Assembly (NCBI GenBank): GCA_947593585.1
Contig: CANQDP010000001.1
Coordinates: 53,381-117,380 of the forward strand
Source of the DNA: an uncultured Clostridia bacterium
Lineage (GTDB): Bacteria; Bacillota; Clostridia; Christensenellales; UBA1242
Length of the DNA stretch: 64,000 nucleotides
Direction: 5' to 3'
The notes beneath the pieces are model-generated. The model was not told the DNA's origin, ran no database searches, and saw only the letters and a list, made by a program, of their open reading frames with translations. Position 1 is the first letter of the stretch; the number at the start of each line of letters is the position of its first letter. Made by a program: the position numbers and the translations under genes. This document shows, piece after piece, positions 1 to 64,000 of this stretch.

Positions 1-1221
1 GTGAGAAGATTTATCCTGCCTGAAAATGCGCGGGCTGCCAGCGTTATGAAATTGAAAAATGGCACGCATTCAAACTCGCCACTTTCAAATTGGGTTTCCT
101 CATTAGATATCAGCACGGCGGAGCAACAGGGCAGTGTGGAAGAAAATTTTGTGAGTTGGTCGGCAGAAGGCTCGTTTTACATTGTTGAAATTGACGGCAA
201 AATAGCCTGCACCAGCGAGCCCAAAATTGACCTTTCATTGTTGGAAAATAAGATTGATAGTTTCTTAGTGTTATCTTGTGGCGAAGAGGTTAGCCTAATT
301 AGGGTGAAAATTAATCAAAGCCTATATTTGGCAGCACCATCTGCGCTCACTTTCTCAATAACAAATCCATACCTTCTTCAAATTGAGCCGGTTGCTAACG
401 CTTATGGTTACTATGTCTTTTTGAAGGGAACACACACAGACGAATTAGATTATGTGCGCATTGACCACCTTTTCACAAGCGCAAATATTGACCTTTCTAA
501 TTATTTAAGCAAAAGCGAAGAATATGGCTATAGCGTAAAAGTTCAAGCGGTTGGCATGCCTTATGGCGCATTTGAAACAAGCGAGTTGTCCGACCCGGTT
601 GAAATTGTGCACAATAAAAGGCTCGAAACACCACTAATCACTCAGCAGTCAATAAAAAAGGAGCAAGATAAATGCTATATCAACTTCAATTCAGTGGAAG
701 GGGCGGCAAAATATTTAATTAATGTGAACTATGTGCCAAAGATTGTGGACGCACAGCAAGGGGAAACGCAAAAGTTTGAGCTTTCCGAACTCTTGGCTGC
801 GGCGGGGCAGTACACCATCACTGTGCGCGCCCTTCCTAGCGATGATGATGCCTTTGTGCAAGCAAGCGAATTTTCCACCCCTATTGTTTACACCAACTAT
901 GTGCAATTAGAGAGCGTGGCGGACTTGTTGGTGGACTATCAAGACGGGCAATATATCCTTTCGTTTACAGAGCAGGCGAATGCAGAAAATTATCTGATTA
1001 AGATTGTTTATGGTGGCGGAGAAGTTAATGAAAAAGATTATCTAGATTTCCTTTCAGGCAAAGGCTTAAGAGAAAGCTTTTTCATCACATCCAGCCCGTT
1101 CAATTTGTCCAACTATGTGAACCAGCCGGGCAGTTATAAGGTGTTTATCACAGCGGTGGCGGAAGTGAACTCGTTCTTCTCAAATTCTAGCACGGTCAGT
1201 GTGGATTTCACGGCAATTTAG
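1..1221 (+). CDS. C-terminal part of a large repetitive surface protein (5' end lies outside the window)
   Basis: The frame is open from base 1 to TAG 1219-1221, and the GTG at base 1 is probably internal. The translation carries Fn3-like module signatures (NFNSVEGAAKYLINVNY, IEPVANAYGYYVFLKG, FTEQANAENYLIKIVYG) of the same type as the 2,939-aa protein at 38468-47287. No C-terminal anchor motif is seen. Confidence 0.6.
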   Translation: MRRFILPENARAASVMKLKNGTHSNSPLSNWVSSLDISTAEQQGSVEENFVSWSAEGSFYIVEIDGKIACTSEPKIDLSLLENKIDSFLVLSCGEEVSLIRVKINQSLYLAAPSALTFSITNPYLLQIEPVANAYGYYVFLKGTHTDELDYVRIDHLFTSANIDLSNYLSKSEEYGYSVKVQAVGMPYGAFETSELSDPVEIVHNKRLETPLITQQSIKKEQDKCYINFNSVEGAAKYLINVNYVPKIVDAQQGETQKFELSELLAAAGQYTITVRALPSDDDAFVQASEFSTPIVYTNYVQLESVADLLVDYQDGQYILSFTEQANAENYLIKIVYGGGEVNEKDYLDFLSGKGLRESFFITSSPFNLSNYVNQPGSYKVFITAVAEVNSFFSNSSTVSVDFTAI

Positions 1222-1254
1222 CATAAAAACGATCTTTCTATTCAAACTAACTTT

Positions 1255-2712
1255 ATGAAAGTTAGCAAGGAAACCAAATCTAAGATACAAAAAAAATTGC
1301 ATCAAAGCAGCGATATCAAAACTCGCTCGGTGCAATTTTTTGGCACGAATGTTGATTTAATGTATATTGCCGACATCACGGACACGCTTTTGATGAACAA
1401 TTCACTTGTCTATCCAATGGTGAGTTTTAAAGCGGGCGAAACGGACGATGTGGTGAAAGAGTTGAAAGATAAAGTGCTCTCAAATCACGAAGTGAACGAG
1501 TTTTCAAGCGAACAAGAGGCAATAGATGGAATGCTAAAAGGCATGACCATAATCTTGGTGGATGGTGCGGATAAAATTCTCGGTTGCGACATGGAAAAAA
1601 TCACCACGCGCGCAGTTATGGAGCCACCCACAAGTGTGGTGATAAAAGGTCCGCGCGAGGGGTTCACAGAAAGCATAAAATATAATTTTGCCCTTATTAG
1701 AAAACGCGTTAAAACAAACGACCTTGTGATTAAAACGCTAGAGATTGGCGAACTCACAAAAACGGAAGTTGGCATAGTTTATTTCAGTTCGGTGGCAGAT
1801 AAAAAGATTGTGGACGAAATCACAAAAAGGTTAAGTGAAATCAAAATTGACGGCGTGCTTGACGCACATTATCTAATCTCTTATTTGCAGCGAAATAAAC
1901 ATTCACTATTCAAGCAGATTGGCGATGTGGAAAAGCCGGATATCTTAGTGGGCAAAATGCTTGAAGGCAGAGTGGGAATACTTGTGGATGGCAGCCCGAT
2001 AGTGCTCACACTGCCATTTGTGCTTATTGAGGACTTGCAAAATAGTGATGACTATTATAGCCAGCCAATCCGCGTGGGTTTTGTGAGAATATTGCGCCTA
2101 ATTGGCGTCATTTTTGCAATCATTTTGCCGGGTGTGTATGTTTCGCTTGAAATTTATCACTATAAGATTTTGCCCACCAAATTTTTGGTTACGATTATGA
2201 ACACCACTCAAGGTATTCCTTTTTCGCCTTTTGTGGAAATCTTGTTTTTAGTGTTGCTGTTTGAAATTCTTTATGAGGCAAACCTTCGCATGCCGCAATA
2301 TTTCGGCATGGCGATGAGCATTGTGGGAGCACTAATCTTGGGCGAAACCACAGTGAACGCCGGTCTAGTTAGCCCGCCCGCCGTGATGATCGTGGCGCTA
2401 TCTGGCATCACATTTTATATCATTCCGAGCCAAGCGGCGCAGTTTAGCATTTTAAGGCTTTGCGCCATAGTGATAGGTGCGTGCTTAGGGTTATATGGAA
2501 TGCTGATTTTTTGCGTGTTTGTGTTATCTTATCTATCCAACTTTGATAGTTATAAATCTGCCTATCTTGCGCCCACCGCACCATACATTGCAAACGACCA
2601 GCAGGACCTTTTTGAGCGAGCCAACATTGCGGATATGAAAAAGCGACCAAAGTCAATATCCAACAATCGTAAAAACAGCGTAAGGAGGGGCAAAGATGAC
2701 TCTCAAAGTTAA
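1255..2712 (+). CDS. Spore germination protein, GerA-family A subunit
   Basis: 485-aa ORF. The soluble N-terminal domain has VMEPPTSVVIKGPREGFTESIKYNFALIRKRV and DGSPIVLTLPFVLIEDLQNSDDYY, typical of GerAA/GerKA proteins, and is followed by several hydrophobic helices. It overlaps the next gene by 17 nt. Confidence 0.85.
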   Translation: MKVSKETKSKIQKKLHQSSDIKTRSVQFFGTNVDLMYIADITDTLLMNNSLVYPMVSFKAGETDDVVKELKDKVLSNHEVNEFSSEQEAIDGMLKGMTIILVDGADKILGCDMEKITTRAVMEPPTSVVIKGPREGFTESIKYNFALIRKRVKTNDLVIKTLEIGELTKTEVGIVYFSSVADKKIVDEITKRLSEIKIDGVLDAHYLISYLQRNKHSLFKQIGDVEKPDILVGKMLEGRVGILVDGSPIVLTLPFVLIEDLQNSDDYYSQPIRVGFVRILRLIGVIFAIILPGVYVSLEIYHYKILPTKFLVTIMNTTQGIPFSPFVEILFLVLLFEILYEANLRMPQYFGMAMSIVGALILGETTVNAGLVSPPAVMIVALSGITFYIIPSQAAQFSILRLCAIVIGACLGLYGMLIFCVFVLSYLSNFDSYKSAYLAPTAPYIANDQQDLFERANIADMKKRPKSISNNRKNSVRRGKDDSQS

Positions 2713-3865
2713 TTTTAGGCAACTATCAATTTTGGTGTTTATGAGTTTTATTGCGCTCAAATTTTTGGCACTGCCTAGCCTGTTATATTTAGATAGCAAA
2801 AATATGAGTTGGATGGTGGCTCTCGCATTGATGATAATAGATGGGTTATATGTCTTTTTAATTTTAGACCTAATGAAAAAGAGCAATCACCATAACATTT
2901 TAGATTTTATGAAAGCCACGCTCGGGCAGGTGATGGCGCGCGTGTTTTTAGTGTTGCTAATGCTAAAATATGCGCTTGTGATTGCAAACATTTCAAAAGG
3001 TTTAGAATTTTTTGTGGTGGAAAATTTTTATGAAAAAATGAATTGGGTGGTTTTTGTTTTGCCACTTTTGTTGCTCACCGGCTTCATGGCATACAAGGGC
3101 GTTAGAAACATTGCTCGCGTGAGCGAAATCATTTGCTGGGCAATCATCTTTGGCTGCATTTATATTGCTGTGAAATCTTTAATGGGCGTTGAGCCATTAA
3201 ACTTTTTGCCGCTCTTTGATGAAGGTGTGGCGCCACTATTCAAAAGCGGATTTCATCATCTAAGTTGGTTTGGCTCGTGCACGTTTATGTTTATGCTTTT
3301 TGGCAAGGTGGATTTTTCTCGCAAAAAACTCGGCCAGATGATTAAGTATATAGTCTTTTCCATCTTGCTTGTTATGCTCATCTATTTCATCTTTTTCGGG
3401 CTTTTCGATGTAACCGCGCCCATTCACACCTTTGCCATAAGCGATATAAGTCAGTTTTCGAGCGGACATAGTTCGATAGACGAACTTTCGTGGTTGGTGG
3501 TGTCGCTATGGGTAACAGCCCAGGCGGTGCAACTCGCACTTTATAGTTATTGCATGGTGGAAACAATTAAAGCGTTATTCAATGTGAGAAGCAACACCTT
3601 TCCTATCATTGCCGTGCTCTTATATATCTTTATGTGGAGTTTTGTTGGCGAGATGACTGTCGGGCTAGAAAAGGTGTTTTTATCGCCATACGCATCAATC
3701 GTAACGCTTATTGCACAATATGTCCTGCCATGGCTTATGCTTATTGGTTATGCCACGATGGGCAAGATTAAACGGCAAAAATTCAATGATAGTCCACAGC
3801 AAGAGAATGTGCCAGAAGAGAAACCAAGGGTGCGGGCAAAGGCGGTGAAAAATGAAGAAACTTAA
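2696..3865 (+). CDS. Spore germination protein, GerAB-type integral membrane (APC-like permease) subunit
   Basis: 389-aa ORF that is almost entirely hydrophobic (about 10 helices). It is the middle gene of a three-gene overlapping operon, with the size and position expected of a B subunit. Confidence 0.75.
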   Translation: MTLKVNFRQLSILVFMSFIALKFLALPSLLYLDSKNMSWMVALALMIIDGLYVFLILDLMKKSNHHNILDFMKATLGQVMARVFLVLLMLKYALVIANISKGLEFFVVENFYEKMNWVVFVLPLLLLTGFMAYKGVRNIARVSEIICWAIIFGCIYIAVKSLMGVEPLNFLPLFDEGVAPLFKSGFHHLSWFGSCTFMFMLFGKVDFSRKKLGQMIKYIVFSILLVMLIYFIFFGLFDVTAPIHTFAISDISQFSSGHSSIDELSWLVVSLWVTAQAVQLALYSYCMVETIKALFNVRSNTFPIIAVLLYIFMWSFVGEMTVGLEKVFLSPYASIVTLIAQYVLPWLMLIGYATMGKIKRQKFNDSPQQENVPEEKPRVRAKAVKNEET

Positions 3866-5120
3866 CACAATTTTTTCGCCTCGCAAATTGGTGGTGCTAT
3901 TTTTAATCATAATCGGGATATTAACAGTGCCACAAATTGATGCGCCCGCAATGAGCCAAACCGATGCAATCGTTACAATGCTTTGCCTAGATAAAGAGGA
4001 GCAGGACATTGTGATTTCTGCCACCGTTTTATCTCCCGGGCAGGATAATGTGGCAAATTATCAGGTGTTTAAGGGCAAGGGCAAAACTTTTGGCACGGCC
4101 GTGGACGCACTCTCAATCGCTATGGGCAAAGAGATGGGTTTTGCGCAATGCGAAATAGTTGCCATGGGTGAAAATATTTGCAAAGAGGGAGTGATGCCAG
4201 CACTAGACTATTTCACACGAACGAAAAAGGTGGGCAGAAATTCTTATCTAATTGCTTTTAAGGGCGATGCAGAAGAATTTTCGCAAGCAATGGCAGATTT
4301 GAGCAAAGAAAAATCACTCACGCTCGAAAACATTATGAATTTTGATAGCCGTTATATCGTTTCGCAAGATAGCAATATCGAGAGTTTCTACACAGGCTAT
4401 TTTGGTGAAATATCATTAGGACTTATGCCAAAAGTTAGCCTTGAAAGCGAAGAGCGAGATAGTGCAATCAAAATTGAAGGTCAAGACGCGTCATCAAGTG
4501 GTGGAAGTGGTGGCTCATCGGGCTCGGGCGGAGGCACAAGCGGCGGTTCTGGTGGCGGACAGCAAAATCAGGGCAAATTCTTTTTAAATGACGGCAGCGT
4601 TTCCGTTTTCAAAAAAGGCAAAAAATTTATAGATTTATCCCCAGAGCAGGTGAAAAAACTTAATTTTTTTGTGAATAATAGCCAGCAGGGCACACTTGTG
4701 ATTGAAAATGTGGACGATCATCTTTTCGATAACAACACAGTGCTCCTAGATATTGTGAAAAAGAAAAATGATGTGTCTGTTAGGTTTGACGGCAACACTC
4801 CGGTGTATAAATCAAATATGGAACTGATTGTGTTCGTTGAAGAAGTGGACGCAAATGAACCAACAAAAAAAATGCTTAGGCGAAACAATGAATTTTTGAC
4901 CGACACTCTTATTGAAAAAATCAAAGAAGATGTGATTAGCCAAATGGAAGAGATTGTGCAATTTTGCAAAACAAACAAAATGGATTTGTTTGAAGCCTAT
5001 CCGCATTTTTATAAACTGACAAATAAAGATTTCAAAAAATATATTGCCCGCACGGGCAAAGAAAATTTTTTAGACGGCGTGAAATTTGAATATGAAATTA
5101 AGGTGAGCAATGAATATTAG
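3852..5120 (+). CDS. Ger(x)C-family germination protein (C subunit) with Gly/Ser-rich insert
   Basis: 422-aa ORF, third gene of the operon (14-nt overlap). It has an N-terminal hydrophobic segment and the size of a C subunit. The call rests mainly on operon context. The insert SSSGGSGGSSGSGGGTSGGSGGGQQNQG lies at 4491-4574. Confidence 0.7.
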   Translation: MKKLNTIFSPRKLVVLFLIIIGILTVPQIDAPAMSQTDAIVTMLCLDKEEQDIVISATVLSPGQDNVANYQVFKGKGKTFGTAVDALSIAMGKEMGFAQCEIVAMGENICKEGVMPALDYFTRTKKVGRNSYLIAFKGDAEEFSQAMADLSKEKSLTLENIMNFDSRYIVSQDSNIESFYTGYFGEISLGLMPKVSLESEERDSAIKIEGQDASSSGGSGGSSGSGGGTSGGSGGGQQNQGKFFLNDGSVSVFKKGKKFIDLSPEQVKKLNFFVNNSQQGTLVIENVDDHLFDNNTVLLDIVKKKNDVSVRFDGNTPVYKSNMELIVFVEEVDANEPTKKMLRRNNEFLTDTLIEKIKEDVISQMEEIVQFCKTNKMDLFEAYPHFYKLTNKDFKKYIARTGKENFLDGVKFEYEIKVSNEY

Positions 5121-5310
5121 CGGGCAAACTGCATTTTTGCTAGTTTGTTTCACTATCGTTTCACAAACATAAGCCTAAATTTGTTTGCCCGCTCACTATG
5201 AAGGCACACCGCTTTCAGCGGTTTTCCTTCATTACTTCCTTTCTATTATGGAAATTTTTTAATTGCTTATTTTTATCGAAAAATTTTTAAAATTTTAAAT
5301 TTTTACATGC

Positions 5311-5340
5311 AAAAAACAAAAAAAGAGGTAAAAACCTCTT
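5311..5340 (-). terminator. Rho-independent terminator after pheT (hairpin could act in both directions)
   Basis: Stem aagaggt (5323-5329) / acctctt (5334-5340) with loop aaaa. On the minus strand it is followed by a U-rich run (complement of 5311-5322). It overlaps the pheT stop codon. Confidence 0.7.
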
Positions 5341-7711
5341 ATTTTCTTAATTCAAAGCTGACTTTTTCGATTGTTTTAATAAAATATGCGCTAAATTTTT
5401 CAATGTCTGTCGCTGTCAGGGTTTTGTCTTTTGGAGTGATTGTTACATTGATTGTGTAACTAATCTTATCTTTCAAATCGCCATCGTTGGTGTAAACATC
5501 TTTAAGCCCATATTCAAGCAAATAGTTGCATCTAAAGTTTTTAATTGCGTTTTCAAGTGTGGCATATTTTGTGCCCGCCGCTGCCACAAAGTTAAAGTCT
5601 AGGCTCACCGCTTGGAATTTGCTGGTTGGCACAATTTTTTTGCTTTGCTTTGGCGCGTCAAGCAATTTGTTCACATCCAATTCAAGTGCGGCAAAGTGTT
5701 TGCGCTTGTCAATTTTTTTAGCAAGGGTAGGGTGCAAAATTCCCATGCTGCCCAAAATTAAATTTCCGCTCGTTATTGCACAAGAATTAATTGGGTGCAA
5801 GATTTTATTTGATGAGTTGCTATCAAAACTTAATTCACAGCCGGCAAGCGTGCCAACATATTCCGCAATTTCTTTAAGTTTGAAATATAACGCCTTTTCA
5901 CTATCTGCGCTTGCCAAAACTATGGATAATTTTTTCTTTTCAATCACCAGATTGTCTTTATCAAGTTCGTCAAAAGTTCTGCCAATTTCAAAGATGTTTA
6001 TTTCTGCAAATTTGTTTTTGTTTTCATCAGCAAATTTTAAAAGTGTTGGTGTGAGAGTTACGCGCAAACCACTTTGCCCGCTCTTGGAAGCATCCATCAA
6101 ATGCACAACAGGCTTATCTTCAATGCCAAGTGATTTGTTGAAATCTGCGTAATTCCACACATAACTATGCACTTCGTTTAAGCCAAATTTGCTTGCTAGG
6201 GCGAGTTTGATTTCATATTCCAATTCGTGTGTTGGAATTTTGTCCACAGGGGTGAGCGGCATAGACATGGTTGAACTTTTAATGTTGTCATATCCATACA
6301 TTCTAAACACTTCTTCCACCAAATCTTCTTTGATAGACACATCTTTTGTGCCGCGCCATGATGGCACAATCACCTCTAATTTCTGCCCGCTAACTTTCAC
6401 TGTGAAGCCTAGGCGAGTGAGAATGTCCGCAATCTGCTTTGCGCTCAACTCAACACCCCCACGGCGAGAGATGAAATCTGCATCTGTTTTGATAGTGTGG
6501 GTTGGATATTTAAAGTTATAAACATCGGTGAAGCTAGAAGAAACTCTAACGCCACTATCTATCTGCTTTAAGAGATAAAGCAAGCGCGCAAGCGCAGTTT
6601 TGGTCAGCTCTGGGTCGAGCGACTTTTCATATCTCAAACTTGCGTCCGTGATAAGCCCAATTTTTCTGCTCGTCTTTCTAATTGCCATACTATCAAAGCA
6701 AGCGCTCTCTAAAAGCAAACTATTTGTGTCCTCCCCAATGCTATCTTTAAGCCCACCTTTAATGCCGGCAATGGCAATCGGCTCGCGCTTTTCATCGCAA
6801 ATTACAACTGAATTTGGCTCAATCGTGTGAGTGGTGTGCTCAAGCGTTTCCATTTCAAGCGGCTTGGTGTTTTCAATCACCGTTATTCCGCCCACTTTTG
6901 CATGGTCAAACGCGTGCATAGGTTGACCCAATTCAAGCATGATATAGTTGGTTAAATCGGCAAGCAAATTAATATCGCGCATTCCACAATAATTTAGGCG
7001 CAATTTAATGAGCGGACTTGCCACCTTCTTTAAAATGTTTTCCACCGCAATGCCCGAATATCTAAAGCAATTTTTCGTTTCCACCTTGATGTTTAATTTT
7101 TTTAATTTTTCATAAGCGGACAAATCATCTAATTCCAATGGTTTTAGTGGGCGATTGAAAATGGCGGCAAACTCACGAGCAATGCCATAGTGCCCCCACA
7201 AATCTGGGCGGTTGGTGAGTGATTTATTGTCAATCTCAATAAGCACATCTTCCACAGGCAACATCTCTTCAATAGGCGTGCCAACTTTTGCGTTTTGGTC
7301 TAATTCCACAATGCCGGAAGTGTCCGCCTCAATGCCTAGTTCGTTTCCTCCACAGCACATTCCGTTGCTGTCCACTCCCACCATTTTCACCGGCTTTATT
7401 TTCATATCTTTCACCTGCCCACCAACGCGGCAGAAGAAGGTTTTTAGCCCAACCCGCACATTTGGCGCACTGCACACAACTTGCACGGGAGTGCCCGAGC
7501 CGTCATCAACTTTTAACACGTGCAAATGATTGCTTTGAGGGTGGTTTTCAACCGATAAAATTTCAGCAACCACAATGTTTTTTAGGTCGCCCCCCACATG
7601 TGTTACGCTCTCAATTTCGGCGGTGGATAGCCCAAAGCGTTTTGTGAGTTCGTCCACCTCGATGCCGCTTAAATCCACAAATTCTTTAATCCAATTAAGT
7701 GATATAATCAT
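5339..7711 (-). CDS. pheT: Phenylalanine--tRNA ligase beta subunit
   Basis: 790-aa ORF with the N-terminal tRNA-binding domain (IISLNWIKEFVDL..., VVAEILSVENHPQSNHLHVLKVDDG), B3/4 and B5 regions, and a C-terminal FDX-ACB-like end. SD AAAGGAGAA lies upstream of the ATG at 7711. It sits downstream of pheS. Confidence 0.95.
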   Translation of the reverse strand: MIISLNWIKEFVDLSGIEVDELTKRFGLSTAEIESVTHVGGDLKNIVVAEILSVENHPQSNHLHVLKVDDGSGTPVQVVCSAPNVRVGLKTFFCRVGGQVKDMKIKPVKMVGVDSNGMCCGGNELGIEADTSGIVELDQNAKVGTPIEEMLPVEDVLIEIDNKSLTNRPDLWGHYGIAREFAAIFNRPLKPLELDDLSAYEKLKKLNIKVETKNCFRYSGIAVENILKKVASPLIKLRLNYCGMRDINLLADLTNYIMLELGQPMHAFDHAKVGGITVIENTKPLEMETLEHTTHTIEPNSVVICDEKREPIAIAGIKGGLKDSIGEDTNSLLLESACFDSMAIRKTSRKIGLITDASLRYEKSLDPELTKTALARLLYLLKQIDSGVRVSSSFTDVYNFKYPTHTIKTDADFISRRGGVELSAKQIADILTRLGFTVKVSGQKLEVIVPSWRGTKDVSIKEDLVEEVFRMYGYDNIKSSTMSMPLTPVDKIPTHELEYEIKLALASKFGLNEVHSYVWNYADFNKSLGIEDKPVVHLMDASKSGQSGLRVTLTPTLLKFADENKNKFAEINIFEIGRTFDELDKDNLVIEKKKLSIVLASADSEKALYFKLKEIAEYVGTLAGCELSFDSNSSNKILHPINSCAITSGNLILGSMGILHPTLAKKIDKRKHFAALELDVNKLLDAPKQSKKIVPTSKFQAVSLDFNFVAAAGTKYATLENAIKNFRCNYLLEYGLKDVYTNDGDLKDKISYTINVTITPKDKTLTATDIEKFSAYFIKTIEKVSFELRK

Positions 7712-7913
7712 AATTTCTCCTTTAATTTATATTGTTATAAGAAATTAAAATCTTCGCAAGAAAATAAATTATTAATCGTATGCGATTATAGTTTACTATA
7801 AATCTCATAAAGATTTTAAAAATTTTGCGTGAGCAATTTTAATTTCGCATAAAATTAGAAATTTTGAGATATTATCTAGCAAACTTGTTTGACAGATAAT
7901 TTTCTCCTATCCT

Positions 7914-8939
7914 TTACTTTATTTTAAACTGCTTTAATAGCTTTAGATTTCCACTATTCAATTCGCGAATATCGTTTAAATTAAAGGATAACATCGTCAT
8001 TCTGTCTAGCCCCAAGCCAAACGCACAGCCGCTATAGACCTCTGGGTCAATGCCACCATTTCGCAAAACTTGTGGGTGAATCATTCCGCAAGGGCAGAGT
8101 TCAATCCAGCCACCATTTTTGCAGGTTGGGCAACCCTTGCCGTCACAGAAAGGGCAGCGCACATCCATTTCAAAACTTGGCTCGGTGAACGGGAAGAAGC
8201 CAGGGCGCAAGCGCACCTCCACTTGCTTTTTAAAGATTTTAGAGAGCATCTCTTTCATGAAATAAATTAGATTGCCCACCGACACATCTTTATCCACAAT
8301 CACACCTTCGAGTTGGAAGAAAGTGTTTTCGTGGCTGGCGTCCACATCTTCATTTCTAAAGCACCTGCCCGGGAAAATTGCTCTAATTGGCGGAGCGTAC
8401 TTTTTAAGAATGCGGTTTTGCGATGCGGAAGTGTGCGTCTTTAAAACTTCGCCATTATCTAGCCAAAAAGTGTCTTGCATATCGCGGGCGGGGTGGTTTT
8501 CTGGCACATTGACCGCCGTGAAATTGTTATATTCCGTTTCCACCTCGTTGCCGTCTTCCACCACAAAGCCCATAGAAGTGAACACCTCTTCAATCTCGCG
8601 CTGGATAATTGTGCGAGGGTGCAGGCTGCCACACTCTGCGCCCGTTGGAAGAGTGATGTCTATTTTTTCAGCCGAGTTGATTTCCTTTTCAATTTCCGCA
8701 TTGGCAAGCGCTTTTTCTTTGTTTGAAATGAGCGCGTCAATCTCAGCCTTGCCCGCATTTAAAATTTGCCCAACTTTTCCTTTTTCTTCAGGCACATCTT
8801 TTAGCAACTTAAAAAGTTCGGTCACTTTGCCCGATTTGCCCAAAATTTCCACGCGCAACGCTTGGCAGTCCGCTTGCGCATTTATGCCACTAAGTTTTTC
8901 AACAACATAATTTTTAATTTCATTAATTTTGTTTTGCAT
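7914..8939 (-). CDS. pheS: Phenylalanine--tRNA ligase alpha subunit
   Basis: 341-aa ORF with class II aaRS motifs (HPARDMQDTFW, FPGRCFRNEDVDASHENTFFQLEG, GFFPFTEPSFEMDV, GCAFGLGLDRM). Confidence 0.95.
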   Translation of the reverse strand: MQNKINEIKNYVVEKLSGINAQADCQALRVEILGKSGKVTELFKLLKDVPEEKGKVGQILNAGKAEIDALISNKEKALANAEIEKEINSAEKIDITLPTGAECGSLHPRTIIQREIEEVFTSMGFVVEDGNEVETEYNNFTAVNVPENHPARDMQDTFWLDNGEVLKTHTSASQNRILKKYAPPIRAIFPGRCFRNEDVDASHENTFFQLEGVIVDKDVSVGNLIYFMKEMLSKIFKKQVEVRLRPGFFPFTEPSFEMDVRCPFCDGKGCPTCKNGGWIELCPCGMIHPQVLRNGGIDPEVYSGCAFGLGLDRMTMLSFNLNDIRELNSGNLKLLKQFKIK

Positions 8940-9495
8940 GTTTTGCTCCTTTTATTTCTTTTAAATATTTTTGCATATAATATGTGTTTGCATAAGTTCC
9001 GTCTTCATATTTCGTGTCGTTATAAAATGTGCCGGTTTTTTCAAAACCAAATTTTTTATAGAGGTGAATGCCTGCTTTGTTGTTTGTGTTGACGGTTAAA
9101 TCCACAATTTCAAAGCCGGTTTTGGTGGCAGTGTCAATCAAAATTTGCATAAGGTGTGAGGCTATGCCCAAATTCCAAAACTCTTTTAACACCGAAATGC
9201 CTATGCTGCAAATGTGTCTTTTTCTAAACTTGGTTGAACTTGAATAATCCGCCAAGCCAATCACCTTGCCTTTTATTGTTGCCATAACAATAAATTTGGT
9301 TTTTATGTTTTGAGATTTTATCCAAGCAATTTCCCTTTCTAATGTAACTTTCGGCTCTTGCTCGCAAGACAACAAAAATTTGCTTTCCGTTCTAATTCTG
9401 TTTGCATAATCTGCCAAATCTTGTGCATATTTTAGCGTTGGCGTTTGAAAGGTGCATTTCTGCCCGCTTTTTAAGATAACTTCATTGATTTTCAT
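8923..9495 (-). CDS. GNAT-family N-acetyltransferase
   Basis: 190-aa ORF. The acetyl-CoA binding region motif reads VLKEFWNLGIASHLMQILIDTATKTGF...LTVNTNNKAGIHLYKKFGFEKTG. It overlaps the pheS start by 17 nt. Confidence 0.7.
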   Translation of the reverse strand: MKINEVILKSGQKCTFQTPTLKYAQDLADYANRIRTESKFLLSCEQEPKVTLEREIAWIKSQNIKTKFIVMATIKGKVIGLADYSSSTKFRKRHICSIGISVLKEFWNLGIASHLMQILIDTATKTGFEIVDLTVNTNNKAGIHLYKKFGFEKTGTFYNDTKYEDGTYANTYYMQKYLKEIKGAKHAKQN

Positions 9496-9519
9496 ATAAT
9501 TGCTCCTTTTAAACGAAGT

Positions 9520-10077
9520 TTAATTTTTTAATAAAATATTTTCTTTTTTGTAGAATATTTTATCTAGTTTTGCTAAAACCTTTTTAAAACTTTCATCGTT
9601 GCTAAAAGTGAAAATTGGCTCGCCTTGCAGATACAAGTTTTTAAGTTGTTCATAATCAAAATATTTCACTTCGCTTAACTCATCCTTTTGCAAGGTAAAT
9701 TCGCTTAGTGGGATGTTTGCAATGATGTGATAATAGTTTGAAAAATAGTTTCTTGACCGCGCCAGAGTTATGAGTTTTTTAATTTTATAATTTTTTAAAT
9801 CTATTCCCAACTCTTCTTTAACTTCCCTATATAACGCTTGTTTAATAGTTTCATCTGCATCAACATGCCCAGCCGTTACGCCCCACATGTTTGGGCTAAA
9901 TCGTTTGTTTGGGCTGCGTTTTTGCAAAAGCACGCGCTTGTTTTCCAAATCCAAAATCCACAAACCGACCTGGTCATGCCACAGGTGATTTTCATCCGCC
10001 ACACTGCGCTTTTCAATGCCCAAAAAATTGTGGTGTTCATCATAAACTCTTAAATATTCTTCTTTGTCCGCCGACAT
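9520..10077 (-). CDS. Nudix hydrolase
   Basis: Perfect Nudix box GHVDADETIKQALYREVKEELGI (G-x5-E-x7-REUxEExGU). I moved the start to ATG 10077 (MSADKEE), which has SD AAGGAGAG at 10080-10087. The track start at 10146 would read through the T-box terminator. Confidence 0.85.
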   Translation of the reverse strand: MSADKEEYLRVYDEHHNFLGIEKRSVADENHLWHDQVGLWILDLENKRVLLQKRSPNKRFSPNMWGVTAGHVDADETIKQALYREVKEELGIDLKNYKIKKLITLARSRNYFSNYYHIIANIPLSEFTLQKDELSEVKYFDYEQLKNLYLQGEPIFTFSNDESFKKVLAKLDKIFYKKENILLKN

Positions 10078-10091
10078 AACTCTCCTTAAAT

Positions 10092-10490
10092 AAAAAATCG
10101 CCCAAAGTAAACCTACTTTTAGGGCGATTGGATTTCGCTTTACCACCTAAATTCGCAATCTTCGCGCTTGCTCATTTTTTACGCTGATGCTTCAAAAATT
10201 TCGTCTTTTGCTCGATTGCTCATTTCCCCCACGGCGAAACAAGTTCTTGTGGGGGCTCCGAGATTTTAATCTTCGCACTTGCTCATTTTTTACGCTGACG
10301 CTTCAAAAATTCAATTTTTGCTAGACTGCCTCATTACATTTTTACAGTTTTGTCTGGCGCAGGTTCGCCCGCGCAACTCGAATGCTGAAATTCATTTGCC
10401 CGCTGAACATAAGCGCCTTTCAGCCACGAGCGCTTTTCTCTACCTGAAACGAACAAACTACTGCACACATCTTCACAGTTTTTATTAAAC
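10092..10490 (-). promoter_or_regulatory. T-box riboswitch leader (candidate Phe specifier) controlling nudix-GNAT-pheS-pheT
   Basis: All elements are on the minus strand. AGAGA box is the complement of 10437-10441. A stem-loop has a GGCUGAAAG-type loop. The candidate specifier UUC followed by A is the complement of 10386-10389. The T-box sequence AAUUUAGGUGGUAAAGCG is the complement of 10136-10153, with a UGGU bulge. The terminator is AAUCGCCC-N18-GGGCGAUU plus a U-run (10092-10129), just upstream of the SD. Confidence 0.75.
10157..10335 (-). repeat. Two 68-nt direct repeats inside the T-box leader (10157-10224 and 10268-10335, period 111 nt)
   Basis: Plus-strand copies are aatcttcgcGcttgctcattttttacgctgaTgcttcaaaaatt... 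and aatcttcgcActtgctcattttttacgctgaCgcttcaaaaatt.... The first 44 nt match at 42/44. The remaining 24 nt are related but need an indel. Confidence 0.85.
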
Positions 10491-10497
10491 TAATTTT

Positions 10498-10526
10498 ATT
10501 ATAATCCAATTTAATATGTTTGTCAA
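10498..10526 (-). promoter_or_regulatory. Consensus sigma-A type promoter of the T-box operon
   Basis: Minus strand TTGACA (complement of 10521-10526), 17 nt spacer, TATAAT (complement of 10498-10503). Confidence 0.7.
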
Positions 10527-10572
10527 CATTTTTAAAATTAAAATAAAATTATGAAAAATATTTTTAAGAAAT

Positions 10573-10678
10573 AAAAAATCGAAAAAATTAATAAAAAATT
10601 TTAAAAAATCAAAAAAATTATGCTAAAATTGCAAAAAATTCATAAAAAATACCGCAAAATTGCAAAATTTAAAAAAAA
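10573..10678. repeat. Phased A-tract array (candidate curved DNA) in a divergent promoter region
   Basis: A4-A8 runs start at 10573, 10582, 10593, 10603, 10611, 10625, 10633, 10644, 10656, 10664 and 10671. The mean spacing is about 10 bp. Confidence 0.6.
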
Positions 10679-10722
10679 TTTTAAAAATTTACAAACAAAT
10701 TTTTGCTAAATTGCAAAAGAGT

Positions 10723-10751
10723 TTGCTTTTTTTGTGAGTTTAGGATAAAAT
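10723..10751 (+). promoter_or_regulatory. Promoter positioned for a leaderless transcript of the 10758 gene
   Basis: TTGCTT (10723-10728), 17 nt spacer, TAAAAT (10746-10751), then 6 nt to ATG 10758. No SD is present. Confidence 0.45.
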
Positions 10752-10757
10752 AAGAAT

Positions 10758-11645
10758 ATGTTGAATTTAATTGTCGCTCCTTATGAGCAGGCGGAAAACG
10801 CAGAGAAATATTGCAAGCGCATAGTGGCATATTTAAAGCAAGAGAAAATTGAATTTGCCGTTTATTTTTCCAACAATCTTGATAGCATTATTGATAGCAT
10901 CAAAGAAGCCCAAGCGATGGGGGAAAATGAATTTGTGGTGATTGGTGATGACGCCACAATTAGCGTGTTTGTGAACGCCGTGAAGGATTTGTCTAAAATC
11001 AAGTTTGGCATTGTGCCCGTGGGCGTTAATGATGACTTTGCAAAATTTTTAGGTCTTAGCCAAAATCCAATTCAAGCAATTAAGGATATTTTATTAAAGC
11101 AGGTTAGTCCGGTTGACTATCTGCTCGTGAACGATTTGAAAGTGGTGAACAATGTATTGGTTGGCGCTAGTGCAGAAGTGTTTGAAAAGTTTAGCCAAAG
11201 CAAGATTAAAAATTTCATCACATTAAAATTTTCGCAAATGAGATATGCCAGCGATTTTGAAGGTGTGCCACTTGTGTTGGATTTCAAAGGCGTTAAGGCA
11301 AAGGAAGAGGTTGTGTTTGAATTGTCAATCGCCAATGGCGGGCTTAAGCAGGGCAAAAAAGTTAGTCCGCTCAGCAATGTTAGTGATGGGCTTTTCAATT
11401 TCAACTATATTGCCCTTCCAGAGAAGAATGATAGAAAGAAATATTTTTCGCTATTCAAAAGCGGTGCGCAAATTTATGAGGACGCCACAAATCAATTTTG
11501 GCTTTCAAGTTTGAAAATCACACAGCCAGATAAAAAGATAAAGGCGCTGATAGATGGGCGCATCTTTAATCTTGAAGAAATTAATGTGCAAATTGTGGAA
11601 AATGGGCTGAAACTATATAGAAATCTTTCAGGCAACGAACAATAA
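10758..11645 (+). CDS. Diacylglycerol/lipid kinase catalytic-domain family protein (YegS/BmrU-like) with a degenerate glycine motif
   Basis: 295-aa ORF with the overall layout of the DAGK_cat family. The position of the usual GGDGT motif reads GDDAT (10944-10958). Confidence 0.5.
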   Translation: MLNLIVAPYEQAENAEKYCKRIVAYLKQEKIEFAVYFSNNLDSIIDSIKEAQAMGENEFVVIGDDATISVFVNAVKDLSKIKFGIVPVGVNDDFAKFLGLSQNPIQAIKDILLKQVSPVDYLLVNDLKVVNNVLVGASAEVFEKFSQSKIKNFITLKFSQMRYASDFEGVPLVLDFKGVKAKEEVVFELSIANGGLKQGKKVSPLSNVSDGLFNFNYIALPEKNDRKKYFSLFKSGAQIYEDATNQFWLSSLKITQPDKKIKALIDGRIFNLEEINVQIVENGLKLYRNLSGNEQ

Positions 11646-11658
11646 CTAAGGAAAGTTT

Positions 11659-12906
11659 ATGGAAATGATAATTTTGGGAGCAATATTGGGCGGAGTGTGG
11701 CTTGTGTCCATAGTCATTTTTGCCGTGCTTTTAAAGAAAAAAACGGGCGGACCGACAGCCGACTTAAATCAAATTTTGCAACGAATTAAGGACGAAAACG
11801 CTTCGCTTCAAGCATTATTTTTGCAAGCGTCTAAAAATGTTGAATTGTCATCCCAAAATTCAATTAATAACTTAACTGTTGTGCAAAAACAAGAATTCGA
11901 GGCAATTTCTAAGCGTGTTAATGACCTAATTTTTAGAAATGAAGATAGAATAGACAAGTTAACTCTTCAAATCAATCAATCTCTCACAACCATGCGCGAA
12001 GAGAACGAAAAATCGCTCGAAAAAATGCGCGAAACAGTGGACGAGAAATTAAATTCTTCGCTATCTCAACGCCTTAATGAGAGCTTTAGCAAAATTCAGC
12101 AAAGCCTAGAAGGTGTAACTCTTGGGTTAGGTGAAATGCGCAATTTGGCAGTGGGCGTGGGAGATTTGAAAAAGGTGCTTTCAAATGTGAAAAATCGCGG
12201 TGTGTGGGGAGAAGTGATGCTCTCCACACTGCTAGAGCAGATGCTTGCACCAAGCCAATTCAAAGCACAAGTGCAAATTAAAAAGGATAGTGCCGAAAAA
12301 GTGGATTTTGCAGTGGTGTTGCCGGGCAAAGACGGGCACGAAGTTTATTTGCCTATTGATAGCAAATTTCCGTTGGAAGATTATAACAAGTTAGTTGATG
12401 TGGCAGACACATTAGATAAAACTGCAATTGAAAAGGCGCAAAAGCAACTCTATAAAAGGATTAAAGACGAAGCCAAGTCCATTAAAGAAAAATACATATC
12501 CGTGCCAGACACCACAGATTTTGCCGTGATGTTTTTGCCTGTGGAAGGGCTTTATGCAGAAGTGGTGCGCACTCCCGAGCTTATGGACACTCTTCAAAAT
12601 GAGTATAAAATTTTGGTGTGTGGGCCAACCACGCTCTCTGCCTTGCTGAATAGCCTACAATTAGGGTTTAAAACTCTTCACATTCAAAAGCGCAGCAGTG
12701 AAATTTGGCAGTTCTTAATAAGTTTGAAAAAGGAATTCAAAATCTACCTAGATTTAATTGCCAAATCGCAAGGCAAACTCGGAGAGGCCACAAACAAACT
12801 TGAAGAAGCAGCAAAATCTTCGCAAAAAATTGCAAAGCAATTAAATAATGTTAGCGAAATTGTTGGTATTGAAGATGCTGATGACGAACAGGATAAAAAT
12901 AAATAA
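11659..12906 (+). CDS. rmuC: DNA recombination protein RmuC
   Basis: 415-aa ORF with an N-terminal TM helix, a long coiled coil, and the conserved RmuC core (GVWGEVMLSTLLEQML..., VDFAVVLPG...YLPIDSKFPLEDY, FAVMFLPVEGLYAEV). SD AAGGAAAG lies upstream. Confidence 0.85.
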   Translation: MEMIILGAILGGVWLVSIVIFAVLLKKKTGGPTADLNQILQRIKDENASLQALFLQASKNVELSSQNSINNLTVVQKQEFEAISKRVNDLIFRNEDRIDKLTLQINQSLTTMREENEKSLEKMRETVDEKLNSSLSQRLNESFSKIQQSLEGVTLGLGEMRNLAVGVGDLKKVLSNVKNRGVWGEVMLSTLLEQMLAPSQFKAQVQIKKDSAEKVDFAVVLPGKDGHEVYLPIDSKFPLEDYNKLVDVADTLDKTAIEKAQKQLYKRIKDEAKSIKEKYISVPDTTDFAVMFLPVEGLYAEVVRTPELMDTLQNEYKILVCGPTTLSALLNSLQLGFKTLHIQKRSSEIWQFLISLKKEFKIYLDLIAKSQGKLGEATNKLEEAAKSSQKIAKQLNNVSEIVGIEDADDEQDKNK

Positions 12907-12939
12907 TCACAAATAAAAATCGACAAAATATCACATAAT

Positions 12940-14235
12940 ATGAGCGTGAAAAAATTAATGTTTGCAGCCTTTTTAATATTAGCATTAATTTTAACGCTCA
13001 CACCAAAAATTGAAGCGGTTGAAGCAGCAGGATTTGAGCGCGTTGACTTTTTGTGTGATGAAAAAATTTTCAGCTATGAGCTGGCGCAAAACATAAAAAA
13101 GAGCAGTCAATTTGACCGCAATTATGAGATAAACAAATATAATAGATTTTCTTCAAAAGAAGAAAGAAAAGCGCTCTTAAAAAGAATGCTAAATGCGGGG
13201 ATTGAAAAATCGGTTGCCGTTGAATATCTTTTTCCAAACATAACTAAATTGATTTCAAAAATGGAAAAGGTGGTTTTTGTTGAAGCGAAAAATGCCACGA
13301 TTAGCGTAAACACTTCAAGCGAGCAGGTTTTTAAAATCGGCAAAGAGCGATATGGCAAAGAATTAAACAAACCGGCACTCTTTGATAGTTTCATTGAAAA
13401 ATATCTTAACGACAAAGAAATGGTGCTCACACTGCCCACAAATCAAATTGTGCCAGAAAAATTTAAGGCGGACTATGAAAAATTCACCAATCTAAGGGCA
13501 GATTTTTCAACCAACATTGCAAGTTCTAGCCCAGATAGAAAGCACAACATCAAAAACGCACTAAACAGTTTAAATAAGATTGAATTGATGCCCAATCAAA
13601 TTTTTTCATTCAATAAAGCGGTGGGCAGAAGAACGGCAGAAAATGGCTATCGCGAAGCAAAAATAATTGTGAATAATGAGTTTGTGGACGGTTTGGGCGG
13701 TGGAGTGTGCCAAGTGTCCACCACGCTTTACAATTCCGCTCTCCTCGCGGGGTTAGAGATCGTGGAAGCCAACAAACACAGCAAACAGGTGAATTATGTT
13801 AAATATGGCTTTGACGCCATGGTCAATTTTGGAAGCAGTGATTTAAAATTTAGAAACAACACAAATCAAAAGATAACAATCATCACAAACTTTTCACCAA
13901 CCCGTGCCCGCATTCGCATTTTTGGCGAAAAACCAGGCGAAGAAATAAAATTGACAAATGAGATTGTTAGCGTAACCGAGCCACAAGAAGAAATTGTGGT
14001 GGACGAAAAAGAAGAATATAAAGATAAGGTGCAATATGAGGACGAAAGTTTCTATCTTAAAAAGCCGGTGAAAGGCATGGAAATTAAATCGTATCGTGAG
14101 CACTATAAAAACGGGGAGTTGGTGAAGAAAGAGCTTTTAAGGTTCGATAAATTTAAGGTGCAAAATGCGGTTAAGGTTGTGGGTGCGAAAAGGCGCGAGC
14201 CTATTGCTGCCGACCTTTTTATGGCCTTTGGCTAA
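12940..14235 (+). CDS. VanW-family protein with signal peptide
   Basis: 431-aa ORF. N-terminal signal-like MSVKKLMFAAFLILALILTLTP and a VanW core FSFNKAVGRRTAENGYREAKIIVNNEFVDGLGGGVCQVSTTLYNSALLAGLEIVEANKHS. Confidence 0.85.
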   Translation: MSVKKLMFAAFLILALILTLTPKIEAVEAAGFERVDFLCDEKIFSYELAQNIKKSSQFDRNYEINKYNRFSSKEERKALLKRMLNAGIEKSVAVEYLFPNITKLISKMEKVVFVEAKNATISVNTSSEQVFKIGKERYGKELNKPALFDSFIEKYLNDKEMVLTLPTNQIVPEKFKADYEKFTNLRADFSTNIASSSPDRKHNIKNALNSLNKIELMPNQIFSFNKAVGRRTAENGYREAKIIVNNEFVDGLGGGVCQVSTTLYNSALLAGLEIVEANKHSKQVNYVKYGFDAMVNFGSSDLKFRNNTNQKITIITNFSPTRARIRIFGEKPGEEIKLTNEIVSVTEPQEEIVVDEKEEYKDKVQYEDESFYLKKPVKGMEIKSYREHYKNGELVKKELLRFDKFKVQNAVKVVGAKRREPIAADLFMAFG

Positions 14236-15256
14236 TTGGGTAGACATCATATCCTGACAAAGCGGCTTTGTATTCGCTCAAAGAGTTGTCTGGTACATAA
14301 ATGTTGCATGTTCGCTCTGGATGGAAAAACATCGAACCAATTTTTGGAGGAGTTGTGGCTAAAAATGTTATCGTCTTTGTTCTGAAAATTTTGCCTGGGC
14401 CTGTATAAAATGCCATTTCAGCGATATCGGTAACCGTTGACGGAATCACAACATTGTTGAATGAAGTGTTATAGAACGCACCCATGGCAAGGGTTTTTAT
14501 GTTTGGGGGCAAGGTGAAATCGCTATTAAACAAATACCCCGAAATTGAACTTTGTGCGAGGGTGTCTATTTTTACTGTTTCGGGGATGACCAATTTTTCA
14601 AACTCCTGCTGAGTTTCCGTGCGAATTGCCGAGTCTTCCATTTTTTTCACATATTTTGGCAAAATAATGGAATTTTCTATGCTTGTTATGTTGGCGAAAC
14701 ACGCTGATGATAAATTTTCCAAAGAATCTGGAAAAGCTGCCAAATTCACTCCTTTGCAACCTTGAAAGCTAGCTTGCTTTGCGGTTTGAAGTTTGGTTAG
14801 GCTTTCAAAATTTTTTATGGTGATGTCCCCGTTAGACAGGGCGAATGCGCCAACGCTGACGGTGTCTGGGTTGAGCCAAATATTCATCTTATATGGCACA
14901 TTGTAGAATTGATAACTTTTGACATTTATCACCTCATCTGGAAAGTGAAAATCAAGCTCTTTATCATAAGACGAGGGGTGGACATCGTTATAAACAAACA
15001 TATCTAGTGCAACTCCACTCATAGTGCCTTCCACAAATTCTGCGGACGAATTTAAAAAGGTCTTGCCTTTTGCAACATCTTCTGGGGTTGCCGTTATTCT
15101 AGACAAATCCAACCCAAAAGGAACGATAGAATTTATTCCTTCTGTAATTTCGCTTGGGCTGGGATTAGACCCTCCAATCACCACTTTCCCGCCTTTTTCT
15201 TCGATTGCCTCTTTTTGCTTAACAAGTTCATGTTTTAATTCTTCAATTCTTTCCAT
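14219..15256 (-). CDS. BspA-type leucine-rich-repeat protein with N-terminal coiled coil and no signal peptide
   Basis: 345-aa ORF with repeated F..C..L..I.IP..V..I...AF units (e.g. LVIPETVKIDTLAQSSISG, FTLPPNIKTLAMGAFYNTSFNNVVIPSTVTDIAEMAFY). The N-terminus is MERIEELKHELVKQKEAIEEKGGKV. Confidence 0.7.
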   Translation of the reverse strand: MERIEELKHELVKQKEAIEEKGGKVVIGGSNPSPSEITEGINSIVPFGLDLSRITATPEDVAKGKTFLNSSAEFVEGTMSGVALDMFVYNDVHPSSYDKELDFHFPDEVINVKSYQFYNVPYKMNIWLNPDTVSVGAFALSNGDITIKNFESLTKLQTAKQASFQGCKGVNLAAFPDSLENLSSACFANITSIENSIILPKYVKKMEDSAIRTETQQEFEKLVIPETVKIDTLAQSSISGYLFNSDFTLPPNIKTLAMGAFYNTSFNNVVIPSTVTDIAEMAFYTGPGKIFRTKTITFLATTPPKIGSMFFHPERTCNIYVPDNSLSEYKAALSGYDVYPISQRP

Positions 15257-15434
15257 TTTCCCCTCCTAAAACATAATTGCCGTCTAAAATGTCGGCCAAA
15301 TCCTCTTCAAAAATGTAAGTGCCGTTCAAAATAAAATCTAGTTCATTTTCAATATATAAAACTTTATAGTATTTTTCAATTCTCTTTTCTAGGGCATTGA
15401 GCCGCTTGAAAAGGATTTCAATCAAATTATCCAT
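15243..15434 (-). CDS. Small hypothetical protein (63 aa) overlapping the LRR gene start by 14 nt
   Basis: ORF only. Its position and overlap suggest co-translation with the LRR gene. I do not recognise a family. Confidence 0.35.
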   Translation of the reverse strand: MDNLIEILFKRLNALEKRIEKYYKVLYIENELDFILNGTYIFEEDLADILDGNYVLGGENGKN

Positions 15435-15626
15435 AAAATTCTCTCCCGCTTAAATATATCATCAACTCTTGCAATTTTGCCAAAAACCTGCCAAAAACTA
15501 AAAATTTTTGCAGATTTTGATGATTTTTTGATGATATTTTTAAAATTTTAAATAAAATTTGCAAATTTTTGAAATTTGATTTGCAAAAAATTTTTTTTAA
15601 TGATAAACTGAAAATGGGAGATAATT

Positions 15627-16235
15627 ATGGCTAAAAATTTAAAATTGTTTTTCGTGTTGGCGTTCGCTTTCACAGGCATTTCAATAGCGTGGAGCTCACT
15701 AGCATCAAGTTTTTTGGGCGTTGGGGTCAACTTCGTGGCTATGGCGGTGATTTTCGCCGTTGTGCTTCTATTCTTCTGTTCAGATAAAGATTTGAGGGTT
15801 AGGGTGAAAGATATGTTCATTGTGGCAGCTGTGTTGCTTGCACTTGAATTTATCGTGTTTGTTGTAACTGGGCTATTTGATTTTGAATTGAGCGTTGGAG
15901 CAATCAAAGCGTTTAGAATAATTCAAAATGTCATTTCCGTGCTTGCACTTTTGTTCTTCGCTTATATCACCTTTAGAATGATTGCCGAAGCCAAAGGCAC
16001 AAAGATCCACTTCGTTGAGCTTATGCTTGGCACAGAAAAAAAGGAAAAGAAAGTGAAAAAGGCAAAAGAGCTTTCAAACGGCACATTGCTTGAAAAGCCA
16101 AAGCACAAAATAGAAGAGGAAGAAAGGTCCAACTATTCAACTGTTACGCAAACAGAGCAGACCGTTGAGCCAGTTAGGTCCAAATTTAGCGAAACAGAGC
16201 AAGTTCAAAAAAATGATGAACACAGTGAAAACTAG
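15627..16235 (+). CDS. Hypothetical membrane protein (about 4 TM helices, acidic/Lys-rich tail)
   Basis: 202-aa ORF with SD GGGAG at 15616-15620, hydrophobic helices in the first ~125 aa, and a terminator directly downstream. Confidence 0.5.
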   Translation: MAKNLKLFFVLAFAFTGISIAWSSLASSFLGVGVNFVAMAVIFAVVLLFFCSDKDLRVRVKDMFIVAAVLLALEFIVFVVTGLFDFELSVGAIKAFRIIQNVISVLALLFFAYITFRMIAEAKGTKIHFVELMLGTEKKEKKVKKAKELSNGTLLEKPKHKIEEEERSNYSTVTQTEQTVEPVRSKFSETEQVQKNDEHSEN

Positions 16236-16257
16236 GGCAATTTAGCCCTATTTTTAT
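16234..16257 (+). terminator. Rho-independent terminator
   Basis: Stem tagggc (16234-16239) / gcccta (16246-16251) followed by ttttt. Confidence 0.65.
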
Positions 16258-16292
16258 TTGCTTTGTTTTTGGTGAAAATTTTTAAAAAACTG

Positions 16293-16321
16293 TTGACAAG
16301 TGAATAATTTTATGTTAATAT
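16293..16321 (+). promoter_or_regulatory. Sigma-A type promoter for rpmG-secE-nusG
   Basis: TTGACA (16293-16298), 17 nt spacer, TAATAT (16316-16321), with a TGn extended -10 (16313-16315). Confidence 0.6.
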
Positions 16322-16431
16322 ATAATTAGCACTTGAAAGGGTGTTTTTTTAAAGCCCTTTTTAAATTAACCTAAATTTAGCGGTTGCTAATTGATTGGTT
16401 TAATTTTAAATGCGTATAAAAGGAGATAGTT

Positions 16432-16602
16432 ATGGCAAAAGCAAAAAAATCCAAAAGAGAAAACATCACTCTTGAATGCCCAGTTTGCAAGAATAGGAAT
16501 TACACAAGTTCTAAAAACAAGGCAAACGACCCTGAAAGATTAGAAATTAAAAAATATTGTCCAACTTGCAAAAAGACCACTGCCCACAAAGAAACAAAAT
16601 AG
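16432..16602 (+). CDS. rpmG: 50S ribosomal protein L33 (not in the ORF track; 56 aa)
   Basis: My translation is [56 protein letters not shown]. It has two CxxC pairs and the NY.(T/S).KN...P.RLE.KKYCP.C signature of L33. SD AAGGAG lies at 16420-16425. Confidence 0.9.
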
Positions 16603-16610
16603 GAGTGAAC

Positions 16611-17003
16611 ATGGCAAATAAGAATAAAAAGAAATCCAATCAAAAGGCTAATGCCTTAAAGGCAGAAGAGGTTAAGCAAGAGGAAGCGCAAAGCCTTGCA
16701 GAGCAGGTTGTGCCTGAGGCTGAGGCGAGCGCACCGGCAGAGAAGGAAAAATCCGGCAAAGCCGTTGAAGTGAAAGCCAAGGATGTGGATAAGAAAAAGA
16801 AGAAAGATAAGCCTAAAAAACCAAACAAAATGGTTAAGGCAATTAAGGACACAGGCAGCGAACTTAAAAAGGTAACATGGCCAACTTTCGGCAAGGTTGT
16901 GAAGCAAACAGGCATCGTCTTGGTGGTTGTGTTGGTTTTTGCTTTGGTTTTGCTCGGGCTAGACTTTGTGTGCATGCACTTAGTTGAATTGCTTGTGAAG
17001 TAA
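16611..17003 (+). CDS. secE: Preprotein translocase subunit SecE with a long Lys/Glu/Ala-rich N-terminal extension
   Basis: The C-terminal 55 aa (IKDTGSELKKVTWPTFGKVVKQTGIVLVVVLVFALVLLGLDF) match the SecE core and TM helix. I chose the start ATG 16611 (SD AGGAG at 16601-16605) over the track start 16557, which overlaps rpmG. Confidence 0.85.
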   Translation: MANKNKKKSNQKANALKAEEVKQEEAQSLAEQVVPEAEASAPAEKEKSGKAVEVKAKDVDKKKKKDKPKKPNKMVKAIKDTGSELKKVTWPTFGKVVKQTGIVLVVVLVFALVLLGLDFVCMHLVELLVK

Positions 17004-17017
17004 TCTAAGGAGGTATT

Positions 17018-17575
17018 ATGGCTATTATAGACAACAATAGAGATAGAGAGCCGCATTGGTATGCATTGCATGTGTATTCTGGCTATGAGAATGTGGCAAA
17101 GCAAAACTTGGAAAACACAATCGACAAATTCGGCTTGCAAGATAGAATTTTCGATATTATAATTCCTATGGAAGATGTGTTAGTGGAAAAGCGTGGCAAA
17201 AAGGTGCTTGTGCCTAAAAAGACCATGCCAGGATATATGCTCGTTAAAATGATGTATGGCGATGACATTTGGCACGCCGTTACAAACACACAATATGTCA
17301 ACAGTTTTGTTGGCCCAAAGGGTAGGCCCGTTCCAATCACAGACGAAGAAGCAAGAAGAATGGGCGTCTATGGTGGCACGGGCGAAGTTAAGGTTGAGCT
17401 TGATGTGAAAGTTGGCGACCTTATTGAAATTCTTGAAGGCTCACTTGCAAGTTTCGTTGGCACAGTTAAATCAGTTGATGCGGCAAATCAAAAGGTTGTG
17501 GCATTGGTTGAAATGTTTGGGAAAGACAACGAGGTGGAATTAGGCTTCAATCAAATTAGAGTTAGCAGAAATTAG
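17018..17575 (+). CDS. nusG: Transcription termination/antitermination factor NusG
   Basis: 185-aa ORF with the NGN domain (HWYALHVYSGYENVAKQNLE, MPGYMLVKM) and a KOW motif (VGDLIEILEGSLASFVGTVKSVD). It follows secE as usual. Confidence 0.95.
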   Translation: MAIIDNNRDREPHWYALHVYSGYENVAKQNLENTIDKFGLQDRIFDIIIPMEDVLVEKRGKKVLVPKKTMPGYMLVKMMYGDDIWHAVTNTQYVNSFVGPKGRPVPITDEEARRMGVYGGTGEVKVELDVKVGDLIEILEGSLASFVGTVKSVDAANQKVVALVEMFGKDNEVELGFNQIRVSRN

Positions 17576-17599
17576 TTTGGGTTTGACCCAAACTTTTTT
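17575..17599 (+). terminator. Rho-independent terminator after nusG
   Basis: Stem gtttggg (17575-17581) / cccaaac (17587-17593) followed by tttttt. Confidence 0.7.
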
Positions 17600-17631
17600 A
17601 CTAAAATTTGCCAAAAAACATATATCTTAAT

Positions 17632-17988
17632 ATGATAAAATTTGCCCAAGAGGGCTCAATCCTTGCACTTTTGCCTTATTTTGTGCAAAATCTAGAAAAC
17701 TTTCGAGTGTCATATGTTTGGTATAAAGATGGCAACTACGGTTATCATTTGGATTATAAATTAAACCCCTTTGACAAATTGGGCAAGGAAAAGCATTTCG
17801 ACCTTTTGGTGAAAAACGATTTTGAATTTTTCCTAAACCCATTGCTCAACACAAATGTGAGCCTTAAAAGGTTCAATAAAATTCTGCGCCTTGGCTTAAT
17901 TGCGAAATTTGGCAGTCAATATAGGATTGCTCTTGATAAGTTTATCGATGAGCAACGATATGCTATTTCTTGCCCAGATTTGACCTAA
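17632..17988 (+). CDS. Hypothetical protein inserted between nusG and rplK
   Basis: ORF only. The track start is TTG 17608 and the first ATG is 17632. There is no SD and no family I recognise. It is flanked by a terminator and a strong promoter. Confidence 0.35.
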   Translation: MIKFAQEGSILALLPYFVQNLENFRVSYVWYKDGNYGYHLDYKLNPFDKLGKEKHFDLLVKNDFEFFLNPLLNTNVSLKRFNKILRLGLIAKFGSQYRIALDKFIDEQRYAISCPDLT

Positions 17989-17994
17989 AATCTA

Positions 17995-18023
17995 TTGACA
18001 AATATAAAATATTATGTTATAAT
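17995..18023 (+). promoter_or_regulatory. Consensus sigma-A promoter for rplK-rplA
   Basis: TTGACA (17995-18000), 17 nt spacer, TATAAT (18018-18023), with a TGn extended -10 (18015-18017). An 83-nt leader precedes the rplK ATG. Confidence 0.7.
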
Positions 18024-18106
18024 CACCCCGCAAAGTTAATTTGCACCTCGTGGGAGAAGTTAATTCTACAACCACGCCATAAAAACAAATAAAAGGAGAG
18101 AATTGT

Positions 18107-18544
18107 ATGGCAAAAAAGGTTAAAGCAGTCGTAACCATTCAACTTCCTGCCGGCAAAGCCACTCCGGGCCCACCAGTTGGTTCAACACTCGGTCCGCAAG
18201 GCATCAACTTAGCAGGATTTGTGAAAGAGTTTAACGACAAAACTGCAAAAATGGCAGGTTACACTATCCCTTGCGTAATCACCATTTATGAAGATAGAAG
18301 TTTCACTTTTATCTTAAAGCAACCACCTGCAACTGACTTGATTTTGAAGGAAGCAGGCGTGCAAAAAGGGAGCGATAAATCTCGCAATAAGGTTGGCAAA
18401 ATCACTGTTGACCAACTAAGAAAGATTGCAGAGCAAAAAATGCCAGACTTAAATGCAAGCAGCATCGAAGCCGCAATGAGCATGATTGCTGGTTCTTGCA
18501 GAAGTATGGGTATAACTGTGGAGGGCTATAATGGAAAGAAGTAA
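18107..18544 (+). CDS. rplK: 50S ribosomal protein L11
   Basis: [43 protein letters not shown] is a canonical L11 N-terminus. SD AAAGGAGAG lies upstream. Confidence 0.97.
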
Positions 18545-19220
18545 GAAATACATTGAGTCCGCCAAGTTAGTGGACAAAACTAAGGTTTATGACGCAAAAG
18601 AAGCTTTGGGTGTTGTGCTCAGCACGGCTAAGGCTAAATTTGATGAAACAATTGAGCTTCACATTCGCTTGGGCGTTGATGGTCGTAATGCAGACCAGCA
18701 AGTTAGAGGCGTTGTGGTGCTTCCAGAAGGCACAGGCAAATCTGTGAAAGTGTGCGTTATTGCCAAAGGCGATAAGGCAGAAGAGGCAAAAAAGGCTGGG
18801 GCAGATATTGTTGGTGATGATGACATTATTGCCAAAATTATGTCTGGCAGTTGGTTAGACTTTGATGTGTGCATCACCACACCAGATATGATGGGCGCTC
18901 TTGGTCGTTGCGCTCGTATCTTAGGCCCTAAAGGTTTAATGCCAAACCCTAAGAGTGGCACGGTTACAATGGATGTAACGAAAGCAATCAAAGATGTTAA
19001 GGCCGGTAAGGTTGAATATAGGCTTGATAAGCAAAACATTATTCATGTGCGCATAGGCAAAGCAAGTTTCGGTGTGGATAGGTTATACACAAACTTGGCC
19101 ACCGTTATGGACGCTGTGATTAAGGCAAAGCCAGCAGCGGCAAAGGGCACATATATTAAGTCAACTTATTTAGCAACAACCATGGGTCCAAGCGTCAAGG
19201 TTTCATACTCTGAAAAATAA
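18531..19220 (+). CDS. rplA: 50S ribosomal protein L1
   Basis: 229-aa ORF with [35 protein letters not shown] and [16 protein letters not shown]. It overlaps the rplK end by 14 nt. Confidence 0.97.
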
Positions 19221-19221
19221 A

Positions 19222-19245
19222 AAGTGGCGTCAGCCACTTTTTTGT
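19222..19245 (+). terminator. Rho-independent terminator after rplA
   Basis: Stem aagtggc (19222-19228), loop gtca, stem gccactt (19233-19239), then a T-run. Confidence 0.75.
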
Positions 19246-19292
19246 TATTGACAAATGCTCGTTTTTATGGTAGGATACCCTTGAGGTCGATT

Positions 19293-19976
19293 ATGGAATT
19301 GAATAAATATGCAATCATATATGTGCCAACATCTTTTGGCTTTCAAAGCGAACGTTTGTGTTTGGTGAACACACCAGAACTCGTTAAAAAAATAGAAATC
19401 CCACAAGAAGCAACGGGGTTTAAGCTTTTTTATAGGTTGGAGCACACAATGAAATCGGGCAATAAAATTTTCACGCTTCGCTCGTTGCCTTTTTATGAAA
19501 AATATCATAGTTTTTTCAAGGCAGATGTTCCACACTTATCGCTAAGCGCACAACTTGCCGACATGTGCGCAAGAATGCCTGTGCCAACCATCACATCATT
19601 GGATAATAAGATTTACTCACGCTTGGTTGAAAAGCTTTATTATTCCGCTCACCCAGAAATTGAGGATGGCGAAGAATATGTGCTTCCAAGCAAGCAAGAT
19701 TTCACTCTTCCGGCAGGCTATCCAAAAGCTGATTTAATTGAAGAGTTCTTTTGCTCAATAAATGTGGACAATCAGCCACTCGTGCTTCGCTCTGAGCCTA
19801 TTTCAAAACACAGATTTTTTGTGGGCAGATATGAAGGAATTAGAAACGGCGTGGTGTCGTTCACTCGCGAAGATGGAGGATTAGGGCTTGCCGATAAGGA
19901 TGACTTTATTGTTGACCCTAGCGAAATTGACGCAAATGGAAAAATCATACCAAGGTCTAAGGGATTTAGACCATAA
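19293..19976 (+). CDS. Hypothetical protein (227 aa)
   Basis: I moved the start to ATG 19293 (SD GAGGT at 19283-19287), because the track start 19224 lies inside the rplA terminator hairpin. No family recognised. Confidence 0.5.
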   Translation: MELNKYAIIYVPTSFGFQSERLCLVNTPELVKKIEIPQEATGFKLFYRLEHTMKSGNKIFTLRSLPFYEKYHSFFKADVPHLSLSAQLADMCARMPVPTITSLDNKIYSRLVEKLYYSAHPEIEDGEEYVLPSKQDFTLPAGYPKADLIEEFFCSINVDNQPLVLRSEPISKHRFFVGRYEGIRNGVVSFTREDGGLGLADKDDFIVDPSEIDANGKIIPRSKGFRP

Positions 19977-20000
19977 AACCACGGTTTTGTGGTTTTTTTC
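19975..20000 (+). terminator. Rho-independent terminator
   Basis: Stem aaaaccac (19975-19982) / gtggtttt (19989-19996) running into a T-run. Confidence 0.6.
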
Positions 20001-20075
20001 TTTTTGAGCATTAGTTTTTCGCAAAATTATTTTGCTTATAAATCTTTTTGTGCTAAAATATTTCATGGAGTTGTT

Positions 20076-20540
20076 ATGAGAAAATTTGAACTTGTTAAAC
20101 CAGAATTTATGCAATATGGAGTGGACGCAAAATCTCTTAAAAAACCATATCGTGCCACAAAGCATGCAGTTTGTTATGATTGCTTTTCGCCCATTGATGT
20201 GGAAATTCCACCAGAGAGCACTAAACTTGTTTTTATCAATTTTAAGGCTTATTGCAATGAAGACGAAGGCTTTATTTTGGCGTCAACCAGTGGTTTGGGC
20301 AAGCGCGGACTGATTTTGGCAAACGGCATAGGCATAATTGAAAGTGATTATGCAGACAACGAAACTAACGATGGCAACATTGGCTTTTTGCTTCATAATT
20401 TAAACAAACAGCCATTTCAAATTAAGGCGGGAGATAAAATTGGGCAGATTTTCTTTTTTAAGTTTTTAACAACAGACGATGACGGGCAAACCAACCCAAA
20501 TGTTAAACGCACGGGTGGGTTTGGCAGCACTAATAAATAA
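20076..20540 (+). CDS. dut: dUTP diphosphatase (trimeric dUTPase family)
   Basis: Motifs RATKHAVCYDCFSP, GLILANGIGIIESDY, GDKIGQIFFFKF and C-terminal KRTGGFGST. Start ATG 20076 has SD GGAG at 20067-20070. Confidence 0.85.
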   Translation: MRKFELVKPEFMQYGVDAKSLKKPYRATKHAVCYDCFSPIDVEIPPESTKLVFINFKAYCNEDEGFILASTSGLGKRGLILANGIGIIESDYADNETNDGNIGFLLHNLNKQPFQIKAGDKIGQIFFFKFLTTDDDGQTNPNVKRTGGFGSTNK

Positions 20541-20549
20541 GGAGAAGTT

Positions 20550-23183
20550 ATGTTAAGCGTTAAGAATTTAACAAAGGTTTATAAGTTAGGCAAAGGAAAG
20601 GGCGCAAAGCAGGTGCTTGCGCTAAATAATGTGAGCATAGATTTCCCTGATAGGGGATTGGTTTTCTTGCTCGGCAAAAGCGGCAGCGGCAAAAGCACGC
20701 TTTTAAATTCAATCGGTGGGTTGGACACTTTTGACAGTGGCGAAATTATAATTAAGGGCAAGTCCAGCAAAGATTTTAAGCAGAGCGATTTCGATAGCTA
20801 TCGCAACACCTTCATTGGTTTTATCTTCCAAGAGTATAACATTCTAGAAGAGTTTAGCGTGGGCAAAAATCTTGCGTTGGCTCTTGAATTGCAAGGCAAA
20901 AAGGCAGATAAAGAAGCGGTGGAAAAACTGCTTAAAGATGTGGATTTGGAAGGGTATTATAAGCGCAAACCAAATCAACTTTCTGGTGGTCAAAAGCAGA
21001 GAGTTGCCATTGCGCGCGCACTTATTAAAGACCCTGAAATTATCATGGCAGATGAGCCAACAGGTGCGCTAGATAGCAACACGGGCAAACAAGTGATGGA
21101 AACGCTTAAAAAGTTGAGCAAAACCAAACTTGTGATAATTGTTTCGCACGATAGAGAGTTTGCTCACCTTTATGGCGACCGCGTCATTGAGCTTAAAGAC
21201 GGCAAAATTATTAATGACGACACCAAAAAAGAAGTGGTTGCCCAGAAGAGCGAGAGCGGTGTTAGTTTTATTGACGATAAGATAATACATATCAAAAAAG
21301 GGCAAAAACTCACCCAAAAAGATTTGGACAGAATTAACAAACTGCTTGAAAGCAAAACAAACGAAACCGACACATTAATTTCATTTGACGCCAAAACCAA
21401 TAGCGAAGTGAAAAAGACGGCGTTTATCACAGAAGAGGGCAACCAAGAAGTGTTTAAGGACACTCAGCCGGGCGATATTCATCAGTCTAAATACGACCCT
21501 AAAAAATTCAAACTCATTCGTTCACGCCTAAAAATGAAAGATTCAATAAAAATGGGCGCAAGTTCGCTAAAACATAAGCCAATCAGGTTAATTTTCACAA
21601 TACTTTTGGCGTGCATAGCGTTCACCATGTTTGGCGTGGTGGACACACTCGCAAGTTTCAACCGTGCCACTTCGGTGCGAGAAAGTTTGGAGCAGTTGAA
21701 TGTTAAATCACTAGCAATCACAAAAAATTATCGTGGCATGTGGGAAAATTATGAAGTGGCTTTTGGCAGCAATGATTTGAAGAACTTTAGAGAAAAGTTT
21801 TCAACCTACACTTTTGAGCCGGTTGTATTCCAGGGCAATAATTTTGATTTGTATAATTACTATATGTCCTCTTCGGGCGACACAGACACGATTTATCAAA
21901 CAAATGTGTCTGGCGTGATGCCAATAGACGAAAATTCACTAAAGGGGCTAGACTTGGAATTGCTTGAAGGCGGCAAATTGCCAACGAGCGATGAAGAAAT
22001 TTGCATCTCTAATAATATTGCAAACATCATCTTAAAAAATGTGTCAAATTCAGGCAGCGAAGGAAAAATAGAGCAAATTGGCGATTTGATAGGCAAAGAA
22101 TTAAGTGTTAGCGGAATGTCTAAAAAGACGATTGTTGGCATAATTAAAGATGACACAGATTTATCTAAATATGAGCAGAGCGAAACAAACACCCACGGCG
22201 GCACGATTGATAGTTATATGCAAGAGTTGGAAGTTAACACAATTATGCAGCACGGCTTCGTGAATATGTGTTATGTAACTAAAGAGTGCTTTGATGAGAT
22301 TTCTGCCGACTACACACCAAGCAATCGATATCTAGATTATTCAATAGATAATGATGGTGGTTGGGGCGCAGGAATTGACGATTTCACTTCAATCGAAAAA
22401 GTAGATGCAAGCAAAATCACATATCTAAAGCCGGGAGTTGACAAAAACCACTTGGCAAATAATCAGGTGATTTTGAGCAGACGAATGAATGATAACTTGC
22501 AGATAACCCAAGAAGAAATTAGTGCGGGCATAACCATTTATATCAGTGGCGAAAAATATGACGTTGTTGGCTTAGTTGATGGAGATAAAACAATTTTAAG
22601 CACAGAATTTTATAATTCCTTTATTGGCTATGACTATATTGTTTCTCGTCTAGGAGGCAAGGAAGACGCAAAACTTATTGACTATATTGAAAAAACAAAG
22701 GTGGATAAAACCTATGGTTATGAGGTGCAATTTGCTGCCACTCCTTTGTTAGACAATTTCGGCACGACCATTTCAGGCACTGCCACAATCTTAGGCTGGG
22801 TTGGTCTGGCTCTGGCTGTGTTTGCCGGCTTGATGCTTATGAACTTTATTGCCACAAGCATAACCTATAAAAAACGTGAAATTGGCATTTTGCGAGCAAT
22901 CGGCGCAAGAGGCAAAGATGTGTTCGCCATATTCTTCTCAGAGAGCTTTATCATTTGCTTAATCAACTTTGTTTTGTCTGCGATTGCCACAGTGGTTTGC
23001 TGTGTGGTGATTAATAATGTGTTGCTGACCCAACTTGGCTTCACAATCACGCTTCTAACCTTTGGCATTAGGCAAGTGTTGCTCTTGTTTGGAGTAAGTT
23101 TCTTGGTGGCATTGATTTCAAGTTTCTTCCCTGTAAACAAAATTGCCAGAAAGAACCCAATCGATAGCATAAATAATAGATAA
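20550..23183 (+). CDS. Fused ABC transporter ATP-binding domain plus FtsX/MacB-type permease with a large extracytoplasmic domain
   Basis: 877-aa ORF. Walker A GKSGSGKST, signature LSGGQKQRVAIARA, Walker B IIMADEPTGALD. A TM helix near aa 345 is followed by about 385 aa of soluble sequence and a C-terminal FtsX-like 3-TM bundle (REIGILRAIGARGKDV). Confidence 0.85.
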   Translation: MLSVKNLTKVYKLGKGKGAKQVLALNNVSIDFPDRGLVFLLGKSGSGKSTLLNSIGGLDTFDSGEIIIKGKSSKDFKQSDFDSYRNTFIGFIFQEYNILEEFSVGKNLALALELQGKKADKEAVEKLLKDVDLEGYYKRKPNQLSGGQKQRVAIARALIKDPEIIMADEPTGALDSNTGKQVMETLKKLSKTKLVIIVSHDREFAHLYGDRVIELKDGKIINDDTKKEVVAQKSESGVSFIDDKIIHIKKGQKLTQKDLDRINKLLESKTNETDTLISFDAKTNSEVKKTAFITEEGNQEVFKDTQPGDIHQSKYDPKKFKLIRSRLKMKDSIKMGASSLKHKPIRLIFTILLACIAFTMFGVVDTLASFNRATSVRESLEQLNVKSLAITKNYRGMWENYEVAFGSNDLKNFREKFSTYTFEPVVFQGNNFDLYNYYMSSSGDTDTIYQTNVSGVMPIDENSLKGLDLELLEGGKLPTSDEEICISNNIANIILKNVSNSGSEGKIEQIGDLIGKELSVSGMSKKTIVGIIKDDTDLSKYEQSETNTHGGTIDSYMQELEVNTIMQHGFVNMCYVTKECFDEISADYTPSNRYLDYSIDNDGGWGAGIDDFTSIEKVDASKITYLKPGVDKNHLANNQVILSRRMNDNLQITQEEISAGITIYISGEKYDVVGLVDGDKTILSTEFYNSFIGYDYIVSRLGGKEDAKLIDYIEKTKVDKTYGYEVQFAATPLLDNFGTTISGTATILGWVGLALAVFAGLMLMNFIATSITYKKREIGILRAIGARGKDVFAIFFSESFIICLINFVLSAIATVVCCVVINNVLLTQLGFTITLLTFGIRQVLLLFGVSFLVALISSFFPVNKIARKNPIDSINNR

Positions 23184-23186
23184 CGA

Positions 23187-23211
23187 AAAATCCGCAATAT
23201 GCGGATTTTTT
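23187..23211 (+). terminator. Rho-independent terminator
   Basis: Stem aaaatccgc (23187-23195), loop aatat, stem gcggatttt (23201-23209), then a T-run. Confidence 0.75.
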
Positions 23212-23233
23212 CTGCCCAAAATGTGAGTGAATA

Positions 23234-24709
23234 TTATCTTATCACCACTTTGCCGTCTATCCAACTATTAAAGAAATTTCTAAGTTGCATTTTGCTTTCG
23301 CCCTCAAAGGCGGTGATTAATTTTTCGGGGGAAGATATGGCAAATTGATTTTGCTCACAGTAGGTTTTAAGGCAGGCAATAAATTTCTTTTCGCCAATGA
23401 GATTTCTTAGCCCGTCCCACATCATCGCACCTTTCACATATGTGCAGTAGGTATATTCCGGCTCGGTGGAATATTTGTCAATCGCACGCATGCTTGTGTC
23501 AATATCGCCCAGCACATCGTTATAAACAGAGATGAAAAGGGAGTAGTTTGCGTGGCTTGCTTCCAACATTTGAGTGCGGGTGAAATTATAGCCATCATTG
23601 TGGTCGTAAAACAGCATGGAAGAATATTCTGCAAGCGATTCGTCTAGCCAAGGGAACTCCCACTCGTCATTTCCAACAATGCCATACCACCACTGATGAG
23701 CGGTTTCGTGAACAATCACATTTTTATAGTCGTCGGGGTCATTCACTTCCGCACTAATCATCACAAGGTTTGGATACTCCATGCCACCATAGACGAAGTC
23801 GGTTTGCACGATTGAAAAACTAGCATAAGGATATTTCAAAAACAAATCTGAAAAGGTTTTCACAGCGTCCATTCCCGCCTTTAATGAGGACGAGTGATTT
23901 TCATCGTCAAAATAAAAATATTGAAAATTCACTCCGTCTTCTTCTGCGCTCTCCACCTTAAAATCCTTGCTCAGCACCAGAGCAAAATCTCGAATGCACT
24001 TGCCATAAAAAGATGATGTGGTCTTTCCGTTAGAACGCTTTTCGGCAGTTTTTTCTCCGCTTGCTGCCACAATGAAGTTGCTGCTTGCGGTGATGTCCAC
24101 CACATAATTTGCCACATCGCTATAAAACGGGTCGCCGTTAGGGTGGTAGCCACTTTCATCAAACGCTCCATTTTCATAAACGCACACAATAGGGTAGGAA
24201 TTGCCAAGGTTGATTGTGTGCTCGCCATAGCCAAAGCGGTGGCAACAGTTTGGCAGAGTGAATCCAAAATCAATCTCTATTTCCACTTTTTCGCTCGGCA
24301 TTAGGCTAGAAAACAAATCCACCGCGAGCACGCCATTGCACTCTCCAACAAATCGAATTTGCCTATCCGCACCGGCCACTCGCACGCGGGTTACATCGAA
24401 TTGGGAATAACTCATTCCGTTAGGATAGGCTTGGTTTAGGTGTGTTTGAGCCACCACTTGCTTTGCGCCTTCCTCTTTAAAAAATTGAGGATACAAATGA
24501 AATTCCACGCATTTTAAAATTGCGTTGGTGTTGTTCACATATTCCACTCTTTCACTCGCCTTCACAGAATGAGAGGTTTCGTCATAGTCCAAACTTATTT
24601 CATAATTGGTTAGATTTGCGCTGATTTCGTTTAATTTGCTTTTTTCTTTGCACCCAAAAGAGCCAAAAACCAGAGCAAACAACATCACTGCCAAAATAGT
24701 TTTTTTCAT
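23234..24709 (-). CDS. M1-family (gluzincin) metallopeptidase, probable lipoprotein
   Basis: HETAHQWWYG...WLDESLAEY gives HEXXH-X18-E. Using ATG 24709, the N-terminus MKKTILAVMLFALVFGSFGC has a lipobox-like end. The track start at 24733 is TTG. Confidence 0.85.
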   Translation of the reverse strand: MKKTILAVMLFALVFGSFGCKEKSKLNEISANLTNYEISLDYDETSHSVKASERVEYVNNTNAILKCVEFHLYPQFFKEEGAKQVVAQTHLNQAYPNGMSYSQFDVTRVRVAGADRQIRFVGECNGVLAVDLFSSLMPSEKVEIEIDFGFTLPNCCHRFGYGEHTINLGNSYPIVCVYENGAFDESGYHPNGDPFYSDVANYVVDITASSNFIVAASGEKTAEKRSNGKTTSSFYGKCIRDFALVLSKDFKVESAEEDGVNFQYFYFDDENHSSSLKAGMDAVKTFSDLFLKYPYASFSIVQTDFVYGGMEYPNLVMISAEVNDPDDYKNVIVHETAHQWWYGIVGNDEWEFPWLDESLAEYSSMLFYDHNDGYNFTRTQMLEASHANYSLFISVYNDVLGDIDTSMRAIDKYSTEPEYTYCTYVKGAMMWDGLRNLIGEKKFIACLKTYCEQNQFAISSPEKLITAFEGESKMQLRNFFNSWIDGKVVIR

Positions 24710-24814
24710 AAAAAAATCTATGCTAAAACTCAAGATATTATAACCTTATCAATATGCAGCGGTGTCAAGCCGTGAAACACACAATAAGAAAGGGTCTTAA
24801 ATAAATCTATTTGA

Positions 24815-24843
24815 TAGACAAAAAAATTTTTTTGTGCTAATAT
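24815..24843 (+). promoter_or_regulatory. Promoter positioned for a leaderless transcript of the dnaB-like gene
   Basis: TAGACA (24815-24820), 17 nt spacer, TAATAT (24838-24843), with a TGn extended -10. It is 6 nt from ATG 24850. Confidence 0.45.
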
Positions 24844-24849
24844 AAAGGT

Positions 24850-26280
24850 ATGTCATTTTGCAAGTTCAGCCCTAGCCTCACGGTGGGCAACAAAACATTG
24901 GTGGACAATGTGTTTATTAATGAATATCTTCCAAGCGCACCAGATATGTGCGTTAAGGTTTATTTGCTCGGATTGGGGATGTGCGGGGTGGCAGATAATC
25001 CAAACAACACACTTGAATATTTTGCCAAAACTCTCAAAATTAATGAGGACGATGTTGTGTCCGTTTTCAAATATTGGGAGGATTTGGGCTTAGTGCAGAT
25101 TTTAAACATCACGCCAATCGAAGTGCGCTATTTGCCTGTTATTTCCAATGCCAAAAACATTAAAAAATATAAGGTTGATAAGTATGCTAGTTTCAACATC
25201 ACCCTTCAAGAGTTGTTTGATAAACGCCTGATAATGCCAAATGAATTTGCAGAGTTTTACAATTTGATTGAAAATTTTCACATGACGGAAGATGCACTGC
25301 TTGCGATTGTGAAGTTTTGTGTGGATAATAAAGGCTTCAATCTTAGCCCAAATTATTGCATTGTGGTGGCAAAAAATTGGCTTAAAGAGGGCGTTCACAC
25401 GCTTGATGAGGTGAAGGAAAAAATTGCCTCTCTCAATTTTGTGGACGATAATATGCGCCTAATATTGACTGCTATGGGAAGCAAGCGTAAGCCTCAACTT
25501 GAAGACGCCGAACTATTAAACAAGTGGCTAAAAGACTATGCTTTTGAATTGAATGTGATTGTGTTTGTGGCAAAAATGCTCAAAAATAAGCGCCTGCATT
25601 TGGACATTGATATTCTAGACGACTATTTGTCGAGATATTATGAAATGAAACTATTATCCGTTGCCGAAATTGAAAATTTTGAAGCAGAGCGAGAAAATAT
25701 GATAAGCATTGCCCGCACAGTAAATCAAAAATTAGGGCTTAGATATGACGATTTAACCAACGAAATTGAAAAATATGTGGTGAATTGGCTCAACATGGGC
25801 TTTGACGAAAGCACTCTTGCCGCCATTGCAAATAATTGCCATGGCACAACAATCAAAACCCTTGAACAATTTAATGGAATTATTAGCAAACTATTTAAGT
25901 TGGGCATCACAAATTTGGCTGGCTATCAAATGTATTTGCAAGACAATCTTTCACTAGACAACCTAATAAACGAAGTGCTAAAAGAGTTGGGGTTAGAGCG
26001 CAGTGCGAACAATCAAGATAGAAATTTCTATAACACATGGGCAAACGCATGGGAGTTTAGCCACGCCATGATTATGCGTGCCGCCACACTTTCCCGTGGC
26101 AAGAGCAACGCTGTGGCCTATCTAAACAAGGTGCTTTCAAATTGGCGTTCGCAAGGCGTCAAGACGCTAGACCAAGTTAAGGACACAGGCACGGGCGAGC
26201 AGGCGGATTTTGTGCACAACAACTACACCAAAGAGCAAATCATGAGCCTTATGACCAACCTAGACGAAGTGGAGGTGTGA
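24850..26280 (+). CDS. dnaB: Replication initiation/membrane attachment protein, B. subtilis DnaB type (DnaD-domain protein, not the replicative helicase)
   Basis: 476-aa ORF. The C-terminal DnaD/DnaB_2-like domain reads RNFYNTWANAWEFSHAMIMRAATLSRGKSNAVAYLNKVLSNWRSQGVKTLDQV, with an earlier related copy (CIVVAKNWLKEGVHTLDEV). It is directly followed by a dnaI-like gene, as in B. subtilis. Confidence 0.65.
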   Translation: MSFCKFSPSLTVGNKTLVDNVFINEYLPSAPDMCVKVYLLGLGMCGVADNPNNTLEYFAKTLKINEDDVVSVFKYWEDLGLVQILNITPIEVRYLPVISNAKNIKKYKVDKYASFNITLQELFDKRLIMPNEFAEFYNLIENFHMTEDALLAIVKFCVDNKGFNLSPNYCIVVAKNWLKEGVHTLDEVKEKIASLNFVDDNMRLILTAMGSKRKPQLEDAELLNKWLKDYAFELNVIVFVAKMLKNKRLHLDIDILDDYLSRYYEMKLLSVAEIENFEAERENMISIARTVNQKLGLRYDDLTNEIEKYVVNWLNMGFDESTLAAIANNCHGTTIKTLEQFNGIISKLFKLGITNLAGYQMYLQDNLSLDNLINEVLKELGLERSANNQDRNFYNTWANAWEFSHAMIMRAATLSRGKSNAVAYLNKVLSNWRSQGVKTLDQVKDTGTGEQADFVHNNYTKEQIMSLMTNLDEVEV

Positions 26281-26281
26281 T

Positions 26282-27190
26282 ATGAACAAGCATAAATTCA
26301 TAACCGATGTTAAGCAAAGTTTTATGTTAAAACGCTTGCGCGCACAAGAAGAGTGTGATGACTTTGTGGAAGAATTAAAAAAAGACCCCGAATTTTGCTC
26401 ACTATATAACGATTACACCCGCAAAAACATTGAATATTTAAAATCTAAATATGAGCAAGAAGATGTGGAATTGAAGCATCAAGTGCAAGATATAAAGCAA
26501 AAACTAGAAAAATATTTAAGTGATAGAAACATAGATAAATCTCGCCTAAACCCTAAATATGAATGCCCAATTTGCAACGACACGGGTGTGGTTGGGGGCA
26601 GGATTTGCAACTGCTTTTTGAGTGAGCTAAACAAAAAGATTTCGCTTTCGTCTAGTTCGCAAACGGGGTTTAAAGCGTTTGATTTGTGTGACGAGAGCAA
26701 ACTTAATAGTAACGATAAAAAGGCGTATGCCATTGTGAAAACATGGTGCACAAAATATCCGCTGGTTACAAAGCGAAATATAAACATCATTGGCGGAGCG
26801 GGCACGGGCAAAACCTTTATGCTTGAATGTGTGGCAAACGAGATGCTTAATAGGAATTACATAGTCATCTATAAAACTGCCTTTGAGTTGAACGAACTTG
26901 CCAGGCTTTATCACATTGGCAAATCGTATGACTTTGCCGACCTTCTTTCAGCCGATGTGGTGCTTATAGATGATTTAGGCACAGAGCCAATGCTTAAAAA
27001 TATAACGGTTGAATATCTATATAATCTAATAAACACACGCCAAGTGCACAATCTTCCAACATTCATAAGCACAAATTTGAGTTTGGAGAATATCTTATCA
27101 AGATATGACGAGCGCATTTTTAGCCGTTTGGCAAATAAGAATTTGTCGTTAAACATCAACCTAACTTCTGCGGACAAGCGCTTGAATTAA
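26282..27190 (+). CDS. dnaI: Helicase loader, DnaI/DnaC (IstB-like AAA+) family
   Basis: Zinc-type motif CPICNDTGVVGGRICNC, Walker A GGAGTGKTF, Walker B VVLIDDLGTE. The start is 2 nt after the previous stop. Confidence 0.8.
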   Translation: MNKHKFITDVKQSFMLKRLRAQEECDDFVEELKKDPEFCSLYNDYTRKNIEYLKSKYEQEDVELKHQVQDIKQKLEKYLSDRNIDKSRLNPKYECPICNDTGVVGGRICNCFLSELNKKISLSSSSQTGFKAFDLCDESKLNSNDKKAYAIVKTWCTKYPLVTKRNINIIGGAGTGKTFMLECVANEMLNRNYIVIYKTAFELNELARLYHIGKSYDFADLLSADVVLIDDLGTEPMLKNITVEYLYNLINTRQVHNLPTFISTNLSLENILSRYDERIFSRLANKNLSLNINLTSADKRLN

Positions 27191-27191
27191 T

Positions 27192-27212
27192 CGGCGCTTG
27201 GCCGTTTTTTTT
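27192..27212 (+). terminator. Candidate terminator (short stem)
   Basis: Stem cggc (27192-27195), loop gcttg, stem gccg (27201-27204), followed by T8. Confidence 0.45.
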
Positions 27213-27252
27213 ATTATATAGTTGATTTATTGTGGAAATAATATTAAAATAT

Positions 27253-27281
27253 TTGAAAAATAAAATCTAATTTGCTAAAAT
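27253..27281 (+). promoter_or_regulatory. Promoter positioned for a leaderless transcript of the first ABC exporter gene
   Basis: TTGAAA (27253-27258), 17 nt spacer, TAAAAT (27276-27281), with TGn at 27273-27275. It is 7 nt from ATG 27289 and there is no SD. Confidence 0.5.
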
Positions 27282-27288
27282 TTTAAAA

Positions 27289-35500: not shown

Positions 35501-36202
35501 ATGGAAAAAATGCAAATTAGCGAAGCTGAATTGAAAGAAATTAAAGAAGCTCTTTTGACAGAACTTTTTAAAGATGCGGAAATGCCCGTTCAAACTAATT
35601 TAAGCAAGGCTGAAATAGATAACTTTTTGCACACTTTAATAGTTTTGCATTCAACTGAGGCTTGCCATGAAAAATTAATTCTCTTGCAAAACAAATTTTT
35701 AAATTTCTATAATGAGCAAAACAGGCGAAGGGTGGACGCTTCGCTTTTCAAACACGGCGTTTATGAAATTGATGATGCCCCTTTGGATTATGAAGCGGAC
35801 ATTTTGGTGGTGGCAAGCAAAACCCCTGTTGAAGATGTTGAGAGCCTAATGAATAACAGACCATCTATTGATAATGAAATTTTGTTCCGTGCGGGTGTGG
35901 AGATTAAGAGCGAGTTGGTTTCAAGTTTGAAAGCCGGGCGAGAGTTGCTTTTTGCACATGGGTTCAATCTAAATGCGAAAAATATTGCTAAGATTTTGAT
36001 TGACGGATTAAGTTTGGAGCGAGTGCTCGAATTGATAAACAAACTTTTTGAGCACGCTGAATCAATTAAAGCCTCAGTAATCGTGCTTGACCTATCCGCA
36101 TTAAAAAATAAAGAAAATTATGAAAAATTTTTAAAAACTCTCAAAAAATACTTAAAAAATGCGAATAAAACGCAAAAAATTAACACAATTTTAAAAATTT
36201 AA
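35501..36202 (+). CDS. Hypothetical protein (233 aa from ATG 35501)
   Basis: ORF only. The track start at 35483 is a TTG inside the -10 region. No family recognised. Confidence 0.45.
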   Translation: MEKMQISEAELKEIKEALLTELFKDAEMPVQTNLSKAEIDNFLHTLIVLHSTEACHEKLILLQNKFLNFYNEQNRRRVDASLFKHGVYEIDDAPLDYEADILVVASKTPVEDVESLMNNRPSIDNEILFRAGVEIKSELVSSLKAGRELLFAHGFNLNAKNIAKILIDGLSLERVLELINKLFEHAESIKASVIVLDLSALKNKENYEKFLKTLKKYLKNANKTQKINTILKI

Positions 36203-36227
36203 TAAAAAATTAATTAAAAATTATTTT

Positions 36228-36689
36228 TTACATGTGTTTAAAAATTCTTAAATTAGCATTTTCAACTGCACTTAACAAATCAAATAACATAGACGAAATG
36301 TTTTCCAATAAATTCAAAATAAATTGCTTAAAATATTCTTTTTGCTCATTTTTTAGCCATTTTATTAATTTTTTTTGAATTTTCGTTAGATTTTTTAAGA
36401 AATTAAATAAATTTATTTCTTTTATTTCAATTTGCTTAGGTGAGAGGTTAAACACTGCTTCAAAATTAGAAATTGATTTTTCTATTTTTATTTTTGCTTC
36501 TTGAAGTGCGGCAATTAGTTGTGGATTTAGTTGCGGAAACAAAAGGGTGATTGAATTTGCACACGCCGTCAATTCGCTATAGATTGAATAGCAACATTCG
36601 TTTCTGTCAAAATCGGTTTGTTCGTTATATTTGTCTTGCAGTTGTCTATATTGTTCATCGTTTAAAACGGGGAAGTCATTGTAATTCAT
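36228..36689 (-). CDS. Hypothetical protein (153 aa, predicted helical)
   Basis: ORF only. No SD. The start codon sits inside a perfect 16-bp palindrome (36687-36702). Confidence 0.4.
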   Translation of the reverse strand: MNYNDFPVLNDEQYRQLQDKYNEQTDFDRNECCYSIYSELTACANSITLLFPQLNPQLIAALQEAKIKIEKSISNFEAVFNLSPKQIEIKEINLFNFLKNLTKIQKKLIKWLKNEQKEYFKQFILNLLENISSMLFDLLSAVENANLRIFKHM

Positions 36690-36723
36690 ACATTAATGTA
36701 TGAAAGAACTCGCGAAAATAGAA

Positions 36724-36753
36724 TAAAAAAGAGCCGTTTGGCTCTATTTTTTT
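36724..36753 (-). terminator. Terminator after cysS
   Basis: Stem agagcc (36730-36735), loop gttt, stem ggctct (36740-36745), flanked by A- and T-runs. It overlaps the cysS stop. Confidence 0.65.
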
Positions 36754-38129
36754 ATAATCTCATATTCGTTTTTAGGCTTATCTAAAATTGTGAAGCCGAG
36801 AGAGGAAATTTTATCTCTCAAAATGTCACTAGTGGCGTAGTCTTTATGCTCGCGGGCTTGCTTTCTTTGCTCCGCTATGGCAATAATCTCATCGGGAATT
36901 GCCAATCTTTCTTCTTCAACTTCGTTTAATTTTAACCCTAAAAATCGGTCAAAATCAAGTGCTAAATTATATATGTCGTGGCTGTCTGGATAATTTTTGA
37001 GCGCCTCCCACAAAACTGATAGTGCAAGCGGGGAATTCACATCGTCTGCAACAAATGCTGAAAATTTGTTTTTCAACTCATCTAACACTGCTTTTTCAAT
37101 CTTGTTTTGCCCTGATTTGTGCTTTAATATCAACTTCTTTAAATTGGCATAACTTTCTTTTGCACTGTTTAAAGCGTCAAATGTGAAATTTTGTGGCTTT
37201 GAATAGTGTGCTGACAGGAAGAAAAGGCGCAGGTCCATAGGTGAATAACCCTTATCTTTAAGTGCGGACAATGTGTAGATGTTTCCGAGAGATTTGCTCA
37301 TTTTCCCGCCGTCAAACATAAGGTGCTCAAGGTGAAACCAAATGTCCACAACTTCGTGCCCGCAGCGTGCATAATTCTGCGCAATTTCGTTTTCGTGGTG
37401 CACGGTTTTGTGTTCAACTCCGCCGCCGTGCAAATCGATGTGTTCGCCCAAGAATTTGTTTCCAATCGCACTGCACTCAATGTGCCAACCCGGATATCCC
37501 ACTCCCCAAGGGCTATCCCATCGCTGGATATGATTATCCTTTGCTTTCACCCAAAGTGCGAAATCTGCAGGGTGGCGCTTTTTCTCATCAACTGCTATGC
37601 GTGCGCCAAATTGTTTATCGTTTTGGTTCATGCCGCCAAGTTCACCATAGTGGGCATATTTGCTTGTGTCGAAATAAACTCCATTTTCGGTGATATATCC
37701 ATATCCGTTTTCTAAGATTTTCTCAACGAAATTAATAATATCTTGAATCACGCTTGTGGCTGGGCAGATGTGCTCAGGCTTTTCAATGTTAAGCGCTTGC
37801 ATATCTTCCCAGCATTGCCCCCAATAAAAGGCTGCCACTTGCTCTGGGGTTTTGTGCTCGCGCTTGCTGGCAACTTCCATTTTATCTTCGCCCTCGTCCG
37901 CATCGCTGGTCATGTGCCCAACATCAGTGATGTTCATCACATGGTTGATTTCATAGCCTAAATATTTCACCGCACGCCTAACGCTATCCATCACAAAGAA
38001 TGCACGCATGTTGCCAATGTGTTGAAACCAATAAACGGTTGGCCCGCAGAAATAAAAATTAACGCAGTTGTTAATTGGCTTCAAAGCTTGCTTTTTCCTT
38101 GTGAGTGAATTGTATATTTTCAGTTCCAT
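36744..38129 (-). CDS. cysS: Cysteine--tRNA ligase
   Basis: HIGH-type motif (HIGNMRAF) and KMSKS ([10 protein letters not shown]), with typical CysRS core sequence. Start ATG 38129 ([10 protein letters not shown]) has SD GAGG upstream. Confidence 0.95.
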
Positions 38130-38233
38130 AATTGACCTCAACATTATATATGTTTTTCTAAATTAAATTTCTATTTAATTATAAAGTTAAGAAAAAAAAT
38201 TGTCAAGATTATTTCAAAGCATTTAGAAATTTT

Positions 38234-38293
38234 AAAAAATTTTTCAAAAATTCGCAAAAAATTAAGAAAAATTATTAAAAATTACGCCAAAAA
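38234..38293. repeat. Phased A-tract array upstream of the 2,939-aa gene
   Basis: A-runs start at 38234, 38246, 38256, 38267, 38277 and 38289 (spacings 12, 10, 11, 10, 12). Confidence 0.55.
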
Positions 38294-38467
38294 TTAATAA
38301 TTTATAAATTTTTTGGCATTTTTTAATTTAAAATTTGCCTAAAATAAAACTCGCCAAAACACCTATAATTATTGGGGTTTTTGGTTAAAATAGTTTTGAA
38401 TTAAAATTAATTTGTGATAAAATTAAATTAATTATAAATTAATTTCTCTGCTTTTTGCAGTTGGGAG

Positions 38468-41400
38468 ATGGTTATGTCAGGGGTTAAAAAGAAAAGCATA
38501 ATTTTATCAATAATTTTAGTTTTGTTTTCATTGCTCGCGTTTGGGTGTCGTGTGAACACTCCTGTTGAGAGCATTGGTTTTAACACGGACGAAATTGGGC
38601 TTTCAAGCATAGCGATGTTAAAGGGCGAAAAGTTTGCGCCGAAAGTTGATTTCGTTCCGTCTTTTGCTTCAAACAAAAAATATGCCCTTGTTAGTTCAAA
38701 CCCATCGGTTGTCAATGTGTCTGGTCAAGAGATTGTGGCAGTCAACGAAGGGTTTGCATACATAACTGCCATTGCAGACGATAATGAAAATATTCAAACA
38801 GCCATTAAGGTGGATGTGGCAGCATCTTCCACGAAGTTGGATAGCCCAAGCGCAATGAGCTTTAATTCTGGCGTGATTTCATTCAGTTCGGTTGAAAATG
38901 CGGTTGGCTACACGCTTGTTATATCAAGTTCGGGAGTTAGCCATGAAATAGATTTGGGCAACACCACTCAGTATGCGCTATCTAATTTTGAAGCGTTGAC
39001 GCACAGCGCTTACGACAATCTGCTCTCCGTCAAGGTTAGAGCAAATGCTCCAAATTACACTCGCGCGTTTGAAACTTCCGACTTCAGCGCAGAAACTAAG
39101 ATTTACCAATCTAGCGAAGTGAAAAACATTGCTGTTAGGTCGGTGGACAATGTTTCAAAATTGTCTTTTGAGCACGCCCAAGCCAACAAGTTTAATGTTT
39201 ACATAAATGACGAACTATGGAAAGAGGGCACAAGTGAAAAATCTATCGAATTAATGAATTTGCCAAGCAAATATGCTGGACAAATTATTTCGTTGCAAGT
39301 GGAAGCTTGGCGAGATTTGGGCGAAAACTATTATCCTTCACAAAGAACTAAAATCAATGTGGAAGTGTTGGGCTGCCCAGAGCTCAATGTTGGCGCGTCA
39401 AAAATTGAATGGTCTGCAATTAGAAACGCTGCGGGATATAATGTTTTGATTGACGGTGCTCCAAGCGATGAAATCTCAATGCTTAATCGTTGCGAATTGG
39501 AAATTTCCACATTAAACACGCCTGCATTAAATAGTGGCGAAAATAATCACACGCTCACGATTGAGCCGGTTATCAATAGAAATAATTTGGCAAAAACTGA
39601 GGCTAGTGAATATTGCACCATAAACTTCAACTTTAAAAAATCCACAACCCCAACATTTGATAGAGATAAAGTTTATTTCCCAGCTGAGAACGAAATTTAT
39701 TTGATTAGCCTCACCCAGTTAGATGGTGATTATAGCGAAACCATAGCGAGCCGCGAGCCAGAATTTTCGTTTAGTGCACTCCCTAAAGGCAGATATAATT
39801 TTAGCGTTGTGGTGCAAGGCTCAAAAGAAGAGGAAGATGGTGATATCGTTTATTATTTCTCATCCAGCCCAACAGAAAAAATAATTGAAAAGAAAGAGTT
39901 TGAAGACTATAAGCTTAATCTCAGCGCAAGCGTGGGCGAAAAAATCAAAATCATGTTAGACGGCAGCCTGCTAGATGATGCCACTTATTCATCTGCAATC
40001 AGTGGGGCGAGCATAAGCGAAGGGGTGCTAACGGCGAACGAAACAAGTGTTTCAATCAATTTTAAAAACATCACTTTGCCAGCCGGAGCTCACTCAATAA
40101 ATGCTTTTCGCATGGAGGAAGATGTTGAGGGCGAATTAATTTTAGCCGAGTTCACTCAACTTGAAGAAATTCCGGAAATCAAATTAGAAAATGAAACTGC
40201 CACCGTTGAATTAACTGCCACAAATCAAAACGCAGATGCGATAATAAGGTTTGAAGTGTTTGCGTCAGAAGAGAGCAAATTTTCACACGATGGCGCAACT
40301 CTAAATTTCAACACCACAAACGCCTCTCAAAACGATTTCTTATCTGCGGGAGAATACACAATTAAAGTGTTAGTTCTAGGCAATGGCTCAACAACTTTTA
40401 GCGTTCGTGAAGCAGGTGAAGATAAAAAAATGGCGGACGCAGAGTTCACCGTGCTTGCCGCTCCAACATTGAGAGTTGATAGCACGGCCGTTGACGGCAC
40501 AAAGGCAACTGTTAATTTCAACGAAATTGCTCAGGCCGTGAATTATAAAGTTTTTGAAAAAGTGGACGATTATAGAGAGTTCACTTCCACGAATGATGCC
40601 CACTTTGATTTTAATCTTGACGAGGGCAAAATTTGTTTTGCCGTTAGAGCCATAGGAGCAGGGAATGTGATTAGCTCTAATTATAGCGAAGAAATTAAAA
40701 TTAAAAGGCTAAAAACTCCACAACTATCGTATAACAAATTGCAAGACAAATTTGAAATTACAGATGATAATGACAGCCAAACAGTTTTAAATTATGCAAT
40801 TAATGAATCTGTTTTTGAAGATAAAAACCTAGAAAATTTTAAGCCTAAGTTCACGCCTGGTGAAAATGCACTGAAAATTGTGGCACACGCAAAAACAGGC
40901 AAACAAGGAGATTATTTCTATCTTGATTCCAAAGAAAGTGAATTGATAGTGGAAAAAATTGAAAACACGGGCGTGAAAGTGGAAATCTGCCAAGACGAAA
41001 ACTTTTTAATAGCGCAAAACGGAAATTATCTCAATCATATTAAAGTTTCGCTTAATGATGAAGGTGAGTTTAAATTAATCTTAAAATTTAACATTCTTGG
41101 GCAAACGTTAACCTTCAACGCTGCTAACGACCAACTAGTGTGCACCAGCTTAGAAAAAAATTATTCTTTGCCTTTCGCATATGAAGAGAATTGCTTTTAT
41201 ATCTCTTTGTTAAATGCTGATTTATCTCCAATAATTAAAGAGATGGCAAATTCAAAAGAAGAATCGCTAACTTACACATTAGAAGTGCAACTTGCAAGCG
41301 TTGATGATTATGATAATTTAGTGGCAAGTGATGCAGTTGAAAAAGAATTGAAAACTTTGCCACAATCATCAATCAATAGAGATGGCGAAAAAATTTCATT

Positions 41401-44400
41401 CAAAAATGTTGATGCGAGCCGTTCACAGACGGGTTATGCAATTTTGTTGGATGGTCAATATTTATTGAAATTGGATGAAGAAAATGTTTTAGACAAATTG
41501 GGTCAGTTTGAATTTGATTTCAACTATCTTAGCACAAAAGCACAAGAATTTATGATGGAATTTGAAGATGAGGTTGAGCACTCCATTTCAATAATCACCT
41601 TAAGCACGGATGACCAAAGTGTGATTTGCCTATCTAAAAATTTCAAGTTTGCAAGGAGCAAACATTTAGAGATTTCTTCTTCTAAAAATCTTGAAAATCC
41701 AAAGGTGTCTAGTTCGGTAATAATCAGCTTCAAAAAGGTGGAAACGGACTACGCAAGCAAAGAATATATCGTTAATTTATTCAGTGGGGATATGTTATCT
41801 CACACCCTTAAATTCACAGATGCTAATGCAGATGAATCTGGCACAATCTCTTTTGAATTAGATAATGAAGACTTGGTTGGTCCAATCCGCATTAATGCAT
41901 ATCTTTCCACAAGTGGCACAATGGGTGATGAGGTCAACTTGTTTAATTCAGCTCTTTCAAACGAGTTGAATTTCATAAAAATTGCGCAAGCCACAAATCT
42001 TACGATAGACAATGGAATGCTAAACTTCCAATGCGTGGATAATGACAAGGTGGCTTTCTATGAAATCTATCGTGAAGCGGGAGAAAAGATTGGCACAACT
42101 CGCACCTGTCAGTTTGATTTGTTTAACCTAGAATATTTCGCCACCACCAATTTGCAAGTTAGAGCGGTGAGCGTGGAAGAATTGGATGGGGTTTATTACA
42201 CAAATGCGGACTTATCTTTGGCAATCACGGCAATCAAATTAAACGCGCCTCAGGTGGCGGTTGAAAACGGAGATTTTGTTTTAACAATTCAAGAATTAAA
42301 ATCTCTTCAAACACTTTTTGGCAACGGCAATGCTCATATTAAGGCTAACGAAAAAGAAATTTTTGAAAATCAGCCGGGCGTTGTGTTTGATTATAATCTT
42401 GGCAAAGTGTATGTGGAAGCATATGTGCTGTTAAGTTATGGCGAGAGTGTGGTGAGCGAGCAGTTGACTTTCCAAATCATTGTGAATGGGTTTGCTGATG
42501 AGGGCTTGTCCACTCACTATATAAATTCTGCCACATCGTCAATCAGCGTGTCTGGTTTGTTGCAACCAATCAAATTAAAGGTTGATTTGATTGAAACAGA
42601 GGATAGCGAAACGGTGGACACAATCGTGATTGAAAATAATTCACTCAATCCGCAAAACGGCATTAGTTATTCTTATATCATGCGCGTTACATATTTGCAC
42701 ACGGGCGAGGAGCAGTCCGCTCACACCTATTCAACCTTGCAAGGCAAATTCTATTATTATGAAACGGAAATAAATTCTCAGGCCACTTTTGCTGAAAACG
42801 CCGTTAAATTGCCAACCAAGTTCGTGCCAAATGGCGGAAGGGAAATTTTGTTTGCCGAGGGCAGTTATTTGGTGGAAATCAAAGTGGTGGCTGTTGGTGG
42901 CGAAACTATCTATTGCTCTTCAAATTATGCAAAAGTGAAGATAGACATTCTCTCACAAGTTAGCCCATCCGTGCTAGACGGCTCACTAGTTTGGAGAAAT
43001 GACCCGCTCGCGCAAGGCTACTCAATAAAAATTGCCAAAAATGGTGAAGATGAAAATGCAAAAATTTTGCACACAACAAGCAATTCCTTTGACTTCACCG
43101 CACAAGCGATAGACGACTTAACAGGTGTGCTTTCTGTGCAAGTTAAAGCGGTGAGCCATGTGAAAAATAGCGAGCAAGACGGGGTGCTTGAAAATAGAAT
43201 TAATAGCGTTTGGAGTGATAAATATTATGTTTATCGCCTAGACAAAGCATCTCTTGTTGAAGTGGACGATGGCTCAATCGTGTTAAGCGCCACAGAATAT
43301 TTCAGCACGGCAAGTTTTAATTTCACAAATGGTGCAACAAACCCACAAGTGAATTATGATGCGCATTTAGAGAAGGCAAACGAACTCATCGCTGCGCTAG
43401 AATCTTCTAGTTGGGATAGCCCACAGGGTGAAGATGTGGCAAAAGTTTCGTTGGCAAAAAGGCAGATTTTAGATGTTGATTATGACAAATTCAACATCCC
43501 TTCCGGCATTGAATATTCTCTATCGGTCGGGCTTAAGGGCAACACGGTGGATAGAGATGCCGACACTTTGCCTTTCGTGAATTCTCCAATTTTGGTAACC
43601 GATTTGAAAGTTACAAAAATCACATCGGCAGAATCCGTGGCAAAGAAGCAGGGCGAGTTATATTTCAACACAGACCAAAATGTTGCAGTTGAAGACTTTA
43701 ATCATAAATTTGACGAAGAAGAAAATCCAACCCTTTCAAAGGCAAAAATATTTAGAATCACAATCACAATGGGCAGCGAAAGTTATCCAATTTATGCTTT
43801 TGACTACGACACATTTATCTCGCTAAATCAAGAGGGCACTTATAATGAAAACATCTATTTAGAAGACCAACACTATGGCTCGCTTTATGCTCATTTTGAC
43901 ATTTCGCACAATGCGGAAACTTTAAGGCTTAATGTGTTTAAAAATAACACAATCGACTTTAATGTGGATTCAGTTTACTATAATAAAATCACAGTGCAAG
44001 ATGAGGAAGGCAACTTCGTTTATAAAATGGAGGGGGCCGAGCCTGTTAGCTTAGACCTCTCTCAAGGCGGAGTGTTTAATGTTTCAACTCTTGTGCTGGG
44101 CGGAGATAGCAAGCAAGTGAGCGAAAATCACACAGCCTACATCACCTCATCGTCAATGATAAGAAACTTTAAAAGATATGCTCAAAACGCCTTATCCACT
44201 TCGCGCGGCGAGTTGAGAATGGTAAGTTTGGCAGAAAGATTTGGCGAAGAAGATGTGATAGATTTCCCTGTTTATAAAGTGATTGCAGAGTCAAATCTTG
44301 AAGAGGCAAAAACATTCTTCTTATATTATAACGGCAAAGAAGATGCGCTTAAAGTTACAGACGACCCAGACGAGCAAAAGGGCATTTATGAAAAAATCAC

Positions 44401-47287
44401 GCTAGACACAGACGGCTATATTTGGTTTGCGATTTCAAAACATCTCACTAGCGGAAGAAGTTATCGATTAAGGGTGCAAACGCTTGCTGGTTTAACAGAG
44501 AGCGAAGAAGCAAACTATTTGTTAGATTCATCACTTCCAACCAAATCCAACTTTGAAGTGCACAAACTCACCTCACCAACGCTTTCTGCTTACACTGAAA
44601 TTGGTGCTTGCTTGCGAGTGCAAAAAGGATATGCACAAGTGGGCGGCTTGCAAGCTTACACAGATAATTACGAAATCACTCTCACAAACAAACAAAATGG
44701 TCAGCAATATGTTTATTCAATCAATCAAGAGAGCGAAGGCGTTAGATATTCAAGCGGATATTTGCTCTACACCCTTCCATCTCAAATTGAAGTGAATGGA
44801 GAGCCTGTGTCGTTAGATAGCACAGCCACATATTCAATCAAGTTTAGAGCAATGGGGTTAGACACGGACGAAGGTCAAAACATTCTCAATGGTGATTATG
44901 GCGAAGAAATGAGCGTGCAAAAAGCAAATAGCGTGCTAGAAGCAAAAATTGAAAATGGCATTTTGAAATATAAAGTTGACCCAGAGCAAAGATATAATGG
45001 GGCATATATCCAAATAAGCTATTTAGTTGAGGACGGCGCAATAAAAGCGTTATACGAGGTTACTCAAGGCAAAGATATTGGCGATGGTTGGTATAGCTAT
45101 GAGTTTAAGGACGATGTGAGTTATCATGTGGAGAACTTAATCGATTATGAAAGCGTCAACTCTTCTCATGAATACACAATCAAGATTTACCTATTGGGCT
45201 ATCAGGCAAGCGATGTGATTGTGTTTAATAGTGATTTGTCGTTAGGCTTCACCACTCAACGCTTGACCGCTGTTGATAGAGAGCAGATTGTGGCAACGGA
45301 CGGCGTGCTCACATGGAACTCTATTGAAGATGCAGTGAACTATGAAATTAAAATTGTGGGCGATGAAACATATGAGCGCAGTGAAACAAACACTTCGCTA
45401 GACCTCACCGACATAAAAGCGGGAGATTATCAAATTTCAATCAAGGCGATAGGAAGCAACAGAATTAATGCGGTAAATTCAACGGCAGCTCAATCGTTTA
45501 AGAAGTTGCAAGAGGTTGATAAGCAAACTATTAGGTTTAATATGACCACCGTGTCATGGGACGATGTGGACGGCGCAAAGGGCTACGATGTGGTGTTTAA
45601 TTACACAAAAGCGGGAGCCCAAACTGAAACCACAGTTAGCGTGCAAGAAGCGTCTTGCGAAATGCCTGAGGGCGTTGAAGGCAAATTCACCATATCCATT
45701 CAAGCAAGAGCAAGAGAGGATAAATACACACTCAATTCATCTATTGTAAACCTTGAAACCACGCCAACCGCTCCAGCAGCACCAAGTGCAATCAGTTGGG
45801 ATGAGCAAAATGCTAGATTTGTGATAACCACCACGGATGACTTTGGCGAAAGCGATAAAATAGAATTGAATTTCACAGTGCAAGAATTCACATATTCATC
45901 TGGCGTGCAAGAAAGCTCGCAAACAACGAGTTTGGGTCCATACTATGTGAATTATAGTGCGGATGCAGCAAACACTTATTATTACTATCCTTCTCAAATG
46001 GGCAGATATATCTCAGTTTCTGCTCGAGTGGACAGAACAAATAGCCTAAGTTCGCAGCCTATCCATTACACAAGCTTAGTGTTCAACATATTCAGCGCGG
46101 GCAATGGCGATGACAAGCCTTATATCATTGCAAATATGGCAAATCTAACAAACATTCATCTGCGTCCAAATGCTAAATATGAGTTGGCAGAGGATGTGGA
46201 CATTTCAAGAATTAGTGCATCTTCGCTCATCGCACAATATGGTGCATTGTTGGCGGACGAATTCTCGGGCAGCTTTGACGGCTCACATAATGGAATTAAC
46301 CACACAATCAAGGGCTTCAACCTCTCATTTGTGGGCAGCGAATTTGCATTGTTTAAGACATTGAAAAATGCCACAATTAAAAACTTAACCTTAGGCTCAA
46401 GCGAGGGAGATAATCTCACAATTTCCGGCTCAGGTCAGCTAAAAGTTGGCTTATTGGCAATTAATAGCATTGGCTCAACAATCGAAAAAGTTAATATAAA
46501 TAACACAACAATTTCAGTTTATGGCTCAGTGAACACTGCTTATGTGGGCGGTTTGTTGGCTCAGGCGCAAGGCACAACCTTCACCGATTGCATAATTGAT
46601 TTGACAATCAACACCTCTTCATCTACTGCATTGTTATCAACTGGTGAAAAATATATTGGTGGCTTGGTGGCTTATGTTGAGGGTGGCAAAATCAGTCAAA
46701 CGGTTGGAGATAGCTCACAATTCAATTATATTGGCTCTGATAGGGCACGTTCAATCGTAACTTACCTTGGCGGCATAGTTGGGCGATATAAGTCCACAAA
46801 GCAAAGCAAAGGCACACTTCAAGGCGTTAAGATAGATGTGAATATGACCGATGCAAACGCTTCCAATTTAGGTGGCGTGGCAGGGCAGATTGAATATGTT
46901 GAAATGTCCGGCGCAGAGGTAACAACCAAAAATTCAAACAAAATTCAAACACTTGATATGAGTGCAAGCAGCAGCATCAACTTGGGCGGCTTGGTGGGCA
47001 AAGCACAAAGCAGCAGCATAACGAATTCTGGCGTGAATGTGGTGTTTAGCATCAACCTGTTGGTTACAACCAGGTCCGAAATAAGAATTGGTGTGCTTGT
47101 GGGCGAATTGTCTAGGGCGAGCTCGAGTGAAGATAAAAACACTCTATCTAATTGCTATTCCTACACGCAATTCATCTCGGGCGAAACTAAGTTAGACCAA
47201 GTGGCTTCAAGAGGCTACGGTGTTTATGGCTTTAGCGCAACTGATTCAACCAACTTTGGAAGCACAATTTGTGAGGCTAGAAGTTAG
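38468..47287 (+). CDS. Giant surface lipoprotein (2,939 aa): Big_2-like Ig domain, at least 8 Fn3-like modules, and a C-terminal GLUG-like beta-helix module
   Basis: N-terminus MVMSGVKKKSIILSIILVLFSLLAFGC has a lipobox-like end. ATG 38474 may be the true start, given SD GGGAG at 38462-38466. A Big_2-like segment spans 38570-38815. Fn3-like signatures include SKIEWSAIRNAAGYNVLIDG, GSLVWRNDPLAQGYSIKIAKNG, GVLTWNSIEDAVNYEIKIVGD and TTVSWDDVDGAKGYDVVFNY. From about 46120: KPYIIANMANLTNIHLRPNAKYELAEDVDIS, then VGGLLAQAQG, IGGLVAYVEGG, LGGIVGRYKS, LGGVAGQIEY, LGGLVGKAQSS. No LPXTG motif or C-terminal TM helix. Confidence 0.9.
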   Translation: MVMSGVKKKSIILSIILVLFSLLAFGCRVNTPVESIGFNTDEIGLSSIAMLKGEKFAPKVDFVPSFASNKKYALVSSNPSVVNVSGQEIVAVNEGFAYITAIADDNENIQTAIKVDVAASSTKLDSPSAMSFNSGVISFSSVENAVGYTLVISSSGVSHEIDLGNTTQYALSNFEALTHSAYDNLLSVKVRANAPNYTRAFETSDFSAETKIYQSSEVKNIAVRSVDNVSKLSFEHAQANKFNVYINDELWKEGTSEKSIELMNLPSKYAGQIISLQVEAWRDLGENYYPSQRTKINVEVLGCPELNVGASKIEWSAIRNAAGYNVLIDGAPSDEISMLNRCELEISTLNTPALNSGENNHTLTIEPVINRNNLAKTEASEYCTINFNFKKSTTPTFDRDKVYFPAENEIYLISLTQLDGDYSETIASREPEFSFSALPKGRYNFSVVVQGSKEEEDGDIVYYFSSSPTEKIIEKKEFEDYKLNLSASVGEKIKIMLDGSLLDDATYSSAISGASISEGVLTANETSVSINFKNITLPAGAHSINAFRMEEDVEGELILAEFTQLEEIPEIKLENETATVELTATNQNADAIIRFEVFASEESKFSHDGATLNFNTTNASQNDFLSAGEYTIKVLVLGNGSTTFSVREAGEDKKMADAEFTVLAAPTLRVDSTAVDGTKATVNFNEIAQAVNYKVFEKVDDYREFTSTNDAHFDFNLDEGKICFAVRAIGAGNVISSNYSEEIKIKRLKTPQLSYNKLQDKFEITDDNDSQTVLNYAINESVFEDKNLENFKPKFTPGENALKIVAHAKTGKQGDYFYLDSKESELIVEKIENTGVKVEICQDENFLIAQNGNYLNHIKVSLNDEGEFKLILKFNILGQTLTFNAANDQLVCTSLEKNYSLPFAYEENCFYISLLNADLSPIIKEMANSKEESLTYTLEVQLASVDDYDNLVASDAVEKELKTLPQSSINRDGEKISFKNVDASRSQTGYAILLDGQYLLKLDEENVLDKLGQFEFDFNYLSTKAQEFMMEFEDEVEHSISIITLSTDDQSVICLSKNFKFARSKHLEISSSKNLENPKVSSSVIISFKKVETDYASKEYIVNLFSGDMLSHTLKFTDANADESGTISFELDNEDLVGPIRINAYLSTSGTMGDEVNLFNSALSNELNFIKIAQATNLTIDNGMLNFQCVDNDKVAFYEIYREAGEKIGTTRTCQFDLFNLEYFATTNLQVRAVSVEELDGVYYTNADLSLAITAIKLNAPQVAVENGDFVLTIQELKSLQTLFGNGNAHIKANEKEIFENQPGVVFDYNLGKVYVEAYVLLSYGESVVSEQLTFQIIVNGFADEGLSTHYINSATSSISVSGLLQPIKLKVDLIETEDSETVDTIVIENNSLNPQNGISYSYIMRVTYLHTGEEQSAHTYSTLQGKFYYYETEINSQATFAENAVKLPTKFVPNGGREILFAEGSYLVEIKVVAVGGETIYCSSNYAKVKIDILSQVSPSVLDGSLVWRNDPLAQGYSIKIAKNGEDENAKILHTTSNSFDFTAQAIDDLTGVLSVQVKAVSHVKNSEQDGVLENRINSVWSDKYYVYRLDKASLVEVDDGSIVLSATEYFSTASFNFTNGATNPQVNYDAHLEKANELIAALESSSWDSPQGEDVAKVSLAKRQILDVDYDKFNIPSGIEYSLSVGLKGNTVDRDADTLPFVNSPILVTDLKVTKITSAESVAKKQGELYFNTDQNVAVEDFNHKFDEEENPTLSKAKIFRITITMGSESYPIYAFDYDTFISLNQEGTYNENIYLEDQHYGSLYAHFDISHNAETLRLNVFKNNTIDFNVDSVYYNKITVQDEEGNFVYKMEGAEPVSLDLSQGGVFNVSTLVLGGDSKQVSENHTAYITSSSMIRNFKRYAQNALSTSRGELRMVSLAERFGEEDVIDFPVYKVIAESNLEEAKTFFLYYNGKEDALKVTDDPDEQKGIYEKITLDTDGYIWFAISKHLTSGRSYRLRVQTLAGLTESEEANYLLDSSLPTKSNFEVHKLTSPTLSAYTEIGACLRVQKGYAQVGGLQAYTDNYEITLTNKQNGQQYVYSINQESEGVRYSSGYLLYTLPSQIEVNGEPVSLDSTATYSIKFRAMGLDTDEGQNILNGDYGEEMSVQKANSVLEAKIENGILKYKVDPEQRYNGAYIQISYLVEDGAIKALYEVTQGKDIGDGWYSYEFKDDVSYHVENLIDYESVNSSHEYTIKIYLLGYQASDVIVFNSDLSLGFTTQRLTAVDREQIVATDGVLTWNSIEDAVNYEIKIVGDETYERSETNTSLDLTDIKAGDYQISIKAIGSNRINAVNSTAAQSFKKLQEVDKQTIRFNMTTVSWDDVDGAKGYDVVFNYTKAGAQTETTVSVQEASCEMPEGVEGKFTISIQARAREDKYTLNSSIVNLETTPTAPAAPSAISWDEQNARFVITTTDDFGESDKIELNFTVQEFTYSSGVQESSQTTSLGPYYVNYSADAANTYYYYPSQMGRYISVSARVDRTNSLSSQPIHYTSLVFNIFSAGNGDDKPYIIANMANLTNIHLRPNAKYELAEDVDISRISASSLIAQYGALLADEFSGSFDGSHNGINHTIKGFNLSFVGSEFALFKTLKNATIKNLTLGSSEGDNLTISGSGQLKVGLLAINSIGSTIEKVNINNTTISVYGSVNTAYVGGLLAQAQGTTFTDCIIDLTINTSSSTALLSTGEKYIGGLVAYVEGGKISQTVGDSSQFNYIGSDRARSIVTYLGGIVGRYKSTKQSKGTLQGVKIDVNMTDANASNLGGVAGQIEYVEMSGAEVTTKNSNKIQTLDMSASSSINLGGLVGKAQSSSITNSGVNVVFSINLLVTTRSEIRIGVLVGELSRASSSEDKNTLSNCYSYTQFISGETKLDQVASRGYGVYGFSATDSTNFGSTICEARS

Positions 47288-47288
47288 G

Positions 47289-47894
47289 ATGGTTGAATTC
47301 TCAAAGATTTTTGGCTTCATAAAAAAACTTGCGCTCAATCTGGCAATCGCACTGTGCATTGTTCTATTTGTGGCACTATTGCTCATTTATGGCTTTGGCT
47401 TTAAGCTTTATAGCGTGCAATCGGCAAGCATGAGCCCCGCATTTGATAAGGGCGATTTGATTATTGTGAAAAAGGCAAAAAATTATAAGGTGGGAGATGT
47501 GTTGCAGTTTAATTATAGTGGCTTAAACATTTCTCACCGCCTGCTTAAAGTTTTGAATAGAAATGGCAAGATAATCTTTGTTTGTCACGGCGATGCGCTC
47601 GGGCATTTAGATGGCAGTTTGAGCGCACAAAATTGGCAGTATGATGCAGAACTTTTGCAAAACAAAAATTATTACGAAATTGCTCAATATGACGACGTGC
47701 AACTGGTGGAGGAGGGCGAAGTTTCTGGCAGGGTTAAAACAGTCTTTAAAGGGTATGGCACAGCATTCGACTTTGCTTCTTCTCACAAGTTTGCAATTAT
47801 TTCTTGGGTGGTTATATTTTGGCTTGGATTGGCAATAATTGATAATGAACTTGAAATGCACAAACGGGCAGGAAAGAATTTTAGCGTTGAATGA
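47289..47894 (+). CDS. sipW: Signal peptidase I, SipW-like (ER/archaeal type, S26B)
   Basis: N-terminal TM helix, then the catalytic Ser box VQSASMSPAFDKGDLIIVKK (SipW: SGSMEPTFKTGS), His box GLNISHRLLKV (SipW: VTHRV), HGDA (SipW: KGDNN), and a C-terminal TM helix FAIISWVVIFWLGLAII. The ATG at 47289 lies 1 nt after the giant gene's TAG (47285-47287). Confidence 0.8.
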   Translation: MVEFSKIFGFIKKLALNLAIALCIVLFVALLLIYGFGFKLYSVQSASMSPAFDKGDLIIVKKAKNYKVGDVLQFNYSGLNISHRLLKVLNRNGKIIFVCHGDALGHLDGSLSAQNWQYDAELLQNKNYYEIAQYDDVQLVEEGEVSGRVKTVFKGYGTAFDFASSHKFAIISWVVIFWLGLAIIDNELEMHKRAGKNFSVE

Positions 47895-47902
47895 ATAATT
47901 AA

Positions 47903-47931
47903 TTGACTTTTAATTAATAAAATGATATGAT
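47903..47931 (+). promoter_or_regulatory. Sigma-A type promoter
   Basis: TTGACT (47903-47908), 17 nt spacer, TATGAT (47926-47931). SD AGGAG precedes ATG 47950. Confidence 0.55.
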
Positions 47932-47949
47932 GAAAATAGGAGTGATAGT

Positions 47950-48444
47950 ATGGCAAAAGTGGAAGAATTAAAGCATGACTATATGGCGCCCCTTGTTCCT
48001 CGCTTGGCAAAGAAGGGCAAAGGCTATGTGTTTTATGCCTTTAATGGGGTTGCAAGTGATATGTATGATGAAGCAAAGCCTTATCAAGATGGTTTTGCCG
48101 AAGTTAGAATTGGGGATAGGACTTACTACCGCGATTTAATCGGTCAGGAATATTATAAAAAAGCAGTGAAGAATTCTTCTTCTGCTGAAATGCAAGCCTT
48201 CTTTGAGGGCAAGATTAGAGTGGAAGAGATTAAGCACATTTCTTTAGGAGTTGACGAGGTTTTCGATTTCGTCAATGCGGTTATCAGTGCAAGATATTCC
48301 CAACAAGTTGATATGGCAATTAAAGAGCGTAACGACAAAATGCTAAAAGCAGCATTAGACAAATATATATATGAAATTGCTGCCGCAAAAAGGCTTTCGC
48401 TTAAGGCAAGCAAGAAAAAGGCGGAAGAGGTTGCCACAATTTAA
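47950..48444 (+). CDS. Hypothetical cytoplasmic protein (164 aa)
   Basis: ORF with an SD and its own promoter. The N-terminal half (YVFYAFNGVASDMYDEAKPYQDGFAEVRIGDRTYYRDLIGQEY) weakly resembles a WG-type repeat. No confident family. Confidence 0.5.
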   Translation: MAKVEELKHDYMAPLVPRLAKKGKGYVFYAFNGVASDMYDEAKPYQDGFAEVRIGDRTYYRDLIGQEYYKKAVKNSSSAEMQAFFEGKIRVEEIKHISLGVDEVFDFVNAVISARYSQQVDMAIKERNDKMLKAALDKYIYEIAAAKRLSLKASKKKAEEVATI

Positions 48445-48466
48445 AAAAGCGCATTTGCGCTTTTTT
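48443..48466. terminator. Bidirectional terminator between the 164-aa gene (+) and spoIIID (-)
   Basis: A6-gcgc-attt-gcgc-T6 palindromic hairpin. Confidence 0.7.
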
Positions 48467-48763
48467 CTATAAATTTAAACTTTCAAATTCACTAAACTTA
48501 TTAGTGGCGTTTTTCAGTTGGGCAAATTTATGCTTGGTGCTTTCTCCGCCATGAATGTGTTTCACGCTGAAGTTTTCTTCCATAAGTTTTTGCACTTGCC
48601 TATAAAGTGAACGGTCGATGTCCTTTAGCTTCACGCTCAAGTCGTGATGCACTGTGCTCTTTGCTAAGCCGAACTTTGCTGCTGTGGCACGAATGGTCGT
48701 TTGTTCTTCTAAAATGTAATGCGCCAAAGCAATTGGGCGCTCATTGTCATAATAATAGTCCAT
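48467..48763 (-). CDS. spoIIID: Stage III sporulation protein D (mother-cell transcriptional regulator)
   Basis: 98-aa ORF. HTH TIRATAAKFGLAKSTVHHDL and conserved C-terminal basic region VKHIHGGESTKHKF closely follow B. subtilis SpoIIID (VRVIAKEFGVSKSTVHKDL ... RHLRGGEATKLKY). SD GAGGAG lies upstream. Confidence 0.9.
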   Translation of the reverse strand: MDYYYDNERPIALAHYILEEQTTIRATAAKFGLAKSTVHHDLSVKLKDIDRSLYRQVQKLMEENFSVKHIHGGESTKHKFAQLKNATNKFSEFESLNL

Positions 48764-48853
48764 AAAATCTCCTCAACATAATCTATTTGCTGAGGTCTTA
48801 AAATATAACAAAATTCGTCAAAAAAATCTTTTATCTTCTAAAAAGTGCAAAAC

Positions 48854-48921
48854 AAAAAAATATAAAAATAAATAAAAAATTTTTAAAAATGTGTGAAAAA
48901 TGATTAAAAAATTTAAAAAAA
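48854..48921. repeat. Phased A-tract array within a ~500-bp AT-rich spacer upstream of the >=4,900-codon gene
   Basis: A5-A7 runs start at 48854, 48864, 48874, 48885, 48896, 48906 and 48915 (spacings 10, 10, 11, 11, 10, 9). More, less regular tracts continue to about 49150. Confidence 0.65.
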
Positions 48922-49220
48922 TAAAAAATTTTTCATTAAAAATTTAAAAATTCAATAAAAATTGTCAAGGAAAATAAAAAATTTGTCAATTTTTAATTTT
49001 TTAAGAATTTTTCTTTCTTTTATATTAACTTTGTTTTGGGTGCTCTTAAAAATCAAATAGAAAAAAATAATAAAAATTAAAATAAAAATTCAAAAATCTA
49101 CTAAAAATTATTGAAATTTTTGCAATTTTTGAAAAATTTTTAACAATTTTATAGATTTGAATATATTTTTTCAAGCTATCTATTTTTCTTCAATTTTTTT
49201 ACATTTTTAGACAAATTGTT

Positions 49221-49249
49221 TTGACTTTAAAGCCTAATTTTATTATAAT
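49221..49249 (+). promoter_or_regulatory. Near-consensus sigma-A promoter of the second giant gene
   Basis: TTGACT (49221-49226), 17 nt spacer, TATAAT (49244-49249), about 50 nt upstream of ATG 49301. Confidence 0.6.
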
Positions 49250-49300
49250 TTAATTATTAATATTATTTGCTATTTTACGCAAGACTAATAGTGAGGGGTT

Positions 49301-52300
49301 ATGAAGAAAAAACTGTTTGGTGTGTTCACCGCTATTTTGTTGTTTGTGGCTTGCATAGGATTGTATGCTTGCAAGGGCAAGTATGACGATTTGCAATTCC
49401 GCATTTTTTATGCATACACTGAGAATGCCGAAAATTGGATTGACGGCACTGGTGGCATCGACTGCTTTTATGGAGATGAAGATGGTCAGCTTCCAATAAA
49501 AGACGGCAGCAGCAAGATATACATAAAAGTGGTGGTTGAAAACGTCAAAGCCAAGCATGTTGGAGATATTTTCGTTTCTTGCAGAACGGAGTCTACGGGC
49601 ACAAGCTTTAATGGTGCGATTGTTAAGCAAGACGAAGTGTTCAGCGTTGAGATGTCGGGCAAGGCGTCTATTGTGCTGAATGTGCGTGAAGCCAATTCTC
49701 AAAAAAACACCGATGTGCAGATAAACGCCTCTTATCCGCTCGAAAGAATGGAAGCCAATTATGATGTTATGCCTGCGCTATATGCAGATGAAACCCTCGA
49801 TTTAAACCAGGTGAAAGAGCAAATTATAAACTTCTACCCATTAGGTCAAACCAATCAATTAGATGTTAGTTTTGCGGTTAATAGTGTCGGGTTCTTCGAT
49901 GCTCAAAATGAATACCAGCGTTCGTCAAAAACCAGTTTGCTATTATCCTCAAATGCTGTGTCCATCACTAATTCTGTGTTGCGATTAAGCAATTATTCAA
50001 TCGACCTAATCAATGTGGACAATTATGTGCTTGAAATCATTGCAAAATCAAGCGCGGTTGCCGATCCTGTCACTCTTTATGTTTATGTTTTGCCAAGTGC
50101 GGATAGAAGCGTTGCTCCGCAAGTTGAATATAAAAACGACCTTGAAAACGCAGCAATAAATGGGCCAATTGTGCTTTATTCGCAATCTGGCGAGGCGGAA
50201 AATAATTATTCATCTGCCACTCTTCAAGCCAACGCAAATGTGCAAAGTCCGTTTGTGAAAGGTGTGCGCACTAAAAATGGTTTGGTAAACTATAACATTG
50301 CGCTTTATGTGGATGACGAGCGAGTTGATTTCTCATCGTCAAGTCAAAAAGTGGACGATGAAAATGGCTTAATCTTTGAAAATCCAAACAAAGAGGAAAA
50401 CATTTTCACAATCAACTCCACTTCTAACGGTAGCATAGGCAATTTGCTGATAGATTTTAGGCTTGAAGTGAACGAGTTTTTGTTCTCAAACGAGCACCGT
50501 CCAGCAAAGAGCGAATTCTTTGTGCAAAAAGGTCAGTTGGCGAGTGGCATTATCGTTGGCAATAGAGATTTGGGCAATTCTAGGCCATACACAAATGGCG
50601 GAGTTTACACCGATTCTATCTATGCCACACAGGGCGAAACGAAGCCAATTTTCTTAAATCTAGACATAAATTCACCTCAAAGCTCTAGCCAAAACATCAC
50701 GGCATATTCAATTGATTCCAGCCTTAGAATTTTAAATCAAAACCTTGAAGTTGTGGCCGGGGGTTCAATTGAAAATCGTTCGCAAATCTCGGTGAACTTC
50801 GCAAATCAAACAGCCACAAACGGCTCAATGATTTTGCGCGTTAGAAACAACCCTGAAACCTTCCAAGGCGTTGTGTGTGAGGCAAGCTATATTGACGTTA
50901 CAATCACCATCACTAAGGTGGTTGCTCCAGACGCCTTTGTTGTTTATCGTGATAGAGATTTCACCCAAACAATCAATTCAACCAATCGTGAAAGGTGGTT
51001 ATATTTGGGCGTGGGTGAAGAAAATTCATTCTTCGTTCGTGCTTATTACACAGGCACTGCTTTCGACCAAACTTGCGTGCAGATAACAAGCTCTAATTTC
51101 GCCTTTGCGGACGGGACAACTTCTGCTCAGCTTGGCGGATATTTGAAGGGCGGTGTTGAACTTGATGGTGATTTTGCCGGCAAGCCTTATTATGACTATG
51201 AAATTAAGTTTGCGCAAATAAATGCTTTGGGCGTTTCAAGCATTAATATCGTTGCTGGCGTGAACATTGGCGTGGAATATGTGTTCACAGCCGAATCAAA
51301 AATGATTTCGTCTGGTGAATTCACGATTAATGAACTTGCCGAGAGTTTGGATGTTACAAAAGTGAACGAGTTTGTGGCAAACGGCAACAAATATTTCAAC
51401 TATGCTTTAGTTTTAGATAAGAGTGCAAACTTTGAGGTTTTAGGCAAGGGCAAGGACGCAAATCAAGGCTTCTTGGCATCATATGTTAGTGGCATTCATG
51501 TTTCCGCCGTTGATGTTGATTTAGTGAGCGAGCATATTAGCCTTGATGCAGTTGCAGTTGATGATAGAGTGCTTTCTCAATATAACAATTTGTTTAAAGC
51601 CACGGGCGTGGCATCTGAGCGCACAACCATGATAAAAATAGCCGTGGATTATTATGTGTTTGACGGCTATTGCAAATTGATGTCCGGAGAAAACGCTGCA
51701 GAAATCTATGTGCAATTTGCGGTTTACACACCAATTGAAAGATTTGATAATCTCAATGCAACTTCCAGCCTTCTAACATATGTGGACGAAAACGCTTTCT
51801 TAGATGAAAATTTAGCGTCATCCACAGTTTCATTTGTGGCAAAAACAATCTTGGGCCGCAGCCCTTCATCTAGCGTTTGGTTTTACAATCCAACCAGCGA
51901 AAATCTTGAAGAGGTGAAAAATGCCACAAGCGTTAAGTTATATACCTCTCAAAAGACGATAGACAGCACAGTTGAATTGACATATAATCACGAAAGAATA
52001 GACACAGGCGCAATCCTTAGCAATGATGCTTCAATCACCGTCCGTTTAACCGGTGGCAAAACGATGGATAGCATTAGAATTTGGTTCACGGCGCTTCGTT
52101 TCGGGCAAGAGAGCAACAAGTCTTCTCGTGATGTGATTATCAATTTCCGCGATAGTGCAAAAGCAGATAGAGTGGAAATTTATAACGGCGATGACGGAGA
52201 TATCGTTGTGGAAGGGGACGGCATCAATAATGTGTATGTTTCCTACATTGACGTGGAAGATGACGAAACGCTTGTAAACAAAAAATTCTATGCCACTGCG

Positions 52301-55300
52301 CAATATCCAAACTCAAATAATAATGACTATAAGTCGTATAGATTGGGATATAGAATTTATGCGGTTACTATTGATGGCGAAACGGTGAACGAAGAGTTGG
52401 TGGACACAATCAGTGGGGTTGAAATCAACATTCAAGATAGCGAAGTGTCAATATCTGCCTATAAACCTGCCAGCACCGGTGGCGGAAGATATAAGGTGTA
52501 TATTTATGCGCTAGACAATCCTGACGCAAGCAATTCGGTAAATCTGATTATCAGCGATGGCTCTAGAAATAATCCTTACATCCTTTCATCTCCAGAAGAT
52601 TTTAGAAAAATTCAAAAGAATCTTAACGCACATTATGTGTTGGGAGCAGACATTTCGCAAGATAACCTGACTATTACGGGCGAGTTTAATGGCACACTTT
52701 CAGGCTTGATGCAGCAATTGGATAAAAACAATCAAACCTACTTCCTCACACATTCAATCACCACACGCTTAACTCAGTCAAGCGATAATGACAATCGTTA
52801 TCTAAGCATATTCCAGCGCCTTGGCGAGGATGCGGAAATTAGCGATTTAATCGTTAATGTTGGCATTGATTCAATCACAAATAATTCACAAGCCAATTTA
52901 TATGCGGGCGCACTTGCCGGCATAAACAACGGCAGAATTATTAATGTTGAAGTGGGCATAAACGAAATTGCCGAAGTTCAATTAGACATTGGCATTGGCA
53001 GCATATATTTCGGTGGCATCGTTGGGCAAAACAACGGCGAAATAAATATGGGCAATAGTTCGGTGAACATCTATTCACTAAAACTAGATTTAAAAGCCAG
53101 CTCGGGCAACAGAATTCTTGTTGGTGCACTCAGTGGCGAAAACGTTGGTGAAATAATTGGCAATTATCAGGGCAAATCAAGCCTAGATGACATTATCTAC
53201 ACAGTTGTGGCAAACCTCACAGTTAAAGCAAGTGGCGTTGAATTAAATGTGGGCGGAGTTGCCGGTAGCAACAACAGAAACATTAGAAACATGATTGTTG
53301 GTGGCAAAATCCAAGTGAACGCTTCAAATTCTTATTTGGGTGGCATTGCAGGTGAAGGGCAACCTGCTTCCACAATCTCCACCTCGGCAGTTTTGGCACT
53401 TGATTTGGAAAACACTCTCGGCGCAGCAGCCGGCATTGTTGGCAAAACAAATCAGGCAGTTATAAATGATGTGCGAGTGCTTTTGGCAGACGCAAATTTC
53501 TTTGAAGTGGGCGTTAAATCTCAAGGAAGAATTTTTGGCAAAACTCAATCTGCGGGCATTGTGGCTCAGTCCACTGGCTCAACAATTACTTTTGCATCAG
53601 TTGAAGATTTCATTGGCAACGAAAACGGCGAAGATTTCTTTGCAATTCAAGGTGAAGACACGGTTGCCGGCTTGGTTCATGGCTCGAACACTGAAATCAA
53701 GAGCTCGTTTGTGAATGCTAATTTGGGTGCAGCCACAAGTGTTTGCCTCACATCTAATGCGTTGAACGAATCGGGCACTTACTTCATCGGCAAAGTGCAA
53801 AACTTCACATTCGCAAATCAAAGCAATCTAACGCTAAATGCAAACACAACTTATGCGATATTATACACAGATGAAAATCTTTATTATAAAGCATATAATT
53901 CAACCAATTTAGTTGAAAAAACCATGTCTTTAACTTCGGGAATGGACATTGTTCAAACCAGCTCGGACGAAGCTCATAAGAAATATGAAATATATGGCGC
54001 GGAGTTCCGTCCAGAAGAAGGCGGCACATATGAGTTGAAATATGATTTGGCTCAAGTTTATAGGCTTGAGGGCGATAGATATGTGCCACTGAAAGAAACG
54101 GACATAATACACAGCTCCGACCAATTTGTTGTGCTCACAGATTGGGAAACCTTTGTGAAGGACACCCTTCTTGCCTCGGCCGGCAGTTGGGAGGGCAACA
54201 CGCTCGTGTTGAGCGGTGGCACAACCTTTAAATTGGATAGTGAAATCAATAGCATCGCATTCAAAGGCTTGTCTTTGTTCTTCCCATTTGTTTGCAGTGT
54301 GGATGGCGATAAGGTTGAACCTTTCATGGTGATTAGCCCACAATCAATTCAAACGAACTTCAATGAAGGCTATGTGCTTTTCATCAAATCAAATTTGTTG
54401 GAAGGCGAAATCGACATCGGCTCACTCATTGATGCCGGCGAAATAAAAATTAGCGAAATTTTGCTTGTGAACTATTTTGAATTTTCAAATGGTGCATCAA
54501 GCTCAGCTTATAACACACATTATCTAATTAACAAAACAAGAATGGTCAATGGCAGCGAACAAACACTCGGCCTGCTAGACCGCACCATTGAGCCGGAATC
54601 TGCTCAGGGTGGTGTGAAGTTTGAAATTGTGTATGGCACAAATTTTGCTTCACTTTCTGCCGATGGTGAGCAAATCACATTCAATGGAGTTAGCGGCACA
54701 AGTCCAATCTTGTTAAGGTGTTATTCAATCTTCAATCCAAGCAAACAATCGTTCGTCATTTTCTTCACTCAAAGTGGAATTAGCAATCTTAAAGTGAACT
54801 CCACATCTGTGGAAATTTTGGAGGACACAGGAAATGACCCTGAAGAGGATGTCGATTATCAATTCACCACGCATTCAAGTGTGGGAAGAATTAATTTAAC
54901 GCTTGAAGCAGAAAACTTGTTTGAGGGGCAACGCTTTAAAACAATTTTTGATAGCGTAAATCAATTTAGTCTTTATAAGCTTGAAACGGAGATGGTTGGC
55001 GGAGATGTGGATTATCTAACAGCCGTTCCAACATCCTCTCCAAAATCACTAGTTTTAGATATTAACGATAATTTTGAAGGCTCTTATGCTGAAAAAGTGA
55101 TAAAAATCAACCTATATCTAAATATGACGCAATATTTTGCAGGCACAGGTTTCTTCGCTGGGGAAGAAGATGTCTATCATCTGCTCGCAACGGTGAGCGT
55201 GCGTGTGGCAATATTTAAGTCCTCAGAGAGCATCACTCCTTCAAAAGAAGCCTTTGCAGATATCCCAACCAGCGACGCAATCAGTTTTGAAGTTAATTTG

Positions 55301-58300
55301 CAGACTGGTTATACGGGCGGAGCAACTCAGGGGGACCTTTCTGCCCACATCACAGAAAGTGGCGATGTGGAATTCAACGAAGTGGATAAAGATAGCATTT
55401 TCCTATCATTTAGCAAGGGAGAGGATAGCACAGAGTTGGAAAATTTGATGAGCCGCGCAAGCGTTTCAAACATTGCCGAACTCTTCAATTTCTCCGTTAG
55501 ATTTGAATATTATAACGAATCTGGCGCTAGGGGATATAACTACACAATTTCATTCTCCTTAAAAGATGAATATGATTATAGGTTTATCACCGGTCCGGTC
55601 AATCTGGTGTTGATAGTGGCTTCCACAACCAACCCGGCCATTGCAACTCAGCCTATTGAAATTTCGTTTGTTCCAACCAATTTCCATTCGGCAAGAATTT
55701 ATAACTATGCGGCAACAGAGTCGCAAGCATCGGGCACGGCTATTCTATCAAGCAGTTTGACCGACACATCATATATTTCGCCAAAAGGCTATGGCTCGAT
55801 TATGGTCATTCACCTTGACCCAATTTATTCTAATTATGAAACTATAAGTTTGGCAAGTGGTGCCGATCAAAATGTGCCAACGGCAGATGGCCCAGTTTAT
55901 ATGATGTTAACGCAGCTCGAAAGAGTTGGCGGAAACACCTTCCAAGTTGTGCCAAATGTCAATGGCGACACGAGCGGAAGAAACATCAACTTAAATCCTG
56001 AATATTTCACAAACGGCATAGCGTATGTTCATGCAATGGTTTCGGAAACATTTGGTGGTTTCGTTGTTCCTCTCGAAGCAACTCTTAGTGTTAAAGTGGC
56101 AGGAGTGGAAGCCCCAATCGAAATCACGAAATATTTAACCACAGAATTTTTGCCAGCGGTTGAGCTTGAATATGACAAAAACGCAATGCTGAAAAACGAT
56201 AAAGCGTATTTCATTCAAGAGGACACTTATCAAAATAGAGCGTCAATCACTCTTTATGGCTATGAATTTGGCAGCTCTTCTCCAAACATTAGTTTTGTTT
56301 GGAATATCGATGAAAACTCAAAGTTTAGTTATAAAAACAACAGCCTAGATGTGATTGTTGACGCTAGTGGCAGAGAATATAACATTGGCGACTATGTTGG
56401 CACAAGTAGTTTGACAGATGTAAGCATTAGGGCGAATAGCGATGGCTCATATTCATTCGATTTCTACATTCACGCATATTCAAACATTCCTGCAAGTTTC
56501 AAATTGGTGGCAAATTTATCGTTTATAGACGACACGGAAAATAACACCCGCGAACTGATTTTCCATCCGGTGAAACATTTGCTTACGGGTGCTTACTTAA
56601 AGGAGTCGGGCAACAATTTCTATGTGAATATGAACACAACTCGCAGGCTCGATTTGTCCTTCACCACAAACAATCCAAATTATGATTTATCAAATGAAAT
56701 CTATAATTTAATCATCAACGATTTGGGAGGAGAGAGCGGTGCTCAAGCGTTGCTAAGGCATTTCTACTTCGTTGGCAACAACATTGGCAGTGGCTATTTC
56801 AGTGATGAAAATCTAAAGGCGTTTGAAATTGAAATTTCTCAAAATAAGATTTACCTAACAGGCAATATCGAAAGCGAATCGGTTGTGAGATTTAATCTGT
56901 CTTACGACTATGTGCTAGACGAAGCAACCGGGCTCTATGGCTTGCACTTTGGTGCGGGCGATAGAGAGATTGCGTTCTCATTCTCACTCATCATTTATGC
57001 GGAAACCACTGAGGACGCTCCAACAGCAATTTACAACACCGAGCAATTTATTCAAATGACTAAGTCTGGCAGTGGCGACTATATCCTTATGAACGACGAA
57101 TCTAAGGGTGAATATATCGTGCTGGAAGACTATGAGCCGGGCGTGGCAGACATTGCCAGCCTAGACGGCAACAACAGAAAAATTATCATAAATTCATTTA
57201 AAATCACGCCGGGCAGGACGCACTATGGCTTATTTGAAACAATAGGCACATATCAAAATGTGCTTGGCGAAACTAAAAACACAATATTAAAAAATGTCAT
57301 CGTTGATTATAGTGGTTTAACAGATATCTATTTCACCAACAACAACATGTCGCAACTAGTGTTCGGCGGTTTGGTGGCGGAAGTGGAGTCTGGCGGCTTA
57401 ATCTATAACTGTGATGTCATGAATCTTTCCACGAGCGCTAAGACTGTGAACATTGTGGTTGACGAATTCTCGGGTGTGGACATCACCTTCGGCGGATTGG
57501 TTGGCATAAACAATGGCATAATCACAAATTCAAGAGTGGGCAGAGATAGATACACCAAGATAAGAATGGATTCTCGCACCTCGCCAGTTATCACCACCGA
57601 ATATGCTAGTTCATTAACCTTTGTGGTGGGCAATAGCATGTCTAGTTTGCCAACCGATCAAGCAAACGCCTTCAGGGGCACGGTTGGTGGATTTGTTGGG
57701 CAAAACACTTCATCTGGCGTGATTGCAAGTTCGTTTGTGGCAAACACAAGCATCAAAAACTATTCTTCAAGGTCGGATCAAACAAACATCACGGCTGGCT
57801 TTGTGGCAAGCAATGCCGGCAGGGTGGCATATAGCTATGTGAAAGGTGCAAGCGACAATAGTTCAAACACCGCTCGTGCATTGGGCTCAGAAGTGTCCTC
57901 TCCAACAAACGGCAATGTGGCAGGCTTTGTTTACACCAACACAGGCAACATTGAAAATTGCTTTGCAAACATCAAGGTGGTTACAAACTCTGCGTTGTCT
58001 GCCGGATTTGTTTATCAAAATATGTCGGGCGCAACAATCACCACAAGTTATTCAGCAAGCGACATGGATTTGGATAAGGACGATCCAGCAAATAATGCTG
58101 CAAAGCAACCATTTGTGGGCGTTGATGCAGCCGATAACTTGCTCTCTAGCGGCACAATCACAAACTGCTATTATCTAGACGAAACGGGCAACACCTATGA
58201 TGTGATTAGGCAAGATGGTCAAGGTCAGGCTGTGGCATATAATCTTGATAACTTTGCAAACGCAAATTCACTCTCAGGCTTTGTGTTCATTCAAAGCAAC

Positions 58301-61300
58301 CGCAGTGAAGAAAGAAATCAGGGCGTTTGGAGTTATTATTCAGTGGCAACGAATGCAAAACTCGTTTTGCCAGAGCTAACCACGGCAAATCAAATTTCTC
58401 ATTCTTATAGATATTTAGTAAGTTCGGACAACAACACGAATGTTTACGCAAATGCGCCAGACTTTATGCTTGGCAGCGTGAACAATCCAAATATCATTAG
58501 AGATGCAGAAGAATTTAATAGGGTTTTGACAGGTGTTACGGGCAAAGATGACGACATTGAAGCAAAACTTAAAAATATGAACGGCTATTTCAGGCTTATC
58601 AACAACATTGATTTCAGCACAGCCTCTATCTTAACGAGAACGGACTTCGTGCTTGGCGACAAATCTAATAATGTTGTAACCAGCATTGAAGGAAACGGCA
58701 TGAGCATATCTAACATTTCGTTAAATGTGCTGGATAAGCAAGGTGGTCAAAGTGCCACATCAATAGATAAGGTTGGTCTATTTGCAGAAATTGATTATGC
58801 GTTCATCAAAAATATCGATTTCAACTTTGGTGCTCTAAACATTTCGGATAACGATTTAAGCACAATTGAAATCACCTATTCAGGCGGTTTGGCAGGCACA
58901 ATCGACAACACTGCCTTAATCAATCTATCATTTAATGGCACAAACACATCCATTCCGGGCATGAACTTGGTAGGTGGTGTGGCAGGCTTAATCACGGGCA
59001 AGAGTTTGCTATATGGCATTGATTCAAATCTTGGAGCGATTAGCGGACACATTTCCGGCAATGCTATGTACTATAACGAATCCGAGTTCGCTGATATGCG
59101 TGGCACAATAGGTTTCTACGGCAATTATGAAGACTATGTGAAGACTATGTCATTTGCCGGCGGAATTGCTGGCGTGCTAGACCTTGAAAGGCTTTCAAAT
59201 GTTGTAAACAATGTTTCGTATATCACAGTTTATGGCAATCAAATGTCTGCTCGTCAGGGAGGAAACATTAAGGGCATATATTCTGGTGGTGTGGCAGGAT
59301 ACGCAAACATAAACACCAGAGCGTTCAAACTCAAATTCTTTGTGGGGGACAACACAAATCTGCTAGGCATAAAGGCGGTTGGTGGCATCTATGGTGTTGG
59401 TTTGGGCACAATTATTGCATCACAAGTTACCGCACCAGAATTTGAAAAACAATTTGACTATGATAAGAATTTTGCAGCCTACATTTTGGCATTGGAAGAA
59501 AATGACGGCGCAAGCCTTAATAGTGATGTAAACAACATTGGAAATTCAACCCTGCTATCTAGTGAAGGTTATGCCGGCGGTTTGATTGGCATAGGCATTT
59601 CACAAACGGTGGAAAGTTGCTATAGCAAATCAAGTGTTGATGTGGCTTCCACATTTGGCGGACTGATGGGGCTAAGCATTGGCAGCACAATCGTGCATTC
59701 TTATGCTGTGCCATATGTAAATTTGGATAATTCAATCATCACTAAGGTGGGCGGATTAATCGGCAAAGCATATAGCATTGCAGACGGTTTGAATGAATTT
59801 AGCGAATATCGCACATACGCAATAGATGTGCTTCGCTTAAATGCTCCAACAAACACAAATGTTGAGCACACTTTCTCCACAATATTGACGGACAACAACA
59901 CTTTAAAAGAGATTATTGCAGGCAATGTGCGCGATTACACAGATGACGGCACTCTTGGCAAATTAGTGTCAATCGAAGATAAACAAATAGACTATCTTTG
60001 CGCCGATTATCAAGACGGGAGCAATGTGCACATCCGCAGCAATCACGGCAAAATCACCTCAGATAACCTTGCAGTGTTTGTTGGCATAGTGAATAATTAT
60101 GCTAAAAATGATGTTGAAGATGTGATCAAATTCAGCGCAGGAACGGGTAAGGAGATTAAAAAATTATACAATTTGGATGATATTAACCAATCTGAATTGT
60201 TCTATAGTATGTTTGAAGAGTGGCCAGCTGAGTATTGGACACTTGATAACACAAAATATTATCCACACCTCATCAAAGAGGATGCAGAAAACTTCATTAG
60301 AATTGATGAGGCTTCGGATTTCGATTATTTAGTTGAGCACCCAGACCTCAATTATAAGATTGTGAAGGATATAGACATGGCAGGCTGGGAATCACAGCAC
60401 AACTGGGTGTTTAATGTCAACTTCACAGGCACGCTGGAAGGTGATATTGGCTTGGATGACGAAGGTAATTTGGAAAATCCTGCACTTCCACGCGTTTATA
60501 ACCTCCATGTTTCAAATGCAGATTATGCAAATCAAACGGCAGGCTTATTCAAGCAAACGCAAGGTGCAAGAATTAGAAATATCGATTTCGTGTGGAAGCC
60601 AACGCAATCTAGCAATGCAGAATCTGCCATCAACCTAACTCAAAACAGCTATATGCAAATAGGTGGCGTTTCTTGCGATGATTCACCAAGCGAAAATAGA
60701 ATTTCTTTATTCAGCAACTTAAATGTTTATGTTGGCGATTATGTTGAAGGCAGCGAATTTGTAACCTGCAACGATGCTTACTTCCTTGTGAAGAGCGATA
60801 AAAATGTTACAGGTTTTGGCGGCATTGTTGGTAAAGGCGAGAGCAGTTCAATAGAAAAATGCACATTCAACGGAAATGTGGATTTGGCGTTAGGCACGGA
60901 TAATGACGGTGCTATCTATTTCGGCGGTCTGGCAGGGCAGATAGAGAAAACTAGCACAAGCATAGCCGAGCAAAATAGGTTGACGGTTAGAAATTCTAGC
61001 GTGGGCAACCTAGAAAACTTCAAAACAAAATTCACCCTCAGTTTGCAAGGGTATGGCAGCGCATATGTCGGCGGTGCAATAGGCTACGCAAAAGATGGCT
61101 CAATCACAAATGTGTTTGTTGGCAATGTTGAAAAGAATGAGCAATTTAGAGAGGTTGAGTTGACAGTTTCCGCTATGGAAGATGCCACATATTTGGGCGG
61201 CTTTGCCGGTTATATAGATAACTGCACAATCTCTAGCGACAACGCAACCACAAAGCTATCAATCAGCGGCGGTTCAAGTGCGAATAGTTCCGATTTCTTG

Positions 61301-64000
61301 CGCGTTGCAGGTTTGCTTGGCAGATATGGCAGAACGGCAAACTCCACAGCAACCCCAATAGAATTGTGCTTTGTTAAGACCGCAATTGATTTAACAAGCT
61401 TGCAAGCAAACACAGTTTCCGCTGCGGGCGGTGTGGCAGAGCTATACACTAATGGCGAAGCACAAGTTAATCAGTGCGTGTTTAATGTGGCAATTCAGTG
61501 CGAAGCTGAGTCTGAAACGGGTGAAGAAGTGGACACTTGCACCATCGCATCAATTTGTGCGGGCGGCGTTGTGGCTCGTCAAGATGCTGCAAGTTCGGCA
61601 AGTGGCACAATAGTTTTAAATGAAGTTACAGTTTATGAAGATTTCATAATCGGTTCGGCTTCTTCCACAATGAGCATTTATGCAGGCGGATTTGTGGGCA
61701 AGTCGGAAGGTGAGGTGAATGCTCTTAATAGCATTGCAGGCGGAAGAATTGTGCCAATCACAAAGCAAGTTGCACCAAGTGAAACGGGCAATTATAATGT
61801 GTATGTTGGCGGGCTTGTTGGCTTATCTGCTTCCGTGTCGTTCAATAAAGCAATCAGTGCTTCAAGTTTGATTGCAGATAGCATTGCATCAAGTTCAATC
61901 AAGAGCTTGAACATTCACGCTGTGCTTGGCGGCATAGATGGTGAAGGCAGCATTGATTGCACTGAGGTTTACTATTCAAGCGACATTTCGCTCTTCCCAG
62001 AAGAACTTTGCACAGAAGCATATAACCTATCGGCAAATGTGTTGCTTCACACTAATTCTTGGCAAGAGAGTTTCATTGCGGATAGGGCATGGCAGTTGTT
62101 GGATAATAATTTGCCATACCTAATTCAAACGGATGACGAGTTGGTAAGCTATGGTGTGCTCGACCTAGACTTTGAAAATAAGATAGGCTGTTATCATGAC
62201 GGCAGTGCATTCAATCCAAGACGAATTAATCCTGGCGCGCTTAACAGTATAGGAGATGACTACACCTTCTATATTATTGAGGCAGACCCACTTCAAACTA
62301 ATTTGTTGCCGGCAGAGAAAGACTTAAATGGCGTGCTGATTGGCGGCGAGATGGAATACTCTTTAATGAAGTTAAATCCAAGTGTCGGCTTGGTGAATGA
62401 AGTGTTGAAGCACTCTGCAGTGTCCAACATCCACTTAGTGATGAAGGCAAATGACGCAAGCAGTTTCTTCGCCGCAGGTGGCGGCGCAATCGCTGGCACA
62501 AATAACGGTGCAGTGTTCAACTGCTCAGTGCAAGGCACAGGCATCACCACACAGGGCAGAGCAAACGGCTTAATTGTGGGCGCAAACCAAGGCTTTGTGG
62601 CTTACTGCTATTCGTCTGCAGAAATCATCAAACTATCTGGCAGTTTGGCAGGCATAGTGGGCACAAACCATTCAAAAATTATGTCTTGCTATTTCACAGG
62701 TTATATCGACAATCAAACGGCAGAAAATCAAGCCGCAGGCATAGTGTTGAATAATGGAGAGAATAGTTATATCTACAACTGCTATATGGCGGGGCTTATC
62801 ACAAACATCACAAACAATGCTTTCTCAGCTTCTTCAATGGTTGGAGAGGCTTCACAAGAGGGCACAATCAGCACCGGCTTTGGCGAAAACAACTATATTG
62901 ATATAAATGTTAACAAGCAAGAAGTTGAAGAAAAATTCAAACCAAGCGAAGGCTTGCCATCTGCAGAAATAACCGCTCTCAAAACGGTTGAAACTCAATT
63001 CTTGATGGCAGGCGCAGACGCTGAAAACAATCAACTTTTGGCAGGCAATTGGCTCACAACTGTCAAGTCATTTGTGAAGGATTACAATCAATATTATGTT
63101 GACCTTTATAGCTTAACTTATGGCTATAACTACTTATATCCGGTTTATAACTTCTATAAGAGAGATAGCGAAATGCAATTAAATCGCATCAACTATCAGC
63201 TCTACACCGGCACGGGCACAGACAAAGCATATATCGACCCTAACAGCAAACTATATGAGAGTGAGCATGAAGAAGCGGCAGCATTAATTTTCGATTATGA
63301 TAACGAATTGAAAGAGCCAAATTATCTTTACACTCACGCATTTAAAGTGCCTCACCTTGGCGTTTTGAAGGCCGTTCAAGGCATTGCAAACTCGGTAACG
63401 ATTGGTCCATCCGGCGAAGCAAATAATCTATTCACAAACTTCAACTATGTGCTGATATACGACCTAGATGGCACATATCGCGTAACAAATCACGAAGGCG
63501 AAATTGAGGAGCAGTATTATAGCTGGACGGGCGTCGGCTCATCTGCGCAAAATGAGGGCTCCACTCCAAATCGCTTCCATTACACAGACGCACAATTCAA
63601 CGGCTTGTTCGTTTCAAACAAATATTATGATTTCACACCTAAAAAGAGTGTGTCTAGCGAGCTTGATGACGACCCAACAGAAACAATGTGCAGGGTTGAA
63701 AATCTTAGCACACAAGGGTTGTTTGACAATATTAATGATGCATATTTTGGCAGCATCTTGTTTGGCAATATGTATGAGTTGAAAAATAGTGGTGCTCTGG
63801 GCGTTAAAGTTGATTCAAATTCAAGCAAGGTTGTGAAAATAGACAAAATTTATTTCGACAAAGAAGCGTCTTATTCGGGCGTGGCAGAAGCGGACGGATA
63901 TGTTTCCGCAATGCTTGGCTCGGTTGTGGGCAGCTCAAATGTGGAAATTTCCAATAGTGGATTTATTCAGCAGCAAAAAGACACGGCAATCAGCCTCACA
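49301..64000 (+). CDS. Giant surface lipoprotein, at least 4,900 aa, 3'-truncated by the window edge; at least five GLUG-like beta-helix modules (absent from the ORF track)
   Basis: I read the frame of ATG 49301 (SD GAGGGG at 49294-49299) by hand to base 64000 and found no stop (14,700 nt). N-terminus MKKKLFGVFTAILLFVACIGLYAC has a lipobox-like end. From about 52568 onward there are repeated module entry motifs and many GG(L/I/V)xG...N.G.I.N turns (YAGALAGINNGRIINV, FGGIVGQNNGEINMG, FGGLVGINNGIITNS, YSGGLAGTIDNTALINL, FGGIVGKGESSSIEKC). Confidence 0.85.
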   Translation, partial: MKKKLFGVFTAILLFVACIGLYACKGKYDDLQFRIFYAYTENAENWIDGTGGIDCFYGDEDGQLPIKDGSSKIYIKVVVENVKAKHVGDIFVSCRTESTGTSFNGAIVKQDEVFSVEMSGKASIVLNVREANSQKNTDVQINASYPLERMEANYDVMPALYADETLDLNQVKEQIINFYPLGQTNQLDVSFAVNSVGFFDAQNEYQRSSKTSLLLSSNAVSITNSVLRLSNYSIDLINVDNYVLEIIAKSSAVADPVTLYVYVLPSADRSVAPQVEYKNDLENAAINGPIVLYSQSGEAENNYSSATLQANANVQSPFVKGVRTKNGLVNYNIALYVDDERVDFSSSSQKVDDENGLIFENPNKEENIFTINSTSNGSIGNLLIDFRLEVNEFLFSNEHRPAKSEFFVQKGQLASGIIVGNRDLGNSRPYTNGGVYTDSIYATQGETKPIFLNLDINSPQSSSQNITAYSIDSSLRILNQNLEVVAGGSIENRSQISVNFANQTATNGSMILRVRNNPETFQGVVCEASYIDVTITITKVVAPDAFVVYRDRDFTQTINSTNRERWLYLGVGEENSFFVRAYYTGTAFDQTCVQITSSNFAFADGTTSAQLGGYLKGGVELDGDFAGKPYYDYEIKFAQINALGVSSINIVAGVNIGVEYVFTAESKMISSGEFTINELAESLDVTKVNEFVANGNKYFNYALVLDKSANFEVLGKGKDANQGFLASYVSGIHVSAVDVDLVSEHISLDAVAVDDRVLSQYNNLFKATGVASERTTMIKIAVDYYVFDGYCKLMSGENAAEIYVQFAVYTPIERFDNLNATSSLLTYVDENAFLDENLASSTVSFVAKTILGRSPSSSVWFYNPTSENLEEVKNATSVKLYTSQKTIDSTVELTYNHERIDTGAILSNDASITVRLTGGKTMDSIRIWFTALRFGQESNKSSRDVIINFRDSAKADRVEIYNGDDGDIVVEGDGINNVYVSYIDVEDDETLVNKKFYATAQYPNSNNNDYKSYRLGYRIYAVTIDGETVNEELVDTISGVEINIQDSEVSISAYKPASTGGGRYKVYIYALDNPDASNSVNLIISDGSRNNPYILSSPEDFRKIQKNLNAHYVLGADISQDNLTITGEFNGTLSGLMQQLDKNNQTYFLTHSITTRLTQSSDNDNRYLSIFQRLGEDAEISDLIVNVGIDSITNNSQANLYAGALAGINNGRIINVEVGINEIAEVQLDIGIGSIYFGGIVGQNNGEINMGNSSVNIYSLKLDLKASSGNRILVGALSGENVGEIIGNYQGKSSLDDIIYTVVANLTVKASGVELNVGGVAGSNNRNIRNMIVGGKIQVNASNSYLGGIAGEGQPASTISTSAVLALDLENTLGAAAGIVGKTNQAVINDVRVLLADANFFEVGVKSQGRIFGKTQSAGIVAQSTGSTITFASVEDFIGNENGEDFFAIQGEDTVAGLVHGSNTEIKSSFVNANLGAATSVCLTSNALNESGTYFIGKVQNFTFANQSNLTLNANTTYAILYTDENLYYKAYNSTNLVEKTMSLTSGMDIVQTSSDEAHKKYEIYGAEFRPEEGGTYELKYDLAQVYRLEGDRYVPLKETDIIHSSDQFVVLTDWETFVKDTLLASAGSWEGNTLVLSGGTTFKLDSEINSIAFKGLSLFFPFVCSVDGDKVEPFMVISPQSIQTNFNEGYVLFIKSNLLEGEIDIGSLIDAGEIKISEILLVNYFEFSNGASSSAYNTHYLINKTRMVNGSEQTLGLLDRTIEPESAQGGVKFEIVYGTNFASLSADGEQITFNGVSGTSPILLRCYSIFNPSKQSFVIFFTQSGISNLKVNSTSVEILEDTGNDPEEDVDYQFTTHSSVGRINLTLEAENLFEGQRFKTIFDSVNQFSLYKLETEMVGGDVDYLTAVPTSSPKSLVLDINDNFEGSYAEKVIKINLYLNMTQYFAGTGFFAGEEDVYHLLATVSVRVAIFKSSESITPSKEAFADIPTSDAISFEVNLQTGYTGGATQGDLSAHITESGDVEFNEVDKDSIFLSFSKGEDSTELENLMSRASVSNIAELFNFSVRFEYYNESGARGYNYTISFSLKDEYDYRFITGPVNLVLIVASTTNPAIATQPIEISFVPTNFHSARIYNYAATESQASGTAILSSSLTDTSYISPKGYGSIMVIHLDPIYSNYETISLASGADQNVPTADGPVYMMLTQLERVGGNTFQVVPNVNGDTSGRNINLNPEYFTNGIAYVHAMVSETFGGFVVPLEATLSVKVAGVEAPIEITKYLTTEFLPAVELEYDKNAMLKNDKAYFIQEDTYQNRASITLYGYEFGSSSPNISFVWNIDENSKFSYKNNSLDVIVDASGREYNIGDYVGTSSLTDVSIRANSDGSYSFDFYIHAYSNIPASFKLVANLSFIDDTENNTRELIFHPVKHLLTGAYLKESGNNFYVNMNTTRRLDLSFTTNNPNYDLSNEIYNLIINDLGGESGAQALLRHFYFVGNNIGSGYFSDENLKAFEIEISQNKIYLTGNIESESVVRFNLSYDYVLDEATGLYGLHFGAGDREIAFSFSLIIYAETTEDAPTAIYNTEQFIQMTKSGSGDYILMNDESKGEYIVLEDYEPGVADIASLDGNNRKIIINSFKITPGRTHYGLFETIGTYQNVLGETKNTILKNVIVDYSGLTDIYFTNNNMSQLVFGGLVAEVESGGLIYNCDVMNLSTSAKTVNIVVDEFSGVDITFGGLVGINNGIITNSRVGRDRYTKIRMDSRTSPVITTEYASSLTFVVGNSMSSLPTDQANAFRGTVGGFVGQNTSSGVIASSFVANTSIKNYSSRSDQTNITAGFVASNAGRVAYSYVKGASDNSSNTARALGSEVSSPTNGNVAGFVYTNTGNIENCFANIKVVTNSALSAGFVYQNMSGATITTSYSASDMDLDKDDPANNAAKQPFVGVDAADNLLSSGTITNCYYLDETGNTYDVIRQDGQGQAVAYNLDNFANANSLSGFVFIQSNRSEERNQGVWSYYSVATNAKLVLPELTTANQISHSYRYLVSSDNNTNVYANAPDFMLGSVNNPNIIRDAEEFNRVLTGVTGKDDDIEAKLKNMNGYFRLINNIDFSTASILTRTDFVLGDKSNNVVTSIEGNGMSISNISLNVLDKQGGQSATSIDKVGLFAEIDYAFIKNIDFNFGALNISDNDLSTIEITYSGGLAGTIDNTALINLSFNGTNTSIPGMNLVGGVAGLITGKSLLYGIDSNLGAISGHISGNAMYYNESEFADMRGTIGFYGNYEDYVKTMSFAGGIAGVLDLERLSNVVNNVSYITVYGNQMSARQGGNIKGIYSGGVAGYANINTRAFKLKFFVGDNTNLLGIKAVGGIYGVGLGTIIASQVTAPEFEKQFDYDKNFAAYILALEENDGASLNSDVNNIGNSTLLSSEGYAGGLIGIGISQTVESCYSKSSVDVASTFGGLMGLSIGSTIVHSYAVPYVNLDNSIITKVGGLIGKAYSIADGLNEFSEYRTYAIDVLRLNAPTNTNVEHTFSTILTDNNTLKEIIAGNVRDYTDDGTLGKLVSIEDKQIDYLCADYQDGSNVHIRSNHGKITSDNLAVFVGIVNNYAKNDVEDVIKFSAGTGKEIKKLYNLDDINQSELFYSMFEEWPAEYWTLDNTKYYPHLIKEDAENFIRIDEASDFDYLVEHPDLNYKIVKDIDMAGWESQHNWVFNVNFTGTLEGDIGLDDEGNLENPALPRVYNLHVSNADYANQTAGLFKQTQGARIRNIDFVWKPTQSSNAESAINLTQNSYMQIGGVSCDDSPSENRISLFSNLNVYVGDYVEGSEFVTCNDAYFLVKSDKNVTGFGGIVGKGESSSIEKCTFNGNVDLALGTDNDGAIYFGGLAGQIEKTSTSIAEQNRLTVRNSSVGNLENFKTKFTLSLQGYGSAYVGGAIGYAKDGSITNVFVGNVEKNEQFREVELTVSAMEDATYLGGFAGYIDNCTISSDNATTKLSISGGSSANSSDFLRVAGLLGRYGRTANSTATPIELCFVKTAIDLTSLQANTVSAAGGVAELYTNGEAQVNQCVFNVAIQCEAESETGEEVDTCTIASICAGGVVARQDAASSASGTIVLNEVTVYEDFIIGSASSTMSIYAGGFVGKSEGEVNALNSIAGGRIVPITKQVAPSETGNYNVYVGGLVGLSASVSFNKAISASSLIADSIASSSIKSLNIHAVLGGIDGEGSIDCTEVYYSSDISLFPEELCTEAYNLSANVLLHTNSWQESFIADRAWQLLDNNLPYLIQTDDELVSYGVLDLDFENKIGCYHDGSAFNPRRINPGALNSIGDDYTFYIIEADPLQTNLLPAEKDLNGVLIGGEMEYSLMKLNPSVGLVNEVLKHSAVSNIHLVMKANDASSFFAAGGGAIAGTNNGAVFNCSVQGTGITTQGRANGLIVGANQGFVAYCYSSAEIIKLSGSLAGIVGTNHSKIMSCYFTGYIDNQTAENQAAGIVLNNGENSYIYNCYMAGLITNITNNAFSASSMVGEASQEGTISTGFGENNYIDINVNKQEVEEKFKPSEGLPSAEITALKTVETQFLMAGADAENNQLLAGNWLTTVKSFVKDYNQYYVDLYSLTYGYNYLYPVYNFYKRDSEMQLNRINYQLYTGTGTDKAYIDPNSKLYESEHEEAAALIFDYDNELKEPNYLYTHAFKVPHLGVLKAVQGIANSVTIGPSGEANNLFTNFNYVLIYDLDGTYRVTNHEGEIEEQYYSWTGVGSSAQNEGSTPNRFHYTDAQFNGLFVSNKYYDFTPKKSVSSELDDDPTETMCRVENLSTQGLFDNINDAYFGSILFGNMYELKNSGALGVKVDSNSSKVVKIDKIYFDKEASYSGVAEADGYVSAMLGSVVGSSNVEISNSGFIQQQKDTAISLT

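Follow-up and report, generated by a model that had tools for sequence, protein, structure and literature searches.

Two giant predicted envelope lipoproteins of a gut clostridium probably hold fixed chromosomal places around a SipW-type signal peptidase gene that is most likely a leftover

Do two giant genes on one strand of this DNA, together with the peptidase gene and spoIIID that they bracket, form a dedicated surface system, or are they inherited neighbours on the chromosome? An earlier note, made from the letters alone, took the first view and proposed a surface-fibre or adhesin system of a spore-former. We analyzed the whole stretch of 64,000 nucleotides (the window; Table 1), and the reading that we prefer, with moderate confidence, is that the locus holds two conserved, chromosomally fixed giant envelope lipoproteins of gut Clostridia (P1 and P2), with the peptidase as an operon leftover and the other neighbours syntenic.

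Table 1. Features of the giant-gene locus and of the related truncated gene P0, in window positions.
Feature	Position	Strand	Remarks
P0	1..1221	+	C-terminal part (406 aa) of a third protein, start cut by window edge
Spacer cysS (-)/P1	38145..38467	.	323 bp, AT-rich, 17% GC
P1	38468..47287	+	2,939 aa, predicted lipoprotein, lipobox LLAFG-C27, intact ORF
Weak Big_2-like Ig domain	38612..38788	+	P1 aa 49-107; Pfam Big_2
Three consecutive Fn3-like modules	38822..39601	+	P1 aa 119-201, 209-281, 293-378
Fn3-like module	40460..40687	+	P1 aa 665-740; profile and windowed phmmer
Fn3-like module	42926..43183	+	P1 aa 1487-1572; profile
Two tandem Fn3-like modules	45248..45742	+	P1 aa 2261-2338, 2342-2425; profile
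P1 GLUG-motif right-handed beta-helix module, C-terminal	46115..47284	+	P1 aa 2550-2939; five ~36-aa coils
ER/archaeal (SipW)-type signal peptidase I	47292..47894	+	200 aa from ATG; ORF opens at GTG 47220
164-aa protein	47950..48444	+	no signal peptide
spoIIID	48467..48763	-	98 aa; PF12116 87.5 bits (cut-off 27)
Spacer spoIIID/P2	48764..49300	.	537 bp, 16% GC, A/T tracts phased 10.5-11 bp
P2	49301..64000 (open at end)	+	at least 4,899 aa, ~70% of a predicted ~7,000-aa lipoprotein
P2 GLUG beta-helix module 1	52568..53620	+	P2 aa ~1090-1440
P2 Ig-like array, sequence-dark	54458..56620	+	P2 aa ~1720-2440; AF2 model and Foldseek
P2 GLUG beta-helix modules 2-4	57098..59890	+	P2 aa ~2600-3530
P2 GLUG beta-helix modules 5-7	60248..63160	+	P2 aa ~3650-4620; contains the P1-similar region

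The two genes together span 23.5 kb (37% of the window), and both are lipobox-bearing reading frames, as the note had described. P1 begins with MVMSGVKKKSIILSIILVLFSLLAFGC, while P2, which is still open at position 64000, starts at an ATG preceded by GAGGGG and has the N-terminus MKKKLFGVFTAILLFVACIGLYAC, with a lipobox GLYA-C24 (FVA-C18 is a further pattern match). Both N-termini satisfy a PROSITE-type lipobox rule, with a positively charged n-region, a hydrophobic h-region and the lipobox inside the first 35 residues, and the hydrophobic 19-mers in P1 and in the visible part of P2 are N-terminal only. LPXTG motifs and Pfam matches to SLH and CW_binding are absent from P1 and the visible part of P2, and P1 also has no C-terminal hydrophobic segment; the absence of LPXTG, SLH and choline-binding repeats thus stands as first reported, while the lack of a C-terminal transmembrane (TM) helix could not be judged for P2 because the window truncates the gene.

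BLASTP between the two proteins returns a single HSP (P1 2721-2853, P2 3802-3937; 34% identity, E 1.4e-7). Pfam found almost nothing on the whole proteins, and when P1 and P2 were scanned in pieces the Glug family scored above its cut-off (20.5 bits) in P1 (23.1 bits) and in P2 (32.5 bits), with Peptidase_M26_N at 25.4 bits on the P1 module, just under its cut-off of 27.7. [ILV]GG[ILV] coils about 36 aa apart number five in P1, all in one C-terminal cluster, and 19 in P2, spread across six to seven clusters, against none at that spacing in shuffled sequences; both the common beta-helix module and its distribution, single and C-terminal in P1 and recurrent in P2, are therefore as the note had seen them. 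A profile of the module that includes outside homologues matches the PDB sequences 3n6z (E 5e-29) and 6xja (E 4e-14), and the AF2 model of the P1 module is all-beta (pLDDT 73.6, pTM 0.77), with the IgA1 proteases 6xja (E 2e-5) and 7uvk (E 4e-5) as its top Foldseek matches, followed by 3n6z (E 1.5e-3) and then by generic beta-helices.

The shared module is thus already known: it is the GLUG / Peptidase_M26_N beta-helix, and the N-terminal domain of Gram-positive M26 IgA1 proteases is a beta-helix (PMC9637739). With that domain (PDB 6xja, 7uvk; BACOVA_03286, PDB 3n6z) P1 and P2 have in common a GLUG motif above the Pfam cut-off, a module start of the family form (G.G...PY.I....L..I....YxL..DIDL...F.G.FDG.G..I) and a predicted right-handed beta-helix, whose best structural matches are these proteins. 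Unlike the M26 IgA1 proteases, they carry no M26 catalytic domain, G5 domains or LPXTG: HEXXH and HXXEH motifs are absent from P1, the visible P2 and P0, and Peptidase_M26_C has no match in P1, the visible P2 or the C-terminal third of the P2 orthologue P0012. In P1 and P2 it serves as a unit of a non-enzymatic chain, used once in the former and at least six to seven times in the latter.

P1 as a whole is built from a lipobox signal, a weak Big_2-like domain, seven or more Fn3-like modules, other beta-rich sequence and the one C-terminal GLUG beta-helix. The Big_2-like Ig domain named in the note survives as a weak match that lies under the Pfam cut-off (E 0.013, 15.9 bits; cut-off 22.8), and its "at least 8" Fn3-like modules come down to seven by profile; its signature W..(I/V)..A.(G/N)Y.(V/I), read strictly, occurs just three times. 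An iterated profile matches the three consecutive modules near the N-terminus at E 1e-18 to 1e-27, a level that no match in shuffled controls reached, and it finds no such module in the visible part of P2. Pfam fn3 matches P1 weakly (E 0.14), and a profile of ten modules searched against PDB sequences recovers the Fn3 of tissue factor (E 0.007) and further Fn3 proteins at E 0.1-0.4, among them 7jgt and 3mpc (E 0.1-0.3). P0 carries three modules of the P1 type (aa 97-195, 209-289 and 297-397 by profile), in line with the note; the one at 224-281 is matched at E 7.7e-8 by a profile built without it, and P1 124-218 aligns with P0 110-208 at E 2.3e-4 (phmmer). P0 has no Pfam match. P1 orthologues are 2,644-3,084 aa long, and all three that have a readable N-terminus keep the lipobox; the orthologue in the contig L011 (2,644 aa, 35-37% identity across the full length) has LFAFGC, and that in L015 (29% identity) LLIFGC.

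P2 is a lipobox signal followed by Ig-like stretches that alternate with six to seven GLUG beta-helix modules, the first of which starts with NNPYILSSPEDFRKIQKNLNAHYVLGADIS. Pfam has no match in the sequence-dark stretch, which AF2, given the alignment of the P2 family, models as a chain of Ig-like beta-sandwiches (residues 30-750 of the model at pLDDT 70-94). The Foldseek matches of this model (E 1e-13 to 1e-8) are multi-Ig chains, among them the ectodomains of cadherins and protocadherins and the S-layer proteins SbsB and Sap. In this beads-on-a-string model the stretch is like S-layer and cadherin-like chains (SbsB 4aq1, Sap 6hhu, protocadherins), with low TM-scores because the domain arrangement differs; unlike them, P2 has neither SLH domains nor sequence similarity to them. 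BLASTP self-comparison found no near-identical internal repeats in P1 or P2, the Fn3-like and GLUG modules were the sole repeats recovered by windowed phmmer self-search, and neither protein itself matches PDB sequences.

Word-indexed searches gave few matches (two for P2 aa 1-1200, seven for P2 aa 3700-4899 and two for the P1 GLUG module), from which P2 appeared to be an orphan, a view overturned by an exhaustive HMMER search that returned 41 representatives, of which about 24 are 5,600-7,185 aa long. Judged by these sequences, the P2 family is itself newly recognised, with about 24 collinear proteins that were previously unannotated save for a 28-residue motif; a family missed by word-indexed search and nearly without annotation will probably be missing from MAG annotations or appear there in fragments. 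The 20 full-length relatives (6,591-7,185 aa, mean 6,948, sd 166) are collinear with P2 over all 4,899 aa at 32-42% identity, modules 2-4 being the best conserved region (42-48%), and the last residues of P2 align at aa 4,878 of the 7,091-aa P0012. In all 20, the lipobox cysteine is present (...[ST/A]AC then G/K.KY..(L/M)(E/Q)F), a TM hairpin lies 610-840 aa from the C-terminus and a domain of ~650 aa stands near the C-terminus. These C-terminal ~650 aa are 29-34% identical among orthologues, share the end motif ..TYL.ES..VTLGGG and match nothing in Pfam or the PDB. Given the lengths of the relatives, the window lacks about 2,200 aa of P2, which by orthology would contain further GLUG coils, the TM hairpin, with a Lys/Arg-rich and presumably cytoplasmic loop, and the ~650-aa domain. 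An anchor by lipid only is thus not claimable for P2, and by orthology the note was wrong on this point.

The genes between the giants are those that the note had named: the SipW-type peptidase (TIGR02228), a 164-aa orphan and an opposite-strand spoIIID (PF12116). The peptidase has N- and C-terminal TM segments, a Ser/His rather than a Ser/Lys catalytic pair, and the boxes SASMSP, SHRLL and CHGD, which are common to five orthologues at 32-41% identity. It scores 56.7 bits with TIGR02228 (archaeal/ER type; cut-off 51.85) and 30.9 bits with Peptidase_S26, and at 42 bits against the 190 of the Bacillus SipW equivalog NF046067 it is of SipW type and not the Bacillus orthologue. The 164-aa protein matches no family and shows a faint similarity (E 0.045) to a 253-aa gene at the same position in L011, while spoIIID scores 74.7 bits with TIGR02844, under the equivalog cut-off of 111.5.

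Scans with the peptidase recovered one near relative among genome contigs (the rabbit-gut MAG Lapin-021__bin12, 91.5% nucleotide identity) and two loci among metagenome contigs. The linkage of giant gene, sipW and giant gene, which the note had suggested looking for in related genomes, persists in relatives with P2 orthologues just 32-37% identical to P2. Five distant contigs have the order P1-like, S26, ~800 aa, ~225 aa, ~220 aa, membrane protein, sufC, sufD, spoIIID, tilS-like and P2-like, and L015 has P1-like, S26, ~790 aa and a small protein. Directly downstream of the P1 orthologue, most relatives would thus carry an operon for small secreted proteins, headed by sipW, that appears to have decayed here: in five relatives, three of the four genes after sipW have SipW-type signal ends, of the form (V/I)T(Y/H)SYF(T/S)A or TN(S/A)WF(T/S), and sufCD follow, whereas the 64-kb window holds neither homologues of the four genes nor an ORF with a signal end of this type. 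Most likely, then, sipW is the remnant of a neighbouring putative fibre operon whose four other genes were lost in the window lineage.

An ER-type signal peptidase I gene inside an operon is also found in tapA-sipW-tasA of Bacillus and sipW-tasA-calY of B. cereus (PMC9674648, PMC4292775, PMC10151520), and the ends ..TYSYFTA and ..TNSWFTS of the relatives' small proteins resemble the SipW-dependent class (one candidate substrate matches TIGR04088 at E 0.03 and 14.5 bits, below the cut-off of 19). Unlike tapA-sipW-tasA, the window has no candidate SipW substrates, and the gene upstream of sipW encodes a 2,900-aa lipoprotein here and the 250-aa TapA in Bacillus. The relatives' small proteins also differ in having no sequence similarity to TasA or camelysin: a profile of nine of them, searched for TasA/camelysin (Peptidase_M73) homology, gave no TasA match among PDB sequences and no Pfam match of any kind, so that the term "fibre operon" draws on gene order and signal-peptide ends alone.

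Could P1, the peptidase and P2 nevertheless be one integrated system, in which the peptidase processes the giants or helps to assemble them into a surface fibre, or in which P1 is a giant TapA-like anchor for the fibres of the sipW operon? We regard this as unlikely. The P1-like gene does lie immediately upstream of sipW in the window and in seven contigs (L007, L008, L009, L012, L013, L014 and L015), with a gap of 5 nt in the window and 9-16 nt in the relatives, and the linkage with the P2-like gene holds even where identity is down to 32%. The region 47200-49320 contains a single terminator-like site, which lies inside the P1 coding end (47201-47218), with none after the P1 stop. The tight junction suggests that P1 and sipW are co-transcribed, so that P1 may be tied in function to the sipW operon. 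Against integration, however, the lipobox cysteines conserved in both giant families point to signal peptidase II, which makes it unlikely that the SipW-type peptidase acts on P1 or P2, and the candidate SipW substrates of relatives are the four genes after sipW. Moreover, the close relative L011 keeps both giants and lacks sipW, and the window lineage has dropped the putative fibre genes and retained both giants. With the housekeeping genes sufC and sufD and the tilS-like gene lying between the sipW block and P2 in relatives, the linkage looks like inherited core-genome synteny rather than a dedicated system. Of the surface-fibre or adhesin system in the note, conserved giant envelope lipoproteins are thus retained, and the peptidase and spoIIID look like neighbours.

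In a second alternative, the giants would be sporulation- or spore-associated, made in the mother cell or forespore, placed on the spore surface or the engulfing membrane and possibly controlled by SpoIIID. The host is a spore-former, as the note held, with spoIIID here and a gerA/gerB/gerC operon at 1255-5120; P0, with its P1-type modules, ends 33 nt before this operon, and in 9/9 contexts the P2-like gene has spoIIID as its divergent neighbour, directly or via the tilS-like gene. We nonetheless consider a spore role quite improbable. Synteny explains the adjacency of spoIIID, as sufCD, the tilS-like gene and rplJL sit in the same neighbourhood, and spoIIID, sufCD and the tilS-like gene look like syntenic neighbours of the giants and not working parts. 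The best promoter-like site before P2 is of sigma-A type by consensus match only (sigma70-like TTGACT-17-TATAAT, 11/12, at 49221-49249, 52 nt before the start), a lipobox with a TM hairpin indicates cytoplasmic-membrane anchoring, and Pfam finds no coat or exosporium domain (e.g., collagen-like, BclA-type) in P1 or the visible P2.

The spacers upstream of P1 and P2 are the most AT-rich of the window, as noticed before; the phased A-tracts described with them hold up before P2, where the phasing is strong (matched by 0/300 shuffles), and are marginal before P1 (p ~0.02-0.06) and present in other spacers too. The spacer before P1 has a perfect TTGACA-17-TATAAT on the minus strand, towards cysS, and on the plus strand only a 9/12 extended -10 type site (38396-38423); minus-strand TTGACA sites in the spacer before P2 point to spoIIID, and a further sigma70-like site (47903-47931) lies ahead of the 164-aa protein gene. 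The string TTGTCAAG, which the two spacers share, was weighed as a candidate SpoIIID box and rejected, being the reverse of the sigma-A -35 TTGACA hexamers that point to cysS and spoIIID. Rfam and tRNA scans of the window gave no matches. A mobile-element or prophage origin was rejected in view of the housekeeping flanks (cysS, pheST and ABC transporters), with GC as elsewhere in the window, and the window has no mobile-element genes.

That the giants are enzymes or toxin carriers, with protease or glycan-cleaving beta-helices or a C-terminal toxin as in polymorphic toxins, is highly improbable: the Peptidase_M26_N similarity, Foldseek neighbours that include polysaccharide lyases, polygalacturonases and tailspikes, and the ~2,200 aa of P2 outside the window would allow it, but no HEXXH and no peptidase or glycosidase family occurs in P1, the visible P2 or the C-terminal 2,200 aa of P0012, the C-terminal domain is conserved rather than polymorphic, and P2 orthologue contexts have no variable C-terminal toxin with an immunity-like small gene (polymorphic toxin or contact-dependent inhibition), a conserved ~340-aa protein being encoded next on the opposite strand instead.

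Staphylococcus aureus Ebh, a protein of about 10,000 aa, has a C-terminal membrane anchor. P1 and P2 would be like Ebh in being very long, signal-bearing, membrane-anchored chains of beta-rich modules that project from the envelope. Unlike Ebh-type giants, they carry a lipobox where a YSIRK or an ordinary signal would stand, their modules have diverged strongly and include no near-identical tandem repeats, and the P2 family has a tight length and order with a TM hairpin and then a ~650-aa domain. Proteins of 10,000-30,000 aa exist in gut Clostridia (bioRxiv 10.1101/2023.11.21.568195), and P1 and P2 resemble these in the same general build and in their gut Firmicutes origin.

For the two conserved lipoproteins that we prefer to see here, a mechanism can be sketched, in which P1 and P2 would be exported by Sec, lipidated on the conserved cysteine, cut by signal peptidase II and held by the lipid tether on the outer face of the membrane. 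P2, tethered at both ends, would form a loop or fibril of ~6,000 aa, in which rigid beta-helix segments linked by Ig-like spacers may run through and past the wall. The role of the giants would be adhesion or envelope scaffolding; from their domain types only, they are probably fibrils or adhesins. The P2 family keeps a strict length with no variation in repeats, which adhesins do not usually do, and its role may rather be structural. A bolder reading, which we think improbable, is that the P2 family is an undescribed, length-constrained envelope scaffold of ~7,000 aa, tethered at both ends, by an N-terminal lipid and by a TM hairpin ~700 aa short of the C-terminus, and encoded by a single-copy core gene at a fixed position throughout an uncultured gut Clostridia clade, that sets the dimensions of the envelope or of an appendage rather than serving as an exchangeable adhesin, with P1 as the giant, membrane-tethered and TapA-like base of a SipW-dependent fibre.

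Set beside its relatives, the window locus is a probable case of operon decay in situ, with an orphan ER-type signal peptidase left behind, and the lipobox, TM hairpin and extra domain make for an unusual anchoring of a giant Gram-positive surface protein. In the P2 family, length (sd 166 aa), order of domains and place on the chromosome stay constant as identity drops to ~32%, and a protein of ~7,000 aa is costly, which indicates an important envelope function in a clade known from metagenomes alone.

The two giant genes at this locus, P1 and P2, together span 23.5 kb; the P1 reading frame is uninterrupted and that of P2, which starts 7 nt 3' of GAGGGG, is still open at the window's last base. 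Each N-terminus has a basic n-region, a hydrophobic core and a lipobox (LLAFG-C27 in P1, GLYA-C24 in P2) that fits the PROSITE-type rule, bearing out the earlier note's description of two giant lipobox ORFs. Word-indexed protein searches with P1 and P2 returned almost nothing, missing even P2's own C-terminal part, and the near-orphan status they suggested proved to be an artefact, as an exhaustive HMMER search with P2 residues 1440-2639 gave a full family of 41 cluster representatives, about 24 of which are collinear proteins of 5,600-7,185 aa. All 4,899 residues of P2 are aligned by the full-length members examined (n=20; mean 6,948 aa, sd 166) at 32-42% identity. The last of these residues aligns to position 4,878 of the 7,091-aa orthologue used as reference (P0012), so about 70% of the gene is predicted to lie within the window, with the last 30% inferred from the orthologues.

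Features of the window and their locations
Feature	Location	Strand	Length	Description
P0	1-1221			Cut by window start; Fn3-like modules
gerA/gerB/gerC	1255-5120			Complete germinant-receptor operon
Spacer	10147-10757			10-11 bp A/T-tract periodicity
LRR_5 protein	14219-15256	-	345 aa	BspA-type leucine-rich repeats; likely another surface protein
Spacer	15257-15626			10-11 bp A/T-tract periodicity
Low-GC region	33000-37000			29-34% GC
Spacer	34129-34304			10-11 bp A/T-tract periodicity
Glycosyltransferase-TPR	34305-35402	-		Family 2 glycosyltransferase domain joined to TPR repeats; located 3 kb upstream of P1
P1	38468-47287		2,939 aa	Predicted giant lipoprotein
S26 peptidase (SipW type)	Likely start ATG 47292, 5 nt past P1 stop			TIGR02228, 56.7 bits (cut-off 51.85)
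164-aa protein	Between peptidase and spoIIID		164 aa	No signal peptide, no family match
spoIIID	Between P1 and P2	-		PF12116, 87.5 bits
P2	ATG 49301, open at base 64000		at least 4,899 aa	Predicted giant lipoprotein

The family alignment changes the view of how P2 is held at the cell surface. In addition to the same lipoprotein signal (...AC followed by G.KY..(L/M)EF), all 20 full-length members (P0012-P0034) carry two hydrophobic segments separated by a Lys/Arg-rich stretch, 610-840 aa from the C-terminus; by the positive-inside rule this is predicted to be a transmembrane hairpin with a cytoplasmic loop. Behind the hairpin lies a conserved domain of about 650 aa, rich in Tyr and Asn, which ends in ..TYL.ES..VTLGGG and has no match in Pfam or the PDB, and the orthologues have further GLUG coils between positions 4,900 and 5,900. 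The conserved C-terminus rules out polymorphic toxins. In P1 and the visible part of P2 a scan of hydrophobic 19-mers found none beyond the N-terminal signal and LPXTG motifs are absent; the proteins are not sortase-, SLH- or choline-anchored. The proposal that the N-terminal lipid alone anchors these proteins is untenable for P2, given the hairpin in 20/20 full-length orthologues, and by orthology P2 is probably tethered at both ends.

Orthologues of P1 were also recovered, including a 2,644-aa protein with 35-37% identity over its full length and lipobox LFAFGC (contig L011) and a more distant one with 29% identity and lipobox LLIFGC (L015). P1-like gene calls of 2,952-3,084 aa occur on L008, L009 and L012, and the visible C-terminal GLUG modules of the first two align to that of P1. 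Several frames are interrupted: in a different sample of this species (L006; contig 99.96% identical, 3.5x coverage) TTT is replaced by TAA at window positions 54936-54937 (P2 codon 1879), owing to which P2 is called as 1,878 aa and at least 2,171 aa; the P1 GLUG module of L003 contains a 1-nt indel; and the P1-like gene of L015 is split (2,016 and 917 aa). The interruptions reflect either errors of assembly at low coverage or genes inactivated in some populations.

P1 and P2 share a module (P1 2721-2853 versus P2 3802-3937; 34% identity, BLASTP E 1.4e-7), and in piecewise scans the Pfam GLUG motif scored above cut-off in both proteins, with a Peptidase_M26_N match of the P1 module just under its cut-off. 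[ILV]GG[ILV] coils, spaced by about 36 residues, number 5 in the single C-terminal module of P1 and 19 across 6-7 clusters in P2, several of which open with a canonical start (..NPY.I.....F..I......Y.L..DI....F.G.L.G), and shuffled sequences gave no coil clusters. An AlphaFold2 model of P1 residues 2540-2939 is all-beta (pLDDT 73.6, pTM 0.77), and its nearest structural neighbours are the N-terminal beta-helix domains of the Streptococcus pneumoniae and Gemella haemolysans IgA1 proteases, followed by BACOVA_03286 and generic right-handed beta-helices; the module profile recovers the same PDB entries by sequence. The IgA1-protease N-terminal domain has been described as a beta-helix (PMC9637739). 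The earlier reading of a beta-helix module in both giants was thus correct, and the domain is of a known type. IgA1 proteases have a catalytic domain, whereas neither HEXXH nor any other catalytic domain was found alongside the module in P1 or visible P2, which rules out the giants as IgA1 proteases. A few kb downstream of P2-like genes, L008 encodes a Peptidase_M26_N protein (39664-40967; at least 1,058 aa) and large ORFs lie on L012 (32276-35467; 1,063 aa) and L013 (31239-35972; at least 1,578 aa), so the clade may hold further GLUG-type proteins.

An iterated profile identified Fn3-like modules in P1 (7) and P0 (3) and none in visible P2; one P0 module was found at E 7.7e-8 by a profile built without it. 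The truncated P0 thus has the same module type, as had been suggested, although P1 has seven copies and not "at least 8." Against PDB sequences the profile gives weak Fn3 matches (tissue factor, E 0.007), so the Fn3 assignment is plausible but not proven. P0 ends 33 nt before the germinant-receptor operon. Big_2 and PKD/Y_Y_Y matches fell below the Pfam threshold, and most of visible P2 had no Pfam match when scanned in pieces. Modeled with the family alignment, one dark stretch (P2 1690-2600; model residues 30-750 at pLDDT 70-94) forms a string of beta-sandwich domains that matches multi-Ig chains, among them cadherin and protocadherin ectodomains and the S-layer proteins SbsB and Sap. P2 is thus modeled as a chain of GLUG beta-helices and Ig-like spacers. 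No near-identical repeats occur in either giant, whether in protein or in DNA sequence.

The spacers ahead of P1 (323 bp, 17% GC) and P2 (537 bp, 16% GC) are AT-rich, as noted before, and more so than any other spacer of the window; the helical A/T-tract phasing that was also claimed is very strong at P2 (reached by 0/300 shuffles) but marginal at P1, and its presence in three other spacers makes it a general trait of this genome's spacers and not specific to the giants. Promoter calls at the locus are consensus matches only. Small ORFs of no family flank the glycosyltransferase-TPR gene in the low-GC region.

To assess the linkage of the giants with sipW, the gene order was compared among relatives. 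It is the same in same-species contigs and in a rabbit-gut MAG ("uncultured Clostridia bacterium Lapin-021__bin12"; 91.5% nt identity). Five of five distant contigs, with P2 orthologues 32-37% identical to P2, encode a P1-like protein, the S26 peptidase, proteins of ~780-840, ~225 and ~215-229 aa, a 256-397-aa membrane protein, sufC, sufD, spoIIID (minus strand), a tilS-like gene (minus), a P2-like protein and a ~340-aa protein (minus), and partial contigs L005 and L015 are consistent with this order. The proposed giant gene-sipW-giant gene linkage therefore holds in these five, but L011, the closest distant relative (41% identity), has P1-like, 253-aa, spoIIID and P2-like genes and lacks the peptidase. 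Housekeeping genes sit inside the relatives' conserved block, and the window's flanks hold cysS, pheST, RmuC and ABC transporters at uniform GC content.

The peptidase matches an archaeal/ER-type signal peptidase model, and its boxes (SASMSP, SHRLL, CHGD) indicate a SipW-type Ser/His enzyme. Of the five distant orthologues, three (L008, L012, L013) have Ser-Glu where the catalytic-serine box otherwise reads Ser-Met (PSEQP, PSEYP, GSEEP; alignment A6), but retain the serine itself, the HR box and the CHGD box. In relatives, three proteins encoded after sipW have signals ending in ..G.TYA/F, ..(V/I)T(Y/H)SYF(T/S)A and ..TN(S/A)WF(T/S), which are similar to those of the SipW-dependent class (one scores E 0.03 against TIGR04088, under its cut-off). 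Their sequences are not similar to TasA or camelysin, so they are putative fibre subunits, a label based on gene order, size and the type of signal. None of the four post-sipW genes, nor any ORF with such a signal, is present in the 64-kb window.

The conserved lipobox cysteines mark the giants as putative substrates of signal peptidase II and not of ER-type signal peptidase I. In relatives, the adjoining genes probably encode the peptidase's own clients. The L011 lineage has the giants without sipW, and the window lineage has sipW without candidate clients. The simplest reading is a conserved core-genome neighbourhood with two giant envelope lipoproteins either side of a decaying sipW operon. 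The close spacing of P1 and sipW would allow a functional link between P1 and that operon, which we consider unlikely. A spore-related role of the giants, with which the neighbouring spoIIID and gerA genes would be compatible, is quite improbable, and spoIIID is a constant, probably incidental neighbour.

P1 and P2 are akin in kind to giant Gram-positive envelope proteins, and their size alone is unexceptional, as proteins of 10,000-30,000 aa have been recorded from gut Clostridia (bioRxiv 10.1101/2023.11.21.568195). In the literature searched, the P2 family, its anchoring by lipobox, late hairpin and extra domain, and the strict conservation of the syntenic pair appear undescribed. The domain types favour a surface fibril with an adhesive or scaffolding function in this organism, known from metagenomes alone. 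However, length and order are tightly conserved and repeats do not vary, which is unusual for adhesins and hints at a structural role.
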